Positions 1 through 64,000 of a stretch of DNA of 64,000 nt are shown here, one piece after another. The notes under the pieces are model-generated. The model had not been told where the DNA came from. It saw only the letters and a list, made by a program, of their open reading frames with translations, and ran no database searches. Position numbers and translations under genes: made by a program. This DNA comes from an uncultured Actinomycetota bacterium. Lineage in GTDB: Bacteria > Actinomycetota > Acidimicrobiia > Spongiisociales > UBA4744. The stretch's first letter is position 1. The number at the start of each line of letters is the position of its first letter. Location of the stretch: assembly GCA_963717135.1 (NCBI GenBank), contig CAVQVN010000009.1, positions 632,269 through 696,268 on the forward strand, given 5' to 3'.

Positions 1-2
1 GC

Positions 3-137
3 TACGGGCACCTCATGGACGGCCTCGACGACCAAACCGCCGACCGTCTCGACGCCATCGCCCAATCCGTTCGTGGCCCAGGCGTGGCCCAAGCCACCCA
101 ACCGACCGACCTCCAAACGCGCAGAAACCCCCGTTGA
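3..137 (+). CDS. 3' end of an unidentified protein-coding gene (partial; C-terminus only)
   Basis: Frame 3 is open from the window edge to a TGA at 135-137 and gives a non-repetitive peptide (…LDAIAQSVRGPGVAQATQPTDLQTRRNPR*). The other frames are Arg-rich garbage. No homology recognised. Confidence 0.25.
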   Translation, partial: YGHLMDGLDDQTADRLDAIAQSVRGPGVAQATQPTDLQTRRNPR

Positions 138-151
138 GCAGGGGTCTTGCA

Positions 152-226
152 TGGTAGCCCCGACGGGATTCGAACCCGCGTTACCGGCTTGAAAGGCCGG
201 CGTCCTAGGCCGCTGGACGACGGGGC
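152..226 (-). tRNA. tRNA-Glu (anticodon UUC)
   Basis: The reverse complement folds as a canonical cloverleaf: GCCCCGT acceptor, TTCGAATCC T-loop, anticodon loop CTTTCAA, 3' CCA encoded. It is a near match to bacterial tRNA-Glu (TCGTCnAGnGGCCTAGGAC…CCTTTCA…GGTTCGAATCC). Confidence 0.9.
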
Positions 227-269
227 CAGCACCGGACGGCATGGTAGCGCAGGGTGGGCCTTCCCCGAA

Positions 270-312
270 CTTGCGTCGATGCCCGAGCCACCTCGTACCA
301 AATCGACGCAAG
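270..312. terminator. Stem-loop (11-bp stem cttgcgtcgat / atcgacgcaag, ~21-nt loop) between the gltX stop and tRNA-Glu
   Basis: Perfect inverted repeat seen directly. No U-tract, so terminator function is inferred only. It shares a GACGCAAG(A)ACGG core with the hairpin at 60428-60480. Confidence 0.4.
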
Positions 313-319
313 AACGGTT

Positions 320-1768
320 TTAGAGCCGGGCGCGGGCCGTTCGAAGCCGCTCGAGGCTCGCTTCCCGACCCAGTACCTCCAGGGTTTCGAAGAGAGGGGG
401 GCTGACCGTTGAACCGGTGACGGCCACCCGGATGGGTTGGAGCCCCTGGCGAGCATTCAATCCCAGCTCGTCGAGCATTGCCCGCAGCGTTCCTTCTATG
501 GCTTCCGCTTCCCACTCCGCAACGACGGTCAGGCGATCGAAGGCGGCGTCGAGAGCGCCGGCGGTGGTCCCGGTTTCCATGATCTTGTGCCACGACGTTT
601 CGTCGTATGCCAGGGTGGGAGCGAACGCGAAGCTCACCATCGACGGCACTTCCGTCAGCAGTTTGACCCGTTCCTGGACGAGCGGTCCCAGCGCCGCCAG
701 TTGCTCTCGTTCGGCGCCGGACAGTTCCCGACCCAGGTCGTCCTCGATGAACGGAAGCGCCCGCACGATGAATTCCGTTTGATCGAGGTCACGGATATAG
801 ATCCCATTCATCCAGGCGAGCTTCTCCGGATCGAAGACTGCGGCGTTCTTGGAGACCGCGGTCAGGTCGAATCGCTCGACCGCCTGTTCTCGGGTGAACA
901 CGGTTGTCTCGGCCTCGTACGACCAGCCGAGAAGACACATGTAATTGAACATCGCCTCGGGCAAGTAACCGCCCTCGCGATAGGCCTTCAATGACACGTC
1001 GCCATGGCGCTTGGACAGCTTGCGGCCGTCGGGACCAAAGAGCAAAGGCAGATGGGCGTAGGTGGGCGGTGTTCCCCCCATCGCCAGGGTGATGAGGATG
1101 TGCTTGGGAGTGGACGACAGCAGATCCTCACCCCGTGCCACATGAGTGATGCCGTAATCAACGTCGTCAACCGTCGAAGCAAGGTGGTAAGTGGGCGACC
1201 CGTCGGACCGTACGAGCACGAAGTCGTCGACGACCTCATGGTCGAAACGAACCTCGTCGCGGACCACGTCCTCGAAGATCGTGGCGCCGGGACGGGGGAC
1301 CGCGAGGCGGATGACGGCCGCCTCGCCTTGGTCTTTCCTTCGGGCCCTCTCGGTGGGATCGACCAACCGGCACGTACCGTCGTAACCCGGTGGCCGGCTT
1401 TGCGCCTGAGCTTGCTTGCGCCGCTCGTCCAACTCGGCGGGCGTGCAGAAGCAGTAATAGGCGTGGCCGGATTCCAGCAGTTGACCGGCCACCTCCCGGT
1501 ACCGATCGAGGCGATCGCTCTGCCGGTAGCTGCCGTGCGGGCCGCCGACTTCTACGCCTTCGTCCCAATCGAGGCCCATCCAACGCAACCCGGCCAGCAC
1601 ATCCTCCTCGTAAACCTTCTCCGATCGAGCCAGGTCGGTGTCATCGACGCGGAGAATGAAGGTGCCTCCGGTATGACGGGCATACAACCAGTTGAAGAGG
1701 GCCGCCCGGGCGTTGCCTACGTGAAGGAACCCGGTCGGTGAAGGAGCGATACGTACCCGGACGGTCAT
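320..1768 (-). CDS. gltX: Glutamate--tRNA ligase
   Basis: 482 aa. Class I aaRS motifs [19 protein letters not shown] (HIGH-type) and KLSKR (KMSKS). Typical GluRS length. The cognate tRNA-Glu is immediately downstream. Confidence 0.95.
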
Positions 1769-2526
1769 CGTCGACCCACCGGGTTGGCCAGGACCCCAAT
1801 GCCTTCGATTTCGACCTCCATCAGGTCACCCGGCACGACCGGGCTGATACCCGAGGGAGTCCCGGTGAGCACCACATCACCCGGCAGCAGGGTCATAACC
1901 CGGGTGATGAACTCGATCAATTCCGCAATGCCGAACACCATGTCCGCCGTGGAGCCCGATTGCCGCACTTCACCGTTGACCCGACACTCGATGCTCAACC
2001 CTTCCAGTGGGTCGAGTTCAGTCTCAATGGCCGGACCGAGCGGGCAAAACGTGTCAAATCCCTTCGCGCGCGCCCATTGCCCGTCCTTGCGCTGCAAATC
2101 GCGAGCCGTCACGTCATTGCCGGCCGTATAACCGAGAATCACGCTTTGAACATCTTCCGCCTTCACGTTGTGGGCCACGGCCCCAATGACCACGGCCAGT
2201 TCAGCTTCATGTTCGACGTGCTGCGAGTCGGGGGGATAAACCACCGGCACCCCGGGACCAATAACCGAGGTAGCCGGCTTGATGAAGATGATCGGAGCGT
2301 CGGGAACCTCGTTTCCCGTCTCCTCTGCGTGGGCAACGTAGTTCCTGCCCACGGCTACGACTTTGGTTGGGAATACCGGAGCGAGCAGGCGGCCCCGCAG
2401 GAAGGGCACCACCACCTCGGTCGGTTCCCAGGCCACGAGCGGCGAACCCTGGTACACGCGGATGCCTTCGGGTTCGACCCCTCCGTAGGAGATTCCTTCC
2501 TCGGTGCGGATGCGGACGATCTTCAC
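1765..2526 (-). CDS. Fumarylacetoacetate hydrolase (FAH) family protein (2-keto-4-pentenoate hydratase / 2-hydroxyhepta-2,4-diene-1,7-dioate isomerase-like)
   Basis: 253 aa with FAH-family signatures (…[10 protein letters not shown]…, GTPSGI…). 4-nt overlap with gltX (coupled). Confidence 0.85.
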
Positions 2527-3071
2527 GGGTAATACTCGTCGCTATCAAAGCGGGCGATGCGAGCCCGGTGAGCTGGATCCATATGCTGGATGGTATCGGC
2601 AAAGTGATCGGCACTGATCGGAATGAAGAGAGCTCGCGCTTCGACGTAGGTGTTCCCATCGTCATCGAAGCCGACGGATTCCGCCCATAGCTTGTGCCCC
2701 TCCCGGGCGGCCAACCAGGCCTCCGCCCGCAAGGTCAAACCGAGCGGGATGGGGCGGAGATAGTTGATCTCCAACCTGGCCGTCACCGCAGGTCGCTGAT
2801 GGGCAATCATCACAAAACCCATCAGATCATCAAAGAAGGCCGCCGCCGCACCACCGTGGACCACGCCCGGGCCACCCTGAAAACGCTTGGCAAAGTCCAG
2901 CTCCCCAACGACCTTGTTTCCTTCGTAACGCGGCCGGACTCCCAATCCGTGTTCGTTTTCCGACCCGCAACCGAAGCACCACGGTAGATGCTGGATGGCC
3001 AGGTCGGCCAAGACCTCGACATCGGGCACCGGGATCACTTCTCCCGTCAAGTATCTGAGGCGATCCATCAA
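2523..3071 (-). CDS. PaaI/hotdog-fold thioesterase family protein
   Basis: 182 aa. [17 protein letters not shown] motif typical of PaaI-type thioesterases. ATGA overlaps on both sides. Confidence 0.7.
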
Positions 3072-3577
3072 GGTGCCGCGGTCAGACCGGCCACATTCAG
3101 GAGGTGACGAACCCGTTCGGGGTCGGCGCTCAAGAGGTCCGGTGAGAGCTGCGACAGAAACGATTCGCCCTTGACTCGCTCACGAGCAGCAGCGGCCAGC
3201 CACTCGTGTCGAGCCGTACTGAGTTGCGTGACGACGTCATCGGGAACACCTTCCGGGCGTAGACCGAGCAGGATGAGAGCTACCTCCACGTCGGCGGGAG
3301 CGGGTCCGCGACCGCTGAGGGCAGCCCGAGCCGCGGCAACTGAGGCCACCACCGCATCGACACCTCTATCCGATCGATCGAATTCCGTGGCGCCGACGAG
3401 CCGCAACACCCACCCGGTGTCGGGCCCGGGACGGCCGAAAGCGCCTCCCGCCACCGCCTCGGCCGGTGTGGTGATCTCGCCGGGCCGCCCCCCGGCTCCC
3501 CGCCGGGCGGCTCCCGGTTCGAGCACGGAACGTGGCAGGTCGCTCGCGTCTAGTTCGATGTTTGGTTGCTGGCCCAC
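3068..3577 (-). CDS. Hypothetical protein (Ala/Arg-rich, no recognised domain)
   Basis: 169 aa ORF translationally coupled (4-nt overlap) to the downstream thioesterase gene and 10 nt after the ilvE stop. Coding status is inferred from operon context only. Confidence 0.45.
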   Translation of the reverse strand: MGQQPNIELDASDLPRSVLEPGAARRGAGGRPGEITTPAEAVAGGAFGRPGPDTGWVLRLVGATEFDRSDRGVDAVVASVAAARAALSGRGPAPADVEVALILLGLRPEGVPDDVVTQLSTARHEWLAAAARERVKGESFLSQLSPDLLSADPERVRHLLNVAGLTAAP

Positions 3578-3589
3578 TGGCGGTTCCTT

Positions 3590-4504
3590 CTATACGTAGT
3601 CGAGCCAGTGTCGGTACGACTCGAGCCGTCCGGTCACCGCCTTCTGGAACAGATCTTGCGCTTGACGGGTGACCGGTCCCGGCCGGCCGTCACCCACGGG
3701 ACGATCATCGACCTCGCGGACGGGGGTGACCTCGGCGGCGGTGCCCGTGAAGAAGATCTCGTCGGCGTAGTAGAGATCTGATCGGGTGAGGTTGGCCTCT
3801 TGCACGTCTTGTCCGGCGTCCTTGAGCAAGGTCATCACCGAGTCGCGGGTGAGACCCTCGAGGATGCCCGCCGTGACGGGAGGCGTCGTCACCCGGCCTT
3901 GTTTCACCACAAAGATGTTCTCGCCGCTTCCTTCCGACACGAAACCCGCGTTGTTGAGCAGAATCGCCTCGTCGTAGTTGTTCCTGACTGCTTCCTGCTT
4001 GGCGAGGATCGAATTGAGGTAGCCGCCCGTGCCTTTGGCGTTAGGAATGAACATGCCCTGGTCGATCCGACGCCAGGAAGACACGTGAGTGCGGATCCCG
4101 TTCTTCAGTCCCTCTTCGCCAAGGTAGGCGCCCCACCGCCAGGCGGCAATGATCACCCGCACCTCGGCCCCGGCCGGGTTGAGTCCGATAGAGCCAAGGC
4201 CGTAGAACGCCAACGGGCGTAAATAGCCGGACTCCAGCTCATTTTCGGCCAGCAATTGCCGGCCGGCCTTGACCAACTCATCAACGCCGACCCGGAGCGG
4301 GATACCGTACGCCTTGGCTGATCGATGGAGACGCTCCATGTGCTCGGTCAGCCTGAAAACCGCAGTGCCGGTGGGAGTCTCGTAGGCGCGAATGCCTTCG
4401 AATACACCGGCTCCATAGTGAAGGCCGTGGGACAGAACATGAACCGTCGCCTCATCCCACGGCACCAACTCGCCGTCTACCCAGATAACTCGAGAAGCTT
4501 CCAT
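3590..4504 (-). CDS. ilvE: Branched-chain amino acid aminotransferase
   Basis: 304 aa, PLP fold type IV. Conserved blocks (GAGVFEGIRAY, YLRPLAFYG, EGSGENIFVVK, TGTAAEVTPV). Confidence 0.9.
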   Translation of the reverse strand: MEASRVIWVDGELVPWDEATVHVLSHGLHYGAGVFEGIRAYETPTGTAVFRLTEHMERLHRSAKAYGIPLRVGVDELVKAGRQLLAENELESGYLRPLAFYGLGSIGLNPAGAEVRVIIAAWRWGAYLGEEGLKNGIRTHVSSWRRIDQGMFIPNAKGTGGYLNSILAKQEAVRNNYDEAILLNNAGFVSEGSGENIFVVKQGRVTTPPVTAGILEGLTRDSVMTLLKDAGQDVQEANLTRSDLYYADEIFFTGTAAEVTPVREVDDRPVGDGRPGPVTRQAQDLFQKAVTGRLESYRHWLDYV

Positions 4505-4509
4505 GATCC

Positions 4510-6519
4510 CTAGTTTGGCAGGTTGACCGGCTCAGTGGGAAGAACGCCGAGATACCGCTGGTGCCAATCGAGCACGGCTTCGAAGCGCTCCAAACGGTGC
4601 CGGGGTTTGCCCCCGCGGGAGAGCTCGTGCCCCTCCCCCGGGAATCGCAGAAACTCGGCGTCCACACCTTGTCTTTTTAGCATCATGAAGAGCTGTTCGG
4701 CCTGCTCGATCGGGCATCGGAAGTCGTTCTCGGAGTGAATGATGAGCGTCGGAGTGGTGATCTGATGGGCCCGCGAGAGAGGGCTGGCCTCCCAGAGCCG
4801 GTCAAATCCGTCCGGGAGATCGGCATCCAGGTACATGCGGCCGAAGGTCGCACCGATGTCTGAGGTCCCCCCAAATGACGGCCAGCCCAGCAGAGCTCGC
4901 TCCACTACTGCCGATCGGTAGCGGTCCTGACCGGCGATCAACCAGGCGGTCAGAAACCCACCGTACGAACCGCCCATTACCCCGATCCGATCCCGGTCGA
5001 GACGCGGCACTCGGGCCAGGGCAGCATCGAGGACCGCCGTCACGTCTGCTTCATCAACCGTCCCCCATCCGGCGCCACGCACCGCCCGAACGAAGTCCAC
5101 CCCTCGACCGCTTGCCCCCCGGGGATTACAGGCCACGACTCCATACCCGGCCGCCGCATAGACCTGGAATTCATCGAAGAACGTGTAGCCGTACTGGGTG
5201 GCCGGACCACCGTGGATGTTGAGCAGCACAGGGATGGTTTGCTCCCCTTCGGGAAGGTAGACCCATGCATCGATGGCCTCGTTGCCGGAAATCACCGTGA
5301 AGTGTTCCGGCTGAACCAGAGACACTTCCGACCGGAATGCCTCATTGAGGCTCGTCCTGAAGAGCGCCTCTCCCCCATCGGAGATGTGCAGTTCGCCCGG
5401 GTCCGTGGGGGCGACCGCCACGTAGGCCAGGCGATTCCCGTCCCGGCTCGGACTCACCCCGGTGATGACCCGGTCACCATCGAGTAGCAAATCAACAGTG
5501 CCATCCGACTCGACGCGAACCACTTTGACCCGCCCGGCGTCTTCCAGGCAGGTGATCGCCGCCTCACCGACCCATTGGGGTCCTTCGGGAGCGATGGCAG
5601 GTGAAAACGTGGTCACACTCCGGTCCAGATGACCCGTCAGATCGGTCAGCTCACCGGACTTTTCCACTCTCCAAAGCGAGAAGATTCCCGGGTGAGCCCA
5701 GGGGTCGGGTTGACCGACCGCATGCAGGACCCCGTCCGGCCGGAATGAGGTCAACATCCAATTGCCTCTCTCCACCAGCGTGCGTTGCTCGCCAGAATCC
5801 AACCGGACTTCGAGGATCTCCTGACCGGGTTCCATGCCCCGCCGTTCGTGACGGGCGCTGAGAAACGCCACGCCCTTTCCGTCGGGACGCCACACCGGTT
5901 GAGCCTCGTCAAAGGCGCCCGGAGTGAGACAGCGGGTCCCTTCACTGCTCGATGGGTCGATCAAATACAGATGACGACGGCGGTCGTGAAGCCATCCCCG
6001 GTTGTCGAATCGAAACGGAACGCGGTCGATCCGGCGGGGCCGCCGCTTCCGCTCCTCGTCGTCGAGACCAGCCCACTCCTCAACCCAATCCACGCCGACC
6101 ACCACCAGCAGATCTCCGGTGGGCGACCATTCGAGTGCCTCGACCCCCAGAGGAAGACTGGACACCACCTGAGCCTCGCCACTCCCGGCCGGCATGATGG
6201 CCACTTGCGGTTTGTCTTCGTCCCCTGCACCTTTGCGAAGGAAGGCCAGTCTGGTTCCGTCGGGCGACCAGCGCGGCGAGGAATCATCCGATCCGTGGGT
6301 GAAGCGGCGGGTAGTGTCCCCCTCCCACAGCCAGATAGCCCGGTCGTATCGATCATCGTCAAAATTGATCCGCGACACGACAAACGCGACTTTGCTGCCG
6401 TCGGGGTGAAGGCGGGGATCGGACGGGGTGGCCGCGCCGGCTAGCTCTCGTGGTTGCACAAACGTCTCCTGTCGGCGATATCCGCAATGTAGTGGCTCGT
6501 CTGGGTCTCCCGTCCGCAC
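4510..6519 (-). CDS. S9-family serine peptidase (prolyl oligopeptidase / acylaminoacyl peptidase-like, β-propeller + α/β-hydrolase)
   Basis: 669 aa. The C-terminal domain carries the GGSYGG nucleophile elbow, and Asp/His are later in the sequence. The N-terminus has WSPDG repeats. The true start may be an internal GTG/ATG, because the first ~20 aa look non-native. Confidence 0.85.
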   Translation of the reverse strand: MRTGDPDEPLHCGYRRQETFVQPRELAGAATPSDPRLHPDGSKVAFVVSRINFDDDRYDRAIWLWEGDTTRRFTHGSDDSSPRWSPDGTRLAFLRKGAGDEDKPQVAIMPAGSGEAQVVSSLPLGVEALEWSPTGDLLVVVGVDWVEEWAGLDDEERKRRPRRIDRVPFRFDNRGWLHDRRRHLYLIDPSSSEGTRCLTPGAFDEAQPVWRPDGKGVAFLSARHERRGMEPGQEILEVRLDSGEQRTLVERGNWMLTSFRPDGVLHAVGQPDPWAHPGIFSLWRVEKSGELTDLTGHLDRSVTTFSPAIAPEGPQWVGEAAITCLEDAGRVKVVRVESDGTVDLLLDGDRVITGVSPSRDGNRLAYVAVAPTDPGELHISDGGEALFRTSLNEAFRSEVSLVQPEHFTVISGNEAIDAWVYLPEGEQTIPVLLNIHGGPATQYGYTFFDEFQVYAAAGYGVVACNPRGASGRGVDFVRAVRGAGWGTVDEADVTAVLDAALARVPRLDRDRIGVMGGSYGGFLTAWLIAGQDRYRSAVVERALLGWPSFGGTSDIGATFGRMYLDADLPDGFDRLWEASPLSRAHQITTPTLIIHSENDFRCPIEQAEQLFMMLKRQGVDAEFLRFPGEGHELSRGGKPRHRLERFEAVLDWHQRYLGVLPTEPVNLPN

Positions 6520-6554
6520 CTCGGGTGCGGGAGACTTGGTACTACCCTCGCCGC

Positions 6555-7004
6555 GTGGACCGTCTTGTTGCGTCGTGGTTTGGCACCGGATTGCTGCTCG
6601 GGAAGATCCGCGGGTCCGATGCCGGATCGGGCACCGTTGCTGCCGCCTTTGCCCTGGCTCCCGCCCTGGCTCTCGGGTTGATCGGATGGTGGGCGCAGTT
6701 GGCTGCCATGGTCGTAGTTACCGGCGCCTCGCTGTGGTCGGCCCGTCGATTCGCTCACGGTGACGCCGATCCCGGGTGGGTAGTGGTAGACGAGGCAGCC
6801 GGCACGTTCCTGGCCGTGGTCGGCTTGGGCGGATGGGGTGCGGCGGTGGCGTTCGTGGTTTTCCGCATCGCCGACATCTCAAAGAAGTTCCCGGGCGTGG
6901 CGGCCGCCGAACGGCTGAAGGGGGCGGTCGGCATCACCGCCGACGACCTGGTCGCCGGCCTCTGGGCCCTGGCGGCGGGCTGGTTGGTTCAGGTGCTGAT
7001 ATAG
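6555..7004 (+). CDS. Phosphatidylglycerophosphatase A family protein
   Basis: PgpA-like blocks (WFGTG…GSGT; DEAAG; FRIADISKKFP; ADDLVAG). The listed ORF starts at 6450 but overlaps the peptidase gene, so a GTG at 6555 is the proposed start (uncertain). Confidence 0.65.
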   Translation: MDRLVASWFGTGLLLGKIRGSDAGSGTVAAAFALAPALALGLIGWWAQLAAMVVVTGASLWSARRFAHGDADPGWVVVDEAAGTFLAVVGLGGWGAAVAFVVFRIADISKKFPGVAAAERLKGAVGITADDLVAGLWALAAGWLVQVLI

Positions 7005-7072
7005 AGGTTTCAGGTTTCAAGTTTCAGGTCAAGCATCACGCGCGGTGCTGACAGCTGACAGCTGAAGGCTGA
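7005..7072. repeat. Short tandem repeat tract (ggtttcag/gtttcaag/tttcaggt then gctgaca/gctgaca/gctgaag/gctga) flanking an imperfect hairpin; convergent intergenic
   Basis: Seen directly. Lies between the pgpA-like stop (7004) and the ACT-domain gene stop (7075). Confidence 0.5.
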
Positions 7073-7074
7073 TC

Positions 7075-7299
7075 TCACACCAGCGGCAGTTGAATGAACT
7101 GGGCTTCTTCGACCCCCTCCAACCTGCGAAGCGCCTCGACGACCTCCGGGGCAAGCGGCTGGTCGATGTCGATCCCCATCAGGGCCGCCTCTCCGGTGAC
7201 CGCGGATCTCCCCACCACCATGTTGGCGATGTTGACGTCCAGTTCACCCAGGAAGGTGCCCACCCGTAACATGCCTGGCAAAGCTGATGGGCCCTGCAC
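7075..7299 (-). CDS. Stand-alone ACT domain protein resembling the C-terminal regulatory domain of D-3-phosphoglycerate dehydrogenase (possible serA 3' remnant)
   Basis: 74 aa. LPGMLRVGTFLGE…NIANMVVGR…GEAALMGIDIDQPL…EVVEALRRLEGV matches the SerA-type ACT domain. Only ~90 nt separate it from the divergent uspA-like gene, so no catalytic domain can be encoded upstream. Confidence 0.5.
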   Translation of the reverse strand: MQGPSALPGMLRVGTFLGELDVNIANMVVGRSAVTGEAALMGIDIDQPLAPEVVEALRRLEGVEEAQFIQLPLV

Positions 7300-7392
7300 C
7301 CGGCGAGGTGGTTCCGATCCCCGCTACCAATGCTCTCTCACCGGCGGCCGGCAACGCATAGAGTGGGTAGCGAGACGCCGAGGAGGAGCACC

Positions 7393-7842
7393 ATGGAATG
7401 GCCGGGTTGGTCACCAAACGTCGTGGTCGCCGCCACCGACGGATCGGAAGGAAGTGTGCGAGCTGCCCATGTGGCGGCCAGTATTGCCCAGAAGAACGCG
7501 TCCAAGCTCTATGTGATCACCGTCGTCCGTCCCCCGGAGGGTTGGTGGGGCATCGGGGGGGCTCCCCCGACGGCTACGGCTCTCGCCAAGGCGCTCGACG
7601 AGGCGCAACACGGGGTGCTCGATCTGACGATCGAGGACCTCGACACCGAGGGGATCGAGGTGCAGACCGTCGAGGAACTCGGGGACCCGGCCGCCACGAT
7701 CATCAGTTTTTGTGCGGAGGTCGAAGCCGACCTGCTGGTGGTCGGCCGGCGGGGGGCCGGACTCATCGAACGGTTCGTCATGGGATCGGTCTCAGATCGT
7801 CTCGCTCACTACGCCCACTGTCCGGTGCTGATGGTCCCGTAG
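7393..7842 (+). CDS. Universal stress protein (UspA family)
   Basis: 149 aa. Usp hallmarks (VVVAATDGSEGS…, …LLVVGRRGAGLIERFVMGSVSDRLAHYAHCPVLMV). GAGGAGGAG RBS 6 nt upstream of ATG 7393. Confidence 0.85.
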   Translation: MEWPGWSPNVVVAATDGSEGSVRAAHVAASIAQKNASKLYVITVVRPPEGWWGIGGAPPTATALAKALDEAQHGVLDLTIEDLDTEGIEVQTVEELGDPAATIISFCAEVEADLLVVGRRGAGLIERFVMGSVSDRLAHYAHCPVLMVP

Positions 7843-7850
7843 ATCGCTTG

Positions 7851-7875
7851 CCTCCGGCAAGGACGTTCCCGGAGG
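7851..7875. terminator. Hairpin (cctccgg-N11-ccggagg) between the convergent usp-like and MFS genes
   Basis: 7-bp perfect inverted repeat seen directly. Terminator role inferred. Confidence 0.4.
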
Positions 7876-7901
7876 TGCCCCGGACCAAGCGTGGAGATCG
7901 T

Positions 7902-9101
7902 CTAGGTCGGGATCTCCCTGACGGTGGCAGGATTTGGCCGGCTCCCGTGTGGGCGGTGGCTCAGCCGCCAGCCGACCGTGTACAGGACCACGCTCACTCC
8001 GGATAGGAACGTGAACCAGGTCGCCCGGCCCAGGTTCTCGTATGCCCAACCGGTTGGAAAGGCCGAGGCCGCGGCAGCCAGGAAACCTACGGCCTCGAGG
8101 AGACCTTGGCCCCGGGCGATCATGTCAGGGGGACTCCCTTCCGCCACCAGCGCCGCCGCCGCCGGACTGATGGCAGAACTCCCGATGGCGTGGAGAATGC
8201 CGGCCGCACCGAGGGCGACGGGCAGGCTCAACCATCCATACGCCAGCACTGCGGGCGCTACGGCCAGTATCCCGAACGTGGCGACCAAGCGTGACGACTT
8301 CCTATCGACGAGGCGACCGAACCTGACCGAGAGGAGCACCAAAGGTAGTGCCATCAAAGTGAATGAGCCTCCAATGAAGACCGTGGATGCGCCCTGGTCG
8401 GTCAGCAGCCTGGCCCAGACTGCGTCAAACGACCCCAGTGTGGCGAACTCGATGGCGGCGAACACCACTCCCGCACGCACCAGCCGGTTGCCGAACAAGC
8501 TGACGAAGCTGCGCTCCTCGACAATCGGAATCGGTTCTGGTGCCCGCAGCCGCATCACCACCGGAACGGCGAGCAGGAGGATTGCCGCCGGAACCAGAAA
8601 CGGGACTCGCAACCCGAAACGGTCGGCGAGCAGGGCACCAACCACCGGCCCCAGGGCGAAGCCCGCCACCGAGGCTGCCAGGATCCTCCCGAGTACTTCC
8701 CCGGGACGCCCCGGCGACCAATCCAATACGACTCGTCGAGCCGCCGGAACGAAAGCGCCTTCAGCGAAACCCAGCATCGCCCTGGCGAACACGAGCGTCC
8801 ACAGTCCGCGCGCATAGGCGGCCATGACCAACGCCAGTGCTCCCACCAGGGTCCCAACTATCAACATGGATTTTGCATAGCCTCGATCGGCGTAGCGGGA
8901 CAACCAGACGTACCCGATGAACGCAGTCACGAATGCGGCTCCCGCCACCAGACCGAGCCCGGCCGTCGGCAGGTCGTATTCCTCCTGAAGATCGGCGAGC
9001 AGGGCGATGATGACGCCCAACCCGATGGTGTTGGCGGCGACGGCCAGATGCAGAATTATCTGATCGGTGCGGCGTGGTTTGGTGCTCAAATCGGCTGCCA
9101 C
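7902..9101 (-). CDS. MFS transporter
   Basis: 399 aa, ~12 predicted TM segments. MFS-type loop motif (LADRFGLR). CTAT-N6-ATAG box 42 bp upstream. Confidence 0.85.
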   Translation of the reverse strand: MAADLSTKPRRTDQIILHLAVAANTIGLGVIIALLADLQEEYDLPTAGLGLVAGAAFVTAFIGYVWLSRYADRGYAKSMLIVGTLVGALALVMAAYARGLWTLVFARAMLGFAEGAFVPAARRVVLDWSPGRPGEVLGRILAASVAGFALGPVVGALLADRFGLRVPFLVPAAILLLAVPVVMRLRAPEPIPIVEERSFVSLFGNRLVRAGVVFAAIEFATLGSFDAVWARLLTDQGASTVFIGGSFTLMALPLVLLSVRFGRLVDRKSSRLVATFGILAVAPAVLAYGWLSLPVALGAAGILHAIGSSAISPAAAALVAEGSPPDMIARGQGLLEAVGFLAAAASAFPTGWAYENLGRATWFTFLSGVSVVLYTVGWRLSHRPHGSRPNPATVREIPT

Positions 9102-9142
9102 TCTGATTCTTTGAAGTTTGGAAGAGATCTCCCGCCCGGAAC

Positions 9143-9158
9143 CCTATCACCTGATAGG
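9143..9158. promoter_or_regulatory. AmtR-box-like palindrome CCTATC-ACCT-GATAGG (copy 5) in divergent MFS / isochorismatase promoter region
   Basis: Perfect 6+6 inverted repeat with 4-nt spacer, extended to ccCTATCAccTGATAGgg. One of five copies in the window. Confidence 0.6.
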
Positions 9159-9191
9159 GTTTGGTTCGGACCCCAAGCCTCGGAGACGGAC

Positions 9192-9833
9192 ATGAACGTA
9201 CCAAGGGTTTTTCCTTCGACGATCGGCATTCTGGTGATCGACGTGCAACCGGCTTTCGTCGACCTGGCCTTTCCAGGAGGAGGACCACGACTCGACGCGC
9301 TAATGCTCCGCCTCGAGCACCTGTTGATGCTGGCCGACTGGTTGGACCTGCCCACAATTGCGACCTTCGAGACCCCCACCTCCGAAAACGGCGAGCTACC
9401 CGACCGGTTGGATAGGGTGTTTCCCACCACCGGCAGGAAGTACGTCAAGAACTTCTTCGGCAGCCTCTCCGAAACGGTCATCGAGGCGGCAGTCAGACAG
9501 GTCGACGTTCGCCAGTGGGCCGTGGCCGGAGCCGAAACAGATGTCTGCGTGCTGCAGTCGACGCTCGGGTTACTCGAGGCCGGGTACCAGGTGTTCCTTC
9601 TCGAAGACTGTTTGTTCACCACCGAACCTCATCCCGGCCCTGCCATGCGCCGCATGTATCAAGCAGGGGCGGTCTCGACCACTTTGAAGACGATGGCCTA
9701 CGAATTGGTACAGCGTGCCGACCAGATTCCCTGGTATCCGGAGTATTGGGCACCGACCTACCAGCCGGAGAAACCGTTTCCGACCGAGTTCATCGCCCCG
9801 GAGGACTGGCCGGCTTGGGAACCGGGCTTCTGA
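9192..9833 (+). CDS. Isochorismatase-family cysteine hydrolase
   Basis: 213 aa. LVIDVQ…F and AGAETDVCVLQST motifs. ATG 9192. Confidence 0.85.
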   Translation: MNVPRVFPSTIGILVIDVQPAFVDLAFPGGGPRLDALMLRLEHLLMLADWLDLPTIATFETPTSENGELPDRLDRVFPTTGRKYVKNFFGSLSETVIEAAVRQVDVRQWAVAGAETDVCVLQSTLGLLEAGYQVFLLEDCLFTTEPHPGPAMRRMYQAGAVSTTLKTMAYELVQRADQIPWYPEYWAPTYQPEKPFPTEFIAPEDWPAWEPGF

Positions 9834-9872
9834 TCGATTGTCGAACACTCGCACACTGAAGCCGGATTCACG

Positions 9873-11501
9873 TCAGAGCGCCTCGTGGGTGATCCGGCCG
9901 CCCCGCACTGTGAGGGCTATGGGTGTGGCGGCAATTTCGTGGGGCGGGATCTGAAACAGGTTCCGCTTAAGCACTACCAAGTCGGCATCCTTGCCGGTCT
10001 GCAGGGATCCCGTCACGGTGTCGATCCGCAACTGACGGGCAGCATCGATGGTCATAGCCCGGATCGCCGCCTCGACCGGCAGCGCCTCGCCCGCGGGTGG
10101 CAGTGGCTCGACATCGGTGACACCGGCCAACCGCCGAGTTACCGCGGACTCGATGAGCATGAGGGGCTTGTACGTCGACACGTAGGCGGACGCCGGATAG
10201 TCGGCACCCAACGTCACAATCACCCCGGCATCAAGAGCGCTGCGGAGGGTGTAATGCCGGTCCGCCCGCTCGCCTAGCCGGCGCCGCATGACTGCATCGA
10301 CCGGCGTCCGAGCGATCCACTGTCCCGACGTGTTGTGAACGACGCCCAGCTCGGCAAACCGGGGCAGATCGGCCGGGTCGATCAGATCGCCGTGACAGAT
10401 CGTGTGCAGGATCCCCGAGTTCCCGGCGGCCCGGACACCTGCTATCGCGTCGAGCGCGACCCTCACCGCCCGATCGCCGATGGCGTGGAAGTGACAAGCA
10501 AACCCGGCCGCATCTGCCTGCCGGGCCCACCGGCGAATCTCCTCTTCAGGCGCGGCCAGCGGCCCGCACGTGTCCGGGCGGTCATCGTAGGGCTCCAGGT
10601 ACGCCGACGTGTGCGCTTCAGGAACCCCATCGACGAAGACCTTGAGCGTGTCGATTGTGACGTTGTCCGAACGTAGAGCCCGGTTGGCTTCGCGCAGGGT
10701 CCCGACGGGATCATCTCCGAAGTTGGCCACCTTGGCCGCAACCACCCGCTGCCCGATCTCCCCTCGCCGGTCGAGATCTACCAGCATGCGCCACGCCGCC
10801 CACTCGCCGATTAGGAAGATACCGGCGTCGAAGACTCCGGTGAGCCCGGAGCCGGCATACCCGGATTGGGCGGCAAGTAACGCGCGGTGCGCCTCATCCG
10901 GTGTAAACGGCGCGCCGGCCGACCGCACGATTTCCATCGCGGACTCCTCCAATACCCACCCGTTTGGTTCGCCCCGCGAATCCCGAACGAACATCGAATA
11001 CCCGGGGTCTGGATCAGGCGTCGCGCCGGTGATGCCCGCGGCCGCGAGTGCCGCCGAGTTGACCCACAGCGAGTGGCTGTTGATCTCCCTGAGAAGCACG
11101 GGGATGTTCCCAAAAACCTCATCAAGTATTTGGCGGAGGGGACCGTCGGGGAATATGTGTGATCTCCAACCTCCGCCGGTCACAACACGCTCATCGTGCG
11201 GGTACGACTTCAAGACCGTCATGATTTCGTCGAGAGTGTCACACCCGGAGAGATCAACTCCGGCCGTTTCGAGCGGGCCCTGGACATAGTGAGTGTGTGC
11301 GTCGATGAAGCCGGGCAGGACCAGAGCTTCAGGTTCCAGTTGGATGACCCGAGTCGCAGGTCCGATCAGGGGGGCCATGTCAAGATGGGAACCCAATGCA
11401 GCAACCGTGCCGTCCGTGATGGCAATGGCCTCGGCCACCGGGCAGGCAGGGTCGAAAGTCGATATAGCCGCTCCCCGCAGGACGAGGTCGGCGTGGCTCA
11501 A
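9873..11501 (-). CDS. Metal-dependent amidohydrolase (amidohydrolase-3 family)
   Basis: 542 aa. N-terminal GFIDAHTHY metal-binding motif. Last gene of the peptide-type ABC transporter operon (4-nt overlap with the upstream ATPase gene). Confidence 0.85.
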   Translation of the reverse strand: MSHADLVLRGAAISTFDPACPVAEAIAITDGTVAALGSHLDMAPLIGPATRVIQLEPEALVLPGFIDAHTHYVQGPLETAGVDLSGCDTLDEIMTVLKSYPHDERVVTGGGWRSHIFPDGPLRQILDEVFGNIPVLLREINSHSLWVNSAALAAAGITGATPDPDPGYSMFVRDSRGEPNGWVLEESAMEIVRSAGAPFTPDEAHRALLAAQSGYAGSGLTGVFDAGIFLIGEWAAWRMLVDLDRRGEIGQRVVAAKVANFGDDPVGTLREANRALRSDNVTIDTLKVFVDGVPEAHTSAYLEPYDDRPDTCGPLAAPEEEIRRWARQADAAGFACHFHAIGDRAVRVALDAIAGVRAAGNSGILHTICHGDLIDPADLPRFAELGVVHNTSGQWIARTPVDAVMRRRLGERADRHYTLRSALDAGVIVTLGADYPASAYVSTYKPLMLIESAVTRRLAGVTDVEPLPPAGEALPVEAAIRAMTIDAARQLRIDTVTGSLQTGKDADLVVLKRNLFQIPPHEIAATPIALTVRGGRITHEAL

Positions 11502-12484
11502 TTCGGCACCTCGTTTGGCTCCCAGGCGAAATGGCAGGCGGCTCGCTGGACAACAGAGGGTCCGGTGAGATCCGGTTCCGTCTGCTCACAAATGTCCTCC
11601 GCAATCGGGCAGCGAGGTCGGAAACGACACCCGCTCGGGAGGTTCAACGCACTGGGAGGTTCGCCCTTCAGCGCAGACTCACCGGGCGCCTTCTTCACGC
11701 CGAACTTCGGGGCCGCCGCCATGAGCGCTTTCGTGTACGGATGGCGCGGATCGTCGAACATCTCTGCCGTCGGGCGATCTTCCACCGCAGTGCCCAGGTA
11801 CATCACGACCACCCGATCGCTCACGTAGCGCACCACTGCCAGGTCGTGAGAGATGAACATCAGGGTCAGGCCCAGCTCTTCGCGAAGCGTGTTGAGAAGG
11901 TTGAGCACCGGCGCCTGCACCGAAACATCGAGGGCAGCGACCGACTCGTCGGCGATCAACACCTCCGGCTCCAGGGCAAGCGCCCGGGCGATGCCAACCC
12001 TCTGGCGCTGTCCACCCGACATCCGGCGCGGGCGGGCTTTCAACAGAGAGGTGGGAAGCTCTACGAGGTCCATCAACTCGGCACAGCGGTCGGCGATCTT
12101 CGCCGGAGGAACGAGCCGGTGTACCCGGAGCAGCTCCGACAGCATCTTTTCAACGGTGAGAGAGGGATTGAGCGATGAACTCGGGTCCTGGAACACCATC
12201 TGAATTCGACGCATCGTCGCTCGAGCGCGGCCCGCTCCCAGCGTTTCACCGTCGAGACGAATCGACCCAGACGCAATCGGCACCAAACCTGTAATGGCTT
12301 TGGCCAGGGTCGATTTGCCACAGCCCGACTCACCAACAATGCCGATCGACTCGCCGCGATCGACTGCGAAGGAGATCCCGTCGACGGCAGTCAGAATCGG
12401 GGGCTTCTCGCCTTTCAGACGGGCCGCGAGCAATGACCCCACCTTGAAGTTGACGGTCACGTCCCGCACCTCGAGGAAGGTCAC
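11498..12484 (-). CDS. ABC transporter ATP-binding protein (OppF/DppF-like)
   Basis: Walker A GESGCGKST, signature LSGGQRQRV, Walker B, C-terminal oligopeptide-type extension. Confidence 0.9.
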   Translation of the reverse strand: MTFLEVRDVTVNFKVGSLLAARLKGEKPPILTAVDGISFAVDRGESIGIVGESGCGKSTLAKAITGLVPIASGSIRLDGETLGAGRARATMRRIQMVFQDPSSSLNPSLTVEKMLSELLRVHRLVPPAKIADRCAELMDLVELPTSLLKARPRRMSGGQRQRVGIARALALEPEVLIADESVAALDVSVQAPVLNLLNTLREELGLTLMFISHDLAVVRYVSDRVVVMYLGTAVEDRPTAEMFDDPRHPYTKALMAAAPKFGVKKAPGESALKGEPPSALNLPSGCRFRPRCPIAEDICEQTEPDLTGPSVVQRAACHFAWEPNEVPN

Positions 12485-13461
12485 CGGCTCGCCCCCTCGA
12501 TGAGATCGGGATGGATACAGGCGGTAGTCCGGCCTTCCGAGATGGGTCGCAGCTCATGGTCGGCGCTGGTGCAGTCTTCCCGGGCGTAGTCGCAACGTGG
12601 CGCAAACCGGCATCCGGGAGGGAAGTCACGCGGATCGGGAGGATGTCCGTCGATGCCCTCCAGCCTCTCGATGCTGGCTTGGAACGACGGCACCGACTTC
12701 ATCAACGCCTCGGTATACGGGTGCTGCGGATATGAGAACACATCGTCGACCGGTCCGGTTTCCACGATCCGTCCGGCGTACATGATCGCCAGACGATCAC
12801 ACAGCTCACCGAGCACCGCCAGGTCGTGGCTGACGAAGATGATCGACATGCTGAGTTCGGCGCGGAGCTTCTGGAGCAAGCCGAGGATCTGATCCTGGAT
12901 GGAGACGTCGAGCGCCGTGGTCGGTTCGTCGCACAGCAGCAGCTTGGGTGTGGTCGACAGCGCGGTAGCGATCATCACTCGCTGCCGGAGTCCACCCGAC
13001 AATTGGTGAGGCCACATCTTCGCCCGGCGTTCCGGGCTGGGGATTCCGACCTGGCGCATCAGCTGGATGGCCCGCTCCCGGGCTTCCGACTTGCCGAGAC
13101 CCTCATGAACTCGAGGTCCTTCTGCGATCAGATCGCCCACCTTCATCGTCGGGTTCAATGCCGTCATGGGCTCCTGAAAGATGATCGAAATGCCGTGCCC
13201 GTGAACGTCGGCCGGCCGGTAGGGAATCGGTTCCTCCCGGCCGAGGGCGAAGCGGAGCTCTCCCCCGGTGGTGGCCGCCGGCGGAAGGATGCCGATGATC
13301 GCCTTGAGGGTCAGGCTCTTGCCCGATCCGGATTCGCCGGCGATGCCGAGCGCCTCGCCACGATCCAGCGAAATGGTAACGCCGTCGACCGGGGTGACCG
13401 TCCCGGCGCCGATCTCGAAAGAGACCTCCAAATCGGCTACTTCCAGGATGCGATCGGTCAT
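12481..13461 (-). CDS. ABC transporter ATP-binding protein (OppD/DppD-like)
   Basis: Walker A GESGSGKS, signature [10 protein letters not shown]-terminal OppD-type Cys-rich tail. Confidence 0.9.
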
Positions 13462-14339
13462 GCCCGGAGACCTTCTTCGAGGCCCTCACCGACGAGCGAA
13501 AGGCCGAGCCCGAGGCCGACGATCACGAGGCCGGGAACGGTGGCCAGCCACCAGTTGGTGCGGATGAACGGCTGGCCGTCGGCGATCATCGCCCCCCACT
13601 CCGGTGTCGGTGGGGGAATCCCCAAACCGAGGAACGAGAATGCCGCCAGCGCCAGAGTGGCGAAGACGATGTCACTCGGCAGGTACACCAGAGTCTGGTT
13701 GATCACGTTCGGGAAGACGTGCACCCGGAGGATCCGCATTCGGCGCAGTCCGGCCACGCGGGCAGCCTGCAGGTAGTCGAGGTCCTTTACTCGCAAAACC
13801 TCGGTGCGGATGATGCGGGCGTAGATCACCCAGGCCAGCACCGTAAAAGCGACGATGATCGAGGTCGCCCCCTGGCCGAGGGCGAACACCAGGACGATCA
13901 CGAGAATGTAGGCCGGGAAAGCCTGAACGACATCGGCCGTCCGCATGATGGCGGTGTCGGCCCACCGGCCAAAGAACCCGGCGATCGCGCCAAGGATGGT
14001 TCCCAAAATGGCAGGCAACAGGGCTCCCAGGAAACCGATCGGAATATCGATCCGGGCCGCATAGAGCAGCCGGGAGAACACATCGCGTCCCAGCTCGTCG
14101 GTGCCGAGCCAGTGGTCGACGCTGGGGGCGGCCAGCTTGTTGACCGGGTCGATCGCCAGGGGATCGTGGGGCGCCAGAACCGGGGCGAGGAGAGCAATGA
14201 GCACATAGAAGATCAGAATCCCCAGGCCAACCCACACCTTCTTCGGAAGGCGTTTCCACATCCCCGGCTCGCCGAAGGGCACCGCGACATGGGGAAGGTC
14301 GGGGAGGGCTTCGAAGGAGGGGGCCGCGGGCGTCGTCAT
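13458..14339 (-). CDS. ABC transporter permease (DppC/OppC-like)
   Basis: The listed ORF extends to 14975, but its first 212 aa are out-of-frame overlap with the upstream permease. The ATG at 14339 gives an ATGA overlap with the permease-B stop and a native-looking N-terminus (MTTPAAPSFEALPD…). The EAA-like loop is present. Confidence 0.85.
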   Translation of the reverse strand: MTTPAAPSFEALPDLPHVAVPFGEPGMWKRLPKKVWVGLGILIFYVLIALLAPVLAPHDPLAIDPVNKLAAPSVDHWLGTDELGRDVFSRLLYAARIDIPIGFLGALLPAILGTILGAIAGFFGRWADTAIMRTADVVQAFPAYILVIVLVFALGQGATSIIVAFTVLAWVIYARIIRTEVLRVKDLDYLQAARVAGLRRMRILRVHVFPNVINQTLVYLPSDIVFATLALAAFSFLGLGIPPPTPEWGAMIADGQPFIRTNWWLATVPGLVIVGLGLGLSLVGEGLEEGLRA

Positions 14340-15277
14340 TCGATCTCCACTCTTGGGTCGAGGATGGCGGTGACGATGTCGGCGAGGAGGTAGACGGCCA
14401 CCACAACCAGGGCGAAGAGAAGTGTGTATCCCTGAACTGAAGGGAGGTCGCGGCCTCGGGCAGCGAGGACCAACCCCTGTCCGACCCCCGGTAAGGCGAA
14501 GGTGGTTTCGATCACCACCGCTCCGAAGAGCAGGAAACCGATCTCGATGGCCACCAGGGTCACCCCGGGCCCGGCCGAGTTGCGCAGCACGAAGCGTCGC
14601 ACGAGGCGTCCGCCGGCCACCCCGATCGAACGGGCAGTCGAGATGTAATCGGATTCCATGACCTGAATCATGGAAGCTCGCAGCCCCCGAATGATGAAGG
14701 GAGACGATGCGATCGCCAGCGTCAGCCCCGGCAAGATCATCGAATGGAGACGCTCCCCGAATGTCTCCCCGAACCCGCCGGCCGGAAACCACCCGGTCTT
14801 GAGCGCCACCAGGAGCAACAGGATGACCCCGGTCCAGAATGAAGGCATGCTCAACCCGAGGAGGCCGAAGCCACGGATGATCTGGTCGGCAGCCCGGTCT
14901 TTGCGAAGAGCCGCGATGACCCCCAAGGGGACACTGATCAGCAGCGTCATCAAGACGCCCGTCACCATCAGCCACACCGTGACCGAGATACGCTCACCGA
15001 TGATGCTCGATACCGGTTTGCGCGACTTGTAGGAGTAGCCGAGATCGCCCTGTAGAACATCGCCTACGTAGCGGCCGTACTGCACGATGATCGGATCGTT
15101 GAGACCCAACTCCTCGCGAACCTCCTCGAGTTGCTCTTCCGAGGCTCGAAGCCCAACAATTTGGCGGGCAGGATCGCCCGGGGTGATTTGGAGCACCAGA
15201 AAGACAACCAGCACGATTCCGAACAGCATCGGGATAGTCTGCAGCAGTCGCTTGATGACGAAGCCAAACCGACCCAA
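14336..15277 (-). CDS. ABC transporter permease (DppB/OppB-like)
   Basis: 313 aa. Six TM segments and a binding-protein-dependent transport signature. Confidence 0.9.
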   Translation of the reverse strand: MGRFGFVIKRLLQTIPMLFGIVLVVFLVLQITPGDPARQIVGLRASEEQLEEVREELGLNDPIIVQYGRYVGDVLQGDLGYSYKSRKPVSSIIGERISVTVWLMVTGVLMTLLISVPLGVIAALRKDRAADQIIRGFGLLGLSMPSFWTGVILLLLVALKTGWFPAGGFGETFGERLHSMILPGLTLAIASSPFIIRGLRASMIQVMESDYISTARSIGVAGGRLVRRFVLRNSAGPGVTLVAIEIGFLLFGAVVIETTFALPGVGQGLVLAARGRDLPSVQGYTLLFALVVVAVYLLADIVTAILDPRVEIE

Positions 15278-15314
15278 GCGATAGTCCTCCCCTCAAATTT
15301 GTAGTGTTCTTCCT

Positions 15315-16895
15315 CTATCCGCCCAGGCCGATGGTGTCGTAGTAGTAGAGACCCCAGGGAGCCGACCAAAAGCCGGTCAGATCTTGATCCACGGCATGCA
15401 GATAGGAACCCTCCGCAACGGCGATGGCCGCCGCGTTATCGATGGCCTCGTCCTGGATCTTGGCCACGATCGCCTCCATGTCGGCCCCGGTTGCCGCTTC
15501 GCTATAGGCGAGGAAGTCCTCGAACAAGGTGTCGGTCTCGAACCCGCTAAACAGCCACCCGGTGGCCATGATCCAGTTCATTGGATCGGCCATGTCGGGC
15601 TGGATGGCACCGTAGTTCCAGATGGTCATGTCGGCGTCGATCGAAAATGCCCGGTCGAGGAAGGCACCGGTCTCGAGCGAAGCCAGGGTCACATCGATCC
15701 CGATCTCGGCCAGGTTGGCCTGGATGATCTGCACCACCAGCGTGTCCAGTTCGTTGCCGGCGTCGTAGATCAGCTCGACGTCGGCTCCCCCCGCTGCCGA
15801 TGATTGTCCGATCAGATCCTGGGCCTTGGCCAGGTCCCGACGGAAGTACGGCTTGGTCGGCGGAACCCAGTTCCAGATATTCGGCGCCAGGATCCCGCTG
15901 GGAAGGCCGAAATACTCGCCGAGGGCCGCGTCGATCGCCTCGTAGTCGATCGCGTAGGCGACGGCCTGGCGGACCAGCAGATCATCGAATGGAGGCCGCA
16001 GAACGTTCATGCCGATGTGCTCGACCGAGTGGATCGTGCACTTGTACACGTCGGCCGGGTCGTACTGCGGGGCAATCGTCGGCGACAGGTACTCGTTGAT
16101 CTGCACGTCGCCACTCTGGAAAAGAATCTGTCGTTCGGTCTCATCGGCGATCACTTCGAGGACCAGCTCATCGACCTTGGGTCGCTCCGGGTCGTAGAAG
16201 TAGGGGTTCGGGGACAAAACGATGCGTCCACCCAGGGACCATTCGTCGACCACGAACGGTCCGGCGCCGATAGGACTGTTGTAGTACTCCTCTTCGGTCA
16301 TGCCGGCGAAGTCCTTGGGCATGATTCCCGAGACCGACGACGCCATGATCGGTGTGATGGTGTTGTCGGGATAGGCGAGCTCGAGCACCACCTGGTTTCC
16401 TTCGCCGGTGACTGCGGCGATGCTCTCCCAAGACAAGCCGAAGTTGGGTCCGGCTCGCCAAACGTCGAGGGAGAAGGCAACGTCTTCGGCGGTGACAGGC
16501 TCACCGTTGCTGAACCGGGCGTTTTCCTGCAAGGTGAAGGTGAGGGTCAGCCCTTCTGGGTCATATACCCAGCTCTCGGCCAAGCCCGGCTCGAGAGAAA
16601 CCCCATCGGCCCCGAAGCGGAGCAGGGGTTCCATAACGGCCAGATGGGTCTGGTAGCTGGAGTAGGCGGCGGCCGAGTCGAGTACCCATCCGTCGAAGGA
16701 CTCGAAGCGAACCGCCGTCAGAGTGCCGCCTCCTTCGGGAGGGACCCCAGTTGTATCGGTGCCGCCCGCAGTGGTCTCGGTGCCGGACTGCGTTGTGGCG
16801 GTGCCGCCCGCGGTTGTCTCTGTAGTTTCCGTGCCGCACCCCGACGCCAGCAACGCCAGCACCGCAAGGAATGCAATTGCCGTTCTCAATCTCAT
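15315..16895 (-). CDS. ABC transporter substrate-binding lipoprotein, family 5 (peptide/nickel/opine type)
   Basis: SBP_bac_5-like. Start reassigned to ATG 16895 (MRLRTAIAFLAVLALLASGCG… lipobox) with a GGAGAGGAG RBS. A Thr/Gly-rich linker follows the Cys. AmtR-box-like palindrome 56 bp upstream. Confidence 0.85.
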   Translation of the reverse strand: MRLRTAIAFLAVLALLASGCGTETTETTAGGTATTQSGTETTAGGTDTTGVPPEGGGTLTAVRFESFDGWVLDSAAAYSSYQTHLAVMEPLLRFGADGVSLEPGLAESWVYDPEGLTLTFTLQENARFSNGEPVTAEDVAFSLDVWRAGPNFGLSWESIAAVTGEGNQVVLELAYPDNTITPIMASSVSGIMPKDFAGMTEEEYYNSPIGAGPFVVDEWSLGGRIVLSPNPYFYDPERPKVDELVLEVIADETERQILFQSGDVQINEYLSPTIAPQYDPADVYKCTIHSVEHIGMNVLRPPFDDLLVRQAVAYAIDYEAIDAALGEYFGLPSGILAPNIWNWVPPTKPYFRRDLAKAQDLIGQSSAAGGADVELIYDAGNELDTLVVQIIQANLAEIGIDVTLASLETGAFLDRAFSIDADMTIWNYGAIQPDMADPMNWIMATGWLFSGFETDTLFEDFLAYSEAATGADMEAIVAKIQDEAIDNAAAIAVAEGSYLHAVDQDLTGFWSAPWGLYYYDTIGLGG

Positions 16896-16950
16896 GGTCC
16901 CGCTCTCCTCTCCAGGAGTAGTCCAGCTCGAATCCCACTCCAAAACCCAT

Positions 16951-16966
16951 CCTATCGAGGGATAGG
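16951..16966. promoter_or_regulatory. AmtR-box-like palindrome CCTATC-GAGG-GATAGG (copy 1) upstream of the ABC transporter operon
   Basis: Seen directly. 6+6 inverted repeat, 4-nt spacer. Confidence 0.6.
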
Positions 16967-16989
16967 TAGCCTCGCCGGTGGCACTCGAG

Positions 16990-17931
16990 TCAATCGATTT
17001 CCCTTTCCTCCTCGGTCAGCCGCCCGTATTGATCGGGGCGACGGGTATCGAACAATCCAAATGTCAACCAATCTCTGCGCTGGTCAAGATCCAGGTCGGC
17101 AACCAACACGGTCGGCTCAGCCCGGGGAGCCTCGACGAGGACCCGGCCGTAGGGATCGGAGACAAACGACGAGCCATAGAACGTGAGCGGTCCCTCGGTT
17201 CCGATCCGGTTCACTGCCACCATGTAGGTTCCGTTGGCCAGACCATTGGCGGTGATCATGTGCTTCCACAACGGCTGGGTGTCGAAATCACCGAGATCGG
17301 GTTCGGATCCGATGGCCGTTGGATAGACGAGAACCTCGGCGCCTTCGAGTGCATAGATGCGGGCCAGTTCTGGGTTCCACTGATCCCAGCAAGTCGGGAA
17401 GCCGAAGCGAGCGCCGGCCACTTCGACCACCGGGAATCCGGTGTTTCCGGCGGCGAAGTAGCGGTCCTCGTGGTAGTAGGGGAACTGGGGGATATGGACC
17501 TTGCGGGTGCGGGCTATCACCTCGCCTGCCGGATTCACGGCGATGGCCGTGTTGAAACCGGCACCATCCGGATCCTTCTCGTAGAGAGAAGCGTGAACCA
17601 CGGCGCCGGTTTCGGCGGCCATCAACCGGGCCAGTTCCGTGGTTGGACCGTCGCCGATCGTCTCCGCGTACGTCCGGGCCGCTTCTTGATCATCGGGGAC
17701 GACGGCGAAATATGGCGCCAGGGTCAGCTCCTGAAGGCAGATCACTTGTGCCCCTTGGTCTGCCGCCCTTCGCATGCCCTCACAGAGCGTCGCCTGATGC
17801 GCGGCGGGATCGGGATGCCAAGCGCATTGCACCGCTCCGATCCGCAACGAAGGTCGACCGCTGGGCGGTTCGACTCTCATGGGCGAGTCGAGCGGATCGT
17901 CGATCCGGGTGATCAATCTGAATTCGGTCAT
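16990..17931 (-). CDS. aguB: N-carbamoylputrescine amidase (carbon-nitrogen hydrolase / nitrilase superfamily)
   Basis: 313 aa. CN-hydrolase fold with E-K-C triad context (…GFPTCWDQW…). Translationally coupled to the agmatine deiminase gene upstream. Confidence 0.8.
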   Translation of the reverse strand: MTEFRLITRIDDPLDSPMRVEPPSGRPSLRIGAVQCAWHPDPAAHQATLCEGMRRAADQGAQVICLQELTLAPYFAVVPDDQEAARTYAETIGDGPTTELARLMAAETGAVVHASLYEKDPDGAGFNTAIAVNPAGEVIARTRKVHIPQFPYYHEDRYFAAGNTGFPVVEVAGARFGFPTCWDQWNPELARIYALEGAEVLVYPTAIGSEPDLGDFDTQPLWKHMITANGLANGTYMVAVNRIGTEGPLTFYGSSFVSDPYGRVLVEAPRAEPTVLVADLDLDQRRDWLTFGLFDTRRPDQYGRLTEEEREID

Positions 17932-18935
17932 GGGGTTCCTCCCGGCGCCGGGACTTGCATGGTGGTGCAGTGCAGACCTCCGCCTGCATATGAGACCATT
18001 TTTCCGGGGACGGCGACGACCTCCCGTTCGACGAAAGCCCGCTGCAGCACTTCGATGGCCGCGATGTCGGAGGCAAAGTCCCCGGTTCCAACGATCACGG
18101 CCCCGTTGATCAGGTAGATATTGGCGTAGGCCACTCCGACTTCGGTCCCGTCGAACGGTTCAGTCGGAAGTCGGGGCAATTCGATCACTTCGAGATTGCG
18201 GCCGGCGGCGTCGGTCTCCGCGTCGAGTGCTTGGCGATCTGCGGCCATCAGCTCGAAATCTGGATCATCCGGGTCCTCGCACGTCTGGAGAAGGACCACC
18301 CCGGGACGGACAAATGTGCACACTGCATCGACGTGTCCATCGGTGACGAAGTCGGCGGAGATACCCCACGGCAGCCAGACGACCTTGCGGATGCCGAGTC
18401 GATCGTTCAGCTCCTGCTCGATTTCCTCCCGCGACATGCCGGGATTGCGATTCGGATTGAGCAGGCACTGCTCGGTGGTGATCAGCGTGCCTTCTCCGTC
18501 GACGGTGATTGCCCCACCCTCGAGCACCATGTCCGACCCGATGCGCTGGATGCCGAGGTGATCGAGTATCGCCGCCGCGCTCGCCGCCGTCTGGTCGTAA
18601 GGTGGATAGCGTTCGCCCCATGCGTTGAAACGGAAATCGACGCCGGCCCGCGCCCCGTCATCGTCGACGACCACGATCGGACCTGAGTCGCGCACCCAGG
18701 CCGATTCATACGGGATCGCGACCAGCTCGATTCCCGAGGTCAGTGCCCGGCGGGCACCTTCGACGTCCGCCGGGTTCACCATCATGGTGAGCGGCTCGAA
18801 GGCGGCAATGGCATTGGCCAGCCCGGCGTAGGTTTCTCGGGCGGCTTCCAGGTGTGGCCCCCAGCTGGGGTGGACGGGCCAGGCCATCAACGAACGCTCG
18901 TGCAGTTCCCACTCGGCCGGCATGCGAAAGCTCAT
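17928..18935 (-). CDS. aguA: Agmatine deiminase
   Basis: Peptidyl-arginine-deiminase (Porphyromonas-type) fold. Start at ATG 18935 (MSFRMPAEWE…). Conserved blocks WVRDSGP, GGAITVDGEGT, GGGLHCTTMQ (C-terminal catalytic Cys). Confidence 0.85.
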   Translation of the reverse strand: MSFRMPAEWELHERSLMAWPVHPSWGPHLEAARETYAGLANAIAAFEPLTMMVNPADVEGARRALTSGIELVAIPYESAWVRDSGPIVVVDDDGARAGVDFRFNAWGERYPPYDQTAASAAAILDHLGIQRIGSDMVLEGGAITVDGEGTLITTEQCLLNPNRNPGMSREEIEQELNDRLGIRKVVWLPWGISADFVTDGHVDAVCTFVRPGVVLLQTCEDPDDPDFELMAADRQALDAETDAAGRNLEVIELPRLPTEPFDGTEVGVAYANIYLINGAVIVGTGDFASDIAAIEVLQRAFVEREVVAVPGKMVSYAGGGLHCTTMQVPAPGGTP

Positions 18936-20560
18936 CCTCGCCCTCCGGTTGGTCCTCCGTGCACGATCTCGCCACCGAGGACGGTCATCCACACGCCGAG
19001 GTGGCGAATCTCGCTCGGATCGACAGAAAAAATATCGCCGTCGACGACGGTCAGGTCGGCCAGCTTCCCGGGCTCGATCGAGCCGAGGCGATCCTCGGCG
19101 AAGATGGCGTGGGCGGCGTCGATGGTGTGGGCCCGCACCGCTTCCTCAACGGTCAGTGCCTGATCGGCCCCGATCGGGCGTCCCCCCATGGTCTTGCGAA
19201 GCACTGCGTTGGTGACCGTCTCCAGCGGCCGGTACGAGGTGACGTCGGAGTCGCTGCTCAGCACCACCTTGACTCCGGCATCGAGTTCGGCGCGCATCGG
19301 CTGCAACCGGTGGGCACGATCACCGAGCCGGGAGAGGAACTCGTCGCCCTGGTCGTGCAGGTAGTTGGGCTGGTTGATGGCGAAGACGCCGAGCCGGGCC
19401 ATGCGATCGATCTGATCTGGTCTCGGGTAGCCGCAGTGCTCGATGCGATGGCGGGGATCGGGACGAGGATGCGCCTCCATGGCATCCTCGAAGGCGTCGA
19501 GGACCGCCTCGATGGCCAGATCCCCCTGAGCATGGACGCCGACCTGCCACCCCCGGCTATGTGCCCTGTCGATCATGGCCCCCAGTTCAGCCGGCTCCCA
19601 GTACCGGAGGCCTGCGAACTCGCCGTCCTCGCCGTAGGGCTCAGAGAAGACCGCCGTGCCTCCGATCAACGAACCGTCCATGTAGAACTTCATCGGACCC
19701 AGCCACAGAAGGTCGTCGCCGAAGGGACCGGCCAGCCCGATCGAGCCGTACTCCTCGAGTTGATGGGACAGTGGCATGATCGCCACTCGTAGCCACCATT
19801 TCCCGCGGCGGCGGGCCTCGCGGTAACCGGCCATCTCGCGGCGCGTCACCTGGGCGTCGCACACGGTTGTCAGACCGGCTGCGAGGAAAGCCCGGCCGGC
19901 TCGCTCTATGGCGCCGACCAGTTCGTCGAGGCCGGCTTCCGTGTGGAAGTTGGGACCGTGAGAGCCGATGTCGACCACCACCGGTTGCACGAGACCCTGG
20001 GCGGCATCCTGGAACAACCCGGTAACGCGGCCCTCGCCGTCTCTCACGAGCCGGCCCCCTTTCGGATCCGGGGTAGCGTCGTTGAGGCCGGCGGTCTCGA
20101 GCGAGCGTGTGTTGACCAGGAGATAATGGCCCGAGACGTGGGAGATAGCGACCGGATGGTCCGTAGTGGCGCGGTCGAGATCCCACCGGGTTGGAGCCCT
20201 GTCGTACTTACCGTGGTCAAAGCCGAAGCCTCTGATCCACAGCCCCGGTGGCGTGTCGGCTGCCACGGCTGCCACTGCGGCGACGAGGTCCTCCACCGAA
20301 GCGACTGCCGGATAACGGGCGTCGATCGACGCCAGCGACTCGCCGGTCATCAGATAGTGGTTGTGGGCGTCGATGAAGCCGGGCACCATGGTCCGGCCGC
20401 CTAGATCGATCCTCGCCGCGTCCGGATAGGTTCTGAGAACCTCTTCATCGCCGCCCACCATCAGAATTCGTCCGGTCCGAACGGCCACCGCCTCGGCCCA
20501 TGACCCGGAACGATCGGCGGTATACACCGAGCCGCGGTGGAACACCCGCAGGTCGTTCAT
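18932..20560 (-). CDS. Metal-dependent amidohydrolase (amidohydrolase-3 family)
   Basis: Start placed at ATG 20560 (MNDLRVF…), which makes an ATGA overlap with the upstream aminotransferase stop. GFIDAHNHY motif. Confidence 0.8.
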   Translation of the reverse strand: MNDLRVFHRGSVYTADRSGSWAEAVAVRTGRILMVGGDEEVLRTYPDAARIDLGGRTMVPGFIDAHNHYLMTGESLASIDARYPAVASVEDLVAAVAAVAADTPPGLWIRGFGFDHGKYDRAPTRWDLDRATTDHPVAISHVSGHYLLVNTRSLETAGLNDATPDPKGGRLVRDGEGRVTGLFQDAAQGLVQPVVVDIGSHGPNFHTEAGLDELVGAIERAGRAFLAAGLTTVCDAQVTRREMAGYREARRRGKWWLRVAIMPLSHQLEEYGSIGLAGPFGDDLLWLGPMKFYMDGSLIGGTAVFSEPYGEDGEFAGLRYWEPAELGAMIDRAHSRGWQVGVHAQGDLAIEAVLDAFEDAMEAHPRPDPRHRIEHCGYPRPDQIDRMARLGVFAINQPNYLHDQGDEFLSRLGDRAHRLQPMRAELDAGVKVVLSSDSDVTSYRPLETVTNAVLRKTMGGRPIGADQALTVEEAVRAHTIDAAHAIFAEDRLGSIEPGKLADLTVVDGDIFSVDPSEIRHLGVWMTVLGGEIVHGGPTGGRG

Positions 20561-21951
20561 CGCATCATTTCCTCGGCCGCCGCATGGGCCAGCGGGATCG
20601 CTTGGCGCAAGGTGGCAACGATGAAGTCCACATCGTCGCGGGTGATGATGAGGGGAGGTGACATGATGTTGAGGTTCTCCACCGGTCGCACGATCAATCC
20701 GAGAGCGTCGCATTCGTTGGATACCCTTTTGCCGATATCTACCTCGTACGGGTAGGCCTCACCGGTCTCGGTATCACGCACGAACTCGATGCACACCATC
20801 AGATGGGATCCACGCACATCACCGACCATGGGCAACTCTCGCAGCGTCTCCAACTGCTCCATGAAGTACGGCCCGATGGCGCGGACGTGCTCGAGGATCC
20901 CTTCGCTCTCCAGGATCTCGATGTTCTTCAGAGCCGCGGCGCAGGACACCGGGTGCCCTCCGTAGGTGAATCCGAGGGGCAGATAGCCTGGTCCGCGACC
21001 CGACTCGGATATCACGTCAAATATCCTGTCCGAGAAGATCGTCGCTCCGAGCGGGAGGTAACCGGAGGTGAGGCCTTTGGCCGACGTGATTATGTCGGGT
21101 TGGATTCCGAACAGCTTCTCGGAGGCGAACCACTCTCCCAGTCGGCCGAAGCCGGTTACCACTTCGTCAGATACATAGATGATGTCGTTGGCTCGGCAGA
21201 ACTCCCAGATCCGCTTGAGGTAGTTGTCGGGTGGAGGAATCACGCCGCCGGCTCCCATTATCGGCTCGGCGAAAAAGGCCGATACGTACCCGGCTCCGCC
21301 GAGTTCCTCTACCTTGGCCTCGAACTCGGCAACCAGTTGATCGGCGAAGGCTTTCTCAGATAACCCTTTTCCGTACCGGTAGATGTTCGGCGAACTCAGA
21401 TGGTGCACATTGTCGAGGAACTCGAACTCGTCGATCCTGTCACCGGGCTTACCGCCGATGGAAACGGCCGCGTAGGTCTGACCGTGATAGGCATCGACCC
21501 GCGAGATCACATGTCGTTTCTCGGGCTTGCCGCGTACAGCTTGGTAGAACTGGGCGATGCGGTAGGCCAGGTCGTTGGCGGTCGACCCGCCGGTGCTGAA
21601 GAACACATGGTTCAGATCGCCCGGAGCCAACTCGGCGAGTTTGGTGGCCAGGTCGGCAGCCGGAATGTGGGTCATGTCCACGAAAGGATTCGAGTAAGCC
21701 AGTCGCCGGACTTGATCGGCAATGGCTTCCACCATGTCTTCACGACCCAGACCAATGTTCGTGCACCACAATCCACCGACTGCATCGACGTATCGCTTGC
21801 CGTTCGTGTCGGTGATGTAGGCACCTGCGCCGGAAGCGATCGGAAGGGCGCCCTCCTCGGCGAAGGTGTCGAACACCTGATAGGGATGGACGTGATGGCG
21901 TTTGTCGCGTTCGACCACGGCCGGGGTTTCGGTGCTCATGTAGTTGGTCAT
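20557..21951 (-). CDS. Class-III (ω-amino acid / diamine) aminotransferase
   Basis: 464 aa. PLP fold-type I class III blocks (…GGLWCTNIGLG…, DEVVTGFGRLGEWF, …SAKGLTSGYLPLGA…). Confidence 0.9.
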   Translation of the reverse strand: MTNYMSTETPAVVERDKRHHVHPYQVFDTFAEEGALPIASGAGAYITDTNGKRYVDAVGGLWCTNIGLGREDMVEAIADQVRRLAYSNPFVDMTHIPAADLATKLAELAPGDLNHVFFSTGGSTANDLAYRIAQFYQAVRGKPEKRHVISRVDAYHGQTYAAVSIGGKPGDRIDEFEFLDNVHHLSSPNIYRYGKGLSEKAFADQLVAEFEAKVEELGGAGYVSAFFAEPIMGAGGVIPPPDNYLKRIWEFCRANDIIYVSDEVVTGFGRLGEWFASEKLFGIQPDIITSAKGLTSGYLPLGATIFSDRIFDVISESGRGPGYLPLGFTYGGHPVSCAAALKNIEILESEGILEHVRAIGPYFMEQLETLRELPMVGDVRGSHLMVCIEFVRDTETGEAYPYEVDIGKRVSNECDALGLIVRPVENLNIMSPPLIITRDDVDFIVATLRQAIPLAHAAAEEMMR

Positions 21952-21983
21952 GTCCGGGTCCTCTCCCTACAGGTTGATGTTCT

Positions 21984-23117
21984 TCAGAATCCGGGGATCT
22001 GTTTTGGGAAGTAGTCCTCCATGTCACCCTCTCGTTCGATGTCGAGCGTCGCGCAATGCAGAGCCCCTCCAAACATCGAAACGTCGATGAAGTCGACCGG
22101 AACGACGTCGAAGCCCAGCCCGTCCAGCTGGTCCATGAAGGCCACCTCGTTCGACTCCACGCAGACCGTGTTGGGATCGAGCGAGAGCACGTTGTAGCCG
22201 AGCGACTCGTGACACATCGAGTAGGGCGGCTGCTTGGCCCCCGACACCGGAGCGCCTTCGATGATCTCCCAGTCGTTCATTCGGAGCAACTCGTGGAACT
22301 CGGGTATCAACGAGGGGTATTTCGGGTTGACGACTATCTGGCCGGGGCGCAGGGGCACGATGGTCACATCGATGTGCCATGGCTGAACCGTCCCACCGAA
22401 CCCGAGAACGTGGACTCGGTAGCCGCGCGACTCAAAGTGGCGTTTGAACCAGTCGATACCGGCACGATTGCTCGGCGCCGAATGCTGGATGAAGATGTCC
22501 TTGCCGAACCGCATGGCGTCCGCCGTGTCGAACAGTGGTTCCTTCTCGGTTAGGTGGAACTCAAAGCGCTCCATGCGTCGGGTTAGCTCCGCCTCGGTCC
22601 ACTTGTTGAAGAAGTCTTCCCAGTAGCCGGGAACGTACGACTCGTCCGACAGCCGGGGCTTGGGTGCCGCCTCCCACAAGAAGTTCGGATCCTCCTTGAA
22701 GTACTGCTCCAGCAGCGGTTTGTAGGCCAGGAACTCGAACCAACGAGCTCGCTGAGACATGGTCGCCTCGAGGATCTCGTGGCCGTAGGCCATGAGAATG
22801 TCGCGGGGGGGCATGGTCCCAAACATGTGGCTGCACTCCCAATCGGGCGTGCGGACGTATTGGCGGTCGTCCATCGAAGTCGGCCGGTCTACCCTGATCC
22901 CCCGGTTGGCGAGCATCGCGGCGAAACTCTCCATTTGCTCCGTCGCCTTCTCCACGTACGTGTCGGGAATAGGCGTCCACTCTCCCGGCTTGAGCCCGAG
23001 TTCGGGAAGATCGAGAACCATCCCCGCTTCGGGTGCCCCCACCATCCGGCTGTCGATTCGACCAACAATGACATGCTTGAGAGGGTCCCACTCATTCCAC
23101 GAGTTGACCTTCGTCAT
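21984..23117 (-). CDS. Amidinotransferase (glycine/inosamine amidinotransferase family), paralog 1
   Basis: 377 aa. Collinear with the AGAT/StrB family as recalled from memory (NEWDPL…VIVGR, PRDIL…GNEILEATM, WEAAPKP, FDAADA…RFGKDIFIQHS, HIDVT, GGALHCATLD with the catalytic Cys near the C-terminus). First gene of a 5-gene coupled operon. Confidence 0.85.
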   Translation of the reverse strand: MTKVNSWNEWDPLKHVIVGRIDSRMVGAPEAGMVLDLPELGLKPGEWTPIPDTYVEKATEQMESFAAMLANRGIRVDRPTSMDDRQYVRTPDWECSHMFGTMPPRDILMAYGHEILEATMSQRARWFEFLAYKPLLEQYFKEDPNFLWEAAPKPRLSDESYVPGYWEDFFNKWTEAELTRRMERFEFHLTEKEPLFDTADAMRFGKDIFIQHSAPSNRAGIDWFKRHFESRGYRVHVLGFGGTVQPWHIDVTIVPLRPGQIVVNPKYPSLIPEFHELLRMNDWEIIEGAPVSGAKQPPYSMCHESLGYNVLSLDPNTVCVESNEVAFMDQLDGLGFDVVPVDFIDVSMFGGALHCATLDIEREGDMEDYFPKQIPGF

Positions 23118-23153
23118 CGGTCACCTTCCGGCAGAGGAGCGATTACCGGACTA

Positions 23154-23169
23154 GCCTATCAAATGATAG
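23154..23169. promoter_or_regulatory. AmtR-box-like palindrome CCTATC-AAAT-GATAGA (copy 2) between amidinotransferase-1 operon and divergent TetR/AmtR-like gene
   Basis: Seen directly. 37 bp upstream of the amidinotransferase-1 start. Confidence 0.6.
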
Positions 23170-23283
23170 ATAGACTGTCGAAGAGGAACCCGAAATGCCC
23201 TTCATGAGCCCGACCGTGGGGCTTTGGCAAAGATATGCCGAGTTTCGGCAGGAGCCATCCGACCGGTCAGATTTGGAGTGTCC

Positions 23284-23937
23284 ATGACGAAGGCAACCGC
23301 CGGCGATGAGCCCGGGACTCGTGAACGCATCCTGGTCGAAGCTTCGCGCCTCCTGTCGCTCAACGGATACCGTGCCACAACGACCCGAGAAATCGCAGCC
23401 GCCGTGGGCATCAGTCAGCCGTCACTGTTCTTCCACTTCCCGACCAAGCGAGCGATCGTTGAGGAGTTGTATCGGTCCGATCTCATCCCGGCCTTGCGAG
23501 GCTTCGAGAACGTCGTAGCGAGCCAAGGCACACCGGGCGCCAAACTATTCGCGATGATCGCCGGTGAAGTGGATCGGGCCATGGGTTCCCCCTTCGACAT
23601 GCGTGCCTATATCAGCTTTGAGGCTCTCAATGACCCCGAGTTGGAGGAATTCCGCGATCTCCTACAGCAGTTCGATGACCTGACCGGCGAGTTGATTCGC
23701 GCCGGCCAGAAGTCCGGTCAGTTCATCAAGGGAGACGCGTGGTTGGCCCAACAGATGGTGAGCGGGTTCCTGGCCCGATCGAACCTGTTCCTCACTACAG
23801 ATGAGAGTCGTCGACCGTTCCACCCGGAAGAATCGGCCTCGATGATCTTGCGAGCTCTTCTCGCGGATCCAGAAACGCTGACCACTGTGAGAGCGGAGGC
23901 GGTCCATCTGATCACGGCCTACAACGCCGGCTTGTAG
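23284..23937 (+). CDS. TetR-family transcriptional regulator, AmtR-like
   Basis: 217 aa from ATG 23284. HTH region TTTREIAAAVGISQPSLFFHFPTKRAIV resembles C. glutamicum AmtR as I recall it (…QIADAVGIRQASLYYHFPSK…). An AmtR-type box lies in its own upstream region. Confidence 0.75.
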   Translation: MTKATAGDEPGTRERILVEASRLLSLNGYRATTTREIAAAVGISQPSLFFHFPTKRAIVEELYRSDLIPALRGFENVVASQGTPGAKLFAMIAGEVDRAMGSPFDMRAYISFEALNDPELEEFRDLLQQFDDLTGELIRAGQKSGQFIKGDAWLAQQMVSGFLARSNLFLTTDESRRPFHPEESASMILRALLADPETLTTVRAEAVHLITAYNAGL

Positions 23938-23953
23938 CCTGGTTGCGGGTAGC

Positions 23954-23971
23954 GCGACCTATCAAGAACAG
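23954..23971. promoter_or_regulatory. Motif CGACCTATCAAGAACA (half-site-like) ~50 bp upstream of amidase start; near-identical copy at 56391-56408
   Basis: Seen directly. Function unknown. Confidence 0.3.
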
Positions 23972-24015
23972 CTAGCCAAGCGCACATAGACAGAATCGAG
24001 AGAACTGGAGTGCTC

Positions 24016-25446
24016 ATGTCCGACGAACTCAGTCACCTCAGTGCGACTGAAGCACTCGCTTTGTTCCGCAGCCGGGAGCTTGCGCCGCTAGAACTCCTCG
24101 AAGCGGTGATGGCCCGTGCCCACGCTACCGAGCCGCTCGTCAATGCCTTCATGGATACCTACTTCGATGAGGCTCGCCAACAGGCAGAAGCAGCGGGTGA
24201 GGCGTACGCAACGGGAACGGCCAGGCCTTTGGAAGGTCTGCCGATCGCCGCCAAGGACGAACCCCGGGTCGACGGGAGACGGTGGACTCAGGGTTCCCTG
24301 CTCTTCGAGAACGAGATTGCCTCTGGGACCGACCCGATCACCGAGCGGGTTCTCGATGCCGGCGGCATCATCCACGCCCACACGACGACTCCGGAATTCT
24401 CAATGGCAATCGTTACGTGGACCTATCTCCACGGAATCACCAGGTCCCCCTGGAACCCGGCCATGACGTCGGGCGGTTCATCCGGAGGATCGGGGGCCAG
24501 CCTGGCATCCGGGTCGTCACTGCTGGCGACCGGGAGTGATATCGGCGGATCGATCAGAATCCCCGCCTCCATGAATGGAGTGGTCGGGTTCAAGCCACCC
24601 TGGGGTCGGGTCCCCGAATTCTGGCCGTGGAACCGTGAGCCGTACGCCGCTTCCGGGCCAATGGGGCGGACGGTAAAAGACGTCATCTTGTTTGAGAACG
24701 CCCTCTCCGGACCGCTGCCCGGCGACATGTTCTCATCGCCGCCACTCGACGTGCCGACCGATTTGCCCCCCGTCGGCGGAATGCGAATCGCTCTGAGCGC
24801 CGATCTTGGCTACTTCAACCCGGACGGTGAAATCGTCAACGCTCTGGAGTCGACCGCCGCCCAACTGCGCGAACTCGGGGCGGTGGTTGATCCGGTTGAC
24901 TTGGCATGGACCGATCAAGCCGAGGACACGGCATTGACGCACCTCTCGTTCCAATCCCGCCCAATCCTGCGCGGGTCGGTTCCCGACGAGTCAGATGACC
25001 GGTTGACTCCCTACATCAGGGAATTCCTCCAGCGGCCTCCCGTGTCCGTAGAGGAGTGGATGGAGAGCTGGCGCTACGCCGATGAGATGTACGAAGAACT
25101 GCAAAGCAAAGTGTTCCTGGCCGGCTACGACGCGTTGATCTGCCCGACACTGGTTACCACCTCCATCCCCGCCGATCTCGGTCATCCGGACTCAGGTTCG
25201 ACGAGCGATCTCGGCGAGCAACTGAAGCTCGTCATGACGTACCCGTTCAACATCCTTGGGCGGCTTCCGGTAGTCAACGTTCCCATCGGACTCGCTCCGA
25301 GCACCGGGGTTCCGATCGGGATGCAGATCGTCGGTCCGGTCGATGCCGATGCCATTCCCTTCCGGGTGGCTCTGGGACTCGAGGCAGAGTCCGGCAATCT
25401 CTTCGAGCATCATCGGCCGAGCCTGGGTCAACCGATCAGGAACTGA
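24016..25446 (+). CDS. Amidase (amidase-signature family)
   Basis: GGSSGGSGA signature with Ser-cisSer-Lys context (…KDEPRVDG…). ATG 24016 preceded by GGAG. Confidence 0.85.
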   Translation: MSDELSHLSATEALALFRSRELAPLELLEAVMARAHATEPLVNAFMDTYFDEARQQAEAAGEAYATGTARPLEGLPIAAKDEPRVDGRRWTQGSLLFENEIASGTDPITERVLDAGGIIHAHTTTPEFSMAIVTWTYLHGITRSPWNPAMTSGGSSGGSGASLASGSSLLATGSDIGGSIRIPASMNGVVGFKPPWGRVPEFWPWNREPYAASGPMGRTVKDVILFENALSGPLPGDMFSSPPLDVPTDLPPVGGMRIALSADLGYFNPDGEIVNALESTAAQLRELGAVVDPVDLAWTDQAEDTALTHLSFQSRPILRGSVPDESDDRLTPYIREFLQRPPVSVEEWMESWRYADEMYEELQSKVFLAGYDALICPTLVTTSIPADLGHPDSGSTSDLGEQLKLVMTYPFNILGRLPVVNVPIGLAPSTGVPIGMQIVGPVDADAIPFRVALGLEAESGNLFEHHRPSLGQPIRN

Positions 25447-26419
25447 TTCCCGCGGCCCGTTCGGCGATCCCGTTGAGGATCTCGAGGACTATCCGGTTGG
25501 CGAGAAACGAAGTGATCGCCCCCGGCCCGTCGTAGGGAGGAGATACCTCGACGATGTCGGCGCCCACGATGTTCAACTCTCGAGCCATCCTCCGGACCGA
25601 ATCGAGAATCTGCCGGCTGGTGAGACCGCCCGGTTCGGGGGTGCCCGTGCCGGGTGCCATTCCTGGATCCACGACGTCGATGTCGATCGACAGGAACACG
25701 CCGGTCGCTCCCTCGCCGGCGTAGGCGACCGCCTCGTCGACAACCGGCTTCAGCCCTCGATCTTCGATCTCGGTCATCAGGTAGCCACGCATGCCCTGGT
25801 CGCGCATCCAGGCCACGGTGTCGGGACCCGGCCAATAGCCCCGCAGCCCGATCTGCACGAACCGGTGTCCGGGCACCGCCCCCGATTCGATCAGCCTGCG
25901 CATCGGTGTTCCATGCCCGTAGAGCGATCCGTACCCGGTCATTTCGCCGGTATCCGGGTGGGCATCGAAATGAACGAGCGCCACTTCACCAAATCCAAAC
26001 ACTCGGGCAACTCCGGTGGCATTCGCATAGGTGATCGTGTGATCACCGCCGAGCACGATCGGGATCGAACCCGCCGCGGCCACACGCTCAACGGCGGAGG
26101 TGATGCGTTCCAGATCTCCTTCGATGTCCCCGGGATGCATCTCAACGTCGCCGATGTCGACTACCCCCTCTAGGGCATTGAGCCCGGTCGGGAGATGAGG
26201 CCGGTAGCCGTCGGCAGCGATGTAGTCGCTCTCACGGATGGCTTTCGGCCCGAACCGAGCACCCGGCCGATAGGAGGTGCCCCAGTCAAACGGCGCCCCC
26301 ATGATGACAACCCGGGCTCCCTGGAAGTCCTCGAGGGTGGCAGCCGGAACCCCGGCGAAAGAACTCGCAGCCGCAAAGGCGTGCAGGCGGCCCGACTCGA
26401 ATGGCATTCCAGCATTCAT
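25436..26419 (-). CDS. Ureohydrolase (arginase/agmatinase/guanidino-acid hydrolase family)
   Basis: 327 aa. Mn-binding motifs GGDHTIT, DAHPD, SIDIDVVDP. Confidence 0.85.
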   Translation of the reverse strand: MNAGMPFESGRLHAFAAASSFAGVPAATLEDFQGARVVIMGAPFDWGTSYRPGARFGPKAIRESDYIAADGYRPHLPTGLNALEGVVDIGDVEMHPGDIEGDLERITSAVERVAAAGSIPIVLGGDHTITYANATGVARVFGFGEVALVHFDAHPDTGEMTGYGSLYGHGTPMRRLIESGAVPGHRFVQIGLRGYWPGPDTVAWMRDQGMRGYLMTEIEDRGLKPVVDEAVAYAGEGATGVFLSIDIDVVDPGMAPGTGTPEPGGLTSRQILDSVRRMARELNIVGADIVEVSPPYDGPGAITSFLANRIVLEILNGIAERAAGISS

Positions 26420-26481
26420 CGACTTCTCCGCGGCATCTCCTGTGGCTCAGTCCCGCGTGAATCGAGCGCGAGCCACGATCT

Positions 26482-27603
26482 TCAGCAAGTCGCCAGAGCT
26501 TCCAGGGGCTCGACGTATTGATAGCCGAGTGCTCGAGCAACGTGCTCTTCGGTGACCTTGCCCTTGCAGACGTTGAGCCCTCCCAGCAAATGCTCATCGT
26601 CGAGCATCGCCTGCTTGGCTCCCTTGTCGGCCAGCGCCAGCGTAAACGGCAAGGTGGCGTTGTTGAGGGCATACGTTGACGTGCGCGGCACTGCTCCCGG
26701 CATGTTGGCAACGCAGTAGTGCACGATGTCGTCGACCACGTAGGTGGGATCTTCATGCGTGGTCGGGCGGGATGTTTCGAAGCAGCCGCCCTGATCGATG
26801 GCCACGTCGACCACGACTGAACCGGGTCGCATACGTTTGATCATGTCGGCGGTGACCAACCGGGGCGCCCGGTCACCCTTGACGAGGACGGCTCCCACCA
26901 CCAGATCGGCATCGAGCACCCACTCTTCCAGTGCCGAGGCGGTCGAGTAGACGGTCTGCAGAGCGGTGCCAAAGCGACGGGCGAGCCGATCGAGGACGGC
27001 GATGTTGTTGTCGAGGACTATGACTTCGGCTCCCAACCCGGCCGCCATCTGGATGGCATGCTCACCAACTACCCCACCGCCGATCACCACGACATTGGCG
27101 GCCTTGACTCCCGGCACTCCACCCAGCAGCAACCCGGATCCCCCGCTGGGGGCTTCCAGGCAATGCGCCCCGGCCTGGATCGACATACGACCGGCCACTT
27201 GCGACATCGGGGCCAACAGGGGCAAACCGCCCTCACGGTCGGTGACGGTCTCATAGGCGATACAGGTGGATCCACTCTCGACGAGTTCCCTCGTCTGATC
27301 GGGGTCGGGAGCAAGATGAAGATAGGTGAAGAGCACCTGATCTTCACCGAGCTGGGCCCGTTCCACAGCCTGCGGTTCCTTGACCTTGACTACCATCTCG
27401 GCCTGGTCCCAGACTTCTGCCGACGATGGAGCGATCCGGGCTCCGGCGGCGACGTATGCTTCGTCGGCCGCGCCGATCCCGATACCTGCACCTGATTCGA
27501 CCAGCACCTGGTGCCCGTGGGCAACGAGCTCTCTGACACTGGCCGGCGTCAGACCGACGCGTCGTTCCGCTTTCTTAATCTCTTTCGGGGCACCAACCAG
27601 CAT
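26482..27603 (-). CDS. ald: Alanine dehydrogenase
   Basis: Start reassigned to ATG 27603 (MLVGAPKEIK…) with a GGAGGT RBS. AlaDH/PNT N- and C-domains, NAD motif VIGGGVVG. Confidence 0.9.
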   Translation of the reverse strand: MLVGAPKEIKKAERRVGLTPASVRELVAHGHQVLVESGAGIGIGAADEAYVAAGARIAPSSAEVWDQAEMVVKVKEPQAVERAQLGEDQVLFTYLHLAPDPDQTRELVESGSTCIAYETVTDREGGLPLLAPMSQVAGRMSIQAGAHCLEAPSGGSGLLLGGVPGVKAANVVVIGGGVVGEHAIQMAAGLGAEVIVLDNNIAVLDRLARRFGTALQTVYSTASALEEWVLDADLVVGAVLVKGDRAPRLVTADMIKRMRPGSVVVDVAIDQGGCFETSRPTTHEDPTYVVDDIVHYCVANMPGAVPRTSTYALNNATLPFTLALADKGAKQAMLDDEHLLGGLNVCKGKVTEEHVARALGYQYVEPLEALATC

Positions 27604-27628
27604 TTCGCTATACCTCCGTTGCGAGCCG

Positions 27629-28843
27629 TCAAGCGGCTGCCAATACGACGCGAATAGACAAGAGCAGCTTATCGATCTGCTCATCGGTGATGACCAGAGG
27701 CGGGCACATTGACATATGGGGCGGAATCGGTCGAATGATCACACCTTCTTTCAGAAGGGCATCGCGGGCGGCGAGCACGTTCACACCGTCGGGCAGCGTG
27801 ATCGCCCACACGGCCCCCTCTCCCCGAACATCGACCACCAGGCCGTCGTCGCGCAATGCGAACAAGCCGGCCGACAACCGTCGGCCGATCTCGGTCGCCC
27901 GGGCCAGCAAGCCCTCGCGCTCCTGAATCTCGATGCACTTGAGGGCGGCGATACACCCGAGCGGATGACCCGAATACGTGTAGCCCGTCCTCAGCACGAA
28001 TCCCTCGTTCGCCTCCAGACCCTCCAGTACCGACGGTCCCACGATGACTCCCGACAACGGCACGTAGCCGGAGGTAACTGCCTTGGCGAAGGTGATCATG
28101 TCCGGGGTGACTCCGTAGAACTGGCTGCCAAACCATTCCCCGAGTCTCCCGAAACCGGTGATAACTTCGTCGAAAATGAGGAAGGCGCCGTACGTGTCGC
28201 ACAGATCGCGGAGGTGTGACAGGTATCCCTCCGGCGGCGGCCACACTCCCCCCGCCCCCTGGACCGGCTCGGTGATGACCGCGGCGATTTCGTCGCCATG
28301 CTCGGCGAAGATCCTCTTCATCGCTTCGTCGTCATCGGCCACCACATTGATGATGCCCGGGACCAATGGACCGAAACCGTCGCGGTTCGGGGCGATACCT
28401 TGCACCGAGGTTCCACCGTAGTTGGTGCCGTGATAGCCCCGCTCCCGGCTGACGATGACGTGCTTGTGGGGATTGCCTGCCTCACGGTGGGCAATCCGGG
28501 CCAGCTTCATCGCAGTGTCGACTGCCTCGGATCCGGAGGAGCCAAAGAACACCCGGGCTCGCTCAAAGGGCGACAGCTCGGCGATCTTGGCGGCCAACTC
28601 CTCGCTGGGCGGGTTCGTGAACGGGTCAAACGTGTGGTACGCCCCCAGTTTCCCGGCCTGTTCGGCTATCGCTTGGGCGATTTCTTCTCTTCCGTAGCCG
28701 ACGTTGGCATACCACAGAGAGCCCATACCGTCGATGTACTCGTTGCCCTGATCGTCGAAAATCAGGGCCCCCCGACCGCCGACGATCGAGATGAACTCGT
28801 CCTTGCGGGGCGGCGTGAATGGGTGCAAAAACGAGCTGGGCAT
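27629..28843 (-). CDS. Class-III aminotransferase, paralog 2
   Basis: Start at ATG 28843 (MPSSFLHPFTPP…) with an AGGAGG RBS. The listed ORF's extra 37 aa are upstream read-through. DEVITGFGRLGEWF block. Confidence 0.85.
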   Translation of the reverse strand: MPSSFLHPFTPPRKDEFISIVGGRGALIFDDQGNEYIDGMGSLWYANVGYGREEIAQAIAEQAGKLGAYHTFDPFTNPPSEELAAKIAELSPFERARVFFGSSGSEAVDTAMKLARIAHREAGNPHKHVIVSRERGYHGTNYGGTSVQGIAPNRDGFGPLVPGIINVVADDDEAMKRIFAEHGDEIAAVITEPVQGAGGVWPPPEGYLSHLRDLCDTYGAFLIFDEVITGFGRLGEWFGSQFYGVTPDMITFAKAVTSGYVPLSGVIVGPSVLEGLEANEGFVLRTGYTYSGHPLGCIAALKCIEIQEREGLLARATEIGRRLSAGLFALRDDGLVVDVRGEGAVWAITLPDGVNVLAARDALLKEGVIIRPIPPHMSMCPPLVITDEQIDKLLLSIRVVLAAA

Positions 28844-28866
28844 GGCCACTGCCTCCTGGTTGTTTT

Positions 28867-28882
28867 CCCTATCGGGTGATAG
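28867..28882. promoter_or_regulatory. AmtR-box-like palindrome CCTATC-GGGT-GATAGG (copy 3) in divergent aminotransferase-2 / amidinotransferase-2 promoter region
   Basis: Seen directly. 24 bp from the aminotransferase-2 start codon and 66 bp from the amidinotransferase-2 start. Confidence 0.6.
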
Positions 28883-28947
28883 GTAGTATATCGCCCACGA
28901 CCGCGCCGGACAACGCGGAATCCCCTGGACAAGAGTGAGGAGACGCT

Positions 28948-30081
28948 GTGCCAAAGATCGTCAACTCGTGGAACGAATGGAGCCGTCTCAAGCGAGTCAT
29001 TGTCGGGAGAGCCGACGGGACGATGGTGCAGGCGCCCGAGCCTGCCACGGTGCGCGATTGGCCTCAGTGGGGATTCCCCAAGGGGACCTACGGTCGGTTG
29101 CCGCAGGACATGGAAGACTCAGCCAACGAGCAACTGGACAATTTTGCGGCACTCCTGGAATCTCACGGGGTGGTCGTCGATCGGCCCGAACCGCTTGATT
29201 TCTCCCAGAAGGTCTCCACCCCCGACTGGAAGCAGGATTCGATGTTCGGAGTCATGCCGCCGCGTGACCTGCTACTCACGGTCGGCAATGAGATCCTCGA
29301 AGCGACGATGTCGCAGCGTTCTCGATGGTTCGAGTACCTGGCCTACCGACCTCTTCTCCAGAGCTACTTCGAGCAAGATCCGGAGTTCCGATGGGAAGCC
29401 GCCCCCAAGCCTCGCCTGACCGACGCCTCCTATGTCGACGGCATGGATTTCTGGGAGTACGCCGAGTCCTTCAGCGACGAGGAACAGATCGAACGGTTCA
29501 CCAAGAAGAAGCAGTGGAACCTAACGGAACACGAGCCGCTGTTCGACGCCGCCGACGTTGGGCGATTCGGGAGAGATCTCTTCGTGCAGCGATCCACCGC
29601 TACCAACGGCGCCGGGATCGATTGGCTGCGGCGCCACTACCCGGAGCACCGAATCCACGAGGTCCTCTTCTACGAAGCCCATCCGATGCACATCGACGCC
29701 ACATTCATCCCGCTGCGGCCGGGCCTGGCTTTGAGCAACCGGCAACGCGTTCCGATGACCGACGAAATGGTCAAGCTGTTCGAGATGAACGACTGGGAGA
29801 TAGTGCCGTGTGCGGAGCCGGCCCTCTCGGAGAAGCCGCCACTCTGCTTCTGCAGCGTGTGGCTTTCGATGAACACCCTGTTGCTCGACGAAAACACCAT
29901 ATTCGTGGAGGAATCCGAAAAGGCCCAGCAGCAGCAGTTCTACGAACTCGGTTTCGAGGTGATCCCCGTCCCCTTCTGGGCGGTCGGACCTTTCGGTGGA
30001 GGCTTGCATTGCGCCACCGCCGACGTCTATCGCGAGGGGAAGATGGAGGATTACTTCCCGAAGCAGATTCCCGGTTATTGA
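28948..30081 (+). CDS. Amidinotransferase (glycine/inosamine amidinotransferase family), paralog 2
   Basis: 377 aa, roughly 55-60% identical by eye to paralog 1 over the full length. Same C-terminal …GGGLHCATADV…EDYFPKQIPGY. Confidence 0.85.
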   Translation: MPKIVNSWNEWSRLKRVIVGRADGTMVQAPEPATVRDWPQWGFPKGTYGRLPQDMEDSANEQLDNFAALLESHGVVVDRPEPLDFSQKVSTPDWKQDSMFGVMPPRDLLLTVGNEILEATMSQRSRWFEYLAYRPLLQSYFEQDPEFRWEAAPKPRLTDASYVDGMDFWEYAESFSDEEQIERFTKKKQWNLTEHEPLFDAADVGRFGRDLFVQRSTATNGAGIDWLRRHYPEHRIHEVLFYEAHPMHIDATFIPLRPGLALSNRQRVPMTDEMVKLFEMNDWEIVPCAEPALSEKPPLCFCSVWLSMNTLLLDENTIFVEESEKAQQQQFYELGFEVIPVPFWAVGPFGGGLHCATADVYREGKMEDYFPKQIPGY

Positions 30082-30087
30082 GAGCCA

Positions 30088-30112
30088 TCAGTTGTCAGTC
30101 GTCAGTTATCAG
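30088..30112. repeat. Tandem heptamers cagttgt/cagtcgt/cagttat immediately after stop codon
   Basis: Seen directly. Related to the tracts at 9834-9865 and 33340-33376. Confidence 0.35.
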
Positions 30113-30122
30113 GAGGGTCACC

Positions 30123-31457
30123 ATGAGTAGACGCAAGGTAATCATCATCGGAGCCGCCGGCCGCGACTTCCACAATTTCAACACTCGCTATCGCGACGAC
30201 GAGTCGGTCGAAGTCGTGGCTTTCACCGCCGAGCAGATCCCGGGAATCGAGGGCCGCACGTACCCCGCCGAGCTGGCCGGACCGCTCTATCCGGGCGGCA
30301 TCCGGATCTACGCCGAAGAGGAGCTACCCCGCCTCATCGATGAGCTGGACGTGGATGAGTGTGCGTTCTCCTACAGCGACGTCTCCTACCAGCACGTGAT
30401 GGGGGTCTCGGCCATCGTTCAAGCCGCCGGAGCGTCCTTCACGCTGCTCGGACCCGGCGATACTCAGATCAAGAGCATCAAACCGGTGATCTCGGTATGC
30501 GCCATCCGGACCGGCTCGGGCAAGTCCCAGACCTCGCGCAAAGTCGTCGAGACGCTGATGGCCAAGGGCCTCAAGGTGGTCGCCATCCGCCATCCCATGC
30601 CCTACGGAGATCTCTCTGCCCAGAAGGTTCAACGCTTCGCCGAGCTGGCCGACCTCGAGAAGCATGATTGCACCATCGAGGAGATGGAGGAGTACGAGCC
30701 GCACATCGTGCGCGGCAACGTCATCTACGCGGGTGTGGACTACGAAGCCATCATCCGGGCTGCCGAGACCGACCCGGATGGCTGCGATGTCATAGTGTGG
30801 GACGGCGGAAACAACGACTTCTCGTTTTACCAAGCCGACCTGGCCATCACCGTCGTCGATCCGCACCGACCCGGCCATGAGCTTCGCTACTACCCCGGTG
30901 AGGTCAACCTCCGCACCGCCGATGTCGTCGTGATCAACAAGATCGATTCGGCCGATCTGGCCGGAATCGAAACCGTGCGCCGCAACATCGCCAAGGTCAA
31001 CCCAACCGCCAGGGTGATCGATGCTGCGTCAACGCTGCGACTCGAAGACCCCTCGGTGGTAGCCGGCCGGCGGGTGCTGGCGATCGAAGACGGGCCGACT
31101 CTGACTCACGGAGAGATGAAGATCGGCGCCGCGGTGGTGGCCGCCACCAAGTACGGAGCGACCGAATTCGTTGATCCCCGCCCGTTCCTGGTCGGGAAGC
31201 TGAAGGAGACCTTCGAGATCTACCCCAACATCGGAACGATCCTGCCGGCCATGGGCTACGGCGAAGAGCAGCTTCGTGACCTCGAAGCAACCATCAACGC
31301 CGCCGATTGTGACGCCGTCGTGATCGGCACTCCGATCGATCTTGCCCGGATTGTGCACATCGAAAAGCCCCACACGCGCGTGTTCTACGATCTGCAGGAA
31401 ATTGGCGAGCCGACTCTGACCGGTGTGCTCGAGGACTTCGTCGCCAAACTGGGATAA
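30123..31457 (+). CDS. P-loop-containing protein resembling the cyclic 2,3-diphosphoglycerate synthetase (cPGS) family (assignment tentative)
   Basis: 444 aa from ATG 30123 (AGGAGGG RBS). N-terminal KVIIIGAAGRDFHNFN Rossmann-like segment and P-loop-like AIRTGSGKSQTS. The family is recalled from memory, not verified. Confidence 0.55.
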   Translation: MSRRKVIIIGAAGRDFHNFNTRYRDDESVEVVAFTAEQIPGIEGRTYPAELAGPLYPGGIRIYAEEELPRLIDELDVDECAFSYSDVSYQHVMGVSAIVQAAGASFTLLGPGDTQIKSIKPVISVCAIRTGSGKSQTSRKVVETLMAKGLKVVAIRHPMPYGDLSAQKVQRFAELADLEKHDCTIEEMEEYEPHIVRGNVIYAGVDYEAIIRAAETDPDGCDVIVWDGGNNDFSFYQADLAITVVDPHRPGHELRYYPGEVNLRTADVVVINKIDSADLAGIETVRRNIAKVNPTARVIDAASTLRLEDPSVVAGRRVLAIEDGPTLTHGEMKIGAAVVAATKYGATEFVDPRPFLVGKLKETFEIYPNIGTILPAMGYGEEQLRDLEATINAADCDAVVIGTPIDLARIVHIEKPHTRVFYDLQEIGEPTLTGVLEDFVAKLG

Positions 31458-31527
31458 CGTGAACCAGGTTGGTCGGTGGACCGTCGCCGGCCAACCTCTT
31501 GGTCGAGACAACAGATGGAGGGGTGAC

Positions 31528-33339
31528 GTGGCGACAATCCTGAAGCCTGCGACCGAATTCGAAGTGAGCCGGTATTCCGTTGACCTGACCGATCAGACGG
31601 TACGGCATGAGACCGTCCGGTGCGAGGATCTCGAGGATGCTCTGGGTGGGATCGCCCGGGCTACCAAACTGCTGGCCGACCTCACGGTCGAAGATCCGTA
31701 CGATCCGGCGGCGCCCCTCGTGATGAACCTCGGGCTCTTGAGCGGAACCCAGGTGATGACCGGGTTGCGAACCTTCTTTCACGGCTACTCGCCTCTCAAA
31801 CAGGCGGTGAACGGCCAACCCGGGCTGATGTGGTCGGCCGGGAGCGGACATTTCGGCACCAAACTGCGCGGACTCGGGATCGACGAGGTCATCTTCACGG
31901 GCCGAGCGGACCGGCCCACCCTGCTGTATCTAGCTCCCGGCGGCGAAGAGGGGTCCGCTCACTTTCAATTCCTCGACGCAACCGACCTCACCGGCCGAAC
32001 CGTAAACGACCGGATTCAGGACCTGCACGGTCGGTATCCCGAGGCGCATTTCGCGGTGATCGGCCCGGCCGGGGAGCACTACGAATCGGTGCGCTTCGCC
32101 TCGATAGCCCTTTCCACGGACAATCAGCTGGAGAGCGGCGACGGCAAGCCCCGCTTCTGCGGGCGAGGCGGCTACGGAGGGGTGATGGCATCCAAGAACC
32201 TGTGGGCCATTGCCGCCGACGGGCCCAACCCGCCGCGGGCTCGCGGCCTGAAGGAAATCAACCGGGAGATCAACCTGGGCGAAGGCAGTGCCCGTTACCG
32301 GGACCTCGAACACGATCGGGGCGGCACCTGGCGAACTATGAAAATGATGCAGGAAGCTCAGTCGCTGCCCGAGTTCAACTTCGCCCCGACCGGCACCGAC
32401 GCCTCAGTTCCGCTGCTCCGGCCCAGCGTTGAGGAAGGACCCTACGTCGTGCAGGCGGAGGGGTGCTACCTGTGCGGGATCAAGTGCCACAAGAACGTTT
32501 TCGATCGGCTCGACGATGGCGAAGCCGGCACCTTTCGAGCCAAGGTCGACTTCGAGCCCATCACTCTGCTGTCCTCCAACCTGGGAATCTTCGATCCCGA
32601 TGTGGCGTTTTCCCTCATCGAGCTCACCGACGAATTGGGCATGGACTCGATCTCACTCGGTGTCACGCTGGGTTATGCGATGGATAACAACCGCCGCACC
32701 GGATCCCGCCTCCTCGGGGGACTGGCATTCTCCGACCCGGCCGGCGTCACCGAGGCGATCCGGGCGGTGGCCGCCGGACGGCTGCCCGAGTTGGGACAGG
32801 GTGTCAAGCGGCTGTCGGAGCAGGCGGGAGAAACCGCCTACGCCATGCATTCCAAAGGACTCGAGTATCCGGCCTACCAGCCGCACACGAACCCGGGATT
32901 TCCGTGGGCCCTGGCCGGCGGTCACATGTCGATGCGGACCTTTTTCCTCTACGTCATCGAGCGCGAGACCGGGGTTGATTACTGGGTCGACGCCATCACC
33001 AACCGGGGGCCCCTCTACTTGATGGACGACATCACCGGGCTGTGCAAGTTCGCCAATGTCGGTCCCGACTTCGAAGCCGAGGCGCTCCGGATCGCCACGG
33101 GTTTGAATATCACCGGCGAGCAACTCGCGGCGACCGTGATGCGGACCTTCCTGCGCGGCTATGCCTGTGAGCGACGATCCGGATTCGGCACCGACGACTA
33201 CCGGCTGCCCGCGGCAGCCCACGAGCCGATGGAGGGTTCCAACCTGCCGCACTTCAACACGTCCGAGTTCTTCGAAGAGGTGCAGTCGCGGGTGATGGAA
33301 ACCCTAGACCACCGCGCGGTCGAAGCCGGATTCATGTAG
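31528..33339 (+). CDS. Aldehyde:ferredoxin oxidoreductase (AOR) family tungsto/molybdo-pterin enzyme, copy 1
   Basis: 603 aa from GTG 31528 (GGAGG 6 nt upstream). AFOR_N-like start (ATILKPATEFEVSRYSVDLTDQTV…), GRGGYGGVMASKNLWAIA block, and CYLCGIKC (C-x2-C-x3-C), the [4Fe-4S] ligand spacing of AOR. Confidence 0.8.
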   Translation: MATILKPATEFEVSRYSVDLTDQTVRHETVRCEDLEDALGGIARATKLLADLTVEDPYDPAAPLVMNLGLLSGTQVMTGLRTFFHGYSPLKQAVNGQPGLMWSAGSGHFGTKLRGLGIDEVIFTGRADRPTLLYLAPGGEEGSAHFQFLDATDLTGRTVNDRIQDLHGRYPEAHFAVIGPAGEHYESVRFASIALSTDNQLESGDGKPRFCGRGGYGGVMASKNLWAIAADGPNPPRARGLKEINREINLGEGSARYRDLEHDRGGTWRTMKMMQEAQSLPEFNFAPTGTDASVPLLRPSVEEGPYVVQAEGCYLCGIKCHKNVFDRLDDGEAGTFRAKVDFEPITLLSSNLGIFDPDVAFSLIELTDELGMDSISLGVTLGYAMDNNRRTGSRLLGGLAFSDPAGVTEAIRAVAAGRLPELGQGVKRLSEQAGETAYAMHSKGLEYPAYQPHTNPGFPWALAGGHMSMRTFFLYVIERETGVDYWVDAITNRGPLYLMDDITGLCKFANVGPDFEAEALRIATGLNITGEQLAATVMRTFLRGYACERRSGFGTDDYRLPAAAHEPMEGSNLPHFNTSEFFEEVQSRVMETLDHRAVEAGFM

Positions 33340-33376
33340 TTGTCGAACTCGTAGCTCATAGCTCGCAGCTCCCGGC
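33340..33376. repeat. Short tandem heptamers (ttgtcgaactcg tagctca tagctcg cagctcc) in a 37-nt convergent intergenic spacer
   Basis: Seen directly. Shares the TTGTCGAAC(A)CTCG core with 9834-9865. Confidence 0.35.
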
Positions 33377-35311
33377 TCACCTCTCGAATCCCATCCGGCG
33401 AAGGCCTTCGACCACGCGACCATCATCAAGCAGCTCCCGGAGAGCGGCGACCGCCGGGCGATCCCAACGCGGTTCGGGAACGGCAAAGTCGAACTGCTCG
33501 TCCTGTAGGAAGCGGAAGGTCAGTCCGGCGGCTTCCGCTACCGTGTCGAGGGTTACTCCCCAGTCCGCTCTCCCCTGCTCGACCGCCGCCACCACCGCGT
33601 GGTGGGTCCTGGGTTGATGCAGATACCCCTCGGGCCTGCTCCCGTCGAGTAATTGATCGATGAGAACCCGGGTTCCACTACCCGGGTTCCGGTTGACCAT
33701 CCGGTACGGACCACTTCGGAGGATTCCCGAGAGGTCTTCACCGTCGGCTTGTACCAGTTCATGGTCGTCGGATCGGAAGACGATCCCCTGGCGCCGCCGG
33801 TATCCGCGCAGCAGCCGAACCCCGGGCGGCAAGAAGGGCGTGTTGTACTCACCGGTCTCCTCATCCATCAGGTGGATACCGGCCAGGTCGGCCTCTCCCC
33901 GGCCTACTGCGGTCAGACCACCGGTGGATCCCACCGGCACCATCTTGACGCGGTATCCCCGGTCGGCCAGCCGGCCGAGCAGATAATCCAGACCGACACA
34001 GTGACTCCCGATGACGACCAGGTCGGCCGGACGCAACTCTGGATGCAGCAGATGGACCTCAACCAGAGCCCCCTCATCGATGAACTCCGTCGAGTCGGGG
34101 ATCCGGATGAAACCATCCGCCCGTCCGAACGCGGTCACGCTCCCCGAACCGGCCCCCTGGGGGTAAGCCGCCAGACCGGTAGGTCCCTCCACCAGGTCGA
34201 CCAGGTTGTACTCGGTCCTCCCGGGGGCCGAGGTGATGCGCAAAGGCACGGTCGCTTGCACGATCCCCCGCTCGCCGGTGGGCAAACCGGCCAGCCGGCG
34301 TAGCAAGGGCGCTACGAACTCGTGAAACGTAAATATGGCGGAGGTAGGAAAGCCGGGCAGCACCACCACCGGAATCCCCGAAACAACCGCCAGCAAGACG
34401 GGCTTGCCCGGCTTGAGAGCCACCCCGTGCACAACGATGCCGGCGGAATCGGGCAATCGTTCCGCCAGCTTCTGCACCACGGTGGAGTTGAGATCTCCTT
34501 CCCCCTTGGACGTTCCGCCCGACAACAGCACGACATCCACAGCCTCGGGCCCGGAGACCAGCCCCTCAATCGTTCGCGAGAGCAACGCCTCGTCGTCGGG
34601 AATGATCCCCCCCGCCACCGGCCGGCAACCGAGTTCGGCAACTGCGTCCGCCAGCATGCGCTGGTTGGAGTCAAATACCTGGCCTACTTCGAGAAGCCGT
34701 CCCGGTTCCACGATTTCGTCACCGGTCGACACCACCGCCACCCGCGGGCGGGCGATCACGTCGACCTGGACGACCCCGATCGCCGCCAGCACGCCGGTCT
34801 CGCGCGAACTGAGGTGGGTACCGCGCCGCATCACCGTATCGCCCCGACCGATATCGGATCCGGCGAAAGTGATGTTCCCACCCGGAACCGCCGGTCGGAC
34901 CACTCCGATGCCGTTCGGGTGGGGTTCGGTGTGCTCCACCATCAGCACTGCGTCCGCCCCCCGCGGGACCACTCCGCCGGTGGCCACCGCCACGGCCTCC
35001 CCGGAACTCACCTCGAAACCCACCGGGGGTGCTTGCCCGGCCACGAGCGAGATATCTGCAACAGACAGCACGATCGGGGCCAGTTCCTCGGCCCCGAAGG
35101 TGTCTTCGGCCCGCACGGCATACCCGTCCATGTTGCTCCGATCGAAAGCAGTTACATCGACGCCGGAGACGACATCGTCCGCCAGAACTCGCCCCAAAGC
35201 CGAATCCAGGCGGATGGTCTCGCGGCGCGGCCGCAGGTGGGCGCAGGCGGCCTCGAATCGCCGGTGGGCCACCGATTCGTCGACCACATCGAGAAACTGT
35301 CTCTGTCTCAT
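33377..35311 (-). CDS. Molybdopterin molybdenum/tungsten-transferase MoeA fused to a C-terminal periplasmic-binding-protein-like (oxyanion-binding-like) domain
   Basis: Start at ATG 35311 (ATGA overlap with the upstream gene). MoeA blocks (FDRSNMDGYAV, GGTSKGEGD, …GLPGFPTSA…) followed by ~190 aa of PBP-like domain (…MVPVGSTGGL…). Confidence 0.8.
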   Translation of the reverse strand: MRQRQFLDVVDESVAHRRFEAACAHLRPRRETIRLDSALGRVLADDVVSGVDVTAFDRSNMDGYAVRAEDTFGAEELAPIVLSVADISLVAGQAPPVGFEVSSGEAVAVATGGVVPRGADAVLMVEHTEPHPNGIGVVRPAVPGGNITFAGSDIGRGDTVMRRGTHLSSRETGVLAAIGVVQVDVIARPRVAVVSTGDEIVEPGRLLEVGQVFDSNQRMLADAVAELGCRPVAGGIIPDDEALLSRTIEGLVSGPEAVDVVLLSGGTSKGEGDLNSTVVQKLAERLPDSAGIVVHGVALKPGKPVLLAVVSGIPVVVLPGFPTSAIFTFHEFVAPLLRRLAGLPTGERGIVQATVPLRITSAPGRTEYNLVDLVEGPTGLAAYPQGAGSGSVTAFGRADGFIRIPDSTEFIDEGALVEVHLLHPELRPADLVVIGSHCVGLDYLLGRLADRGYRVKMVPVGSTGGLTAVGRGEADLAGIHLMDEETGEYNTPFLPPGVRLLRGYRRRQGIVFRSDDHELVQADGEDLSGILRSGPYRMVNRNPGSGTRVLIDQLLDGSRPEGYLHQPRTHHAVVAAVEQGRADWGVTLDTVAEAAGLTFRFLQDEQFDFAVPEPRWDRPAVAALRELLDDGRVVEGLRRMGFER

Positions 35312-36813
35312 CCGGCAGCCCATGAGTCGTAGAGATGAACCTCCACCTCGGCTCCCTCCGCGTATCCCTCCAGACCGGCCGGAACCACCACAAACCCGGA
35401 CGCCCGGGTCACCGAGGACAGAACCGACGCTCCCGAGATGGCGAGAGGACGAACCCCGTCGCCCTCGATCTGGACCCGGGCGTAGTCGGTACGGCCAATC
35501 TGCGACACCAGACGTTTGGCAAGGGGCAGGCGGCGGGAGAGGTACGGCCACGCTTCCGGCAGCCCGCCCAACCTCCGGATGACCGGTCCCGCAAAGAAGT
35601 CGTATGCCACCAAACAGGAGACCGGATTGCCCGGCAGGATCAGCACCGGCCGGCCACCGATCCTTCCCACCCCGGTCGGCGAGGAGGGTCGCATGGCCAC
35701 CCCGTGGATAACCAACTCGCCCAGCTCGTCCACCAGCACGGGAACACGATCTTCGGCACCTACCGAGGCCGCCCCGGCGGTCAAAATGACGTCTGTTCCG
35801 GAGCGAGCGAGCGCCTCGCGCATCGCCTCCTGATTGTCGGGGAGCCGCACGACTTCGGCCTGCCCCCCGTCCCGCTCGATCAAGGCGGCCAACATCGGCG
35901 AGTTGCTATCAACGATGCTGGTGCCGTGCGGCTGTTCGCCGGGAGCCACCAGCTCGTTGCCCGAGACGATCACCAGTACCAGCGGTCGCCGAACCACCGA
36001 AACCGGATGATGTCCGATCGATGCCAGCAAGCCAACGTCCTGGGGCAAGAGCCGGCGCCCGTCGGTGAGCGCGAGGTCGCCGATCTCGATGTCCTCGCCG
36101 ATCCGCCCGACATTCCGATCCCGAGCGACCGGAGCCCGGACCTCGACAATTCGATCCCTTTCGGTCGTATCCTCGGCCCGCAGGACCGCATCTGCTCCTT
36201 GGGGCAGCGGGGCGCCGGTCATGATCCGCATCGACGAGCCCCGCTCCACCGAGATGTCGGGCGTAGACCCGGGAAGGGACTCGCCGATCACCGTCAGGTG
36301 TACCGGCGAATAGGCCGAAGCCCCATAGGTGTCGTCGGCCTGCACGGCATAGCCGTCCATGGTGGCCCGGCGAAAGGCCGGGACGGCCACCCGGCTGATC
36401 ACGTCGCCTGCCAGAACCCGGCCGGCCGCCTCCCCGACCGGGACCGTTTCCGGGGGAAGTCGTTGGACTCCGGCCAGAGCGGCGCTCCGGGCTTCCCCCA
36501 CGGTGGCCCGGTGTCGGAACCCGCGCATCCGAACGTCTTCGGCTCCACCGACGACATTGATGATCACCTCGAGCCGATCGTCCGGTCCGACCGACGTGCC
36601 GGCCTGAACATCCCGCAACACCTGGCGACCGTTGTGGAATAGGGACAGGTGGGCATGCAGGAGACCGTCGGTATCGAACAGGCGAAGCTCCAGGTCTGGA
36701 TGCGCGGCGGTCGCCGCCCGGAGGGCCGCCGTGACCGTCGGGGCGTCCACCTCGAGGTATTCATAACCCGATGCATACTTGCGCAGCAGCTTGGGAAGAC
36801 GCACGGTCACCAT
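35308..36813 (-). CDS. MoaD/ThiS-like β-grasp domain fused in-frame to MoeA (molybdopterin metal-transferase)
   Basis: N-terminal ~85 aa (MVTVRLPKLL…VIINVVGG) is MoaD-like, including the Gly-Gly. It continues without a stop into MoeA blocks (FRRATMDGYAV, …LTAGAASVGAEDRV…, GNPVSC). Start at 36813 or 36822 (uncertain). Confidence 0.75.
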   Translation of the reverse strand: MVTVRLPKLLRKYASGYEYLEVDAPTVTAALRAATAAHPDLELRLFDTDGLLHAHLSLFHNGRQVLRDVQAGTSVGPDDRLEVIINVVGGAEDVRMRGFRHRATVGEARSAALAGVQRLPPETVPVGEAAGRVLAGDVISRVAVPAFRRATMDGYAVQADDTYGASAYSPVHLTVIGESLPGSTPDISVERGSSMRIMTGAPLPQGADAVLRAEDTTERDRIVEVRAPVARDRNVGRIGEDIEIGDLALTDGRRLLPQDVGLLASIGHHPVSVVRRPLVLVIVSGNELVAPGEQPHGTSIVDSNSPMLAALIERDGGQAEVVRLPDNQEAMREALARSGTDVILTAGAASVGAEDRVPVLVDELGELVIHGVAMRPSSPTGVGRIGGRPVLILPGNPVSCLVAYDFFAGPVIRRLGGLPEAWPYLSRRLPLAKRLVSQIGRTDYARVQIEGDGVRPLAISGASVLSSVTRASGFVVVPAGLEGYAEGAEVEVHLYDSWAAG

Positions 36814-36823
36814 GCCGGGCATC

Positions 36824-37390
36824 CTACGAGGAGCGTCGCGCGATTCGCCGGGCATACAGAGCGCCACCGGCGCGCCACATCGCCCACCCCAGCATTCCGC
36901 CGGCGGCGCCAAAGACGAGATGGTTGGCCAGGGCGCCCAGAAAGCCGAATACCTCGACGCGCCGCAGTATGTCGGAGATCCAGGCGTTGGCGAACACAAA
37001 TCCAAACTTGGCGAGGTGGATGACGACCCCGGCCAAGGATGCTCCCCACAGGCGTCGCATGGGCAGACGCAGCAGCGTCCCGGAGTCCAGGAGGCTTCCG
37101 GCCAGGCCGTACAGCATCATGTTGTAGCCAATCGAATGGCCCACGCCGATCGGGACTCCCCACAGTCCCATCGAAAGCCCGGCCACCGTGGCCATTCCGG
37201 CGCGCCCGTTGAGCAGACGGCCGGAAACCAGCACGGCAATCCACCCGACCCCGGCGTGGCCCGGGATGCCCAGGTGGAAGTCCAGATATCTTTTGGCGAG
37301 GGTTGCCACCAAGCCGACGGCCACTGCCAGGACCAGGTCGACCGAAAGCGATCGCGGCCGGGTTGATCTACTTCGAGCGAGTGTCTGCAT
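36824..37390 (-). CDS. Hypothetical integral membrane protein
   Basis: 188 aa, 5-6 predicted hydrophobic helices. Located inside the AOR-2 / moeA operon. No family recognised. Confidence 0.45.
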   Translation of the reverse strand: MQTLARSRSTRPRSLSVDLVLAVAVGLVATLAKRYLDFHLGIPGHAGVGWIAVLVSGRLLNGRAGMATVAGLSMGLWGVPIGVGHSIGYNMMLYGLAGSLLDSGTLLRLPMRRLWGASLAGVVIHLAKFGFVFANAWISDILRRVEVFGFLGALANHLVFGAAGGMLGWAMWRAGGALYARRIARRSS

Positions 37391-38096
37391 TGACCCACAT
37401 CTCCTCGAAGCGTCGCACCACCAGCACCGGCCGGCCGCCCATCAGCCGGGGCCTCACCCAATCTCCCAGATCGAGCCGGCCGGCGGGAGCCAGTGGGGTT
37501 TTCTCCTCAAAATCGACGACATCTGCGATGGCCGTCCGGTCGAGTAATTCGGCGACCGACATAAGCCCGGCTACCCGGCGGATCCCCGGTAGGTCCACGA
37601 ACCGACCATCGTCGCCGTCGAGGCGGAGCGCCATTGCCCCCAGCGCGCCGATCACCCCGTCTTCCGTTCCGCCCAGGCCGGCCAGGTCGGTCGCCCAGGC
37701 GGCCCCGTGAACCCGTGCCTCAGCCTGTCCAACCAATCCCCGCTGTGCCCGGCGGGCAAACTCGACCAAATCGGTGGAGGCCGGCCAGGCTCCGATGGCC
37801 ACCCCGGGGTCGGACCCGTCAATCGACTCTCTGGTCACGATGGCGCAGGCCGTCTCGAAGAGTCCGGCCGCCGAGGTCACGCCGGTGAAGGCGACCGCCG
37901 CCGCCGAATTGCGAGCCGTCTTCGGCACACCCGGACCCTCGTAGAACTGGTGCCTGGTCACGCCGGCAGATCGGCCGAGGTTGAGTGCCTCGATCTCGGC
38001 GGCCAGACGGCGGGCCAGACGACCGGTGCCGCCGATGCCCGGCATGTCGGTGTCATCGATCCCGACGACCCAGGTGTCAGGGGATGCTGATCTCAC
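37368..38096 (-). CDS. Hypothetical protein with N-terminal VVGIDDTD…GGTG motif (possibly related to the TiaS/DUF1743 kinase-like domain)
   Basis: 242 aa. Operon context is the only support for coding. The motif resemblance is recalled from memory and weak. Confidence 0.45.
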   Translation of the reverse strand: MRSASPDTWVVGIDDTDMPGIGGTGRLARRLAAEIEALNLGRSAGVTRHQFYEGPGVPKTARNSAAAVAFTGVTSAAGLFETACAIVTRESIDGSDPGVAIGAWPASTDLVEFARRAQRGLVGQAEARVHGAAWATDLAGLGGTEDGVIGALGAMALRLDGDDGRFVDLPGIRRVAGLMSVAELLDRTAIADVVDFEEKTPLAPAGRLDLGDWVRPRLMGGRPVLVVRRFEEMWVNADTRSK

Positions 38097-38508
38097 CGAC
38101 GTCCCTCACCCATTGCTCACGCGGGAGATCTGCGGTGGCCAGTTTGAGTGTGCCCTGTTTGGTGACGTCGAGGATCCACCCGTCATCGACCTGCGTGGAA
38201 GTGATTTCGAGGGTGACTTCAACGACGCGCCCCTCCCCCATGCCGAACACCTCGGCCGTGTCCCACTCTTCCACGTCGGAGGCAGCGAGCACGTCGAGGA
38301 GCCGCGGTCCGGATTGATCGTCCCCGTCGATCGTCATCGAAACGAACTCGACCTGGCTTTCCAGATCGGCCAGTGTCCAGTCGCCCACCACCTTCCCGGC
38401 CAACACGACCCGCAGGACGACGTCATCGGCCGGTGGTTCGGTCGCGTCGGTCGCACACCCGGCCATGACGACCATCGCCACCACCACCACCACCCAGATC
38501 CGCTTCAC
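38077..38508 (-). CDS. Hypothetical small lipoprotein
   Basis: A GTG start at 38508 overlaps the AOR-2 stop (GTGA). The N-terminus VKRIWVVVVVAMVVMAGC… is a lipoprotein signal peptide. The listed ORF's extra 123 N-terminal aa are Arg-rich out-of-frame overlap with AOR-2. Confidence 0.45.
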   Translation of the reverse strand: MKRIWVVVVVAMVVMAGCATDATEPPADDVVLRVVLAGKVVGDWTLADLESQVEFVSMTIDGDDQSGPRLLDVLAASDVEEWDTAEVFGMGEGRVVEVTLEITSTQVDDGWILDVTKQGTLKLATADLPREQWVRDVGEISIP

Positions 38509-40462
38509 AGGGCCAGCTCCGGCTTGAGCCAACCGAGACCCAGCGCCTCGAGCGTCTCCGCTGTTGGGTTGCCGCCGACCGGATCCCAACCCGCCATCTC
38601 GTAATAGGTTTCGAGGGCGGCCTCGAACTCGGCCCGGTCGACGACCTTGCCGTTGCTGGGGCCGCCGTCGAGCGGTTCGAACAATCGCTTGGGGAGCGTG
38701 TCCCGCTCGCGAGTGATACCTTCCCGAGCGTTGAAAGCCCGCAGCATGTTGAGACGGCGGGCGCCGATGGTGAGCAAATCGGCCACGGTGGTTTCCTCGC
38801 CGGTCACGGCGGTGATCACACCGGCCAGTTCCTCCATCCCCAGCAGTTGCCAGGCCGGTCCGAACACGAACTGGCATACGTCTGCGGTGTCCATCGCCGA
38901 ATACGCATACTGGGTCTTCAAGGCGTACTCCACTTTTCCGGCGTTGAGGACCTCCTCGGGCTGCGGATTGGTGAGGCCGAGGTCGGCCGCTCGTTTGCCG
39001 TACTTCTCGGGCGAGTCGGCAATCAACTCGGGTGTGTAGTTGGGGTCGTGTTCGCTGGATTGATGGTCGGCTCCGAACGGGTTGACCGCGTAGATCAAAG
39101 CCAGGGAAGGTTTGACCTGCGGCATGTGGGCCGGGAGTTCTTCACCCTTCACCGCCACGACCAGATCCTCAGCGCCGTTGCCGAGGTGAGCGCCGGCCCG
39201 GGCAGACCCTTCCGCCAGGACGTCACCGAATCCGTCCCGGATGAGGGTCTTCTCCAGCATGGCGATCATTGCCTCGGCTTTCCCCCACCCCAGTTCGATT
39301 CCTCCGGTGTCATCCGAATTGATCAGACCTTCTTCGTAGCAGTTGATGGCGAAGGCCATCGTGGCTCCGGCCGCGATGGTGTCGACCCCGTATTGATTGC
39401 ATAGCTGATTGGCATAGGCGATGGCATGAATGTCGTCGATGTCGCAGTACGAACCAAAGACGGAGGAAGTCTCGTATTCCTGACCGCCCGACTTGGGATC
39501 GATCTTCCGGCCCTGCCATTCGGCGTCGACGACCCGCTTGCAACGGACCGCGCAGGAATAGCAAGTCTCTCGACCCAGCTTCATCTGGTCGTCTTCATCC
39601 GCGCCGCGCAGCAGTTCTTTGAATAGGCGTTCCCCACCGATGGCGGCCGCCCGGTCGTAGCCCATCCACCCGCTCTGATAGTTGCGGGTGGGAAGCCCTC
39701 CGTTGGCATTCTGACTTTCGAGAATCCCGAGGGTTCCGTGCTTGGCGAGATCCCATACGTCTGGGTCTTCTTTGATTGCCGGGATCGAGGGCTGCATGAT
39801 GGCCCGGACGCCCTCCGGATCGGCCATGCCCAGCTTTCGTTTGCCCCGCGAACCACGATCGCTTTGAGCTTCTTGCTGCCCATCACCGCACCCATGCCGG
39901 TGCGCCCGTGGGCCCGGGTCGCCATATTCATGATGGCCGCGAACCGGACGAGGTTCTCCCCGGCGGGGCCCACCTGCGCAACCTGAATGCGATGGTCCCC
40001 GAGTTCCTTCTGCAACATCTCCTCGGTCTCCAGGGTCATCTTGCCCCACAGATGGGAGGCGTCGCGTAGTTCCACCTCGCCCTGATTGATCCAGAGATAG
40101 ACCGGGGTAGGAGAGATTCCTCGCACCACGATCCCGTCGAATCCCGCGAATTTCAGCTCGGCCGGCCAGAATCCCCCGGCCTGGCTGTCACCCACCCCCC
40201 CGGTCATCGGGGATTTGGCGACCACAGTCGCCCGGCTCTGCCCGGCGATCGGCGCTCCGGTGATCCCGGACAGCATGAATGCCAGCGTGTTGTCGGGCCC
40301 GTAAGGATCCGCCCCGGCCGGGGTGTTCTTGAGCAAGTAGTAGAGGCCGAGGGCGCTGCCGCCCATGTACGTCCGGTACAGCTCCTCGGGTGGTTCCTCG
40401 ATGTCGAGCGAACCCGTCGTCAGGTCAACATGAAGGATCTTGCCAGCGTAGCCGTGAAGCAT
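38505..40462 (-). pseudogene. Aldehyde:ferredoxin oxidoreductase (AOR) family gene, copy 2, interrupted by a single frameshift near 39844-39847
   Basis: The N-terminal 215 aa (ORF 39581..40462: …RAHGRTGMGAVMGSKKLKAIVVRG) and the C-terminal ~440 aa (ORF 38505..40049: KRKLGMADPEG… and AOR C-domain blocks) are in different frames. They join at a C4 (plus strand) / G4 homopolymer. Confidence 0.75.
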
Positions 40463-40595
40463 TGAGCCTCCCTGGGCGATTATTCCGGCATCCTACCGGG
40501 ATTATCTCCCCCCGGGATTCTCGAACGAGGAGGAATCAATCGATTTGAAGCGCCGCCGAAATATGGGGGGGTCGCCGCATCGATAGCCACTCTGA

Positions 40596-40611
40596 CCTAT
40601 CATTCGATAGG
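40596..40611. promoter_or_regulatory. AmtR-box-like palindrome CCTATC-ATTC-GATAGG (copy 4) between the AOR-2 operon and divergent CoA-transferase gene
   Basis: Seen directly. 32 bp upstream of the CoA-transferase ATG. An additional GATAGC half-site lies at ~40581. Confidence 0.6.
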
Positions 40612-40642
40612 TCATCTCGGGACGACACACGATGCCAGGAAT

Positions 40643-41803
40643 ATGAACACCCTCCCGCTCGCCGGAATCTTGGTTGCGGATTTTTCCCGCATCATGGCGG
40701 GACCCCTGGTAACCCAAATTCTGGCGGACCTGGGCGCCAGGGTCATCAAGGTCGAACGGCCCGGATCGGGAGATGACACGCGCTCGTGGGGGCCTCCGTT
40801 TCGCGGTGATCTGGCGACCTATTTCGCGTCGGTCAACCGCGGCAAAGAGTCGATCGCCCTCGATTTGGGAGACCCTGCAGATCAGGAGTTGGCTTGCCGG
40901 TTGGCGCTCCGGGCGGACGTGGTCGTAGAGAACTTCAGGCCCGGCTTGGTGGATCGGTTCGGTCTCGGATACGACCGGCTCGTAGAGCGGAACCCGGGAT
41001 TGGTCTATTGCTCTATTTCGGCATTTGGCCGAGAAGGAGACCAAGCCGGGATGCCGGGGGTCGATCTTCTCATCCAGGCGATGGCCGGTTGGATGCACGT
41101 CACCGGCCAACCCGAGGGGCCACCAACCAAGGTCGGCATGGCAATGGTGGACGTAATCGCCGGTTTGTTCGCCACCTCCGGGGTTCTCGCCGCGTTGTTC
41201 CAACGGGTTTCCACCGGAGGGCGGGGCCAGCACGTCCACGTTTCGTTATTCGAGGCTGCTCTCGCCGGGCTGGTCAACCTGGCATCGGGATATCTTCTCA
41301 CCGGCGACGATCCTCATCGAAACGGGAATCGCCATCCGTCAATCGCTCCATATGAATTGTTCCACGCGGCAGACCGCCCTTTCGTCCTGGCGGCCGTTAA
41401 CGACTCCCTGTTCGCCCGGACCTGCGAAGTGATCGGCAAGCCGGAATTGACCACCGACCCCCGCTTTCGCACCAATCCACTCCGACGGACCAACATCGAA
41501 GCGTTGGTTCGGCAACTCGAGCCGGTGTTCCAGACCAGACCGGCCGCGGAGTGGATCGAGATTCTGGGCGCTGCTCGAGTTCCGGCGGGGCCGGTCAACA
41601 CGGTGGCCGAGGCATTCCGGCTGGCCGACGCTCTGGGAATCGACATGGTGGCCGAGGACCCGGCTGGTAACCGGGGTCTGCGAACCCCCATCCAACTATC
41701 CGGATCGGAACGGAAGGCAGCACCGCAACCGGCCGAACTTGATGGCGACGCAGAGCCAATCCGCCGGTGGCTCAGCCAGCTTGACGAGTCGTCGCCCGAA
41801 TAA
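40643..41803 (+). CDS. CoA-transferase family III (CaiB/BaiF) protein
   Basis: 386 aa. N-terminal LAGILVADFSRIMAGP…LADLGARVIKVE and catalytic Asp region (…AMAGW…). Confidence 0.9.
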   Translation: MNTLPLAGILVADFSRIMAGPLVTQILADLGARVIKVERPGSGDDTRSWGPPFRGDLATYFASVNRGKESIALDLGDPADQELACRLALRADVVVENFRPGLVDRFGLGYDRLVERNPGLVYCSISAFGREGDQAGMPGVDLLIQAMAGWMHVTGQPEGPPTKVGMAMVDVIAGLFATSGVLAALFQRVSTGGRGQHVHVSLFEAALAGLVNLASGYLLTGDDPHRNGNRHPSIAPYELFHAADRPFVLAAVNDSLFARTCEVIGKPELTTDPRFRTNPLRRTNIEALVRQLEPVFQTRPAAEWIEILGAARVPAGPVNTVAEAFRLADALGIDMVAEDPAGNRGLRTPIQLSGSERKAAPQPAELDGDAEPIRRWLSQLDESSPE

Positions 41804-41849
41804 GGAGACCGGGTCCCGGGCGGAGCCCCGGCTTGATTCCCCGGCGCCG

Positions 41850-42032
41850 CTACTTTTTCAGTGAGTTGAAGAGGGCCAAGGTGGGGAGCCCGAATGCGAG
41901 CGCCGCGGCCACCAGGCTCACCGCTCCCGCTACGGCTTCCGTCTCCGCATTGAACGCGAAGATAACGGCAACCCACCCGGTCAGCATGCTGCTCAGAATC
42001 AAGAACCAGAGGACGGTGCTGATCGATCTCAA
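41850..42032 (-). CDS. Putative small membrane protein (60 aa, TTG start)
   Basis: Two hydrophobic helices. AAAAAGGAG RBS 5 nt upstream of TTG 42032. Immediately downstream of the oxyanion SBP gene. The longer listed ORF (to 42227) overlaps that gene. Confidence 0.3.
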   Translation of the reverse strand: MRSISTVLWFLILSSMLTGWVAVIFAFNAETEAVAGAVSLVAAALAFGLPTLALFNSLKK

Positions 42033-42108
42033 GGATGCTCCTTTTTGTTGGCTGAACGGTACACCGTAAACGCCGCTCGCGGCGGCAGGCGGCAGCCCTT
42101 CCGAGCAG

Positions 42109-42903
42109 TCAGGATCCCGCCGGCTGGTAGACCGGCCGGCCAAACAAGGTGCTGTTGACCGAGACGATCGCCTGGCGGCCTTCCTCCGACAGCAACCAGG
42201 CGGCGAACCCATCCGCCGCCGATTCAACCTCCGATCCGCTCACTACGGTGATCTGGTACGGGTTGGTCAATACGCGGTCTTCGAGCAGGGGAATCTCCTC
42301 GAGCGAGAGGGAAGGTCCCGCGGCCAGAAAGACTCCGAGTTCGCAGAGTACGAAAGCCGAGCGCTGGTCGGCTACCTGCAGGGTCAAACCCATCCCCTGT
42401 CCGGTCTCGATATACCACTCCGCACCGCGTGGATCGACACCGGCCGCCTCCCACAGATCCATCTCTTTCTGATGGGTCCCCGATCCGTCGGACCTGCTCA
42501 CAAACAAGTCGCCCCGGGCGGCAATACCTGCCAGAGCGTCCCCGACCGACATGGGTTTCCCGAGGTCGGATGCCGGCGGACCGGCCAGAACGAAACGGCT
42601 GACCAGCACGGGCTCATAGCGAGCGGCCCGGCCTTCGGCCACAAACTCGGCTTCGAGGTCGGGGGCGTGGGTGATGAGCAAATCGGCTGCGCCCCTCCTG
42701 GCCAGGTCGAGCACCCGGGCCGTCGATTCGCCGACCACACTCAATTCAATCCCGGGGTGCTCCGCTTCGTACTGAGCGGTCAGCTCGTCGATGATGCCGC
42801 TGTCGACCAGAGTCGTGCCGGCGGCCACGATCACCCGGACCGGTCCGGCACAGGCACCCAGGGTCAGGGTCGCTGCCAACCCGATGAGACCGAATCGCTT
42901 CAT
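42109..42903 (-). CDS. Tungstate/molybdate ABC transporter substrate-binding lipoprotein (TupA/ModA-like)
   Basis: Start ATG 42903 (MKRFGLIGLAATLTLGACAG lipobox; ATGA overlap with the ATPase stop). PBP type-2 fold of ModA/TupA size. Confidence 0.75.
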   Translation of the reverse strand: MKRFGLIGLAATLTLGACAGPVRVIVAAGTTLVDSGIIDELTAQYEAEHPGIELSVVGESTARVLDLARRGAADLLITHAPDLEAEFVAEGRAARYEPVLVSRFVLAGPPASDLGKPMSVGDALAGIAARGDLFVSRSDGSGTHQKEMDLWEAAGVDPRGAEWYIETGQGMGLTLQVADQRSAFVLCELGVFLAAGPSLSLEEIPLLEDRVLTNPYQITVVSGSEVESAADGFAAWLLSEEGRQAIVSVNSTLFGRPVYQPAGS

Positions 42904-43901
42904 CGAGGGATTACCCGCACCGCGGCGGCTTTCACCGTCAGCGTCACCGCCGCCCCGGGGGCCAGTTGGAGCGCTTCGCGAGAGCCCGGGGTGATGAGGG
43001 CGGCAATTGGCGAACCGGCGTCCACGATCACCTCGGTCAGCCGACCCGCCTCGCGGAGCGCCTCCACCCGCCCCGGCCACCGGTTGCGGGCCGACCCGGC
43101 GGTCGCATCGTGACCCGCGAACAACGTGACGGCCTCGGCCCCGAACAGCACTCGAGCCGCACTTCCCTCGGCCAAATCCCCGATCCCCCACACGTGCAGT
43201 GATCCCACCATGACCGAGCTGAGAGAGTCTTCAGAGACTCCGGCGATACCGTCCAGCACATTGGCCACGCCCACCGCCCTGGCAACGCGATCGTCCACCG
43301 GGAGCGAGAAGACTTCGGCCACCGGGCCTTCCTGAACAATGGTCCCGTCCACCATCACCGCCATCCGTTCGCCCAGCACCGCGGCCTCCTCCCGGTCGTG
43401 GGTGACGACGATCGCCCCCTTGCCGTTCAAGCTGCCCACCAGTGCGGCAGCGACATCCAGGCGGTCGGCGACGTCCAGGGCGGCCAGCGGTTCGTCGAGC
43501 AGCACCCACGGTTCCGGACGGGCCAGGGTGCGGGCGAGGGAGAGACGCTGACGCTCGCCACCGCTGAGGGCGCGGGCCGGTTCCAGATACACGTCAGGAT
43601 CCAATCCGAACCGGTCGGCCAGCGTCCGGGCCCACACGGTTTGCTCATGATCGAGACCCAGCCCGAGATTCCATCCTGCCGATCCCCGGAATACATGCGA
43701 GTGTTGCGGCTGGTAGGCGGTCTTGATGGATGGTCCGCCGGGCAAGATTCCGGCGAGGACCCGCAACAGGGTGGTCTTCCCGGCGCCGTTCGGGCCGAAG
43801 ATGACGAGACGTCCACCGGCCTCGACGGACAACCGCTCCACCGAGATGATCGAGCCATCTGCCGGGTACCGGAGGTTCTGAACGACCAGGGAATCCATCA
43901 G
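42900..43901 (-). CDS. Tungstate/molybdate ABC transporter ATP-binding protein with C-terminal TOBE/MOP domain
   Basis: Start ATG 43901 (ATGA overlap with the permease stop). Walker A GPNGAGKTT, LSGGERQRL, and a C-terminal transport-associated OB domain. Confidence 0.85.
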   Translation of the reverse strand: MMDSLVVQNLRYPADGSIISVERLSVEAGGRLVIFGPNGAGKTTLLRVLAGILPGGPSIKTAYQPQHSHVFRGSAGWNLGLGLDHEQTVWARTLADRFGLDPDVYLEPARALSGGERQRLSLARTLARPEPWVLLDEPLAALDVADRLDVAAALVGSLNGKGAIVVTHDREEAAVLGERMAVMVDGTIVQEGPVAEVFSLPVDDRVARAVGVANVLDGIAGVSEDSLSSVMVGSLHVWGIGDLAEGSAARVLFGAEAVTLFAGHDATAGSARNRWPGRVEALREAGRLTEVIVDAGSPIAALITPGSREALQLAPGAAVTLTVKAAAVRVIPR

Positions 43902-44596
43902 TTGCCCCGCTCTCTCAACTGCAGCCAGGTCAAGGCCCCGTTGATCACCAGGGCCAGAGCCATCAGCACGATGCCCAGGGCGAGGGCGGTGCCAAATTGG
44001 GCCTGGCGGGCTTCCTGGACGATGGCGGTCGTCAGGACTCTCGTCTCTCCCCGGATGTTCCCACCGACCACCAGGACGGCCCCCACCTCCGACACCACCC
44101 GTCCGAAGGCGGCCGCCACTGCGGCCGCCACTCCCGGCCAGGCTTCCCGCAGGGCAATCCATCCGGTGGCCGGGCGGCTCAACCCCAGAGCGGACAACTG
44201 TTCACGGGCCACCGGCGAAAGGCCCCCGACCGCTCCGGCCGTGACCCCGGCGGCGATCGGAATCGCCAGAAGCGACTGGGCGAGCACCATCGCCTGCGGC
44301 GTGAATAGCATGCCCCAGGAACCCAGCGGACCATCCGACCACAACAGGAGCAAGATCAGCAACCCGGCCAGCACCGGGGGAATGCCCATCCCCGTGTTGA
44401 CCGCCACCAGCAGGGGGGTTCGGCCACGGAATTTGCCCAGCCCCAGAGCCGCTCCCAGCGGCACGCCAATGACGACTCCCAATGCAGTCGCGATCAGCGA
44501 CACCAGCAGCGTCAGCCACAACACGTCCTGTAACTCGGAACCAAACCGAGCGAGGATCTCAAGGGCCTCGCGAACAACCTCGCCGATGAAAGACAT
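43898..44596 (-). CDS. Tungstate/molybdate ABC transporter permease
   Basis: Start ATG 44596 (MSFIGEVVREALE…). Five TM helices and an EAA-type loop. Confidence 0.8.
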   Translation of the reverse strand: MSFIGEVVREALEILARFGSELQDVLWLTLLVSLIATALGVVIGVPLGAALGLGKFRGRTPLLVAVNTGMGIPPVLAGLLILLLLWSDGPLGSWGMLFTPQAMVLAQSLLAIPIAAGVTAGAVGGLSPVAREQLSALGLSRPATGWIALREAWPGVAAAVAAAFGRVVSEVGAVLVVGGNIRGETRVLTTAIVQEARQAQFGTALALGIVLMALALVINGALTWLQLRERGN

Positions 44597-44603
44597 CAGA
44601 CGA

Positions 44604-44744
44604 TCAGCGGATCTGGAAGTACCAGAACCAGGCAATCACCCCGATGATGCCCGCGTACAGTGCAAACTTGAACAGCCTCTTGATCAGCCACCAACCGACC
44701 AAAAGGGCCGCAGCAATCCCGACAAAGAGTGGCAGTTGTTCCAT
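44604..44744 (-). CDS. Putative very small membrane protein (46 aa; MEQLPLFVGIAAALLVGWWLIKRLFKFALYAGIIGVIAWFWYFQIR)
   Basis: Not in the ORF track (<60 aa). Two hydrophobic helices. No clear RBS. Confidence 0.25.
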   Translation of the reverse strand: MEQLPLFVGIAAALLVGWWLIKRLFKFALYAGIIGVIAWFWYFQIR

Positions 44745-44774
44745 GGACGGAAGCCTAACGGTCGGGGTGCTGTG

Positions 44775-45410
44775 TCAGTTACCCAGGAAGGGGGCGGGCG
44801 TCAAACGGGGTACCACCAGGTCCGCCCCGCTCAGGTCCTCGAGGCCGAATTGCCCTCGTCGGACGGCGATCACGGTCATACCAGCGGCGCGGGCCGCGGC
44901 AATACCGGTGGGAGCATCCTCGACGGCTATACAGGTCTCCGGTTCCACACTCATTCCGGCGGCGGCGGCGAGAAAGAGATCGGGGGCGGGCTTGCCGGCG
45001 GCGACTTCGTCGCCCGCCACCACGAACTCGAAGTAGGCCTCCAGTCCGGTGGCGGCCAGCGATCGATCCAGACGCTCCCGGGGGCTCGATGATGCCACCG
45101 CCATCGTGGCTCCCCTGATCTGGAGAGCATCCAGCGTGTCGGCGGCATCCTCGAAGGCCAAGAGATGCTGATCGAACAATCTGAATGTCACGTCCGACAG
45201 CTCGTGCCAGAAGCTGCCGTGGTCGGGCAGGTCGGCCCGTCTAGAGAAGTGGTCGTGCGCGTCCCTATCGGTACGACCGGTGAGCAGGGCAATGTCCTCT
45301 TCGGTCAGCGTTATTCCGTACCGAACCAGGATCTGGCGCCAGGCCCTCCAGGCCAGCTGTTCGGAGTCTACGAGAACTCCGTCGCAATCGAACACGATCG
45401 GGCGCATCAA
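44775..45410 (-). CDS. HAD-superfamily hydrolase, subfamily IA (β-phosphoglucomutase-like)
   Basis: FDCDGVLVDSE motif I. Motifs II and III present. Confidence 0.8.
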   Translation of the reverse strand: MMRPIVFDCDGVLVDSEQLAWRAWRQILVRYGITLTEEDIALLTGRTDRDAHDHFSRRADLPDHGSFWHELSDVTFRLFDQHLLAFEDAADTLDALQIRGATMAVASSSPRERLDRSLAATGLEAYFEFVVAGDEVAAGKPAPDLFLAAAAGMSVEPETCIAVEDAPTGIAAARAAGMTVIAVRRGQFGLEDLSGADLVVPRLTPAPFLGN

Positions 45411-46855
45411 CCGGCGGCCTTCTCCTGCAGAATGGTCGAAACGACCTTGGGGTCGGCCTTCCCGGCCGAGATCCGCATTACTTGTCCGACCAGATAGCCG
45501 ATGACTTTGGCGTCCCCCTCTTTGAGGCGCTGGTACTCCTCCGGATGATCGTCTAGTACCCGGTCGATCTGAGTTTTCAACACGCCGGCGTCCGAGATCT
45601 GAACGAGATCGCGTGCCTCAGCGACTTGCGCCGGGCTCCCCTCGCCGGAGAGGACTCCAACCAGGACCTGTTTGGCCGCCGTCGCCGACAGGTCACCCCC
45701 CGCGTATAACCCGGCCAGCTCGCTGAGGTGCCGGCCGGTCAGGGCGGTATCGGCCAGGGACACCGACTCTCGCCTGAGGAAAGCGGTGACTTCGCCCGTC
45801 AACCAATTGGCGATCGTCTGGGGATCGGCACCGGTGGCGACGGCGTCTTCCAACAATGCGGTCAGGGCCGTTCCTCCCGCCACCAACACGCTGATGGAGG
45901 CCGGATCGAGGTTGAGATCCCGGTATCGAGCGCGCCGGGCGGCGGGCAGTTCCGGCAAACCTTCCCGGATCTCCTCACGCCAGGGGTTGGTCACCTCGAT
46001 GGGCACCAGATCGGGTTCCGGGAAGTACCGATAGTCAGAACTCTCTTCCTTGGACCGCATGCTGTCGGTGACCCCGGCCGCCTCATCCCAATGGCGAGTC
46101 TCTTGGGCAATCGGTGAACCGGCTCTGAGCGCGGCCGTCTGCCGATCTATCTCGTATCCCAAAGCCCGCTCGAGCGACCGAAACGAGTTCATGTTCTTGA
46201 CCTCGACCTTGGTCCCGAGTTGGTCGGAACCGACCGGACGCAACGAAACGTTGGCATCGAACCGCATGCTGCCTTCTTCGAGCTTGGCATCGGATACTCC
46301 CAGGGCCAGCACGATCGCTTGCAGTTCCTGGGCGAACGCCCGGGCTTGGCCGGGAGTGGACAGGTCGGGCTCGGTGACGATCTCGACCAGAGGGATTCCG
46401 GAACGGTTGAAGTCGAGGAGCGAGTGGTCGGCATCCTGGATCCGGCCGCTACCGCCGACGTGAATCATCTTGCCGGTGTCTTCTTCCATGTGCACCCGAT
46501 TGATCCGTACCCGGAAGGGTCCACCGTCGGCCTCGATCTCGAGGGTCCCTCCCGAACAGACCGGCACGTCGTACTGGGAGATCTGATAGTTCTTCGGTTG
46601 GTCTGCATAGAAATAGTTCTTGCGGTGGAACTGGGAAAGGGCGGCGATCTGGCAATCGAGAGCCAGACCGATGGCGACGATCGACTCAATGGCCTTCTGG
46701 TTCAAGACCGGCAGTGCTCCCGGCAAGCCCAGACACACCGGACAGACGTTGGTGTTGGGGTCTGCTCCAAAGCGGGCGGGACACCCACAGAAGATCTTGG
46801 AGTTGGTCGCCAGCTCAACATGGGTTTCGATGCCGATCACGGCCTCAAAGTCCAC
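45407..46855 (-). CDS. gatB: Asp-tRNA(Asn)/Glu-tRNA(Gln) amidotransferase subunit B
   Basis: GatB blocks (VIGIETHVEL, …). Start proposed at GTG 46855 (VDFEAVIG…). The listed ATG 46909 lies inside gatA. Confidence 0.9.
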   Translation of the reverse strand: MDFEAVIGIETHVELATNSKIFCGCPARFGADPNTNVCPVCLGLPGALPVLNQKAIESIVAIGLALDCQIAALSQFHRKNYFYADQPKNYQISQYDVPVCSGGTLEIEADGGPFRVRINRVHMEEDTGKMIHVGGSGRIQDADHSLLDFNRSGIPLVEIVTEPDLSTPGQARAFAQELQAIVLALGVSDAKLEEGSMRFDANVSLRPVGSDQLGTKVEVKNMNSFRSLERALGYEIDRQTAALRAGSPIAQETRHWDEAAGVTDSMRSKEESSDYRYFPEPDLVPIEVTNPWREEIREGLPELPAARRARYRDLNLDPASISVLVAGGTALTALLEDAVATGADPQTIANWLTGEVTAFLRRESVSLADTALTGRHLSELAGLYAGGDLSATAAKQVLVGVLSGEGSPAQVAEARDLVQISDAGVLKTQIDRVLDDHPEEYQRLKEGDAKVIGYLVGQVMRISAGKADPKVVSTILQEKAAG

Positions 46856-48326
46856 GGTCGACCTCCACCATCGGGGGTCGCCGGTCGTTCCAACCGGACA
46901 CCCGCTCAACCTCCGCCGCCACCCGGAGAAGCACCTCTTCTCCCAGGGCCGGCGCCATGACTTGAAAACCGATCGGCAGACCGGCCGTATCGAGGCCCAC
47001 CGGGACGGAGATCCCCGGGGCGCCTGCCAGATTGGACGGAATCGTGCAGACGTCGACCAGGTACATCGACAGAGGATCCTCGGTGCGCGAGCCGAATTCG
47101 AAAGCGGTCATGGGACTGGTGGGCGAAACGAGCACGTCCACCCCCTCATACGCTTTGGTGAAGTCGTTGATGACCATGGTCCGCACCTTCTGAGCCTGCC
47201 CGTAGAACGCGTCGTAGTAGCCCGCCGACAAGGCATAAGTGCCGAGCAACACCCGCCTGGTCACCTCCGGACCAAACCCTTCGGCTCGGGTCCTGGCGGT
47301 CATTTCCTCCACGGTGGCTCCGTCCACCCGCAATCCGTAGCGGACGCCGTCAAAGCGAGCCAGGTTGGCCGAGCATTCCGCCGGGGCGATCAGGTAATAG
47401 GCCGAGAGGGCAAACTCCATTGAGGGGAGCGACACTTCACCGACGACCGCTCCCGCCTCTTCCAGGGAGTCGACCACCGTGCGAAACGTGGCGAGTACGT
47501 CGGGGCTGATACCTTCACCGGCTAATTGGGTGACCACCCCGACCCGCAGCCCGGCCACTCCTCGGCGTAGTGAGGAGCGATATTCGGGATACTCGCCCCG
47601 GTAGGAGGTGGCATCGAGAGGATCGTGTCCGGCGATCACCTCGAGCGTGGTGACGGCGTCTTCCACCGTCCGGGTTATCGGTCCGATCTGGTCGAGGCTC
47701 GACGCGAAGGCGATCAATCCGTATCGAGAAACCAACCCGTAAGTCGGTTTCATCCCGACCACCCCGCACAGCGAGGCCGGCTGCCGAATCGAACCTCCGG
47801 TGTCGGAGCCCAGCGCCAGTAACGCCGAACCGGCTGCCACCGCCGCGGCCGAACCCCCCGAGGATCCTCCGGGCACCCTCCCGGTGTCCCACGGATTGGC
47901 CGAGGGACCGTATCCGGAGTTCTCCGTCGAAGACCCCATCGCAAACTCATCGAGGTTGGTCTTGCCGATGATCACGGCTCCGGCCTTCTTCAGGGAGGCG
48001 ACTGCCGTGGCGTCGTAGGGGGGCACGTACCCGGCGAGGATTTGCGATCCGGCCGTCGTCTCTACCCCGGTGGTGACCATGTTGTCTTTGATGGCGACGG
48101 GCAGTCCATGGAGCGGACCCACTTCATCCCCGCGGGCCAGCACCTCGTCGGCCAGGGCCGCCGCCGCGAAGGCGCCCTCCCGGTCAATCGTCAAATAGGC
48201 ATGGAGCTCGGCTTCGGTGAGCGCCGCTCGATCGAGAGTAGCCTGGAGCAACTCACGAGCGCTCAACTCCCCGGACCGGAGAGAAGCTGCTGCCTCGGCC
48301 AGCGTGAGGTCGGCCGGTGAGTTCAC
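46845..48326 (-). CDS. gatA: Glutamyl-tRNA(Gln) amidotransferase subunit A
   Basis: 493 aa. Amidase signature GGSSGGSAAAVAAG. Confidence 0.95.
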   Translation of the reverse strand: MNSPADLTLAEAAASLRSGELSARELLQATLDRAALTEAELHAYLTIDREGAFAAAALADEVLARGDEVGPLHGLPVAIKDNMVTTGVETTAGSQILAGYVPPYDATAVASLKKAGAVIIGKTNLDEFAMGSSTENSGYGPSANPWDTGRVPGGSSGGSAAAVAAGSALLALGSDTGGSIRQPASLCGVVGMKPTYGLVSRYGLIAFASSLDQIGPITRTVEDAVTTLEVIAGHDPLDATSYRGEYPEYRSSLRRGVAGLRVGVVTQLAGEGISPDVLATFRTVVDSLEEAGAVVGEVSLPSMEFALSAYYLIAPAECSANLARFDGVRYGLRVDGATVEEMTARTRAEGFGPEVTRRVLLGTYALSAGYYDAFYGQAQKVRTMVINDFTKAYEGVDVLVSPTSPMTAFEFGSRTEDPLSMYLVDVCTIPSNLAGAPGISVPVGLDTAGLPIGFQVMAPALGEEVLLRVAAEVERVSGWNDRRPPMVEVDRGL

Positions 48327-48613
48327 TCCCCCTCCAACGTCGGTGGAACGCGGAAATAACCGTCCTCGGCATCCGGTGCCTGCGATAGAGCAATGTCCCG
48401 ATCGAGCGACGGAATGACTTGATCCGGCCTGAATGAATTGACCATCGGCAGGGGATGCGACGTCGGCTCAACCCCCTCAGTCGGCAGTCGCTGGATGAGG
48501 GCGGCGTGCTCCAGGATCCCCTCCAATTGGGTTCCATAGTGTTCGAGTTCCTCAGCGGACAACTCGATGCGGGCCAGACGCGCCACATAGGCGATGTCGA
48601 TCTCGATAGCCAT
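48323..48613 (-). CDS. gatC: Glutamyl-tRNA(Gln) amidotransferase subunit C
   Basis: Start ATG 48613 (MAIEIDIAYVARLARIELS…). About 96 aa. Coupled to gatA. Confidence 0.85.
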   Translation of the reverse strand: MAIEIDIAYVARLARIELSAEELEHYGTQLEGILEHAALIQRLPTEGVEPTSHPLPMVNSFRPDQVIPSLDRDIALSQAPDAEDGYFRVPPTLEGE

Positions 48614-48627
48614 GCGACCGATTGTAG

Positions 48628-48999
48628 GTGCGGCCCGCATCAACCCTCGACCCACCTTGCGCTCTGCGCGCCGCGATCCTGAGGCATAATCGCCTCCTTG
48701 TGCATCGCCCGTCCCTCGGAGTCATCTCTCTCATCTTGATCGTTGGTGGCGCGGTCCTCATGGCCCGGCCTCCCAACGGGGATCCTTATCTCGGCGCCGT
48801 GTCGGTCCGGGCCGGCCTGGTACTGGGTGCCCTTTGGCTGGCTCTTCCCAACATCCGGCGGGCACCGCTCTGGCTGCTGTACGCGGTCGGTGTGCTGGCC
48901 GTGGTGCTCATCCTTCGACCCCGCCTGCTTCTCTACTCGCTACCGGTCGCAGCCGTTGTCGCGTTCCTGGGAGCCACCTCAAAGAAGCAACGCAATTAG
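48628..48999 (+). CDS. Hypothetical small membrane protein
   Basis: Three hydrophobic segments. Start unresolved (ATG 48628, a GTG near 48700, or ATG 48763). No RBS seen. Confidence 0.3.
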   Translation: MRPASTLDPPCALRAAILRHNRLLVHRPSLGVISLILIVGGAVLMARPPNGDPYLGAVSVRAGLVLGALWLALPNIRRAPLWLLYAVGVLAVVLILRPRLLLYSLPVAAVVAFLGATSKKQRN

Positions 49000-49047
49000 C
49001 GGGAAGCTTAAGGGTTGTGGCTTGATCCTCGATGCCCGTCGGGTCCG

Positions 49048-49850
49048 GGAGGCTCCACCGTCTGGCCGGGTGGGTGTTCTTTTGGATCGAGGGAACGATC
49101 CAAACTTCGCGGCCGGGCTGTTCGTGAGCCTCTCCCGCCGGCGGGAGAGGCGGGCCGCTGATAGTCCCCCTGCTAGGGGGGAAAGTACCGTCGCCGGTAG
49201 GCGAGGGTAGGGGGTCAGGCGGCGGAGCGGAGAGGGTGACTCTTCTCGGATAGTGGACGGGGGACCGCGGATAGCTGCTGGCTGCTTGATGGTTGTTGCT
49301 TGATGCTTGTTGGTCTTCTCTGGTCGGGGAGGCTCCACCGTCTGGTCGGATGGGTGTTCTTTTGCATCGAGGGAACGAGCGCCCGCCGCCGGTTGCTTCG
49401 GCCTCTCCCGCCGGCGGGAGAGGCGCGCCGCTGATAGTCCCCCTGCTAGGGGGAAAGTACCGTCGCCGGTAGGCGAGGGTAGGGGGTCAGGCGGCGGAGC
49501 GGAGAGGGTGACTCTTCTCGGACAGCGGACCGCGGACAGCTGTTTGTTGCTTGATGCTTTTTACTTGTTGGTCTTCTCTGCTCTGGAAGGTTTCGCCGTC
49601 TCGTCGGATGGGTGTTCTTTCACATCGAGGGAACAATCCAACTCGGTGGTCCGGACGGTCGAGAACCTCTCCCGCCGGCGGAAGAGGCGCGCCGCTGATA
49701 GTCCCCCTGCCAGGGGGAAGGTACCGTCGCCGATAGGCGAGGGTAGGGGGTCAGGCGGCGGTGCGGAGAGGGTGGTTATTCTCGGACCGCAAACCGCGGA
49801 TAGCTGCTGTTTGTTGTGGGTTGCTGTGGCTTGTTGGGGGTTTTCTTGTC
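49048..49850. repeat. Three tandem copies of a ~250-280-bp GC-rich unit (units begin ~49048, ~49328, ~49585), each carrying the nested palindromes cctctcccgccggcgggagagg and ccccctgc(t/c)aggggg
   Basis: Direct comparison of the three blocks: long identical runs (…ccgctgatagtccccctgctagggggaaagtaccgtcgccggtaggcgagggtagggggtcaggcggcgg…). Not coding by inspection. Confidence 0.8.
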
Positions 49851-49874
49851 ACACCCGGACGGTATGTTCAGGTT

Positions 49875-50995
49875 ATGGAAACGCTCGATATGGGCTCGGT
49901 CACCACCGACCAGCTCGAACAAGTACTCCTAGCGGGAGAAGCCCAAGTGGCTCGAATAAGAGCCACCCAAATGCGGTTACTAGCCGAGCTGGACCGTCGG
50001 CAGGTCCCCATCTCCGACGGGGCCCGCACTATGGCCGAGTGGGTGGCCGCCCGCCTGGATGTGACCCCTGAAACCGCTCAGAAGCTCACCCAAACCGCCG
50101 TCCGTCTCATCGACCAGCCCTCTCTGGCGGAAGACCTCGAGGGCGGTCGGGTTTCCTTTGATCGGATAGTTGAAGAGTCCCGCCTGGTTTCCTCGGGGGC
50201 TTCTTCTGAGCTGGTAGCCCAGTCCCGCGGTTGGGATCTGGTCGGGATGCGGCGGATGGTGGCCCGCCACCAACCGATCAGCCGCTCAGGCGAACAAGAC
50301 CTGTTCTCGGGTCGGTTCCTCTCCATCCAACCCACCTTGGATCAAACCTCCTACAAACTATGGGGACAGTTCCCCGGGATCGACGGCCAACTCATCGAAC
50401 AAGCCCTCACCACCCGAGCCGACCAATACCCGCCCCTCCCCAACGGCCGGCGGTGTGCCCGAACCCAACGCCAAGCCGACGCGCTGGTCTCCATCGCCCA
50501 AGACTCCCTCGACCAAACCCCCACCGCCAGCCCCCACGTCAGCCCCGCTGGTGTCGATCTTCCTCGACGCCCACCAAGCCGCTACTTCTAACGGGGAAAC
50601 CGGAGCCACTATCGCTACCGGACCCCGGAGTAGGGCCGCTCACCTTGGAACAGATCCTCTGCGACGGTCAAGTCGAAATCCTTATGACCTCCCCTAATGG
50701 CAACCCCCTCACGGTCGGACCGACCGCCCGCACCATCCCCCCCAAACTGAGAAGATTCATCCTCCACCGCGACGGGGGTATGTGCACCATCGCCGGGTGC
50801 CGGTCCCGCTACCGGCTCCAACCCCACCACATCACCCCCCGCAGCCAAGGCGGAACCCACCACCCCTCAAACCTCACCACCCTCTGCTGGTACCACCATC
50901 ATGTGGTCATCCACCGCCACGGCCACCAAATCGACCCCCACTCCCCACCCCAACGACGACGCTTCCTCAAACCCCAAACCCGCCCACCACCCTGA
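49875..50995 (+). pseudogene. DUF222-HNH endonuclease (13E12-repeat-like family) with two closely spaced frameshifts
   Basis: The DUF222 N-part is in frame 0 (METLDMGSVTTDQLEQVLLAGEAQVARIRA… to ~50565). A short stretch (…GETGATIATGP…) is in a second frame. The HNH part (GPLTLEQILCDGQVE…CTIAGCRSRYRLQPHHITPRSQGGTHHPSNLTTLCWYHHHVVIH) is in the third frame, ending at 50995. Confidence 0.7.
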
Positions 50996-51131
50996 GCTGC
51001 ATGCCAGCAGCTTCAGCCTCCACATCCTTCACCGACAAACGACCAACCAAGAAACCGGGCCGCAGGCAACTTCGACGTCGGCTCAGCGCCGGCCTTAGCC
51101 GCGTTCGACGAATCGCTACGAGGCGAAACGG

Positions 51132-51515
51132 CTAGATCCCGTTGGCGATGACACCACAACAGATGGCGATTGCCAACGAAACGGGACCCCAGATACGTTC
51201 GATCTTGGATCGTGAGGCGAAGTTCCCAAGAGCGCCGATGGTGAACAACCCGGCCAAGATCCACATCACTGTTTTGCCGGTCCCGGGCAACCATTCGGCC
51301 GCGATCAAATCCGACGAAACGAGCACAAAAAGGATGACCAGCGGATATACCAAGACACCCGCCAGGCCACTGGAAATCCGAAGCCGGTCGGGTAGCACGC
51401 CCTCATGTTGGCCACCCCAAGCCGCTTTCCCTAATGGAGCGCCGAGTGATAGCGCTACCTGAAACACCGCTACCACTGCGAGCAATACGACCGCGACGAT
51501 CGCTGCAACTTCCAT
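51132..51515 (-). CDS. Hypothetical membrane protein (4 TM)
   Basis: 127 aa, strongly hydrophobic. No family recognised. Confidence 0.4.
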   Translation of the reverse strand: MEVAAIVAVVLLAVVAVFQVALSLGAPLGKAAWGGQHEGVLPDRLRISSGLAGVLVYPLVILFVLVSSDLIAAEWLPGTGKTVMWILAGLFTIGALGNFASRSKIERIWGPVSLAIAICCGVIANGI

Positions 51516-51615
51516 AGACCCATAGTAGAAAGCCGCCGCCCAAACTCGGACCGTGTTCTAAGCATCGGCCCCTCACCTGCATGGGGAAAGCGAGTAGGTC
51601 CACTCCCGAGAAGGA

Positions 51616-52304
51616 TCAGATCAGCTCGACCTCGACGAGCAATCCGCTGTGGTCGGAACCCGGTATCTTGATGCGGCGAGCATCGATTGCTCGAAGACCG
51701 TCCACAAAGACGTGATCGATCCGCAGCGTCCTCGGGGAACCAGCAGTGGGGCCCCACGTTCGGGACGGCCTCACTCCCCTCTCTCCCGCCACCGAAACGG
51801 CGGCATCTTCGAGTCGAGCCGCCAACCGCCGATAAACCGGCCAGACGGGCGAAGCGTTGAAATCCCCAGCGATCAAACGGGTTCGAGGTGTGGCTACGTG
51901 CGCCAGCAAAGATTCGAGCTGCCGGCGACGCAATCCTACGGATCTCCACGGCGGCCAGACGATACGTTGACGATCTCCAGCGAGCCCGGCCACAACGGCG
52001 ATTCGAGACGAGCAACCAGTCCGTCCCGAAAAGCCATCGGCAGCAGCTCCGTATGAGCAGGAGCCTTCAATGCCAACCCACGTCCGCCGTAGCCATCAGC
52101 GGGGACCAACAACCCGTGGGACAAAAAGCCGGCCAGCACCTCAGCCGCAGAGAAACTCAGTTCCTGGCACGCAGCAACGTCAAGATCGAGGTCTTCCAGT
52201 ACGCTTCGAAATCCCTCTACGTCCAGACGATCCGCGTGGAGATTGGCGGTCAGGACTCGCAAGGACTTGTCGGACCGGCGTTCTTCGCTCATGTACACCA
52301 CCAC
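51616..52304 (-). pseudogene. Endonuclease/exonuclease/phosphatase (EEP) family protein, frameshifted
   Basis: N-terminal half (LRVLTANL…) in ORF 51936..52304. C-terminal half (…IAGDFNASP…SDHSGLLVEVEL) in ORF 51616..51993. The EEP-like VNV-RLAAVEI segment is in the third frame between them. Confidence 0.6.
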
Positions 52305-52319
52305 GCGACCGGGATATGC

Positions 52320-52952
52320 CTACAGCAGTCCCATTTCACCAAGCAGCAGCCGGACCCGTCGCCCGATCTCGTCTCGGACAATCCGTACCTTTTCCAAAGA
52401 AGCGCGGTGGGGATCGTCCAACTCCCAGTCGAGATAACGCTTACCAGGGAAAAGGGGGCAGGCGTCGCCACAGCCCATCGTCACCACGACGTCCGAAGCC
52501 TGGACGATCTCATCGGTGAACGGCATCGGGAACGTCTCCGAGATGTCGATGCCGACCTCCGCCATCGCCTCGACTGCTCGCGGATTGATGGCCTCGGCAG
52601 GTGCCGAACCTCCCGAAAACACAAGCAAACGTTGGCCCGCCAGATGCCTGGCAAAACCGGCCGACATCTGGGACCGTCCGGCGTTGTGAACGCACACGAA
52701 AACGACCGACGGCACCCCGGCGAGCAGAGTTCCCTCAATCCTCCCCTGGGCCTGCAAGCGGATGCGGGTGAACACCTCGACTTCGTCTTTGTGGAGAGAT
52801 CCCGAGCGGGTTTCCTCGAGCAAGTCCATCGAGTCGGCGACCATGCGGTTCACATCGGCACGCCCAAACACCGCCTCGAACTCCTGCGAGAGATTATCTA
52901 CGACAAGATCGATCTCTACCGGGGAGATCATCGTCGGCTGTCTCAATTCCAT
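52320..52952 (-). CDS. Low-molecular-weight protein-tyrosine-phosphatase-fold arsenate reductase (ArsC, thioredoxin type) with ~75-aa N-terminal extension
   Basis: CVHNAGRSQM P-loop and downstream Cys (…VTMGCGDACP…). The N-terminal domain is unassigned. An internal alternative start was not excluded. Confidence 0.75.
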   Translation of the reverse strand: MELRQPTMISPVEIDLVVDNLSQEFEAVFGRADVNRMVADSMDLLEETRSGSLHKDEVEVFTRIRLQAQGRIEGTLLAGVPSVVFVCVHNAGRSQMSAGFARHLAGQRLLVFSGGSAPAEAINPRAVEAMAEVGIDISETFPMPFTDEIVQASDVVVTMGCGDACPLFPGKRYLDWELDDPHRASLEKVRIVRDEIGRRVRLLLGEMGLL

Positions 52953-53013
52953 GGCATCCTGCGAATTGGCGGTCTCTACGGTAGCTTTGAGCCGTGCCTG
53001 AGAGGAGCTCTAG

Positions 53014-54981
53014 GTGAAGCTCGTATTTGCCGCCCACTGCCATCAACCCCTCGGCAATATCGACGAAGTGGTCAAAGACGCATGCGATCGCGCGTATTTA
53101 CCCTTTCTCGAAGTCCTGGCCGCCCATCCGGCCATACGGGTCAATCTGCATTACTCGGGTTCGCTGCTCGAGTGGCTCGTCGAGCATCGACCGGAAGTTC
53201 TCGAGGTTCTGACCTCCCGGGGCGATCAAGTGGAGTGGATGAGCGGTGGGTTCTACGAGCCCATTCTCCCTTCGATCCCTCCCGAAGACGCCGCCGCCCA
53301 GATTGCGTTGCTCTCCGGGTTCATTCAGGATCGGTTCGGGCAGAATCCCCGGGGCGCCTGGCTCGCCGAACGGGTCTGGGATCCGAGCCTCTCATCGCTC
53401 CTCAACGATTCCGGGATTGAATACACCATCCTCGACGATTACGCCTTTCTACTCGCCGGGTACTTGCCAGACAGTCTGACCGGGAGCTACATCACAGATC
53501 ATCTGGGCAAGACGCTGACCATCTTCCCCATCGCCCAGGACCTTCGGTATGCGATTCCCGGAGCCGACCCCGAAGACGTTCTGGCCCTCCTCCGTGACCG
53601 TCACAACGATGATCCCCAGACGCTTGCGGTCATCGCCGACGATGGAGTGAGATTCGGGTTGTGGCCGGACAGCTACGAGCGGGTCTATCCGCCGGGTGGC
53701 TGGCTAGACGAATTCTTCACTCTGGTGGAGAGCGCCGATTGGCTGCAGATCACCACCTTCGCTCGGTACCTCGATGAGTACCCGGCGAGAAGCCGGGTGG
53801 CCCTACCGCCGGCCAGCTATCGGGAAATGAGCGAGTGGTCGATGCCGGCGGAAACAGCGCAGGCGATGATCCCAACGGACCCGGCACACGACCGGAACCC
53901 GAATTGGGTGGGCATAGAGGCCTTCATGCGAGGAGGTTGGTGGCCCAACTTCACGATCGAATATCCGGAAGCCGGAACCCTGTATCGGAAAATGCTTCGA
54001 GTCTCCAGTCACGTCGCGGCGAGCAAGGGACCGGCCGAAGCGCACACCGAAGTGCTCAAAGCCCAGGGCAACGACCCGTTCTGGCACGGCGTACTCGGGG
54101 GTTTGTACTCTCCCCATCTCCGCGCTGAAACCAATCGCCACCTCATCACCGCTCAAACGCTGATCGACGGCCACCACCATCGAGGCCGCTCATGGGTCTA
54201 TTTGCGCCGCATTGACTGGGATGCCGACGGCCGGGAGGAGATCGAGGTCGAAATCCCCGACCAGTCCTGGGTCTTAGACCCCGCCGAAGGAGGATCTCTC
54301 CTCTACTTCGACGACAAACCATCCCGCTGGTCGATCAGCGATGTGGTTGCTCGCCGTTATGAGCCCTACCACGCCGACCTGCCCGAGCCGCCAATCTACG
54401 ACCGCCACCCTCGCCGCTGGTTGACAGATCATCTTCTCCCGACCGTTGCCACCGTCGAGTCATTCGCCGATGTCTCCTATGTGGAGCTTCTGCCCCTCCC
54501 GGCAACCGAATACGTGACTCAGGAAACCACCGAAGGTCGAGGATCTGCCCGGATCGCGATGAGCGCTCTTGGCGGCAAGATCCTCAAGACGATTGATGCC
54601 GAGGACCGGGAGATGCGGATCGGCTACCGGGTATCCGACATACTGGCCGGACGTTTCGGACCGGAGATACCGGTTTCCGTATGGGAGGACGCCGGGCATA
54701 TCAGGGTCGACGGGGGCCCCTGGCAGCAGGTTGATCAACCGCTGGCCCTGGCCGGGCACCGTTTCCGTTTCCGCCATAGCGGAATCAAGACCTCGATCGT
54801 GGTCGTGCTGCGCCAGCCGGGTGAGCTGTTCTCTATTCCAATCCGAACCGTGACCAGAGGCGACGAAGGTTCGGAATCAATCCTGCAGGGAATTGTTCTG
54901 TGGCCCCACTGGTCGACGAGCGGGTATGGCAATTATGAGATGACCGTCGAGATCGTCGAGATGGCGGTTGAGCCCTCATGA
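53014..54981 (+). CDS. Glycoside hydrolase family 57 protein (α-glucan branching enzyme / amylase type)
   Basis: 655 aa. N-terminal AAHCHQPLGN (GH57 HxHQP motif) and a catalytic Glu/Asp region. 4-nt overlap with glgA. Confidence 0.85.
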   Translation: MKLVFAAHCHQPLGNIDEVVKDACDRAYLPFLEVLAAHPAIRVNLHYSGSLLEWLVEHRPEVLEVLTSRGDQVEWMSGGFYEPILPSIPPEDAAAQIALLSGFIQDRFGQNPRGAWLAERVWDPSLSSLLNDSGIEYTILDDYAFLLAGYLPDSLTGSYITDHLGKTLTIFPIAQDLRYAIPGADPEDVLALLRDRHNDDPQTLAVIADDGVRFGLWPDSYERVYPPGGWLDEFFTLVESADWLQITTFARYLDEYPARSRVALPPASYREMSEWSMPAETAQAMIPTDPAHDRNPNWVGIEAFMRGGWWPNFTIEYPEAGTLYRKMLRVSSHVAASKGPAEAHTEVLKAQGNDPFWHGVLGGLYSPHLRAETNRHLITAQTLIDGHHHRGRSWVYLRRIDWDADGREEIEVEIPDQSWVLDPAEGGSLLYFDDKPSRWSISDVVARRYEPYHADLPEPPIYDRHPRRWLTDHLLPTVATVESFADVSYVELLPLPATEYVTQETTEGRGSARIAMSALGGKILKTIDAEDREMRIGYRVSDILAGRFGPEIPVSVWEDAGHIRVDGGPWQQVDQPLALAGHRFRFRHSGIKTSIVVVLRQPGELFSIPIRTVTRGDEGSESILQGIVLWPHWSTSGYGNYEMTVEIVEMAVEPS

Positions 54982-56384
54982 AGCTTTTGATGGCAGCCGC
55001 GGAGTTTTCTCCCTTGGCCCGCACCGGCGGGATGGGAGAAGCAGTGGCGGGACTCGCCGCGGCTTTGGCTGATCAGGGCATTGAGGTCACAGTGGCCCTT
55101 CCCCGCTACCAGCATCTCCGCACAACCGGGGAACTCGACGACGGGCTGTCGATAGCCGCCTACCGCGCTCAACTGGCCGGCGTCGAGGTATTGCTCATCG
55201 ATGACGACGAGGCTTTCGATCGACCCGGCATCTACGGCCCGAAGCCCGGCACCGCCTATGGGGACGAGTGGTTTCGATGGGCTAGGTTCTCATCGGCCGT
55301 CGCCCGCCTGGCGGCCGATTTCGACCTCGTTCATCTTCACGACGGTCATGTCGGTCCGGTCGCCCTGCTCACCGACGTGCCGACGGTGCAAACGATTCAC
55401 AACGCTTCGTATCCACTGCTGGGCCCGCTGGCCGACGCCGCCGAAGAGCTCAACATCTCCTGGTCGGACCGGAGGTTGGGCGGTGCGCTCGAGTGGTACG
55501 GGCAAGCCAACTATCTCAAAGCCGGGATCGTCGGAGCCACCCGCGTCACGACGGTCAGTCCGACGTTCGCATCCCAGATCTCGGTTGATGACTCGGTCAC
55601 CGGCGGGTTGAGTGAGGTCATCAGGTGGCTCGAGCACCCGGTAGTCGGCATCGTGAACGGCATCGACACCAAGGCCTGGGATCCGAAGGGCGACCCGAGT
55701 CTGGCCGCTCCGTTTTCAGCCGGGAAGCTCAAACCTCGAGCCGAATCGCGCCACGCTCTGCTCGAGAAAGCCGGCCTCGATGATGGGTTCGTGACCGGCA
55801 ACGTGGGAAGAATGACCGAACAGAAGGGCCTTCACCTTATCGACGCGGACCTGAATCGCCTCGTGGAAGATGGCCTGCGAATGGTCCTCATCGGGAACGG
55901 CAATCTCGATGCGATGGTCGACGGTTGGGAACTGCGCCATGCGAGGGCCGTTCGCCACTTCGAATATTCCGAGGATTTGGCCCGCTTGTTGTTCGCCGGG
56001 GCCGACGCCTATTTCATGCCCTCCCAATTCGAGCCCTGCGGGATAGGTCAGCTCTACGCGATGCGCTACGGATGCCCGCCCCTCGCTCACCTCACCGGCG
56101 GCCTGGCAGACACAGTGGTCGATCTCGACGAACGGCCCGAGGAAGGAACCGGACTCGGGTTCCGCGGTTTTCTACCCGAAGAGGCGACCAAAACCATCCG
56201 TCGCGCCATGCGGATTCACCGAACCTCAAAGAAGGAGTGGAAGAAGCTGCAACGAAACGGAATGACTTCCGACTTCTCGTGGGATCATGCGGCTCGCCAA
56301 TACCTTCCGGTGTATGCGGCGGCTCTCGGGACTCCGATAGATCAGGCGGGGCTAAATCCTGTTTCTCCCCCATCCGACATTTGA
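54978..56384 (+). CDS. glgA: Glycogen synthase (GT5)
   Basis: 468 aa. AAEFSPLARTGGMGEAV (K/RTGGL-type motif) and a C-terminal GT-B domain. Confidence 0.9.
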   Translation: MKLLMAAAEFSPLARTGGMGEAVAGLAAALADQGIEVTVALPRYQHLRTTGELDDGLSIAAYRAQLAGVEVLLIDDDEAFDRPGIYGPKPGTAYGDEWFRWARFSSAVARLAADFDLVHLHDGHVGPVALLTDVPTVQTIHNASYPLLGPLADAAEELNISWSDRRLGGALEWYGQANYLKAGIVGATRVTTVSPTFASQISVDDSVTGGLSEVIRWLEHPVVGIVNGIDTKAWDPKGDPSLAAPFSAGKLKPRAESRHALLEKAGLDDGFVTGNVGRMTEQKGLHLIDADLNRLVEDGLRMVLIGNGNLDAMVDGWELRHARAVRHFEYSEDLARLLFAGADAYFMPSQFEPCGIGQLYAMRYGCPPLAHLTGGLADTVVDLDERPEEGTGLGFRGFLPEEATKTIRRAMRIHRTSKKEWKKLQRNGMTSDFSWDHAARQYLPVYAAALGTPIDQAGLNPVSPPSDI

Positions 56385-56390
56385 GCCTTT

Positions 56391-56408
56391 CGACCTATCA
56401 AGTACACC
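56391..56408. promoter_or_regulatory. Motif CGACCTATCAAGTACACC ~50 bp upstream of the flp-like gene (near-identical to 23954-23971)
   Basis: Seen directly. Confidence 0.3.
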
Positions 56409-56453
56409 GGAATCAGCACCGATAATGGTCGGGAGCGACGAGTGAGGAGTCAC

Positions 56454-56621
56454 ATGCTTCGGTTGCTCCGGATAGTGCACAATTTCCAGAACGGCGCCAG
56501 CCTCGTTGAGTACGGGCTTCTCGTCTTGTTGATTGCTCTGGTAGCCATTATGGCCGTAACGTTTGCCGGCAATCAGAATTCGTTGCTTTACAGCGAGATC
56601 GCCAGCGCGGTCAATCACTAG
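56454..56621 (+). CDS. flp: Flp/Fap-family type IVb pilin precursor
   Basis: 55 aa, not in the ORF track: MLRLLRIVHNFQNGASLVEYGLLVLLIALVAIMAVTFAGNQNSLLYSEIASAVNH. Classic Flp motif G-A-S-x-V-E-Y-G-L followed by a hydrophobic helix. GAGGAG RBS 6 nt upstream. Confidence 0.65.
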   Translation: MLRLLRIVHNFQNGASLVEYGLLVLLIALVAIMAVTFAGNQNSLLYSEIASAVNH

Positions 56622-56741
56622 CGCAACCGCCATTCAGAACGGACAGCGAACGGGCGGCGGCGTCTTCCTGTGACCTTCTCCCCTAGGCAGGCCCTCATAT
56701 TGGGTCCAGCATTGGTGGTACATCGAGAAGGGAGCCCGACC

Positions 56742-56960
56742 GTGCCGGAGAGCGTGTACAAAGTCATCGAATTGGTGGGAACCAGCCCCGATTCGTGGGA
56801 AAAGGCCGCCGCGGCGGCAGTCGAGGTGGCTGCCAAATCACTCCAGGATCTCCGCATTGCCGAAATCGCCGATCTCGACATGCAAATCGGTGATCAAGGT
56901 GAGGTGCTGGCCTACCGCGCCAAAGTGAAGATCTCCTTCAAATACCGCAGCGGCGACTGA
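56742..56960 (+). CDS. Dodecin family flavin-binding protein
   Basis: 72 aa from GTG 56742 (GAAGGGAG RBS). VYKVIELVGTSPDSWEKAA…YRAKVKISF matches the dodecin pattern. Confidence 0.6.
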   Translation: MPESVYKVIELVGTSPDSWEKAAAAAVEVAAKSLQDLRIAEIADLDMQIGDQGEVLAYRAKVKISFKYRSGD

Positions 56961-56966
56961 GCTCCG

Positions 56967-58016
56967 TCAGCTCAAAAACCGGTGGAGCGCCTCAAACGCC
57001 ACCCGCAAGTTGGCGAGGGCGACACTCTCAGCCACTTGATGGGATTGGGCTGTTTCGCCCGGACCGTAGTTGACCGCCGGGATCCCGTATTGCGCCAACC
57101 GTGCCACGTCGGTCCAGGCTTGCTTGGGAGTACGGGCGGCGCCCGATAACCTGGCCAGGCGCTCGAAGTGCGGATTTCCCTCCGGAACCGGTCCGGCCGG
57201 TGCCAGATCGACGATCTCCACCACATCAGCCGGGGCCGCCAACTCCAACAAGACAGCGACCGCTTCGTCGAGGGTCTTGTCCGGGGCAAAGCGATAATTG
57301 AGATTGAGGTCGAAACTGGCCGGGATGATGTTGCGGGCCACCCCTCCCGACGCAGTTGTGATCGAGAAGACTTCCTTGAACTCGAGCCCGTCGATCACGA
57401 AACTCTCCGGTGAACGGGAATGGAGCTCGGCCAGCCAGGATCCGGCCTTCGTGACGGCATTCTCCCCCAGCCAGGGGCGGGCACTATGCGCCGAATGACC
57501 TTCGAATCGGACGTTTGCGTTGATGGTGCCCACGCAACCCACCTGCAGCTCGAGGTCGGTCGGTTCGAGCACAACTGCAAATTCGGCTTCCGACAACCAC
57601 GGAGCCTGCTTCAACACTGGTTCGAGCCCGCTCTCGTCAACCGGGCCTTCCTCTTTGTCGTAGAACAGGCCCACCACGTCGTAGGGACCCTGCCGGATCG
57701 CTTGGTCCTCGAGCAGGTGCACCATGACCGCCAACCCGGACTTCATGTCTGAGGCGCCCAATCCGGTGAGGCGACCATCTTCGATCGTGGCCGGCCCCTG
57801 ACCTTGAGCGGGAACGGTGTCGATGTGCCCGACCAGGAGGATGAGGGGTTTCTGAGTACGTTTCCCGACAATGAGACTGTTGCCCAACCGTTCGACTCCG
57901 TCGATTCCCCAGGTCGACATGAGCCGTTCTGCCAGAGCAGTGCACAATCTGCCCTCATCCCCGATCTCTGAGGGCATATCAACTAGATCGATGAGGGTGG
58001 AAACCAGATCAGTCAT
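56967..58016 (-). CDS. dapE: Succinyl-diaminopimelate desuccinylase (M20 peptidase family)
   Basis: Start ATG 58016 (ATGA overlap with dapD; MTDLVSTLIDLVDMPS…). The listed ORF's 218-aa N-terminal extension is out-of-frame overlap with dapD. HIDTVP metal-binding motif. Confidence 0.8.
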   Translation of the reverse strand: MTDLVSTLIDLVDMPSEIGDEGRLCTALAERLMSTWGIDGVERLGNSLIVGKRTQKPLILLVGHIDTVPAQGQGPATIEDGRLTGLGASDMKSGLAVMVHLLEDQAIRQGPYDVVGLFYDKEEGPVDESGLEPVLKQAPWLSEAEFAVVLEPTDLELQVGCVGTINANVRFEGHSAHSARPWLGENAVTKAGSWLAELHSRSPESFVIDGLEFKEVFSITTASGGVARNIIPASFDLNLNYRFAPDKTLDEAVAVLLELAAPADVVEIVDLAPAGPVPEGNPHFERLARLSGAARTPKQAWTDVARLAQYGIPAVNYGPGETAQSHQVAESVALANLRVAFEALHRFLS

Positions 58017-58819
58017 ACCGTCACCTCGAAGGTACGGAGGGCATCGTTGAGCGAAGTTCGATCGTCGGTCGAACCAGAACGCTGCCCGATTATGTATGCG
58101 CACTGCAACTGGACGATTCCGGCTGCGAACTCCCGCGGCCGGGTACCGGGCACGACCACCGATCGGGCGGGGACCCGACCCCGGTAGTCGATCGGTTCGG
58201 CCTCCGTGACATCGATGATGGGGGTAGTCGCCGTAATGGTGGTGTTGGCACCGAGCACAGCTCCCTCCTCCACGATGGCGCCCTCGGTAATGATGCAGCG
58301 GCTTCCGATAAAGGCGCCGTCCTCGATGATGACCGGACGGGCGTTGGGTGGTTCGAGTACCCCACCGAGGCCCACTCCGCCCGACAGATGGACATTGCGG
58401 CCCACCTGAGCGCAAGACCCGACCGTCGCCCACGTGTCGACCAACGTGCCGGCCCCAACGTAGGCACCGATGTTGACATAACCCGGCATAACGACGACCC
58501 CCGGCTCGCAAAAGGCGCCGTACCGAACGGTTCCCGGTGGGACAACCCGAATGCCCGAGTCGCGCAGGTTGGACTTGGTCGGTATCTTGTCGTGGTATTC
58601 GAACTCGCCGGCCGACATCGTGTGGAGTTCGGTAATCCGGAAGTAGAGGAGGATGGCCTCTTTCACCCACTCGTTGACGACCCAGTTGCCATCACGTTTT
58701 TCCGCAACCCGCAGCTTTCCTTCGTCCAAGAGGCCGATGGTGCGATGGATGGCTGCGGTTGCCTCCCCGATCAGGTTGAGATCGGCATAGGCGGTCTCTA
58801 TCAAGTCTCGGTCAGACAC
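58013..58819 (-). CDS. dapD: 2,3,4,5-tetrahydropyridine-2,6-dicarboxylate N-succinyltransferase
   Basis: 268 aa. Left-handed β-helix hexapeptide repeats and DapD-type blocks. Confidence 0.9.
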   Translation of the reverse strand: MSDRDLIETAYADLNLIGEATAAIHRTIGLLDEGKLRVAEKRDGNWVVNEWVKEAILLYFRITELHTMSAGEFEYHDKIPTKSNLRDSGIRVVPPGTVRYGAFCEPGVVVMPGYVNIGAYVGAGTLVDTWATVGSCAQVGRNVHLSGGVGLGGVLEPPNARPVIIEDGAFIGSRCIITEGAIVEEGAVLGANTTITATTPIIDVTEAEPIDYRGRVPARSVVVPGTRPREFAAGIVQLQCAYIIGQRSGSTDDRTSLNDALRTFEVTV

Positions 58820-59946
58820 GCTTTCAAGACCTCCGTGGCTTGCTGGGTTTCGTCAAGGGTAGGAATCAAGGCGAGCCTGACAAAGCCCTCGCCTCCGGAT
58901 CCGAAAGCTCTCCCGGGTGACACGACGATGCCCCGGGTCAAGAGGCGTTCGGCGACGGCCACATCATCGCCTACCCGTGCCCAAATGTAGATCCCGGCGT
59001 TGGAGGCAACGACTTCATGACCGGTGTCCTCGAAGGCGGTGCGCAGAATCGCTCGCTTGGCCGCAAAAATGGCTCGCCGCTCCGCCACGTGGTCATCATC
59101 CTTCCAGGCGGTAATGGCGGCTTTCTGGATGAATTCTGGAGAGGCAGTGCCGGTCGAAGTCCGCAGATCCTTGAGGGCGGCGATGCCTTCTGCGTCTCCG
59201 ACGATGGCGGCAGACCGGTAACCGGTCATACCGGACCTCTTGGACAGGCTCAGGTAGGACAGCGCCCCCGGGGTCCCCGGTCCGGCCACCTCGAGGATGG
59301 AGGGAGGGGGCGGGCCTTCATGAAGGTCGACGTAACACTCGTCGGCGCACAGCCAAACGTCGGACCGTCTGGCCCGTCGGTAGAGATCCTCGAGACCGGC
59401 CCGATCGATGACGGCTCCGGTGGGATTGTGGGGATAGTTAGTCCAGACGATCGCTGCCCGATCCCACACATCGTCGGGGATCTGTTCCGACCGGAGGACG
59501 AAGTCCCCATCGAGGGTTACCGGGCATCCTTCCGCCCCTGCCAAAAGGGCGCCTCGTTGGTAGATCGGGTAGCCGGGAGTGGCCCAGACGACCGCCGTTT
59601 TGGCTGCTCTGTCGACAAAGGCCAGCGGGGTTGAGAAGATAGCTTCCTTCGAACCGGCGGTCGGCAACACCTGCGTGTCGGGGTCGACCTCGACCCCGAA
59701 CCGGCGGCGAACATACTCCGCTATCGAAATGCGAAGCTCAGGAAGCCCCGCAGTAGTCGGGTATTGGGAGACTTCGGGAACGGAGCGGCGCAACTCTTCG
59801 GGGACAAAACGAGGGGTCGGCTCACGAGGATCTCCAATCGAAAAGTCCAGCAAAGGTTGTCCGGCCGCCCGCATCGCCCGGACCCGTTCGTGAAGAGTCG
59901 CGATGGGGTACGCGCCAAGTTGTGTGAGTACCGGATTGGTCTGCAT
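58801..59946 (-). CDS. dapC: Class I/II aminotransferase, probable N-succinyldiaminopimelate aminotransferase
   Basis: 381 aa, fold-type I. PLP-Lys region SLSKRSGMTGYR. Adjacent to dapD and dapE. Confidence 0.75.
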   Translation of the reverse strand: MQTNPVLTQLGAYPIATLHERVRAMRAAGQPLLDFSIGDPREPTPRFVPEELRRSVPEVSQYPTTAGLPELRISIAEYVRRRFGVEVDPDTQVLPTAGSKEAIFSTPLAFVDRAAKTAVVWATPGYPIYQRGALLAGAEGCPVTLDGDFVLRSEQIPDDVWDRAAIVWTNYPHNPTGAVIDRAGLEDLYRRARRSDVWLCADECYVDLHEGPPPPSILEVAGPGTPGALSYLSLSKRSGMTGYRSAAIVGDAEGIAALKDLRTSTGTASPEFIQKAAITAWKDDDHVAERRAIFAAKRAILRTAFEDTGHEVVASNAGIYIWARVGDDVAVAERLLTRGIVVSPGRAFGSGGEGFVRLALIPTLDETQQATEVLKACLTET

Positions 59947-59984
59947 GAATGCAACGCTAGTGGTTCATTCCCCTTCCGCGGCTG

Positions 59985-60425
59985 TTGACCGGCATCCCCC
60001 GTACAATCCCGACCGTGACCAGTCCAGGACCCGGGTATCGGAAGATCTACCTCGCCCTCGGTGTGAGCTTGGTATTCGTGGTCGCCCTGGGCATCGCCTT
60101 CGGTGCCCCGGACAGGGTCGGAGCCGGACGACCGCAGCAGATCGAGGCGATCAGTCCCGAACCAGGAGAGACCGTGCTCCGCCAGACGGGCATCGAGGTC
60201 GACGTGCCGGCCGGTTATGCCATCGATCTATTCTTGGACGGTCTCCTCATTCCCGCCGACGAACTGTTCTTCGTCGAAGGCACCGGGGTTTATCGGTGGG
60301 ATCCGGGACCCGGAAAGGCAATCACCGAGTTGTCGTCCGGGCAACACGAGGTCTTGGTGCGCTGGCGAACTCTGGCCGGTCTCCCCGATGAGGGCGAGTA
60401 CGCCTGGACCTTCCGGGCCTACTAA
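59985..60425 (+). CDS. Hypothetical membrane-anchored protein
   Basis: One N-terminal TM helix (IYLALGVSLVFVVALGIAF). A TACAAT -10-like box at ~60000 and a GTG at 60016 suggest a possibly leaderless, shorter product. Confidence 0.45.
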   Translation: MTGIPRTIPTVTSPGPGYRKIYLALGVSLVFVVALGIAFGAPDRVGAGRPQQIEAISPEPGETVLRQTGIEVDVPAGYAIDLFLDGLLIPADELFFVEGTGVYRWDPGPGKAITELSSGQHEVLVRWRTLAGLPDEGEYAWTFRAY

Positions 60426-60427
60426 TT

Positions 60428-60480
60428 CCGTTCTTGCGTCAACCCCGCGCGCCATTTGTCGGTTTTTGACGCAAGAACGG
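60428..60480. terminator. Long hairpin (15-bp perfect stem ccgttcttgcgtcaa / ttgacgcaagaacgg, 23-nt loop) between convergent genes; likely bidirectional terminator
   Basis: Seen directly. Begins 3 nt after the stop at 60425. The lipoprotein stop on the minus strand is at 60483. Confidence 0.6.
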
Positions 60481-60482
60481 AT

Positions 60483-64000
<3,518 letters not shown>

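Follow-up and report, generated by a model that had tools for sequence, protein, structure and literature searches.

Putative operators of an AmtR-like TetR-family regulator in a predicted nitrogen-release gene cluster of an uncultured actinobacterium

Which protein, if any, reads a short palindrome that recurs at the starts of genes for transport and nitrogen release in an uncultured actinobacterium? We addressed this question in a 64 kb stretch of DNA (hereafter, the window), whose host probably belongs to the actinobacterial lineage Acidimicrobiia, for which we know of no characterised nitrogen regulator or transcription factor. The original prediction held that five copies of the palindrome CCTATC-N4-GATAGG mark a nitrogen-scavenging regulon governed by an AmtR-type repressor encoded in their midst. 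Our analysis indicates that the palindromes are very probably bound by the TetR-type repressor whose gene lies between them. Predicted TetR regulons of such type are common, and this kind of switch is ordinary among bacteria and well supported; current understanding stands. Coordinates of all features are given in Table 1.

Table 1. Predicted operators, regulator and predicted target genes in the window
Feature	Coordinates	Strand	Sequence or annotation	Distance to start codons
Operator 1 (predicted)	9143..9158	.	CCTATCACCTGATAGG, exact; between divergent MFS transporter and isochorismatase-family hydrolase genes	41 bp from MFS (GTG 9101, -); 33 bp from isochorismatase-family (ATG 9192, +)
Operator 2 (predicted)	16951..16966	.	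CCTATCGAGGGATAGG, exact; after CN-hydrolase stop	55 bp upstream of SBP5 (ATG 16895, -), first gene of ABC-transporter operon
Operator 3 (predicted)	23155..23170	.	CCTATCAAATGATAGA, one mismatch; amidinotransferase-1/TetR gap, autoregulatory position	37 bp from amidinotransferase-1 (ATG 23117, -); 113 bp from TetR (ATG 23284, +)
Inferred promoter, site 3	23181-23176 and 23158-23153	-	TCGACA, 17 nt, TAGGCT; read by eye	
Operator 4 (predicted)	28868..28883	.	CCTATCGGGTGATAGG, exact; aminotransferase-2/amidinotransferase-2 gap	24 bp from aminotransferase-2 (ATG 28843, -); 64 bp from amidinotransferase-2 (GTG 28948, +)
Operator 5 (predicted)	40596..40611	.	CCTATCATTCGATAGG, exact; upstream of family-III CoA-transferase	31 bp to CoA-transferase (ATG 40643, +); 133 bp to divergent AOR2 (ATG 40462, -)
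MFS transporter, predicted target of operator 1	7902..9101	-	Pfam MFS_1	
Isochorismatase-family hydrolase, predicted target of operator 1	9192..9833	+	Pfam Isochorismatase	
Operon: SBP_bac_5 lipoprotein, OppB/OppC-like permeases, two ATPases, second Amidohydro_3	9873..16895	-		
Operon: amidinotransferase-1 to CN-hydrolase	16990..23117	-	5 genes, overlapping stop/start codons	
Amidinotransferase-1	21984-23117	-	first gene of 16990..23117 operon; AGAT match, E 1e-59	
Class-III aminotransferase	20557-21951	-		
Amidohydro_3	18932-20560	-		
Agmatine-deiminase-like	17928-18935	-		
N-carbamoylputrescine-amidase-like CN-hydrolase	16990-17931	-		
TetR-family regulator (proposed repressor)	23284..23937	+	217 aa, AmtR-like	
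Amidase	24010..25446	+	Pfam Amidase; probably co-transcribed with TetR gene	
Operon: aminotransferase-2, alanine dehydrogenase, agmatinase/ureohydrolase-family enzyme	25436..28843	-		
Aminotransferase-2	27629-28843	-		
Alanine dehydrogenase	26482-27603	-	alaDH model above cut-off	
Agmatinase/ureohydrolase-family enzyme	25436-26419	-	agmatinase model above cut-off	
Operon: amidinotransferase-2, conserved ORF, AOR_1	28948..33339	+		
Amidinotransferase-2	28948-30081	+		
Conserved unknown ORF	30123-31457	+	marginal CobW/HypB-like P-loop matches only	
Aldehyde:ferredoxin oxidoreductase AOR_1	31528-33339	+		
Family-III CoA-transferase, predicted target of operator 5	40643..41803	+	Pfam CoA_transf_3; NCBIfam matches below cut-off	

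Sequence, spacing and position of the palindrome

The sequence CCTATCNNNNGATAGG is found exactly at sites 1, 2, 4 and 5, and site 3 differs by one mismatch. The expectation for CCTATC-N4-GATAGG from 100 dinucleotide-preserving shuffles is 0.00; the looser form, CTAT-N6-ATAG, is observed 5 times in the window against 0.10 expected. By itself, the half-site CCTATC occurs at about chance frequency (28 observed versus 26.7 expected). Inverted CTATC/GATAG pairs number five with a spacer of 4 and one across all other spacers from 0 to 20. Allowing up to two mismatches revealed no additional palindrome in the window, nor did a window scan with a position weight matrix from 32 sites, a scan that is circular because the matrix derives from exact CTATC-N4-GATAG matches. 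All five palindromes are intergenic, with the nearest start codon (as assigned in this analysis) 24-64 bp away, and are confined to 31 kb around the TetR gene; the 32 kb of flanking housekeeping DNA, at 1-9 kb and 41-64 kb, contains none.

The non-random occurrence of the palindrome and of its looser core in the window, and its position near gene starts, agree with the original prediction, which had placed sites 1, 2 and 5 correctly but sites 3 and 4 one base off, and had counted five identical copies where there are four and a near-exact fifth. The core that it proposed as the conserved unit is right; the actual unit, however, is longer, with a consensus of (a/g)CCTATC-R-NN-Y-GATAGG over 32 unique sites. 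In this comparison the arms are conserved, the loop is variable and compensatory arm changes are absent, and the CTAT-N6-ATAG spacing is kept in 5/5 window sites and in the 32 unique sites overall.

Conservation in related loci

We compared the window with about 13 metagenome or MAG loci whose TetR proteins are 55-77% identical to that of the window. Synteny of the amidinotransferase-1 operon and the divergent TetR gene is kept in all relatives, and the palindrome in the gap between them forms an invariant island: AGCCTATCAAA[T/C]GATAG is unchanged in all orthologous TetR/amidinotransferase intergenic regions, amid diverged flanks. This phylogenetic footprint supports the proposed link between regulator and motif. 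In seven non-redundant loci with coding densities of 82-95%, 22 of 23 sites are intergenic. They precede homologues of the amidase, the ureohydrolase, the aminotransferase-2/amidinotransferase-2 pair and the CoA-transferase operon. Unrelated control loci totalling about 700 kb contained no palindrome; CTATC-N4-GATAG is absent from 12 unrelated TetR loci as well as from 483 kb drawn from 80 unrelated loci.

Site 3 fills the spacer of an inferred promoter on the minus strand and extends over its -10; the -35 of this putative promoter (TCGACA) is likewise conserved in relatives. The junction holding site 4 also has a site in L016/L017, and two sites are common to the two amidinotransferase genes in L026. 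On the minus strand, a promoter-like TTGTCC-17-TATACT ends 1 nt ahead of operator 4, and a plus-strand TAGTAT begins immediately after it. Among the five sites, a sigma-70 consensus scan returned a promoter only at site 4; the other candidate promoters are our own reading of TAnnnT and -35-like hexamers, which are weak consensus matches.

As to sites 1 and 5, the isochorismatase homologue in L018 is part of the amidinotransferase-1 operon, which has the TetR-gap site at its head, and the CoA-transferase homologue in L026 likewise belongs to an operon with a motif site in front. The nearest metagenomic CoA-transferase locus (L029, 78% identity) has another upstream context and no site, and a CoA-transferase metagenome scan found the motif in 0 of 80 loci, a result that serves as a negative control and not as a conservation test. 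Site 2 is the least supported of the five: where the CN-hydrolase/SBP5 junction is shared (L003, L016, L024 and L027) the site is absent, and in the window a terminator scan picks it up too, as a weak hairpin.

Further differences concern individual genes. The window amidase is left with a lone half-site at 23958, whereas a full site of its own precedes the counterpart in each of L003, L018 and L019. The ureohydrolase gene of L003 has its own site, and in L018 ureAB-ureC come after the motif-preceded amidase. The gene order of the amidinotransferase-2 operon is repeated in L016, and in relatives the SBP_bac_5 transporter operon comes after the enzyme operon.

The regulator, its predicted regulon and competing readings

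Within the island at 9-41 kb, only the TetR gene recognisably encodes a DNA-binding regulator, as originally predicted. Its product has the features of its family, a TetR_N helix-turn-helix at the N terminus and an all-helical C-terminal domain in about 200 aa, and a palindrome, the predicted operator 3, lies near both a divergent target and its own gene. Profile and fold comparisons both place the regulator nearest, among proteins of solved structure, to AmtR of M. smegmatis and of C. glutamicum. Identity is about 21-33%, matches end near residue 140 and margins over other TetRs are small; the label 'AmtR-type' given to it is apt for a protein closest to AmtR and presumably working like it, but stops short of orthology. 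Mutagenesis has shown that AmtR residues T42, Q53, S55, Y57, Y58 and H59 matter for DNA contact (PMC2723105). The aligned residues here are T, Q, S, F, F and H, with two conservative Y-to-F changes, while H43 and A54 of AmtR are replaced by R and P, the residues of TetR. These DNA-reading residues are invariant or nearly so among the orthologues of the regulator, and they fit a CTATC half-site.

We propose that the five palindromes are probably operators of a homodimer of this protein, which would repress a local regulon. Each helix-turn-helix of the dimer would read one CCTATC(R) half-site, the two half-sites being fixed at the AmtR-type spacing, and the bound repressor would cover the -10, spacer or +1 of overlapped promoters. 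It would thereby silence its own gene and about eight transcription units (~22 genes, where the original prediction had at least five units and about 25 genes). Transport would be provided by the MFS protein and the ABC importer. The enzymes would comprise two AGAT-like amidinotransferases, agmatine-deiminase-like and N-carbamoyl-amidase-like proteins, a ureohydrolase, an amidase, two Amidohydro_3 proteins, an isochorismatase-family hydrolase, two omega-aminotransferases with alanine dehydrogenase, aldehyde:ferredoxin oxidoreductase and CoA-transferase. As first suggested, family assignments are those of transporters and of enzymes that cleave C-N bonds or deaminate. Together, these products may import guanidino or polyamine-type compounds, remove their nitrogen and pass the carbon skeleton on. 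Derepression would presumably follow when a signal at the C-terminal domain abolishes DNA binding; a pathway metabolite is one candidate, a protein partner, as for C. glutamicum AmtR, another.

Other readings of the palindromes deserve consideration. Were they RNA or DNA hairpins (terminators, attenuators or REP-like repeats), one could point to the 5-6 bp stem that every site can fold (-4.3 to -7.0 kcal/mol), to site 2, terminator-like and located after a gene end, and to L016, where two convergent genes end on either side of a perfect 26-bp palindrome (10685). However, short AT-rich stems of this kind are weak for a genome of 63% GC, four of the five sites are flanked by divergent starts or precede a gene rather than occupying 3' ends, the conserved arms and variable loop come without compensatory arm changes, and the island has no Rfam match. 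Chance is opposed by the expectation of 0.00. We rejected hairpins, terminators and chance alike as highly improbable; a riboswitch or other RNA was also discarded, the only Rfam match at gathering thresholds being one tRNA. A different protein might also be involved: relatives encode a paralogous TetR-2, beside an OTCase-like gene and next to perfect palindromes, GTAACCTATCGATCGATAGGTTAC, whose recognition helix (GIRQPSLFHHF) is close to the GISQPSLFFHF of the window TetR, and the sites show two spacer classes, CA-AA-TG beside TetR-1 and CG-AT-CG beside TetR-2. Such a TetR-2, encoded elsewhere, could be the main ligand of some or all sites and leave the adjacent TetR only its own divergent operon. 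We hold this to be improbable, as the 64 kb window contains no TetR-2 gene, L016 and L027 have multiple sites without TetR-2 in 16-20 kb, and the five window sites do not sort cleanly into the two classes. Still, with a near-identical recognition helix beside very similar sites, assigning every site to one protein is insecure.

It is also rather unlikely that the regulator is a true AmtR orthologue, a global nitrogen-starvation regulator released by modified GlnK (PII), with the five sites forming the local part of a larger amtB/glnA/gltBD/urease regulon. AmtR proteins are its closest solved relatives, the operator layout is AmtR-like, nitrogen release is common to all targets, urease genes follow the motif-preceded amidase in L018, and C. 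glutamicum AmtR also controls creatine/creatinine genes (MFS transporter, N-carbamoylsarcosine amidase). Yet the similarity is low and ends early, as described above, and the protein is devoid of the Arg-rich N-terminal extension of C. glutamicum AmtR. The sites stay inside 31 kb around the regulator, and in all relatives its gene is tightly syntenic with a single catabolic operon, as is typical for pathway-specific TetRs. The window contains no amtB, glnK, glnA, gltBD or ure gene. Non-corynebacterial amtR co-occurs with an operon for an amino-acid permease, urea carboxylase and amidase (PMC4222082); here an amidase gene lies directly 3' of TetR, but neither permease nor urea carboxylase was found by Pfam in the 59 largest ORFs of the window. 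The best reading, judging from sequence, is that of a cluster-specific AmtR-like repressor, whose local rather than master character is suggested by the crowding of sites around its gene.

If the cluster-specific repressor is accepted, a regulon with a well-defined predicted operator is now proposed for an uncultured actinobacterial lineage. It would join ~22 genes as one functional unit, among them the conserved unknown ORF, an aldehyde:ferredoxin oxidoreductase and two amidinotransferases in a catabolic setting, and would offer a lead to the nitrogen-rich compound consumed by these bacteria. More speculatively, and with little confidence, we may imagine that the AmtR-like TetR of Acidimicrobiia (possibly with TetR-2) is the nitrogen-scavenging regulator of the lineage and that its regulon is an undescribed guanidino-catabolic route. 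'Reverse' AGAT-like amidinotransferases would pass the amidino group to an acceptor cleaved by the ureohydrolase, and the amines would proceed to pyruvate-dependent transaminases, alanine dehydrogenase and a tungsten-type aldehyde:ferredoxin oxidoreductase that replaces an NAD-dependent aldehyde dehydrogenase.

Comparison with AmtR and TetR

For the AmtR box, the published sequence is tttCTATN6AtAGat/aA, in which a spacing of 6 bp is indispensable (PMC2723105). The AmtR-box architecture originally ascribed to the palindrome is confirmed: it has CT[A/G]T inverted half-sites with 6 bp between CTAT cores. C. glutamicum AmtR (PDB 5DXZ, 5DY0, 5DY1, 5MQQ, 6GY3) shares with our regulator this core and spacing and residues T42, Q53, S55 and H59; as proposed for the window regulator, it shuts off genes for the uptake and breakdown of alternative nitrogen sources, creatine and creatinine included. 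It differs in being global (at least 35 genes, including amtB, glnA, gltBD and ure), in not being autoregulated, whereas autoregulation is predicted here, and in its release by adenylylated GlnK, with no small ligand known. Its box has AT-rich flanks and a free spacer, whereas here the spacer ends are constrained (C-R..Y-G), and its H43 and A54 face R and P in the window regulator.

Non-corynebacterial AmtR (M. smegmatis, Streptomyces avermitilis and others; PDB 5E57) has a helix-turn-helix starting with T-R, as in the window regulator, and acts on a limited, in part neighbouring, group of nitrogen-release genes including an amidase. The operator quoted for these species in PMC8864220, TAtCTGTCa-n2-cGACAGATAT, has, in that quoted form, the same 5+4+5 layout as CTATCr-n2-yGATAG, with G instead of A as the third base of the half-site. 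Overall identity to the window regulator is just ~21%, and the regulons are unlike: urea carboxylase, allophanate-hydrolase-type amidase and amino-acid permease there; amidinotransferases, deiminase, aminotransferases, AOR and ABC transporter here.

With TetR/tetO (class B/D), matches are weak but significant at the level of the helix-turn-helix. The half-site of tetO, CCTATCA within TCCCTATCAGTGATAGAGA, is identical to the half-site here, and one operator serves divergent promoters including that of the regulator, as predicted for site 3. The Arg28 and Pro39 positions of TetR hold Arg and Pro in the window regulator too, and an Arg at the H43 position of AmtR has been linked to reading the extra C/G of CTATC (PMC2723105). 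The CTATC motif of tetO is described with a 5-bp spacing (PMC2723105); the half-sites studied here, with CTAT-N6-ATAG in place of N5, stand one bp further apart. The efflux-pump target of TetR has no counterpart in our cluster, and the C-terminal domains are unrelated; the effector here is surely not tetracycline. Operator and predicted DNA-reading residues are intermediate between TetR/tetO and AmtR, which makes this regulator a test case for the separate evolution of half-site identity (Arg/Pro versus His/Ala) and spacing.

Palindromes with a fixed spacer in the 9-41 kb island

The exact 16-mer CCTATCNNNNGATAGG starts at four positions in the window, and a fifth copy, CCTATCAAATGATAGA, carries one mismatch. 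The original prediction had the five palindromes right, with sites 3 and 4 misplaced by 1 base. The comparison with a shuffled expectation that it proposed for the genome was made here for the window: no exact 16-mer appeared in 100 dinucleotide-preserving shuffles, and CTAT-N6-ATAG is observed five times for 0.10 expected. The single half-site remains at background frequency (28 observed, 26.7 expected), and inverted CTATC/GATAG pairs number five at the 4-nt spacer and one at all other spacers from 0 to 20. An unenriched half-site combined with a single fixed spacer is what a dimeric DNA-binding protein would leave, and base composition would not; AT-rich palindromes are also conspicuous in a window of about 63% G+C.

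Genes were mapped by Pfam, NCBIfam and PDB searches with inspection of start codons. All five sites lie 24-64 bp from the nearest start codon. The window scan found no motif site in the flanks (1-9 kb and 41-64 kb), whose genes are housekeeping ones: GltX, GatA/GatB, DapD, LigA, MnmA, glycogen enzymes and a Mo/W ABC transporter. About 22 genes in about eight transcription units make up the predicted regulon; counting the AOR2/MoeA cluster (AOR denoting aldehyde:ferredoxin oxidoreductase) would raise the number of genes to as many as about 28. No motif site directly precedes the MoeA or ModA/TupA genes in the window; these genes would fit a role in providing the AORs with a tungsten or molybdenum cofactor. 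AOR2 is split into two overlapping frames, with a frame change near 39.8 kb, which marks either a pseudogene or a mistake in sequencing or assembly.

Coordinates of the palindromes and of the features discussed, with the locus named for those in related loci
Feature	Coordinates	Strand	Context
tRNA-Glu (UUC)	152-227	-	adjoins glutamyl-tRNA synthetase gene (320-1768, -)
MFS transporter	7902-9101	-	
Site 1	9143-9158		between MFS transporter and isochorismatase-family hydrolase
Isochorismatase-family hydrolase	9192-9833	+	
Site 2	16951-16966		after amidinotransferase-1 enzyme operon; upstream of peptide/opine-type ABC importer operon (SBP5 lipoprotein, two permeases, two ATPases) with a second Amidohydro_3
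Site 3	23155-23170		between TetR gene and minus-strand operon (AGAT-like amidinotransferase, class-III aminotransferase, Amidohydro_3, agmatine-deiminase-like, N-carbamoylputrescine-amidase-like CN-hydrolase)
TetR regulator	23284-23937	+	
Lone half-site CCTATCA	23958-23964		between TetR stop and amidase start
Amidase	24010-25446		next after TetR gene
Site 4	28868-28883		between aminotransferase-2/alanine dehydrogenase/agmatinase-family ureohydrolase (-) and amidinotransferase-2/unassigned ORF/AOR (+)
Conserved ORF (444 aa)	30123-31457	+	between amidinotransferase-2 and AOR_1; same position in L016; no family assigned, CobW/HypB-type P-loop similarity marginal only
Two MoeA paralogues (one PBP_like fusion), ModA/TupA-like ABC transporter with TOBE ATPase	33377-37005; 42109-44635		near AOR genes
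AOR2	38505-40462	-	AFOR_N 39581-40462; AFOR_C 38505-40049
Site 5	40596-40611		upstream of family-III CoA-transferase (+); 133 bp to divergent, frameshifted AOR2
Possible small inserted element	48000-52000		GC/AT skew swings +0.07/-0.15 then -0.20/+0.19; several ORFs without family match; HNH-endonuclease ORF 50231-50995
TetR-2 (paralogous TetR)	L018 14890-16590; L022 6102-7764; L024 8435-10131; L003 14609-15315		
Motif before further gene sets	L018 3027; L019 5981; L022 9509; L018 10719-14872		MttB-family methyltransferase/corrinoid-protein clusters; acyl-CoA dehydrogenase/EamA divergon; amidase, then ureAB-ureC
26-bp perfect palindrome TACTGCCTATCGCTTGATAGGCAGTA	L016 10685-10698 (also L017 7119)		between convergent TetR and ACBP gene ends

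Conservation in related loci and competing explanations

No identical copy of the regulator was found in the protein collection searched; its closest homologues, at 55-92% identity, are from metagenomes and MAGs whose labels read Acidimicrobiia or Actinomycetes. We compared about 13 related loci, in each of which the TetR gene diverges from an amidinotransferase-aminotransferase-amidohydrolase-deiminase-CN-hydrolase(-ABC) operon, the enzymes (about 70-91% identity) being better conserved than the regulator. The gap between the two genes contains AGCCTATCAAA(T/C)GATAG in every locus, invariant amid diverged flanks and adjoined by a conserved TGTCGA, which may be read as the -35 element (TCGACA) of the amidinotransferase promoter. 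The palindrome recurs upstream of the amidase (L003, L018, L019) and the ureohydrolase (L003), at the aminotransferase-2/amidinotransferase-2 divergon (L016, L017, L026), before a CoA-transferase-containing operon (L026) and at an internal junction of the main operon (L022, L026, L027); in L018 an isochorismatase homologue lies within the main operon. Placement is intergenic for 22 of 23 sites in seven non-redundant loci, of which 82-95% of the DNA is coding. Neither of two control sets contained CTATC-N4-GATAG: 12 unrelated loci with weakly matching TetR genes (26-43% identity), and 80 unrelated metagenomic loci totalling 483 kb. The same motif over differing gene orders is, in sequence terms, what a conserved regulon typically shows. 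From 32 unique sites we derived the consensus (a/g)CCTATC-R-NN-Y-GATAGG(t/c); the predicted spacer length stands, while its sequence, given there as N4, is partly constrained.

Site 2 is the weakest of the five: a terminator scan flagged it as terminator-like, and L003, L016, L024 and L027 have no counterpart at that junction. The lone half-site between TetR and the amidase occupies a position that in L003, L018 and L019 has a full palindrome; it resembles a decayed operator, and the amidase may accordingly now rely on read-through from the TetR promoter. In relatives, the motif ahead of MttB-type and amidase-ureAB-ureC genes suggests that elsewhere in the lineage the regulon may extend to urea and methylated amines. 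The TACTGCCTATCGCTTGATAGGCAGTA palindrome sits where a promoter is not expected; it could be a target-less operator or a bidirectional terminator.

That the palindromes are hairpins or chance matches is highly improbable, as the stems are weak (-4 to -7 kcal/mol), the sites precede genes and the island gave no match to an Rfam family. We also consider it quite unlikely that the main binder is TetR-2 (31-36% identical; HTH GIRQPSLFHHF). In the relatives its recognition helix is near-identical to that of the window's regulator and its genes adjoin perfect palindromes (in L018, L022 and L024 the perfect palindrome, GTAACCTATCGATCGATAGGTTAC, is 22-24 bp long and separates it from a divergent OTCase-like gene), but the window lacks a TetR-2 gene.

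A true global AmtR is an unlikely identity for the regulator. Its sequence carries a TetR_N domain, and a single-sequence PDB search gave C. glutamicum AmtR as best match (E about 5e-12, other TetRs close behind), with M. smegmatis AmtR at 9e-9. With a profile of 32 family members, M. smegmatis AmtR came top (118 bits), and C. glutamicum AmtR scored about 99.5 bits against 99.3 for the unrelated PfmR (3vpr). The predicted likeness to AmtR thus stands insofar as AmtR is, by sequence, the closest characterised relative; given these small margins and 21-33% identity to AmtR proteins, we hold orthology unproven.

Promoters and predicted function

We placed putative promoters at sites 3 and 4 on the basis of weak consensus matches. 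At site 4, a promoter scan finds TTGTCC-17-TATACT on the minus strand, ending 1 base before the operator, which would thus lie over the point where transcription of the aminotransferase-2 operon begins. In the other direction, TAGTAT (plus strand) directly follows the operator and TTGTTT lies 18 nt upstream, so that the amidinotransferase-2 promoter would have its spacer filled by the operator. The site-3 operator would likewise occupy the whole spacer of TCGACA-17-TAGGCT (minus strand), and TAGACT follows it on the plus strand, towards the TetR gene. Most likely, one dimer per operator would exclude RNA polymerase sterically, and the regulator would control its own gene as TetR does. As releasing signal, a pathway metabolite would suit a regulator in tight synteny with one catabolic operon, and GlnK would follow the AmtR precedent.

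Judging from annotation, the regulon would provide three routes of guanidino removal: amidino transfer (two paralogues; the site-3 enzyme matches human AGAT at E 1e-59 and has the catalytic Cys, His and Asp motifs), deimination then decarbamoylation, and ureohydrolysis. Further predicted members are amidases and amidohydrolases. Two omega-aminotransferases coupled to alanine dehydrogenase would regenerate pyruvate and free ammonium, AOR would oxidise the resulting aldehydes and the CoA-transferase would activate the acid. Scores for the NCBIfam agmatine deiminase and N-carbamoylputrescine amidase models fall below cut-offs, so these enzymes may really act on related compounds. Nitrogen scavenging, as originally proposed, is a fair label for this nitrogen-releasing enzyme set; the pathway could equally serve carbon use.

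Comparison with AmtR and TetR

Taken as a whole, the observation is confirmed and its interpretation in substance supported: a predicted TetR repressor, AmtR-like and tetO-like, whose regulon is local and conserved, in an uncultured actinobacterium of Acidimicrobiia type. The result is solid and not surprising, this type of system being already known. The operator has the form CTATCr-n2-yGATAG, and its half-site CCTATCA is also that of tetO; compared with tetO, the half-sites lie 1 bp further apart. TetR operators have a 5-bp spacing, and the C. glutamicum AmtR box, tttCTATN6AtAGat/aA, an essential 6-bp spacing (PMC2723105), which the CTAT-N6-ATAG of the window matches, as predicted; the motif also shares the A of that box. 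With the AmtR operator TAtCTGTCa-n2-cGACAGATAT of S. avermitilis, M. smegmatis, R. jostii and others (Chen et al. 2013), in the form quoted in PMC8864220, it has the 5+4+5 layout in common. Mutagenesis of C. glutamicum AmtR showed that T42, Q53, S55, Y57, Y58 and H59 matter for binding CTAT (PMC2723105); the aligned residues here are T, Q, S, F, F and H, invariant or nearly so in the family. At two other contact positions the regulator has the TetR residues, R for AmtR H43 and P for A54 (M. smegmatis AmtR has T-R at the same point). The looser specificity of AmtR is credited to this His and Ala, and the TetR arginine is credited with reading the extra G-C pair of CTATC (PMC2723105), which fits the strictly conserved fifth base of the operators described here.

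What the first reader, a model, noticed from the sequence alone, without database searches (positions are those of the whole stretch)
16990..23117. Five-gene translationally coupled operon: amidinotransferase - ω-aminotransferase - amidohydrolase - agmatine deiminase - N-carbamoylputrescine amidase
All gene junctions from 23117 down to 16990 are 4-nt ATGA overlaps or short gaps, under one upstream AmtR-type box (23154).
Pairing an amidinotransferase with the agmatine deiminase pathway (agmatine to N-carbamoylputrescine to putrescine + CO2 + 2 NH3) is unusual. It suggests the amidinotransferase either makes agmatine (arginine + putrescine to agmatine + ornithine) or converts other guanidines into a form AguA/AguB can strip of nitrogen.
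The interposed amidohydrolase-3 enzyme has no assigned substrate.
Basis: partly seen in the sequence, partly recalled or inferred. Interest (0 to 1): 0.6.

Follow-up and report, generated by a model that had tools for sequence, protein, structure and literature searches.

The report
Nitrogen-scavenging amidinotransferase–agmatine deiminase operon
An uncultured Acidimicrobiia bacterium strings an unusual amidino-group-transferring enzyme together with the standard agmatine-to-putrescine enzymes under one nitrogen-type repressor site, which suggests, but does not prove, a new way of stripping nitrogen from guanidine compounds.

Summary
Five minus-strand genes (23117→16990) are joined by a 32-nt gap and three ATGA overlaps. 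A CTATC-N4-GATAG palindrome sits 38 nt upstream, next to a divergent TetR gene whose best solved relatives are C. glutamicum AmtR.

The family assignments hold:
- g1: AGAT-family amidinotransferase
- g2: pyruvate-type ω-transaminase
- g3: intact but unassigned Amidohydro_3 enzyme
- g4, g5: aguA and aguB

The reading needs widening. The box occurs five times in the window (0.1 expected). The string runs on into a Dpp-type ABC transporter and a second Amidohydro_3 gene. A second AGAT paralog lies 6 kb away.

In 12 close Acidimicrobiia contigs the boxed g1–g2 pair is constant. g3–g4–g5 is a movable module: fused, separately boxed, reordered, reduced to g5, or absent. No distant AGAT or aguA locus shows the pairing.

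g1 belongs to an uncharacterised subfamily with a QPW flap and an aromatic residue in place of AGAT Arg322, as in the polyamine amidinotransferase HsvA. I therefore favour (about 0.4) a link through the agmatine/putrescine pool. Nearly as likely, the two modules are only co-regulated. This is a new variant of known pathways, of moderate interest.

The parts
23156..23169 (.). AmtR-type operator CTATCAAATGATAG, 38 nt upstream of g1 and in the g1 | regulator intergenic region
   Evidence: 5 sites against 0.10 expected; a box lies 26-85 nt upstream of g1 (or of g2-g1) in all 12 close relatives.
23284..23937 (+). TetR-family regulator, AmtR-like. The ORF opens at TTG 23224; the likely start is ATG 23284, giving 217 aa. 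An amidase-signature gene follows at 24010-25446.
   Evidence: the best solved relatives are C. glutamicum AmtR (5MQQ, 5DY1; E 6e-12). DNA-reading residues T42, Q53, S55 and H59 are kept, and H43 is Arg as in TetR, which reads CTATC. One search gives the start.
21984..23117 (-). g1: AGAT-family amidinotransferase of an uncharacterised subfamily (flap GTVQPW; Tyr in place of AGAT Arg322)
   Evidence: human AGAT, HsvA, SxtG and StrB1 match at E 1e-59 to 1e-48 over the full length. The equivalents of the catalytic triad Cys407/His303/Asp254 are kept. define the subfamily residues.
20557..21951 (-). g2: class-III, pyruvate-type omega-transaminase
   Evidence: NF005447 scores 674 bits, above its cut-off of 618; the best solved relatives include entries named putrescine aminotransferase (6GWI) and polyamine:pyruvate transaminase (9J4Z).
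18932..20560 (-). g3: Amidohydro_3 (YtcJ-like) binuclear metallohydrolase, substrate unknown
   Evidence: PF07969 at 340 bits. HxH(66,68), K291, H343, H375 and D437 are invariant; the model has pLDDT 88.9, and only the uncharacterised 3ICJ and 3IGH are close.
17928..18935 (-). g4: agmatine deiminase (AguA) homolog, from a clade that has lost the acidic amine-binding residue
   Evidence: PF04371 at 361 bits; the best solved relatives are plant, Chlorobium and lactic-acid-bacterium agmatine deiminases (207-237 bits). TIGR03380 scores 304, below its cut-off of 382; motif SADFVTDGHVD.
16990..17931 (-). g5: N-carbamoylputrescine amidase (AguB) homolog
   Evidence: the best solved relative is Medicago CPA (167 bits). 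Glu48, Lys121, Cys158 and the amine-binding Glu187 are kept; homologs at 55-65% identity sit beside aguA in at least 15 unrelated loci. TIGR03381 scores 237, below its cut-off of 410.
16952..16965 (.). Second AmtR-type box (CTATCGAGGGATAG) in the 94-nt gap between g5 and the binding-protein gene. On the minus strand it is also a hairpin followed by GGGTTTTG.
9873..16895 (-). Downstream same-strand genes: family-5 solute-binding lipoprotein (16895-15315), two permeases (15277-14336, 14339-13458), two ATPases (13461-12481, 12484-11498) and a second Amidohydro_3 paralog (11501-9873). All junctions after the binding-protein gene are 4-nt overlaps.
   Evidence: In L172 and L173, g3-g4-g5 and the binding-protein gene form one tight string, with a 20-nt gap.
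28869..28882 (.). Third box of the same regulon, between AT3b-AlaDH (28843-26482, minus strand) and the AGAT2 paralog (28948-30081, plus strand)
   Evidence: the same arrangement is seen in L005 and L055.
28948..30081 (+). AGAT2: second amidinotransferase paralog, 51% identical to g1. It keeps the AGAT-type residues M302, R322 and S355.

Best explanation
This is a nitrogen-scavenging operon of an uncultured Acidimicrobiia bacterium. It is probably repressed by the divergently encoded AmtR-like TetR protein through CTATC-N4-GATAG operators.

It is a fusion of two modules of one regulon.
- Module A (g1-g2) is a constant pair: an amidinotransferase whose pocket looks polyamine-type rather than amino-acid-type, and a pyruvate-dependent omega-transaminase.
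- Module B (g3-g4-g5, normally tied to the Dpp-type ABC transporter) is an unassigned metallo-amidohydrolase plus the classical agmatine deiminase and N-carbamoylputrescine amidase.

Proposed mechanism (inferred, not shown):
- All enzymes meet at the agmatine/putrescine pool.
- g1 reversibly moves an amidino group between a guanidino donor (arginine or an imported guanidine) and putrescine, making agmatine.
- g4 and g5 irreversibly hydrolyse agmatine to putrescine + CO2 + 2 NH3. This pulls the transfer forward and regenerates the carrier.
- g2 removes the de-amidinated amine, or surplus putrescine, by transamination to pyruvate. The alanine dehydrogenase of the same regulon can then release that nitrogen as ammonium.
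- The direction of g1 is unresolved. It may feed AguAB, or it may salvage the amidino group of agmatine into arginine.
- g3 may free the substrate from an imported conjugate.
For: **Shown**
- Gene order and translational coupling.
- No internal promoter or terminator signal above chance.
- Five boxes against 0.1 expected.
- A box upstream of g1 in 12 of 12 relatives.
- The regulator's best solved relatives are AmtR, and its DNA-reading residues fit a CTATC half-site.
- g1 is a full-length amidinotransferase with an intact Cys/His/Asp triad.
- g4-g5 is a canonical aguA-aguB pair by homology and by conserved adjacency in many unrelated loci.
- g5 keeps the Glu that binds the terminal amine of the putrescine moiety in Medicago CPA.

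**Supporting the link between the modules**
- g1 and its subfamily replace AGAT Arg322 by Tyr/Trp/His/Leu and the flap Met302 by Trp. From my own recollection of the AGAT structure papers, Arg322 is the alpha-carboxylate ligand.
- The spermidine-preferring HsvA also has Trp at position 322.
- AGAT2 keeps Arg322, Met302 and Ser355.
- g2's close solved relatives include putrescine and polyamine:pyruvate transaminases.
- aguAB, or aguB alone, stays within 10 kb of g1-g2 in 8 of 12 close contigs despite rearrangements. In L004, g5 alone is fused to g2.
- A distant locus, L002 (63% AGAT identity, Trp322), pairs the enzyme with other guanidino-modifying (DDAH/ADI-type) genes, a CN-hydrolase, an amidohydrolase and a class-III transaminase.
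Against: - g1-g2 occurs without aguAB nearby in L009, L010 and L169/L170, where it sits in an MttB/corrinoid methyltransferase cluster. L007 also shows none, but only about 3 kb of that contig lies beyond g2.
- In L172/L173 and L008, g3-g4-g5 or g4-g5 belong to the transporter operon and are separated from g1-g2. In L001 and L172/L173 they carry their own box.
- None of about 70 distant AGAT-like loci has a PAD_porph gene nearby, and no aguA locus outside the close clade has an AGAT gene within 10 kb.
- The relatives are closely related, so the shared neighbourhood may be inherited rather than selected.
- g4 and g5 score below NCBIfam's equivalog cut-offs.
- The g4 clade has lost the residue equivalent to plant AIH Asp220, which binds agmatine's amine.
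- No assay of any kind exists.
Confidence: 0.4

Rival explanations
1. The two modules are co-regulated but biochemically independent. g3-g4-g5 with the ABC transporter catabolise imported agmatine or an agmatine conjugate. g1-g2 handle a different guanidino compound with a non-polyamine partner. The two lie side by side only because genes of one AmtR-type regulon cluster in an island.
For: - The modules behave as separable units in relatives: separate units with their own boxes, reordering, or loss.
- The g1-g2 pair sits in an MttB/corrinoid context at 80% identity.
- aguAB is never linked to AGAT outside this clade.
- Other members of the regulon shuffle around the same loci: CoA-transferase, amidase and an isochorismatase-like gene.
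Against: - The window and L005 show tight translational fusion, and L004 has a g2-g5 fusion.
- The pocket residues of g1 and the relatives of g2 both point to polyamines.
- If g1 touches agmatine or putrescine at all, the modules share metabolites whatever their transcription.
Confidence: 0.33
2. g4 and g5 do not act on agmatine and N-carbamoylputrescine. They act on a related guanidino/ureido compound, and the operon degrades that compound.
For: - Both score below the equivalog cut-offs: 304 against 382, and 237 against 410.
- The operon-linked g4 clade replaces the acidic amine-binding position with Val/Ala after an aromatic residue. Most of the 88 homologs compared have Asp or Glu there.
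Against: - All of g4's best solved relatives are agmatine deiminases, and more distant true agmatine deiminases (H. pylori, C. jejuni) score far lower.
- The Medicago AIH paper says bacterial enzymes recognise the amine differently.
- g5 keeps Glu187 and the C4 channel residues of Medicago CPA.
Confidence: 0.1
3. g1 works mainly as a hydrolase. The amidino-cysteine intermediate is attacked by water and gives urea, so no acceptor amine is needed.
For: - The flap Met302 is replaced by Trp in g1.
- In AmtA, changing the equivalent Met abolished transfer while the donor was still hydrolysed (PMC4887976).
Against: - Trp at this position is conserved across a large subfamily, which is not what an accidental loss of transfer would look like.
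- No urease is present in the window.
- Dedicated ureohydrolases already exist for this chemistry, and one is encoded 2.3 kb away.
Confidence: 0.07
4. The operon is biosynthetic. The transaminase makes an amine that g1 amidinates to build a guanidino metabolite, as StsC and StrB1 do in streptomycin synthesis.
For: All characterised bacterial amidinotransferases are biosynthetic: StrB1, SxtG, HsvA, AmtA and CyrA.
Against: - No tailoring, ATP-grasp, NRPS or PKS genes are present.
- The neighbours are uptake and hydrolytic nitrogen-releasing enzymes under an AmtR-type operator.
- The window is ordinary chromosome with housekeeping genes at both ends.
Confidence: 0.05

Closest known systems
Agmatine deiminase pathway aguA-aguB with a putrescine:pyruvate transaminase (known from Pseudomonas aeruginosa aguBA/spuC, from my own knowledge; the routes from agmatine to putrescine are reviewed in PMC12283126)
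   Same: g4, g5 and g2 are homologs of the three steps agmatine to N-carbamoylputrescine to putrescine to 4-aminobutanal. aguA-aguB adjacency is conserved.
   Different: - An amidinotransferase and an Amidohydro_3 enzyme are fused into the same string.
- The control is AmtR-type.
- The transporter is Dpp/Opp-type rather than polyamine-type.
- g4 lacks the acidic amine-binding residue.
HsvA, the polyamine amidinotransferase of phevamine biosynthesis (PDB 5WPI; PMC6187163)
   Same: It has the same fold and catalytic triad. It scores 203 bits against g1, and it carries an aromatic residue (Trp) where AGAT has Arg322. It amidinates a polyamine using arginine as the donor.
   Different: - HsvA is biosynthetic and sits with ATP-grasp ligases.
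- It keeps Met302 and Ser354/Ser355, where g1 has Trp and Cys-His.
- It is no closer to g1 than human AGAT is.
L-arginine:glycine amidinotransferase (AGAT/GATM) and AmtA
   Same: Full-length homology (204 bits) and the Cys/His/Asp triad. The second paralog, AGAT2, keeps Met302, Arg322 and Ser355, and its EAHPM flap resembles AmtA's DMHPM.
   Different: g1 has a flap one residue longer (GTVQPW), with Arg322 replaced by Tyr and Ser354-Ser355-Lys356 replaced by Cys-His-Glu. Its context is catabolic.
AmtR regulon of Corynebacterium glutamicum (box tttCTATN6AtAGat/aA; PMC2723105; it includes creatinine and creatine utilisation, PMC8864220)
   Same: - The regulator is TetR-type and its best solved relatives are AmtR.
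- The palindrome is CTAT-N6-ATAG and occurs at several promoters.
- The targets are uptake systems and nitrogen-releasing enzymes, including guanidino-compound catabolism.
   Different: - The regulator shares only about 49 bits with AmtR.
- The half-site is extended to CTATC, and an Arg replaces AmtR His43.
- Response to nitrogen status or GlnK is untested.
- The target genes are different.
Arginine dihydrolase ArgZ/AgrE of cyanobacteria (first annotated as an amidinotransferase; that annotation is discussed in PMC2242806, the enzyme's later assignment is from my own knowledge)
   Same: If arginine is the donor, the net chemistry of the proposed cycle is the same: a guanidino group is converted to CO2 + 2 NH3, leaving ornithine.
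   Different: ArgZ does this in one polypeptide without a carrier amine. g1 belongs to the true AGAT family, and the hydrolysis here would be done by AguA and AguB.

Membership tests
Amidinotransferase family (AGAT/StrB1/HsvA/SxtG) | Full-length sequence homology to solved amidinotransferases | tested here: met
   E 2.7e-59 to 2.3e-48, covering residues 4-370 of 377.
Amidinotransferase family (AGAT/StrB1/HsvA/SxtG) | Catalytic triad Cys407/His303/Asp254, and guanidino-binding Asp170/Asp305 (human numbering) | tested here: met
   C355, H248, D197, D106 and D250 are all present.
Amidinotransferase family (AGAT/StrB1/HsvA/SxtG) | Pfam PF02274 gathering score | tested here: not met
   20.9 bits against a cut-off of 22.8, on the C-terminal part only. 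The model is centred on arginine deiminase, so this says little. About three quarters of the 120 listed homologs also lack the precomputed domain.
Arginine:glycine amidinotransferase proper (AGAT) | Amino-acid-binding residues Arg322, Ser354/Ser355 and flap Asn300/Met302 | tested here: not met
   g1 has Tyr267, Cys302/His303, Gln and Trp247. AGAT2 does keep Arg, Ser and Met.
Amidinotransferase family (AGAT/StrB1/HsvA/SxtG) | Transamidination activity, and identity of donor and acceptor | not testable with these tools
   Needs an enzyme assay.
Agmatine deiminase AguA | PAD_porph fold with the catalytic Cys, His and Asp motifs | tested here: met
   PF04371 at 361 bits. WVRDSGP, GHVD and GGGLHCTT align with Medicago AIH Asp94, His224/Asp226 and Cys366.
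Agmatine deiminase AguA | NCBIfam equivalog score (TIGR03380) | tested here: not met
   304 bits against a cut-off of 381.8.
Agmatine deiminase AguA | Acidic residue binding the terminal amine of agmatine (Medicago AIH Asp220) | tested here: not met
   Val in g4 and Val/Ala in its whole operon-linked clade, against Asp/Glu in most homologs. The source paper notes that bacterial enzymes bind the amine differently.
Agmatine deiminase AguA | Conserved adjacency to an aguB gene | tested here: met
   g5 homologs lie beside g4 homologs in many unrelated metagenomic loci.
N-carbamoylputrescine amidase AguB/CPA | Nitrilase-fold catalytic Glu48/Lys121/Cys158, and the amine-binding Glu187 with the hydrophobic C4 channel | tested here: met
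   alignment read: LQEL, RKVHIP, CWDQW and PTAIGSEP are all kept.
N-carbamoylputrescine amidase AguB/CPA | NCBIfam equivalog score (TIGR03381) | tested here: not met
   236.8 bits against a cut-off of 410.25. It is still by far the best-scoring model.
AmtR-type nitrogen repressor and regulon | TetR-family protein closest to AmtR, with DNA-reading residues conserved | tested here: met
   the top five solved hits are AmtR. Thr42, Gln53, Ser55 and His59 are kept, Tyr57/Tyr58 are Phe/Phe, and His43 is Arg.
AmtR-type nitrogen repressor and regulon | Multiple CTAT-N6-ATAG operators in promoter regions | tested here: met
   5 sites against 0.1 expected. Four lie in intergenic regions; the fifth (9144) lies inside a mechanically listed ORF but upstream of its likely start; the box is conserved in relatives.
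AmtR-type nitrogen repressor and regulon | De-repression on nitrogen starvation (through GlnK in C. glutamicum) | not testable with these tools
   Needs expression data or binding assays.
Single five-gene operon | One transcript from the g1 promoter through g5 | tested here: inconclusive
   Overlapping junctions and the absence of internal signals support it. In relatives the g2/g3 junction is a boxed intergenic gap or is interrupted.

The most novel reading that the evidence does not exclude
Amidino transfer is an entry route for the catabolism of guanidino compounds. An uncharacterised AGAT subfamily (QPW flap, aromatic residue at position 322) loads amidino groups from varied guanidines onto putrescine. 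Putrescine then acts as a catalytic carrier that AguA and AguB regenerate, releasing CO2 + 2 NH3 without urea or urease. Related AGAT-like genes sit beside OTCase-like, creatinase-like, MttB/corrinoid and uptake genes in Anaerolineae, Desulfobacterales, SAR11 and others. They would be variants of the same logic, with ornithine as the carrier in some.
Probability: 0.25. Interest if true: 0.75.

Novelty: new variant of a known kind. Interest (0 to 1): 0.5.

Why it matters
Guanidino compounds (arginine, agmatine, creatine, guanidino acids) are nitrogen-rich and common in the environment. The known bacterial routes cleave them with ureohydrolases or deiminases that are specific to each compound.

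If an amidinotransferase funnels many of them into one deiminase pathway through a recycled carrier amine, that is a new catabolic principle. It would also be the first catabolic role for a bacterial AGAT-family enzyme.

The protein family involved is large and widespread in uncultured bacteria, including marine SAR11. NCBI records name it 'serine/threonine protein kinase'. Its role therefore affects how nitrogen cycling is read from metagenomes.

If the modules are only co-regulated, the finding is an ordinary, though nicely delineated, AmtR-type regulon island.

Tried and rejected
- **Riboswitch.** Rfam found only tRNA-Glu, so no guanidine riboswitch is present.
- **Internal signals.** No promoter or terminator signal inside the cluster exceeds chance.
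- **Amidase at 24010-25446 as AguY.** I tested whether it is the newly described non-canonical N-carbamoylputrescine amidase AguY/Tse8. Its best solved relative is NylA and no Tse8 chain appears among the hits, and at 478 aa it is shorter than AguY's roughly 568 aa. Rejected.
- **Ligand of the binding protein.** It has only weak matches (up to 113 bits) to peptide, nickel and opine binders. No inference was possible.
- **Function of g3.**
  - The AlphaFold model is good (pLDDT 88.9).
  - Foldseek against the PDB gives only the two uncharacterised Pyrococcus hydrolases. The next tier, at about 15% identity, is imidazolonepropionase, Lys/Arg carboxypeptidase and triazine hydrolases.
  - No assignment was possible.
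  - Contexts of more distant g3 homologs are varied. One again has a family-5 ABC transporter and two PAD_porph genes.
- **Literature.** Searches for an amidinotransferase with agmatine deiminase, with AmtR, with SAR11 or with MttB found no description of such a system.
- **Source record.** An exact look-up of g3's protein gave no contig record. Cluster membership shows an Acidimicrobiia genome with a 1.58-Mb contig.
- **Not attempted.** I did not model g1, because the tools do not expose coordinates and pocket geometry could not have been read.

Full report
**1. What is in the sequence**

On the minus strand there are five ORFs:
- g1: 23117..21984, 377 aa
- g2: 21951..20557, 464 aa
- g3: 20560..18932, 542 aa
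- g4: 18935..17928, 335 aa
- g5: 17931..16990, 313 aa

g1 and g2 are 32 nt apart, with a GGGAGAGGA ribosome-binding site between them. The other three junctions are ATGA start/stop overlaps, each preceded by a GGAGG-like site. The longer upstream starts listed mechanically for g3 and g4 disagree with homolog lengths.

A consensus scan finds no sigma-70-like promoter in 15000-24100. Terminator-like hairpins are not above chance: 8 found against 5.3 +/- 2.2. The only intergenic one is the palindrome at 16951-16966.

**2. What the genes are**

- **g1.** It matches human AGAT, HsvA, SxtG and StrB1 over its full length (E 1e-59 to 1e-48). The Cys/His/Asp triad and both guanidino-binding Asp residues are kept. 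It falls just under Pfam's ADI gathering score. That reflects the model, not the protein.
- **g2.** It passes the NCBIfam equivalog NF005447 (674 against 618). Its closest solved relatives are pyruvate-type omega-transaminases, including entries named putrescine and polyamine:pyruvate transaminase.
- **g3.** It is an Amidohydro_3 protein. The full binuclear-metal motif (HxH, Lys291, His343, His375, Asp437) is invariant in its family. A confident AlphaFold model (pLDDT 88.9) resembles only two uncharacterised Pyrococcus hydrolases.
- **g4.** All of its best solved relatives are agmatine deiminases (207-237 bits).
- **g5.** Its best solved relative is Medicago N-carbamoylputrescine amidase. The catalytic Glu/Lys/Cys are kept, and so is Glu187, which holds the terminal amine of the substrate.
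- **g4 and g5 together.** Homologs of g5 at 55-65% identity lie next to g4 homologs in at least 15 unrelated metagenomic loci, so g4-g5 is a canonical aguA-aguB pair. Two cautions apply. Both score below NCBIfam's equivalog cut-offs. The g4 clade found in these operons has Val/Ala where Medicago AIH has Asp220, the ligand of agmatine's amine, whereas most of the 88 homologs compared have Asp/Glu there.

**3. Regulation**

The palindrome at 23156-23169 fits the AmtR box CTAT-N6-ATAG (PMC2723105). Five copies occur in the window against 0.10 expected. All five have the form CTATC-N4-GATAG:

| Box | Position |
|---|---|
| 9144 | between an MFS transporter gene and an isochorismatase-like hydrolase gene |
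| 16952 | between g5 and the binding-protein gene |
| 23156 | between g1 and the regulator gene |
| 28869 | between a second transaminase-alanine dehydrogenase pair and a second AGAT paralog |
| 40597 | between an aldehyde:ferredoxin oxidoreductase gene and a family-III CoA-transferase gene |

Four of the five lie in intergenic regions. The fifth, at 9144, lies inside a mechanically listed ORF but upstream of its likely start.

The divergent TetR gene (likely start 23284) has C. glutamicum AmtR as its five best solved relatives (E 6e-12). It keeps AmtR's DNA-contact residues Thr42, Gln53, Ser55 and His59. His43 is replaced by Arg, the residue with which TetR reads the extra C of CTATC. That agrees with the extended half-site seen here.

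A box lies 26-85 nt upstream of g1, or of g2-g1, in all 12 close relatives. An AmtR-type repressor-operator system is therefore well supported. Its response to nitrogen is inferred by analogy only.

**4. Extent**

The same-strand string continues past g5. A 94-nt gap holds the second box. On the transcribed strand that box is also a hairpin followed by GGGTTTTG. After it come:
- a family-5 solute-binding lipoprotein
- two permeases
- two ATPases
- a second Amidohydro_3 paralog, ending at 9873

All junctions after the binding-protein gene are 4-nt overlaps.

Six kilobases upstream lies AGAT2 (28948-30081), 51% identical to g1. It is followed by a cobW-like putative GTPase gene and an aldehyde:ferredoxin oxidoreductase gene.

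An amidase, an agmatinase-like ureohydrolase, an alanine dehydrogenase and a second transaminase lie between the two AGAT genes. Both ends of the window are housekeeping chromosome: gltX, gatAB, ligA and mnmA. The source is an Acidimicrobiia genome.

**5. Comparative genomics**

I compared twelve close contigs, with g1 identity of 70-90%.

| Contig(s) | Arrangement |
|---|---|
| All 12 | boxed g1-g2 pair present |
| Window, L005 | g3-g4-g5 follow g2 directly, with overlap |
| L006 | g3-g4 follow after a 47-nt gap (contig ends in g4) |
| L001 | g3-g4-g5 follow after a gap that carries its own box |
| L172, L173 | an opposite-strand transaminase and a box separate g1-g2 from g3-g4-g5; the binding-protein gene follows g5 after 20 nt |
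| L008 | order is g4-g5-transporter-regulator-g1-g2 |
| L004 | g1-g2-g5, with g3 and g4 missing |
| L009, L010 | no aguAB nearby |
| L007 | no aguAB found, but only about 3 kb of contig lies beyond g2 |
| L169/L170 | no aguAB nearby; the pair sits among MttB-family methyltransferase and corrinoid-protein genes |

Among about 70 more distant AGAT-like loci (Anaerolineae, Desulfobacterales, Aminicenantes, Streptomyces, SAR11 and others) none has a PAD_porph gene within reach. Their recurrent neighbours are:
- class-III transaminases (19 loci)
- Opp-like ABC ATPases (17)
- OTCase-like genes (12)
- the cobW-like putative GTPase (12)
- creatinase-like genes (8)

None of the 80 aguA-homolog loci from metagenomes has an AGAT homolog within reach. 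A few of them belong to the close clade but are too short to tell.

One distant locus, L002 (63% AGAT identity), combines the AGAT with two DDAH/ADI-type genes, a CN-hydrolase, an OTCase, an amidohydrolase and a class-III transaminase. That is a partly analogous set.

So the pairing recurs, but only within one narrow clade. It is built from two movable modules of one regulon.

**6. Active-site comparison**

I aligned 80-odd family members on human AGAT. g1 and its subfamily (59% identity or more) differ from AGAT as follows:
- The 300-flap is one residue longer, G-T-x-Q-P-W, so Met302 becomes Trp.
- Arg322 is replaced by Tyr, Trp, His or Leu.
- Ser354-Ser355-Lys356 is replaced by Cys-His-Glu in the Acidimicrobiia clade.

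AGAT2 and the other large branch keep Met302, Arg322 and Ser355. AGAT2's flap (EAHPM) resembles that of the Arg:Lys enzyme AmtA (DMHPM).

HsvA prefers spermidine as acceptor (PMC6187163). It also has Trp at position 322.

My recollection of the AGAT crystal papers is that Arg322 and Ser355 hold the alpha-carboxylate of arginine and ornithine. I could not retrieve those papers, so this is a lead, not a test. On that basis g1's pocket looks suited to decarboxylated partners such as agmatine and putrescine.

**7. Mechanism**

The best-supported reading is a nitrogen-scavenging operon in which all five enzymes meet at the agmatine/putrescine pool.
- g1 exchanges amidino groups between a guanidino donor and putrescine.
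- AguA and AguB irreversibly hydrolyse agmatine back to putrescine, releasing CO2 and 2 NH3.
- g2 drains the de-amidinated amine or putrescine to pyruvate. The regulon's alanine dehydrogenase can then release ammonium.

What is shown: the architecture, the family memberships and the regulon. What is inferred: the polyamine specificity of g1, the direction of transfer, and any role for g3. g3 may release substrate from an imported conjugate, given its tie to the transporter in L172, L173 and L164.

I give the coupled reading 0.4. The rivals are:
- two biochemically independent, merely co-regulated modules: 0.33
- a non-agmatine substrate for g4 and g5: 0.1
- g1 acting as a hydrolase: 0.07
- a biosynthetic role: 0.05

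**8. Comparison with what is known, and novelty**

Each part has a known relative:
- aguAB with a putrescine transaminase
- HsvA and AGAT
- the AmtR regulon, which in C. glutamicum already covers creatinine and creatine use

I found no description of an amidinotransferase in a catabolic, AmtR-type operon with aguAB. Characterised bacterial amidinotransferases are biosynthetic. I rate this a new variant of a known kind. Interest is moderate because the distinctive claim, the amidino-carrier cycle, rests on context and a few residues.

Noticed in passing
window 26482-33339: There is a second amidinotransferase module. AGAT2 (28948-30081, plus strand) is 51% identical to g1 and keeps AGAT-type Met302, Arg322 and Ser355. 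It is divergent from a class-III transaminase (28843-27629) and an alanine dehydrogenase (27603-26482), with a box between them. A cobW-like putative GTPase gene (30123-31457) and an aldehyde:ferredoxin oxidoreductase gene (31423-33339) follow AGAT2. The same layout is seen in L005, with parts of it in L001 and L055.
   Followed up: partly
window 9144, 16952, 23156, 28869, 40597: Five CTATC-N4-GATAG boxes (0.1 expected) define a regulon island from about 7.9 to 41.8 kb. It includes an MFS transporter, an isochorismatase-like hydrolase, an ABC transporter, two AGAT genes, transaminases, an AOR and a family-III CoA-transferase. The same genes shuffle around g1-g2 in relatives.
   Followed up: partly
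window 38505-40462 (minus strand): An aldehyde:ferredoxin oxidoreductase appears split into two overlapping ORFs in different frames: AFOR_N in 40462-39581 and AFOR_C in 40049-38505. This is either a frameshift (pseudogene) or an assembly error.
   Followed up: no
protein clusters of g1: NCBI records name members of this AGAT-like family 'serine/threonine protein kinase', while JGI names them 'glycine amidinotransferase'. The kinase name conflicts with the full-length match to solved amidinotransferases.
   Followed up: partly
L075, L078, L080, L082 and others (SAR11 / Pelagibacteraceae), about 8.8-11.1 kb: In SAR11 genomes an AGAT-like gene (Arg322 type, flap GDPYPI) lies directly downstream of a creatinase-like M24 gene. 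The family assignment of that neighbour was made by eye from the sequence.
   Followed up: no
L165-L167 (Anaerolineae, 62% identity) and L169-L170 (Acidimicrobiia, 80% identity): In two distant lineages, QPW-type AGAT genes sit inside clusters of MttB-family methyltransferases with corrinoid proteins. In L169 and L170 there are also MTHFR-like, URO-D-like and DAO genes. This hints at a link with the breakdown of N-methylated compounds.
   Followed up: no
12 loci each, e.g. L014, L018, L033, L036, L058, L063, L066: OTCase-like genes and a conserved protein of about 450 aa, a cobW-like putative GTPase, are frequent neighbours of AGAT-like genes. The window has the GTPase-like gene beside AGAT2 but no OTCase.
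   Followed up: partly
window 18935-17928 (g4), and L001, L005, L006, L008, L083, L084, L115: The aguA clade found in these operons has the motif [AST][ADQ]D[FYLW][VA]TDGHVD. It lacks the acidic residue that most aguA homologs carry before TDGH, which is Asp220 in Medicago AIH.
   Followed up: partly
L002 7903-16530: A distant AGAT locus (63% identity, Trp322) is flanked by two DDAH/ADI-type genes. It also carries a CN-hydrolase, an OTCase, an amidohydrolase and class-III transaminase fragments. This is a partly analogous enzyme set with a different deiminase family.
   Followed up: no
L164 8001-17116: A g3 homolog (about 63% identity) lies next to a TetR gene and a family-5 ABC transporter, with two PAD_porph genes 5-8 kb away. 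This repeats the association of Amidohydro_3, transporter and deiminase outside the clade.
   Followed up: no
window 33377-37005 (minus strand): Two large MoeA-domain molybdopterin-biosynthesis genes lie between the two AOR genes. This suggests a tungsten- or molybdenum-dependent aldehyde oxidation branch in the island. The family call was made by eye from the translations, not by a family search.
   Followed up: no

Follow-up and report, generated by a model that had tools for sequence, protein, structure and literature searches.

A gene island in an uncultured Actinomycetota bacterium that may break down guanidino compounds by transamidination

The pairing of an AGAT-family amidinotransferase with an aminotransferase is classic in guanidino natural-product pathways. 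The characterized bacterial AGAT relatives (AmtA, CyrA, SxtG, StrB1 and HsvA) are all biosynthetic. Arginine synthetase, ArcE, has a published reaction and a published pathway with ornithine carbamoyltransferase (OTC) and carbamate kinase (PMC11032458). In vivo, ArcE, whose reaction lies close to equilibrium, supports the synthesis of arginine (PMC11032458). We found no paper in the literature that links amidinotransferases with arginine synthetase. Here, we describe an island in a 64-kb stretch of DNA ("the window") from an uncultured Actinomycetota bacterium, in which an AGAT-family gene is followed by a probable arcE homologue (Table 1). The island suggests an undescribed bacterial breakdown route for guanidino compounds.

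Table 1. Features of the island, in window coordinates
Feature	Position	Strand	Basis or remark
MFS transporter	7902..9143	-	Pfam MFS_1 E 8e-39
Operator copy CTATCACCTGATAG	9144..9157	.	5' end of MFS transporter gene
Second Amidohydro_3 amidohydrolase	9873..11585	-	Pfam PF07969 E 2e-75; end of transporter operon
Opp/Dpp-type ABC importer, whole	11498..16943	-	Pfam SBP_bac_5, BPD_transp_1, ABC_tran, oligo_HPY
Importer ATPases	12481-13485 and 11498-12553	-	
Importer permeases	14336-15277 and 13458-about 14393	-	
Importer solute-binding protein	15315-16943	-	
Operator copy CTATCGAGGGATAG	16952..16965	.	Directly upstream of solute-binding protein gene
N-carbamoylputrescine-amidase-like CN hydrolase	16990..17931	-	Pfam PF00795 E 5e-48
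Agmatine-deiminase-like enzyme (PAD_porph family)	17928..18992	-	Pfam PF04371 E 1e-107
Amidohydro_3 metal-dependent amidohydrolase	18932..20713	-	Pfam PF07969 E 6e-101; true start probably below 20557
AT1, class-III pyruvate-type omega-aminotransferase	20557..21951	-	Pfam Aminotran_3 E 6e-84
AGAT1, AGAT-family amidinotransferase, W302/Y322 type	21984..23117	-	377-aa ORF
Operator copy CTATCAAATGATAG	23156..23169	.	Between AGAT1 and TetR gene
TetR-family regulator	23224..23937	+	Pfam TetR_N E 2e-15
Amidase-signature amidase	24010..25446	+	Pfam PF01425 E 2e-80
Ureohydrolase, guanidino-acid hydrolase group	25436..26419	-	Pfam Arginase E 1e-85
Alanine dehydrogenase	26482..27684	-	NCBIfam TIGR00518, 506 bits (cut-off 392)
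AT2, class-III pyruvate-type omega-aminotransferase	27629..28843	-	Pfam Aminotran_3 E 2e-90
Operator copy CTATCGGGTGATAG	28869..28882	.	Between AT2 and AGAT2
AGAT2, canonical-type AGAT-family amidinotransferase	28948..30081	+	377-aa ORF
ArcE-like P-loop protein (arginine synthetase family), 444 aa	30123..31457	+	Homology to Hyperthermus and Pyrodictium proteins
Divergent tungsten-type aldehyde:ferredoxin oxidoreductase (AFOR)	31459..33339	+	Pfam AFOR_N, AFOR_C E about 1e-39
Family III CoA-transferase	40466..41803	+	Pfam CoA_transf_3 E 4e-119; stop-to-stop ORF, true start probably after operator box
Operator copy CTATCATTCGATAG	40597..40610	.	Upstream of CoA-transferase

Two amidinotransferases of the AGAT family

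Each of two modules in the island places an amidinotransferase (AGAT1 or AGAT2) beside a class-III aminotransferase (AT1 or AT2), as the initial annotation had proposed. Both AGAT ORFs are real, and in a PDB comparison they align along their whole length with human AGAT, SxtG, HsvA and StrB1, with E-values against human AGAT of 3e-59 for AGAT1 and 2e-78 (267 bits) for AGAT2. Pfam returned a sub-threshold ADI match and nothing else for either protein, so the family assignment rests on the PDB comparison. Deiminase or DDAH matches reach only about 1e-4, as against 1e-59 to 1e-78 for transferases. In the alignment, both proteins retain Asp170, Asp254, His303, Asp305 and Cys407 (human AGAT numbering), with the Asp-His-Cys triad intact. 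As judged from sequence, both are true AGAT-family members with a complete catalytic set.

What distinguishes the two proteins? AGAT1 carries the substitutions M302W, R322Y and S355H relative to human AGAT, and its W302/Y322 signature is found only in Acidimicrobiia. AGAT2 keeps M302, R322 and S355 (residue signature DDEAHPMHDRCSC), and its flap, A-H-P-M, resembles the D-M-H-P-M of AmtA, an Arg:Lys amidinotransferase. The two AGATs belong to separate clades and are 51% identical, and the two aminotransferases are 36% identical. Hence, the modules, first described as duplicated, are analogous and not products of a recent duplication. Nor are bacterial AGAT-family enzymes rare, as had been supposed: 2149 homologues pass E<=1e-20, and no fewer than 563 species genomes carry the family, with Pelagibacteraceae (SAR11), Streptomyces, Anaerolineae and Desulfobacterales among them. 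The majority of the bacterial homologues fetched are closer to AGAT2 than to AGAT1.

Could the locus make a guanidino natural product of the streptidine, cylindrospermopsin, saxitoxin or phaseolotoxin kind? The classic AGAT–aminotransferase pairing and the presence of SxtG and StrB1 among the PDB matches would fit such a role. However, AGAT1 and AGAT2 score no better against SxtG, HsvA and StrB1 than against human AGAT and are orthologous to none of the three; their neighbours are importers and hydrolases; and the genes scanned across 64 kb include no PKS, NRPS, sugar-modifying or tailoring enzymes. A natural-product role is close to refuted.

An ArcE homologue and its linkage to AGAT genes

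The gene directly 3' of AGAT2, after a 41-bp gap with the RBS caggaggg, encodes a protein with full-length identity of 46% to a Hyperthermus butylicus homologue and 44% to a Pyrodictium occultum homologue. Both genera are listed as arcE holders (PMC11032458). This chain of homology, which runs through the Hyperthermus and Pyrodictium proteins, points to an ArcE homologue. Pfam matches to cobW and LpxK are weak, a true cDPGS (9sxb) is matched at E 1e-3 only, and the AlphaFold model is poor (pLDDT 62). The initial annotation overlooked this gene, the most conserved partner; a minus-strand ORF within it (30324-31028) is a spurious antisense ORF.

An AGAT gene is followed by arcE in 12 of 79 related loci (given L numbers here). 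These 12 represent five or more phyla, among them Actinomycetota, Chloroflexota, Desulfobacterota, Acidobacteriota and Spirochaetes, and the linkage spans three AGAT clades. An OTC gene lies near AGAT in 7 of the 12, and a carbamate kinase gene is present in 3. Of the OTCs, those of L010 and L050 were scored, and both qualify as true ornithine carbamoyltransferases (552 and 570 bits against a cut-off of 515); the single carbamate kinase scored, from L050, passes the arcC equivalog cut-off (381 bits against 358). Other genes recur nearby: a GABA transaminase equivalog directly 3' of AGAT-OTC in L011, two class-III aminotransferases downstream in L017, and an upstream Opp-type importer together with a downstream ureohydrolase homologue in L050. 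A further Anaerolineae contig holds an AGAT1-like gene, arcE (product 76% identical), OTC and an aminotransferase inside 7 kb. The distant ArcE homologues examined have no adjoining AGAT; the link is therefore specific rather than a general neighbourhood effect. Neither OTC nor carbamate kinase is encoded in the 64-kb window or beside the Acidimicrobiia modules, so the ornithine cycle is incomplete here as seen. In related anaerobes the two genes share the operon; if this organism has them, they must be encoded elsewhere in its genome.

Might the island instead be an ordinary hydrolytic cluster for arginine, agmatine and guanidino acids, with the AGATs acting as hydrolases of the same fold or balancing arginine and ornithine pools, and ArcE serving arginine catabolism? 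Such a cluster would account for the complete agmatine-to-putrescine pair and the GbuA/GpuA-like ureohydrolase; the fold superfamily includes both hydrolases and transferases, with only the weak ADI match from Pfam; and ArcE alone already explains arginine use. We nevertheless consider it unlikely. The AGATs are far closer to transferases than to deiminases or DDAH, and the deiminase and amidase-type enzymes do not reach the equivalog cut-offs for aguA and aguB. An AGAT2 that acted as an arginine deiminase would make ArcE redundant, and urea release by AGAT2 would give no reason for an AGAT-ArcE-OTC-carbamate kinase operon conserved in five phyla.

Neighbouring genes and a shared operator

The module 1 operon runs AGAT1-AT1-Amidohydro_3-deiminase-CN hydrolase, with AGAT1 as its first gene. 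AT1 passes the cut-off of NCBIfam PRK07036 (674 bits, cut-off 618), and its closest PDB entries, where named, are transaminases of the putrescine and polyamine:pyruvate types. AGAT1 orthologues with 70-90% identity occur in L001-L005, with AT1 adjoining in every case. The deiminase scores 305 bits against aguA (cut-off 381.8) and the CN hydrolase 237 bits against aguB (cut-off 410); NCBIfam searches gave no equivalog for the Amidohydro_3 enzyme of this operon and no cut-off reached for the amidase, a homologue of which adjoins AGAT1 in L003. The same importer also adjoins the AGAT1 modules of L001 and L002.

AT2 has orthologues in L002, L035 and L037, and putrescine, polyamine and beta-alanine:pyruvate transaminases are among its best matches in the PDB. 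Its ATG at 28843 is a better start than the TTG of a longer ORF from 28954, which would extend over both the operator and the start of AGAT2. Alanine dehydrogenase is kept beside AT2 in L002 and L035. The ureohydrolase is nearest to 3-guanidinopropionase (3nip), proclavaminate amidinohydrolase, 7esr and guanidinobutyrase (3nio) in the PDB, with agmatinases and arginases scoring worse. The AFOR gene starts 2 nt past the ArcE stop, an order kept in L002 and L035, and its product matches 1aor and 1b25 at E 2e-26. The CoA-transferase falls under the cut-offs of the NCBIfam succinate--glutarate and oxalate CoA-transferase models; in L004 and L005, homologues with 63-74% identity to it are found 0.1-0.9 kb upstream of AT1/AGAT1. 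The families of the catabolic neighbours are as initially described (Pfam, NCBIfam, PDB).

The CTAT-N6-ATAG box noted earlier in both module promoters is confirmed, recurs in three other promoters in the window, and is more exactly the palindrome CTATC-N4-GATAG. There are five copies in the window against 0.10 expected, a number reached in 0 of 100 shuffles, and every copy lies in a promoter. Matching promoters of related Acidimicrobiia loci (L001-L005, L035 and L037) carry it too. The copy between AGAT1 and the divergent TetR gene keeps its position in L001, L002, L003 and L004, and the whole TetR-AGAT1 layout is identical in L001 and L002. The copy between AT2 and AGAT2, just downstream of a promoter-like -35/-10 of the AT2 operon, is kept in L002, L035 and L037. 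The TetR protein is the presumed binder.

A candidate route and its direction

What might the island do? From the observed gene identities and gene order, the enrichment and conservation of the operator, and the AGAT-ArcE(-OTC-carbamate kinase) linkage across phyla, we infer the reactions, flux direction, substrates and TetR-operator pairing of the following scheme. With moderate confidence, we propose substrate-inducible catabolism of one or more guanidino compounds, in which the amidino group would pass to ornithine and then be processed by ArcE. TetR would probably repress the island through the five palindromes. First, the Opp-type system or the MFS carrier would import the guanidino compound, and an amide-linked substrate may be freed by the amidase or Amidohydro_3 enzymes. 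Second, an AGAT-family enzyme would move the amidino group, via a Cys thiouronium intermediate and with no hydrolysis, to a small carrier amine. Third, in module 2 the carrier would be ornithine, with AGAT2 converting guanidino compound and ornithine to amine and arginine. Fourth, the ArcE homologue would convert arginine, ADP and Pi to citrulline, NH3 and ATP. Fifth, OTC, with or without carbamate kinase, would restore ornithine. Sixth, AT2 would transaminate the de-amidinated amine with pyruvate, alanine dehydrogenase would restore pyruvate and free NH3, the AFOR encoded after ArcE would oxidize the aldehyde, and the co-regulated CoA-transferase may activate the acid. Omega-guanidino acids such as 4-guanidinobutyrate are our leading guess for the substrates. 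The ureohydrolase in the AT2 operon could also remove the amidino group directly, which would make AGAT2 partly redundant unless the substrates differ.

Seventh, module 1 would be a parallel route for another substrate, with a remodelled pocket in AGAT1, where the counterparts of R322 and S355 are lost. Its carrier pair may be putrescine/agmatine, with the deiminase and carbamoyl-amidase restoring putrescine. This carrier assignment is weak because W-type AGATs also accompany ArcE and OTC (L040, L088).

AGAT, ArcE, transaminase, alanine dehydrogenase and AFOR are all reversible, so gene content alone leaves the direction unfixed. Run in reverse, AFOR, aminotransferase and alanine dehydrogenase would aminate an acid or aldehyde and AGAT would guanidinylate the product with arginine, yielding an osmolyte, a phosphagen-like compound or a signal, while the ArcE homologue and OTC remade arginine from the ornithine by-product. 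The biosynthetic roles of the characterized AGAT relatives, the reversibility of every core step and the in vivo role of ArcE in arginine synthesis are in keeping with this, as are the HAD and methyltransferase genes among which actinomycete AGAT homologues sit, which look biosynthetic. We judge synthesis quite improbable, however. The regulon holds a binding-protein-dependent importer and an MFS carrier, and exporter and tailoring enzymes are absent. The ureohydrolase, deiminase, carbamoyl-amidase, amidase and two amidohydrolases would destroy the product. Breakdown is favoured by the same transporters, by the irreversibility of these hydrolases and by the placement of pyruvate-type transaminases with alanine dehydrogenase. 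The initial interpretation is partly supported. It stands for the AGAT family and for the catabolic setting (importers, hydrolases, alanine dehydrogenase and a TetR operator, with PKS and NRPS absent). The suggested passage of amidino groups to ornithine, yielding arginine and later ammonia, gains independent support from the ArcE homologue after AGAT2 and from the recurrence of this pair across phyla alongside true OTC and carbamate kinase. The interpretation falls on rarity and duplication, and its osmolyte alternative fits poorly with importers and irreversible hydrolases. Related operons also argue against synthesis, since they pair with an arcC-type carbamate kinase and have importers upstream.

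Two members of the amidinotransferase family

The island encodes two 377-aa proteins, AGAT1 and AGAT2, and the initial annotation was right to place each beside a class-III aminotransferase (AT1 and AT2, respectively). It was also right to call them amidinotransferases. Both belong to the true AGAT family, aligning end to end with human AGAT, SxtG, HsvA and StrB1. In PDB searches, human AGAT (1jdw) was matched with 204 bits by AGAT1 (E 3e-59) and with 267 bits by AGAT2 (E 2e-78). The Asp-His-Cys triad is intact in the two proteins (equivalents of Cys407, His303 and Asp254), and the guanidino-binding Asp170 and Asp305 are likewise kept. These five residues are present in all 84 homologues drawn from loci in other genomes; the 120 database matches include two exceptions, P0061 with Gly at the Asp170 position and P0071 with Glu at the Asp254 position. 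As family members, AGAT1 and AGAT2 are predicted to catalyze transamidination by a ping-pong mechanism with an amidino-Cys intermediate.

What might the two proteins act on? Met302, Arg322 and Ser355, which going by the human AGAT structure are probable substrate-pocket residues of arginine/ornithine-using members, are all retained in AGAT2. AGAT2 is of the canonical type, and its flap, A-H-P-M, is like the D-M-H-P-M of the Arg:Lys enzyme AmtA. AGAT1 has W302, Y322 and H355 instead of Met, Arg and Ser, and its sequence places it in a large uncharacterised type that combines Trp302 with an aromatic or aliphatic residue for Arg322. Positions 302 and 322 co-vary within the family: Arg322 accompanies Met, Ile, Val or Leu at position 302, and enzymes with Trp302 usually have Trp, Tyr, Leu or Phe at position 322. 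This covariation defines two predicted pocket types. The roles of Met302 and Asn300 in AGAT have been described (PMC4887976).

Two other early claims did not hold. The modules had been described as duplicated; however, the AGATs are only 51% identical and the aminotransferases 36%, and the AGATs fall in separate clades of a neighbour-joining tree of 84 homologues. Together, these results rule out a recent tandem duplication of the module. Bacterial AGATs had also been called rare, whereas the protein collection holds 2149 homologues at E<=1e-20, and the family occurs in at least 563 species-level genomes. Carriers include Pelagibacteraceae, Planktomarina, Hyphomicrobiales, Streptomyces, Anaerolineae, Desulfobacterales, Aminicenantes and Holophagae. 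The AGAT1-AT1 pair was found in Acidimicrobiia only (loci L001-L005). The protein clusters of AGAT1 and AGAT2 are named "serine/threonine protein kinase" by the NCBI pipeline and "glycine amidinotransferase" by JGI. The kinase label covers the whole AGAT clade in NCBI records, a systematic mis-annotation that affects many MAGs.

An ArcE-like gene beside AGAT2 and its linkage to AGAT genes

To build the gene map of the window (table below), ORFs were listed, genes were called by codon usage, and the products were compared with Pfam, NCBIfam and the PDB. G+C content is ~63%, and the nearest genome loci are from Acidimicrobiia MAGs. The proteins described are 100% identical to gene products of a 1.58-Mb Acidimicrobiia contig. 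Module 1 comprises AGAT1, AT1, an Amidohydro_3 protein, the deiminase and the CN hydrolase; module 2 is built around AGAT2 and AT2. Past position 33339 lie molybdenum/tungsten cofactor and transport genes, a second aldehyde:ferredoxin oxidoreductase (AFOR) and a family III CoA-transferase. The tungsten/molybdenum block that flanks the island (last three rows of the table) would fit tungsten-dependent oxidation of aldehydes in an Acidimicrobiia genome. A riboswitch search (guanidine or other) returned a tRNA as its sole match.

Genes of the island and of the adjoining tungsten/molybdenum block
Feature	Position	Strand
MFS transporter	7902-9143	-
Amidohydro_3	9873-11585	-
Opp/Dpp-type ABC importer, including solute-binding protein 15315-16943	11498-16943	-
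CN hydrolase (N-carbamoylputrescine-amidase-like)	16990-17931	-
PAD_porph (agmatine-deiminase-like)	17928-18992	-
Amidohydro_3	18932-20713	-
AT1	20557-21951	-
AGAT1	21984-23117	-
TetR	23224-23937	+
Amidase	24010-25446	+
Ureohydrolase	25436-26419	-
Alanine dehydrogenase	26482-27684	-
AT2	27629-28843	-
AGAT2	28948-30081	+
ArcE-like 444-aa P-loop protein	30123-31457	+
Divergent AFOR	31459-33339	+
MoeA fused to periplasmic-binding-protein-like domain	33377-35551	-
Second AFOR paralogue	38505-40187	-
Binding protein and TOBE-domain ABC ATPase	42109-44201	-

The ArcE-like gene was missed by the initial annotation. It starts 41 bp past AGAT2 and has a ribosome-binding site, caggaggg. A minus-strand frame, 30324-31028, was considered as a conserved unknown partner and rejected: its translation is low-complexity and antisense-like, and the real gene is the one on the plus strand. 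Strong conservation of the sense gene is the only reason why this 234-aa antisense ORF inside the ArcE-like gene is matched by tblastn in many loci, making it a trap for automatic ORF lists.

The P-loop of the ArcE-like protein, TGSGKS (residues 130-135), is invariant but for Ser132 across 19 homologues. Pfam matches (cobW and LpxK) are weak, as is the match to cyclic 2,3-diphosphoglycerate synthetase (cDPGS, 9sxb; E 1e-3). Relatives are annotated "predicted GTPase" or "cDPG synthase", and distant representatives "GTPase" or "hypothetical". An AlphaFold model built on a shallow alignment was poor (pLDDT 62). Over its full length, the protein is 46% identical to a Hyperthermus butylicus homologue (E 7e-140) and 44% identical to one from Pyrodictium occultum, and both genera are named among those holding arcE (PMC11032458). 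ArcE is an arginine synthetase (arginine + ADP + Pi <-> citrulline + NH3 + ATP; Michimori et al., PMC11032458). Discovered in 2024, it is an arginine-specific, ATP-conserving substitute for arginine deiminase, and together with ornithine carbamoyltransferase (OTC, ArcB) and carbamate kinase (CK, ArcC) it forms the arginine synthetase pathway (Thermococcus kodakarensis TK2200; PMC11032458). The P-loop, the weak LpxK and cDPGS similarity and the "GTPase" annotations of the window protein are all as that paper describes for ArcE, including a remote LpxK-like similarity (PMC11032458). The window protein very likely belongs to the ArcE family, as judged through a chain of homologues from genera listed as arcE holders. 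We infer that it is specific for arginine.

The pairing of AGAT with ArcE recurs in other genomes. In a tblastn scan of 79 loci with AGAT homologues, an ArcE-like gene lies 3' of AGAT on the same strand in 12; as a rough estimate, chance would put a once-per-genome family within a few genes of AGAT in far fewer than 1 of 79 loci. The 12 loci come from Acidimicrobiia, Thermoleophilia, Chloroflexia/Anaerolineales, Deltaproteobacteria/Desulfobacterales, Holophagae, Aminicenantes and Spirochaetes, and their ArcE-like proteins share 62-89% identity with that of the window. The linkage is found in three AGAT clades and is absent around distant, mostly archaeal ArcE homologues. An OTC gene is near AGAT in seven loci, six of which also have ArcE, and a carbamate-kinase gene is present in three. 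By their NCBIfam scores, the two OTCs examined (L010, 552 bits, and L050, 570 bits; cut-off 515) are true ornithine carbamoyltransferases, and the one kinase scored (L050) is an arcC equivalog (381 bits; cut-off 358). Related loci combine the ArcE-like gene with true OTC and carbamate kinase, its partners in the published pathway; ArcE is associated with arcB or arcC in L007, L010, L017, L040, L047, L050 and L088. Amine-handling and transport genes also lie nearby: a GABA transaminase equivalog is immediately 3' of AGAT-OTC in L011, two class-III aminotransferases are downstream in L017, and in L050 an Opp-type importer is upstream, with a GntR regulator and a ureohydrolase homologue downstream. 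In one Anaerolineae contig, an AGAT1-like gene has ArcE (76% identity), OTC and an aminotransferase as neighbors within 7 kb.

Amidino transfer as a possible entry to arginine catabolism

The promoter box in both modules, first read as CTAT-N6-ATAG, is real, and its true form is the palindrome CTATC-N4-GATAG. The window holds five copies against 0.10 expected, all in promoter regions (intergenic or 5'-proximal), and the operator is kept at matching promoters in orthologous loci (L001-L005, L035 and L037). The copy at 28869 is just 3' of a promoter-like -35/-10 for the AT2 operon; a sigma-70-like promoter scan of the AGAT1/TetR spacer gave no match. The regulon is wider than initially described, also including the MFS carrier, the ABC importer and the CoA-transferase. 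Control of the island looks like that of a TetR-type repressor, with the island's TetR protein predicted to pair with this operator.

Among the solved structures that best match AT1 and AT2 are putrescine, polyamine and omega-amine transaminases that depend on pyruvate. AT2 and alanine dehydrogenase are neighbors and are kept together in related loci, like the pairs of pyruvate-dependent omega-transaminase and alanine dehydrogenase in, for example, taurine or beta-alanine catabolism. The window pair differs in that its amine would come from de-amidination and its aldehyde would apparently go to a tungsten-type AFOR. The divergent AFOR gene directly follows the ArcE-like gene, an arrangement repeated in L002 and L035. 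The ureohydrolase (PDB bits: 3nip, 193; 1gq6, 192; 3nio, 174; versus best agmatinase, 142, and best arginase, 120) resembles GpuA, GbuA and proclavaminate amidinohydrolase in sequence more than it does SpeB-type agmatinases or arginases. The deiminase (aguA, 305 bits) and the CN hydrolase (aguB, 237 bits) match at the Pfam family level and score under the NCBIfam equivalog cut-offs (381.8 and 410, respectively).

Arginine is the metabolite common to AGAT and ArcE, so the simplest reading is that AGAT uses ornithine as acceptor. A guanidino compound and ornithine would yield an amine and arginine; ArcE would convert arginine to citrulline, NH3 and ATP; and OTC and CK would regenerate ornithine with a second ATP. 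The freed amine would pass to a pyruvate-type transaminase, with pyruvate recycled by alanine dehydrogenase, and the aldehyde would be oxidised by the AFOR encoded directly 3' of ArcE. The resulting acid may be activated by the co-regulated CoA-transferase. We lean slightly towards this amidino-shuttle reading of the island. Omega-guanidino acids are the leading guess for the substrate, as hinted at by the GABA transaminase of L011 and by the window's ureohydrolase, which is GpuA/GbuA-like. Module 1 could follow the same scheme with a putrescine/agmatine carrier, the deiminase and carbamoyl-amidase regenerating putrescine. The case for this carrier is weak because the two enzymes score under the aguA and aguB cut-offs and because AGATs with Trp302, despite their pocket, also occur alongside ArcE and OTC in other loci.

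All core steps are reversible, so the direction has to be argued from context. The catabolic direction is favoured by the operator common to a binding-protein-dependent importer and the MFS carrier, by several irreversible hydrolases, by the arcC-type CK in related operons and by the TetR-like control. The reverse, biosynthetic direction would agree with the characterised AGAT-family enzymes (human AGAT/GATM, AmtA, CyrA, SxtG, StrB1 and HsvA), which resemble the window proteins over their full length (E 1e-59 to 1e-78) and in catalytic residues and which all make guanidino products. In the window, the family members instead stand in a catabolic setting, with a conserved partner that would consume arginine and form ATP. 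We consider the biosynthetic direction improbable. A natural-product locus is more improbable by far, and we reject it because the genes scanned include no scaffold or tailoring enzyme. Two points count against the shuttle in this organism: neither an OTC nor a CK gene was found in the 64-kb window, and the ureohydrolase, which could do the job hydrolytically, is in the same operon as AT2. The island might be mainly hydrolytic, with the AGATs as accessories, a reading that we consider unlikely. The operon of the ureohydrolase and AT2 recalls the Pseudomonas GbuA/GpuA route, in which omega-amino acid transaminases follow the ureohydrolase. That route releases urea and yields no ATP, whereas the window adds amidinotransferases and ArcE beside the ureohydrolase.

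The shuttle reading shares its logic (guanidino to ureido to carbamoyl phosphate to ATP) with the arginine and agmatine deiminase pathways (ArcABC; AguA, putrescine carbamoyltransferase and CK), and the agmatine-deiminase-like and carbamoyl-amidase-like enzymes of module 1 are a further likeness. It differs in that entry would be by group transfer, without an ADI-type deiminase acting on the primary substrate. The published ArcE pathway uses free arginine. In the window, the arcE homologue comes straight after an amidinotransferase gene, an order implying that arginine would be made in situ from other guanidino compounds, with ornithine as a recycled carrier.

The component families are all known: AGAT, ArcE, OTC/CK, omega-transaminase with alanine dehydrogenase, AFOR and TetR. 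What appears to be new is their combination, with an amidinotransferase as the entry enzyme of an arginine-synthetase-type pathway. The prevailing view is that amidinotransferases are purely biosynthetic, serving creatine, antibiotics and toxins, and a 2025 review of guanidine metabolism still treats them as such. The literature searched yielded no catabolic amidinotransferase and no joint mention of "amidinotransferase" and "arginine synthetase". More broadly, bacteria of several phyla may use AGATs to take amidino groups off diverse guanidino compounds and load them onto a carrier that is recycled (ornithine or, in module 1, possibly putrescine), with ArcE-OTC-CK yielding 2 NH3 and CO2 and up to 2 ATP per amidino group by substrate-level phosphorylation. 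Fermentative guanidino use of this kind is not known to have been described before; we offer the generalisation tentatively, with somewhat more doubt than belief. The idea is specific and widespread in scope, and at present purely inferential.

What would follow if AGAT and ArcE cooperate as the gene order suggests? First, guanidino acids, agmatine-like amines and invertebrate phosphagens would be energy-yielding substrates for anaerobes. Second, guanidino compounds would be nitrogen sources for marine Actinomycetota. Third, ornithine would be a catalytic carrier, with urea-cycle-like logic turned catabolic. Fourth, thousands of proteins labelled "serine/threonine protein kinase" by the NCBI pipeline would gain a testable function and, if the shuttle is general, the large bacterial AGAT family behind that label would gain a physiological role.

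Other genomic settings of AGAT genes

AGAT genes also occur in other company. In three Anaerolineae metagenome contigs (L088, L089 and L090), a corrinoid protein and two MttB-family methyltransferases are directly upstream of an AGAT1-like gene, with ArcE-like, OTC and class-III aminotransferase genes within 7 kb; in L088 the genes span ~4200-16300. This set may demethylate an N-methyl guanidino compound (creatine, for example) anaerobically, ahead of amidino transfer. L006 (8725-12342), L018, L060 and L091 carry two or three AGAT paralogues next to ABC importers, arranged in tandem or separated by a few kb; in L091, an AGAT is flanked by a PotD-type importer on one side and a three-subunit xanthine-dehydrogenase-type molybdoenzyme on the other. 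In Streptomyces, Kitasatospora and other actinomycetes (within L022-L078; e.g., L024, 11121-15084), the genes after AGAT encode a HAD hydrolase, a SAM methyltransferase and conserved Pfam-less proteins, a setting that looks biosynthetic, unlike that of the window. Pelagibacteraceae loci (L059-L079; e.g., L076, 7856-12153) have a conserved block of an EamA transporter, a creatinase-like M24 protein, AGAT and a threonine-aldolase-like PLP enzyme, with no ArcE in these blocks. These blocks suggest that SAR11, the most abundant marine bacteria, put the family to another, aerobic use.
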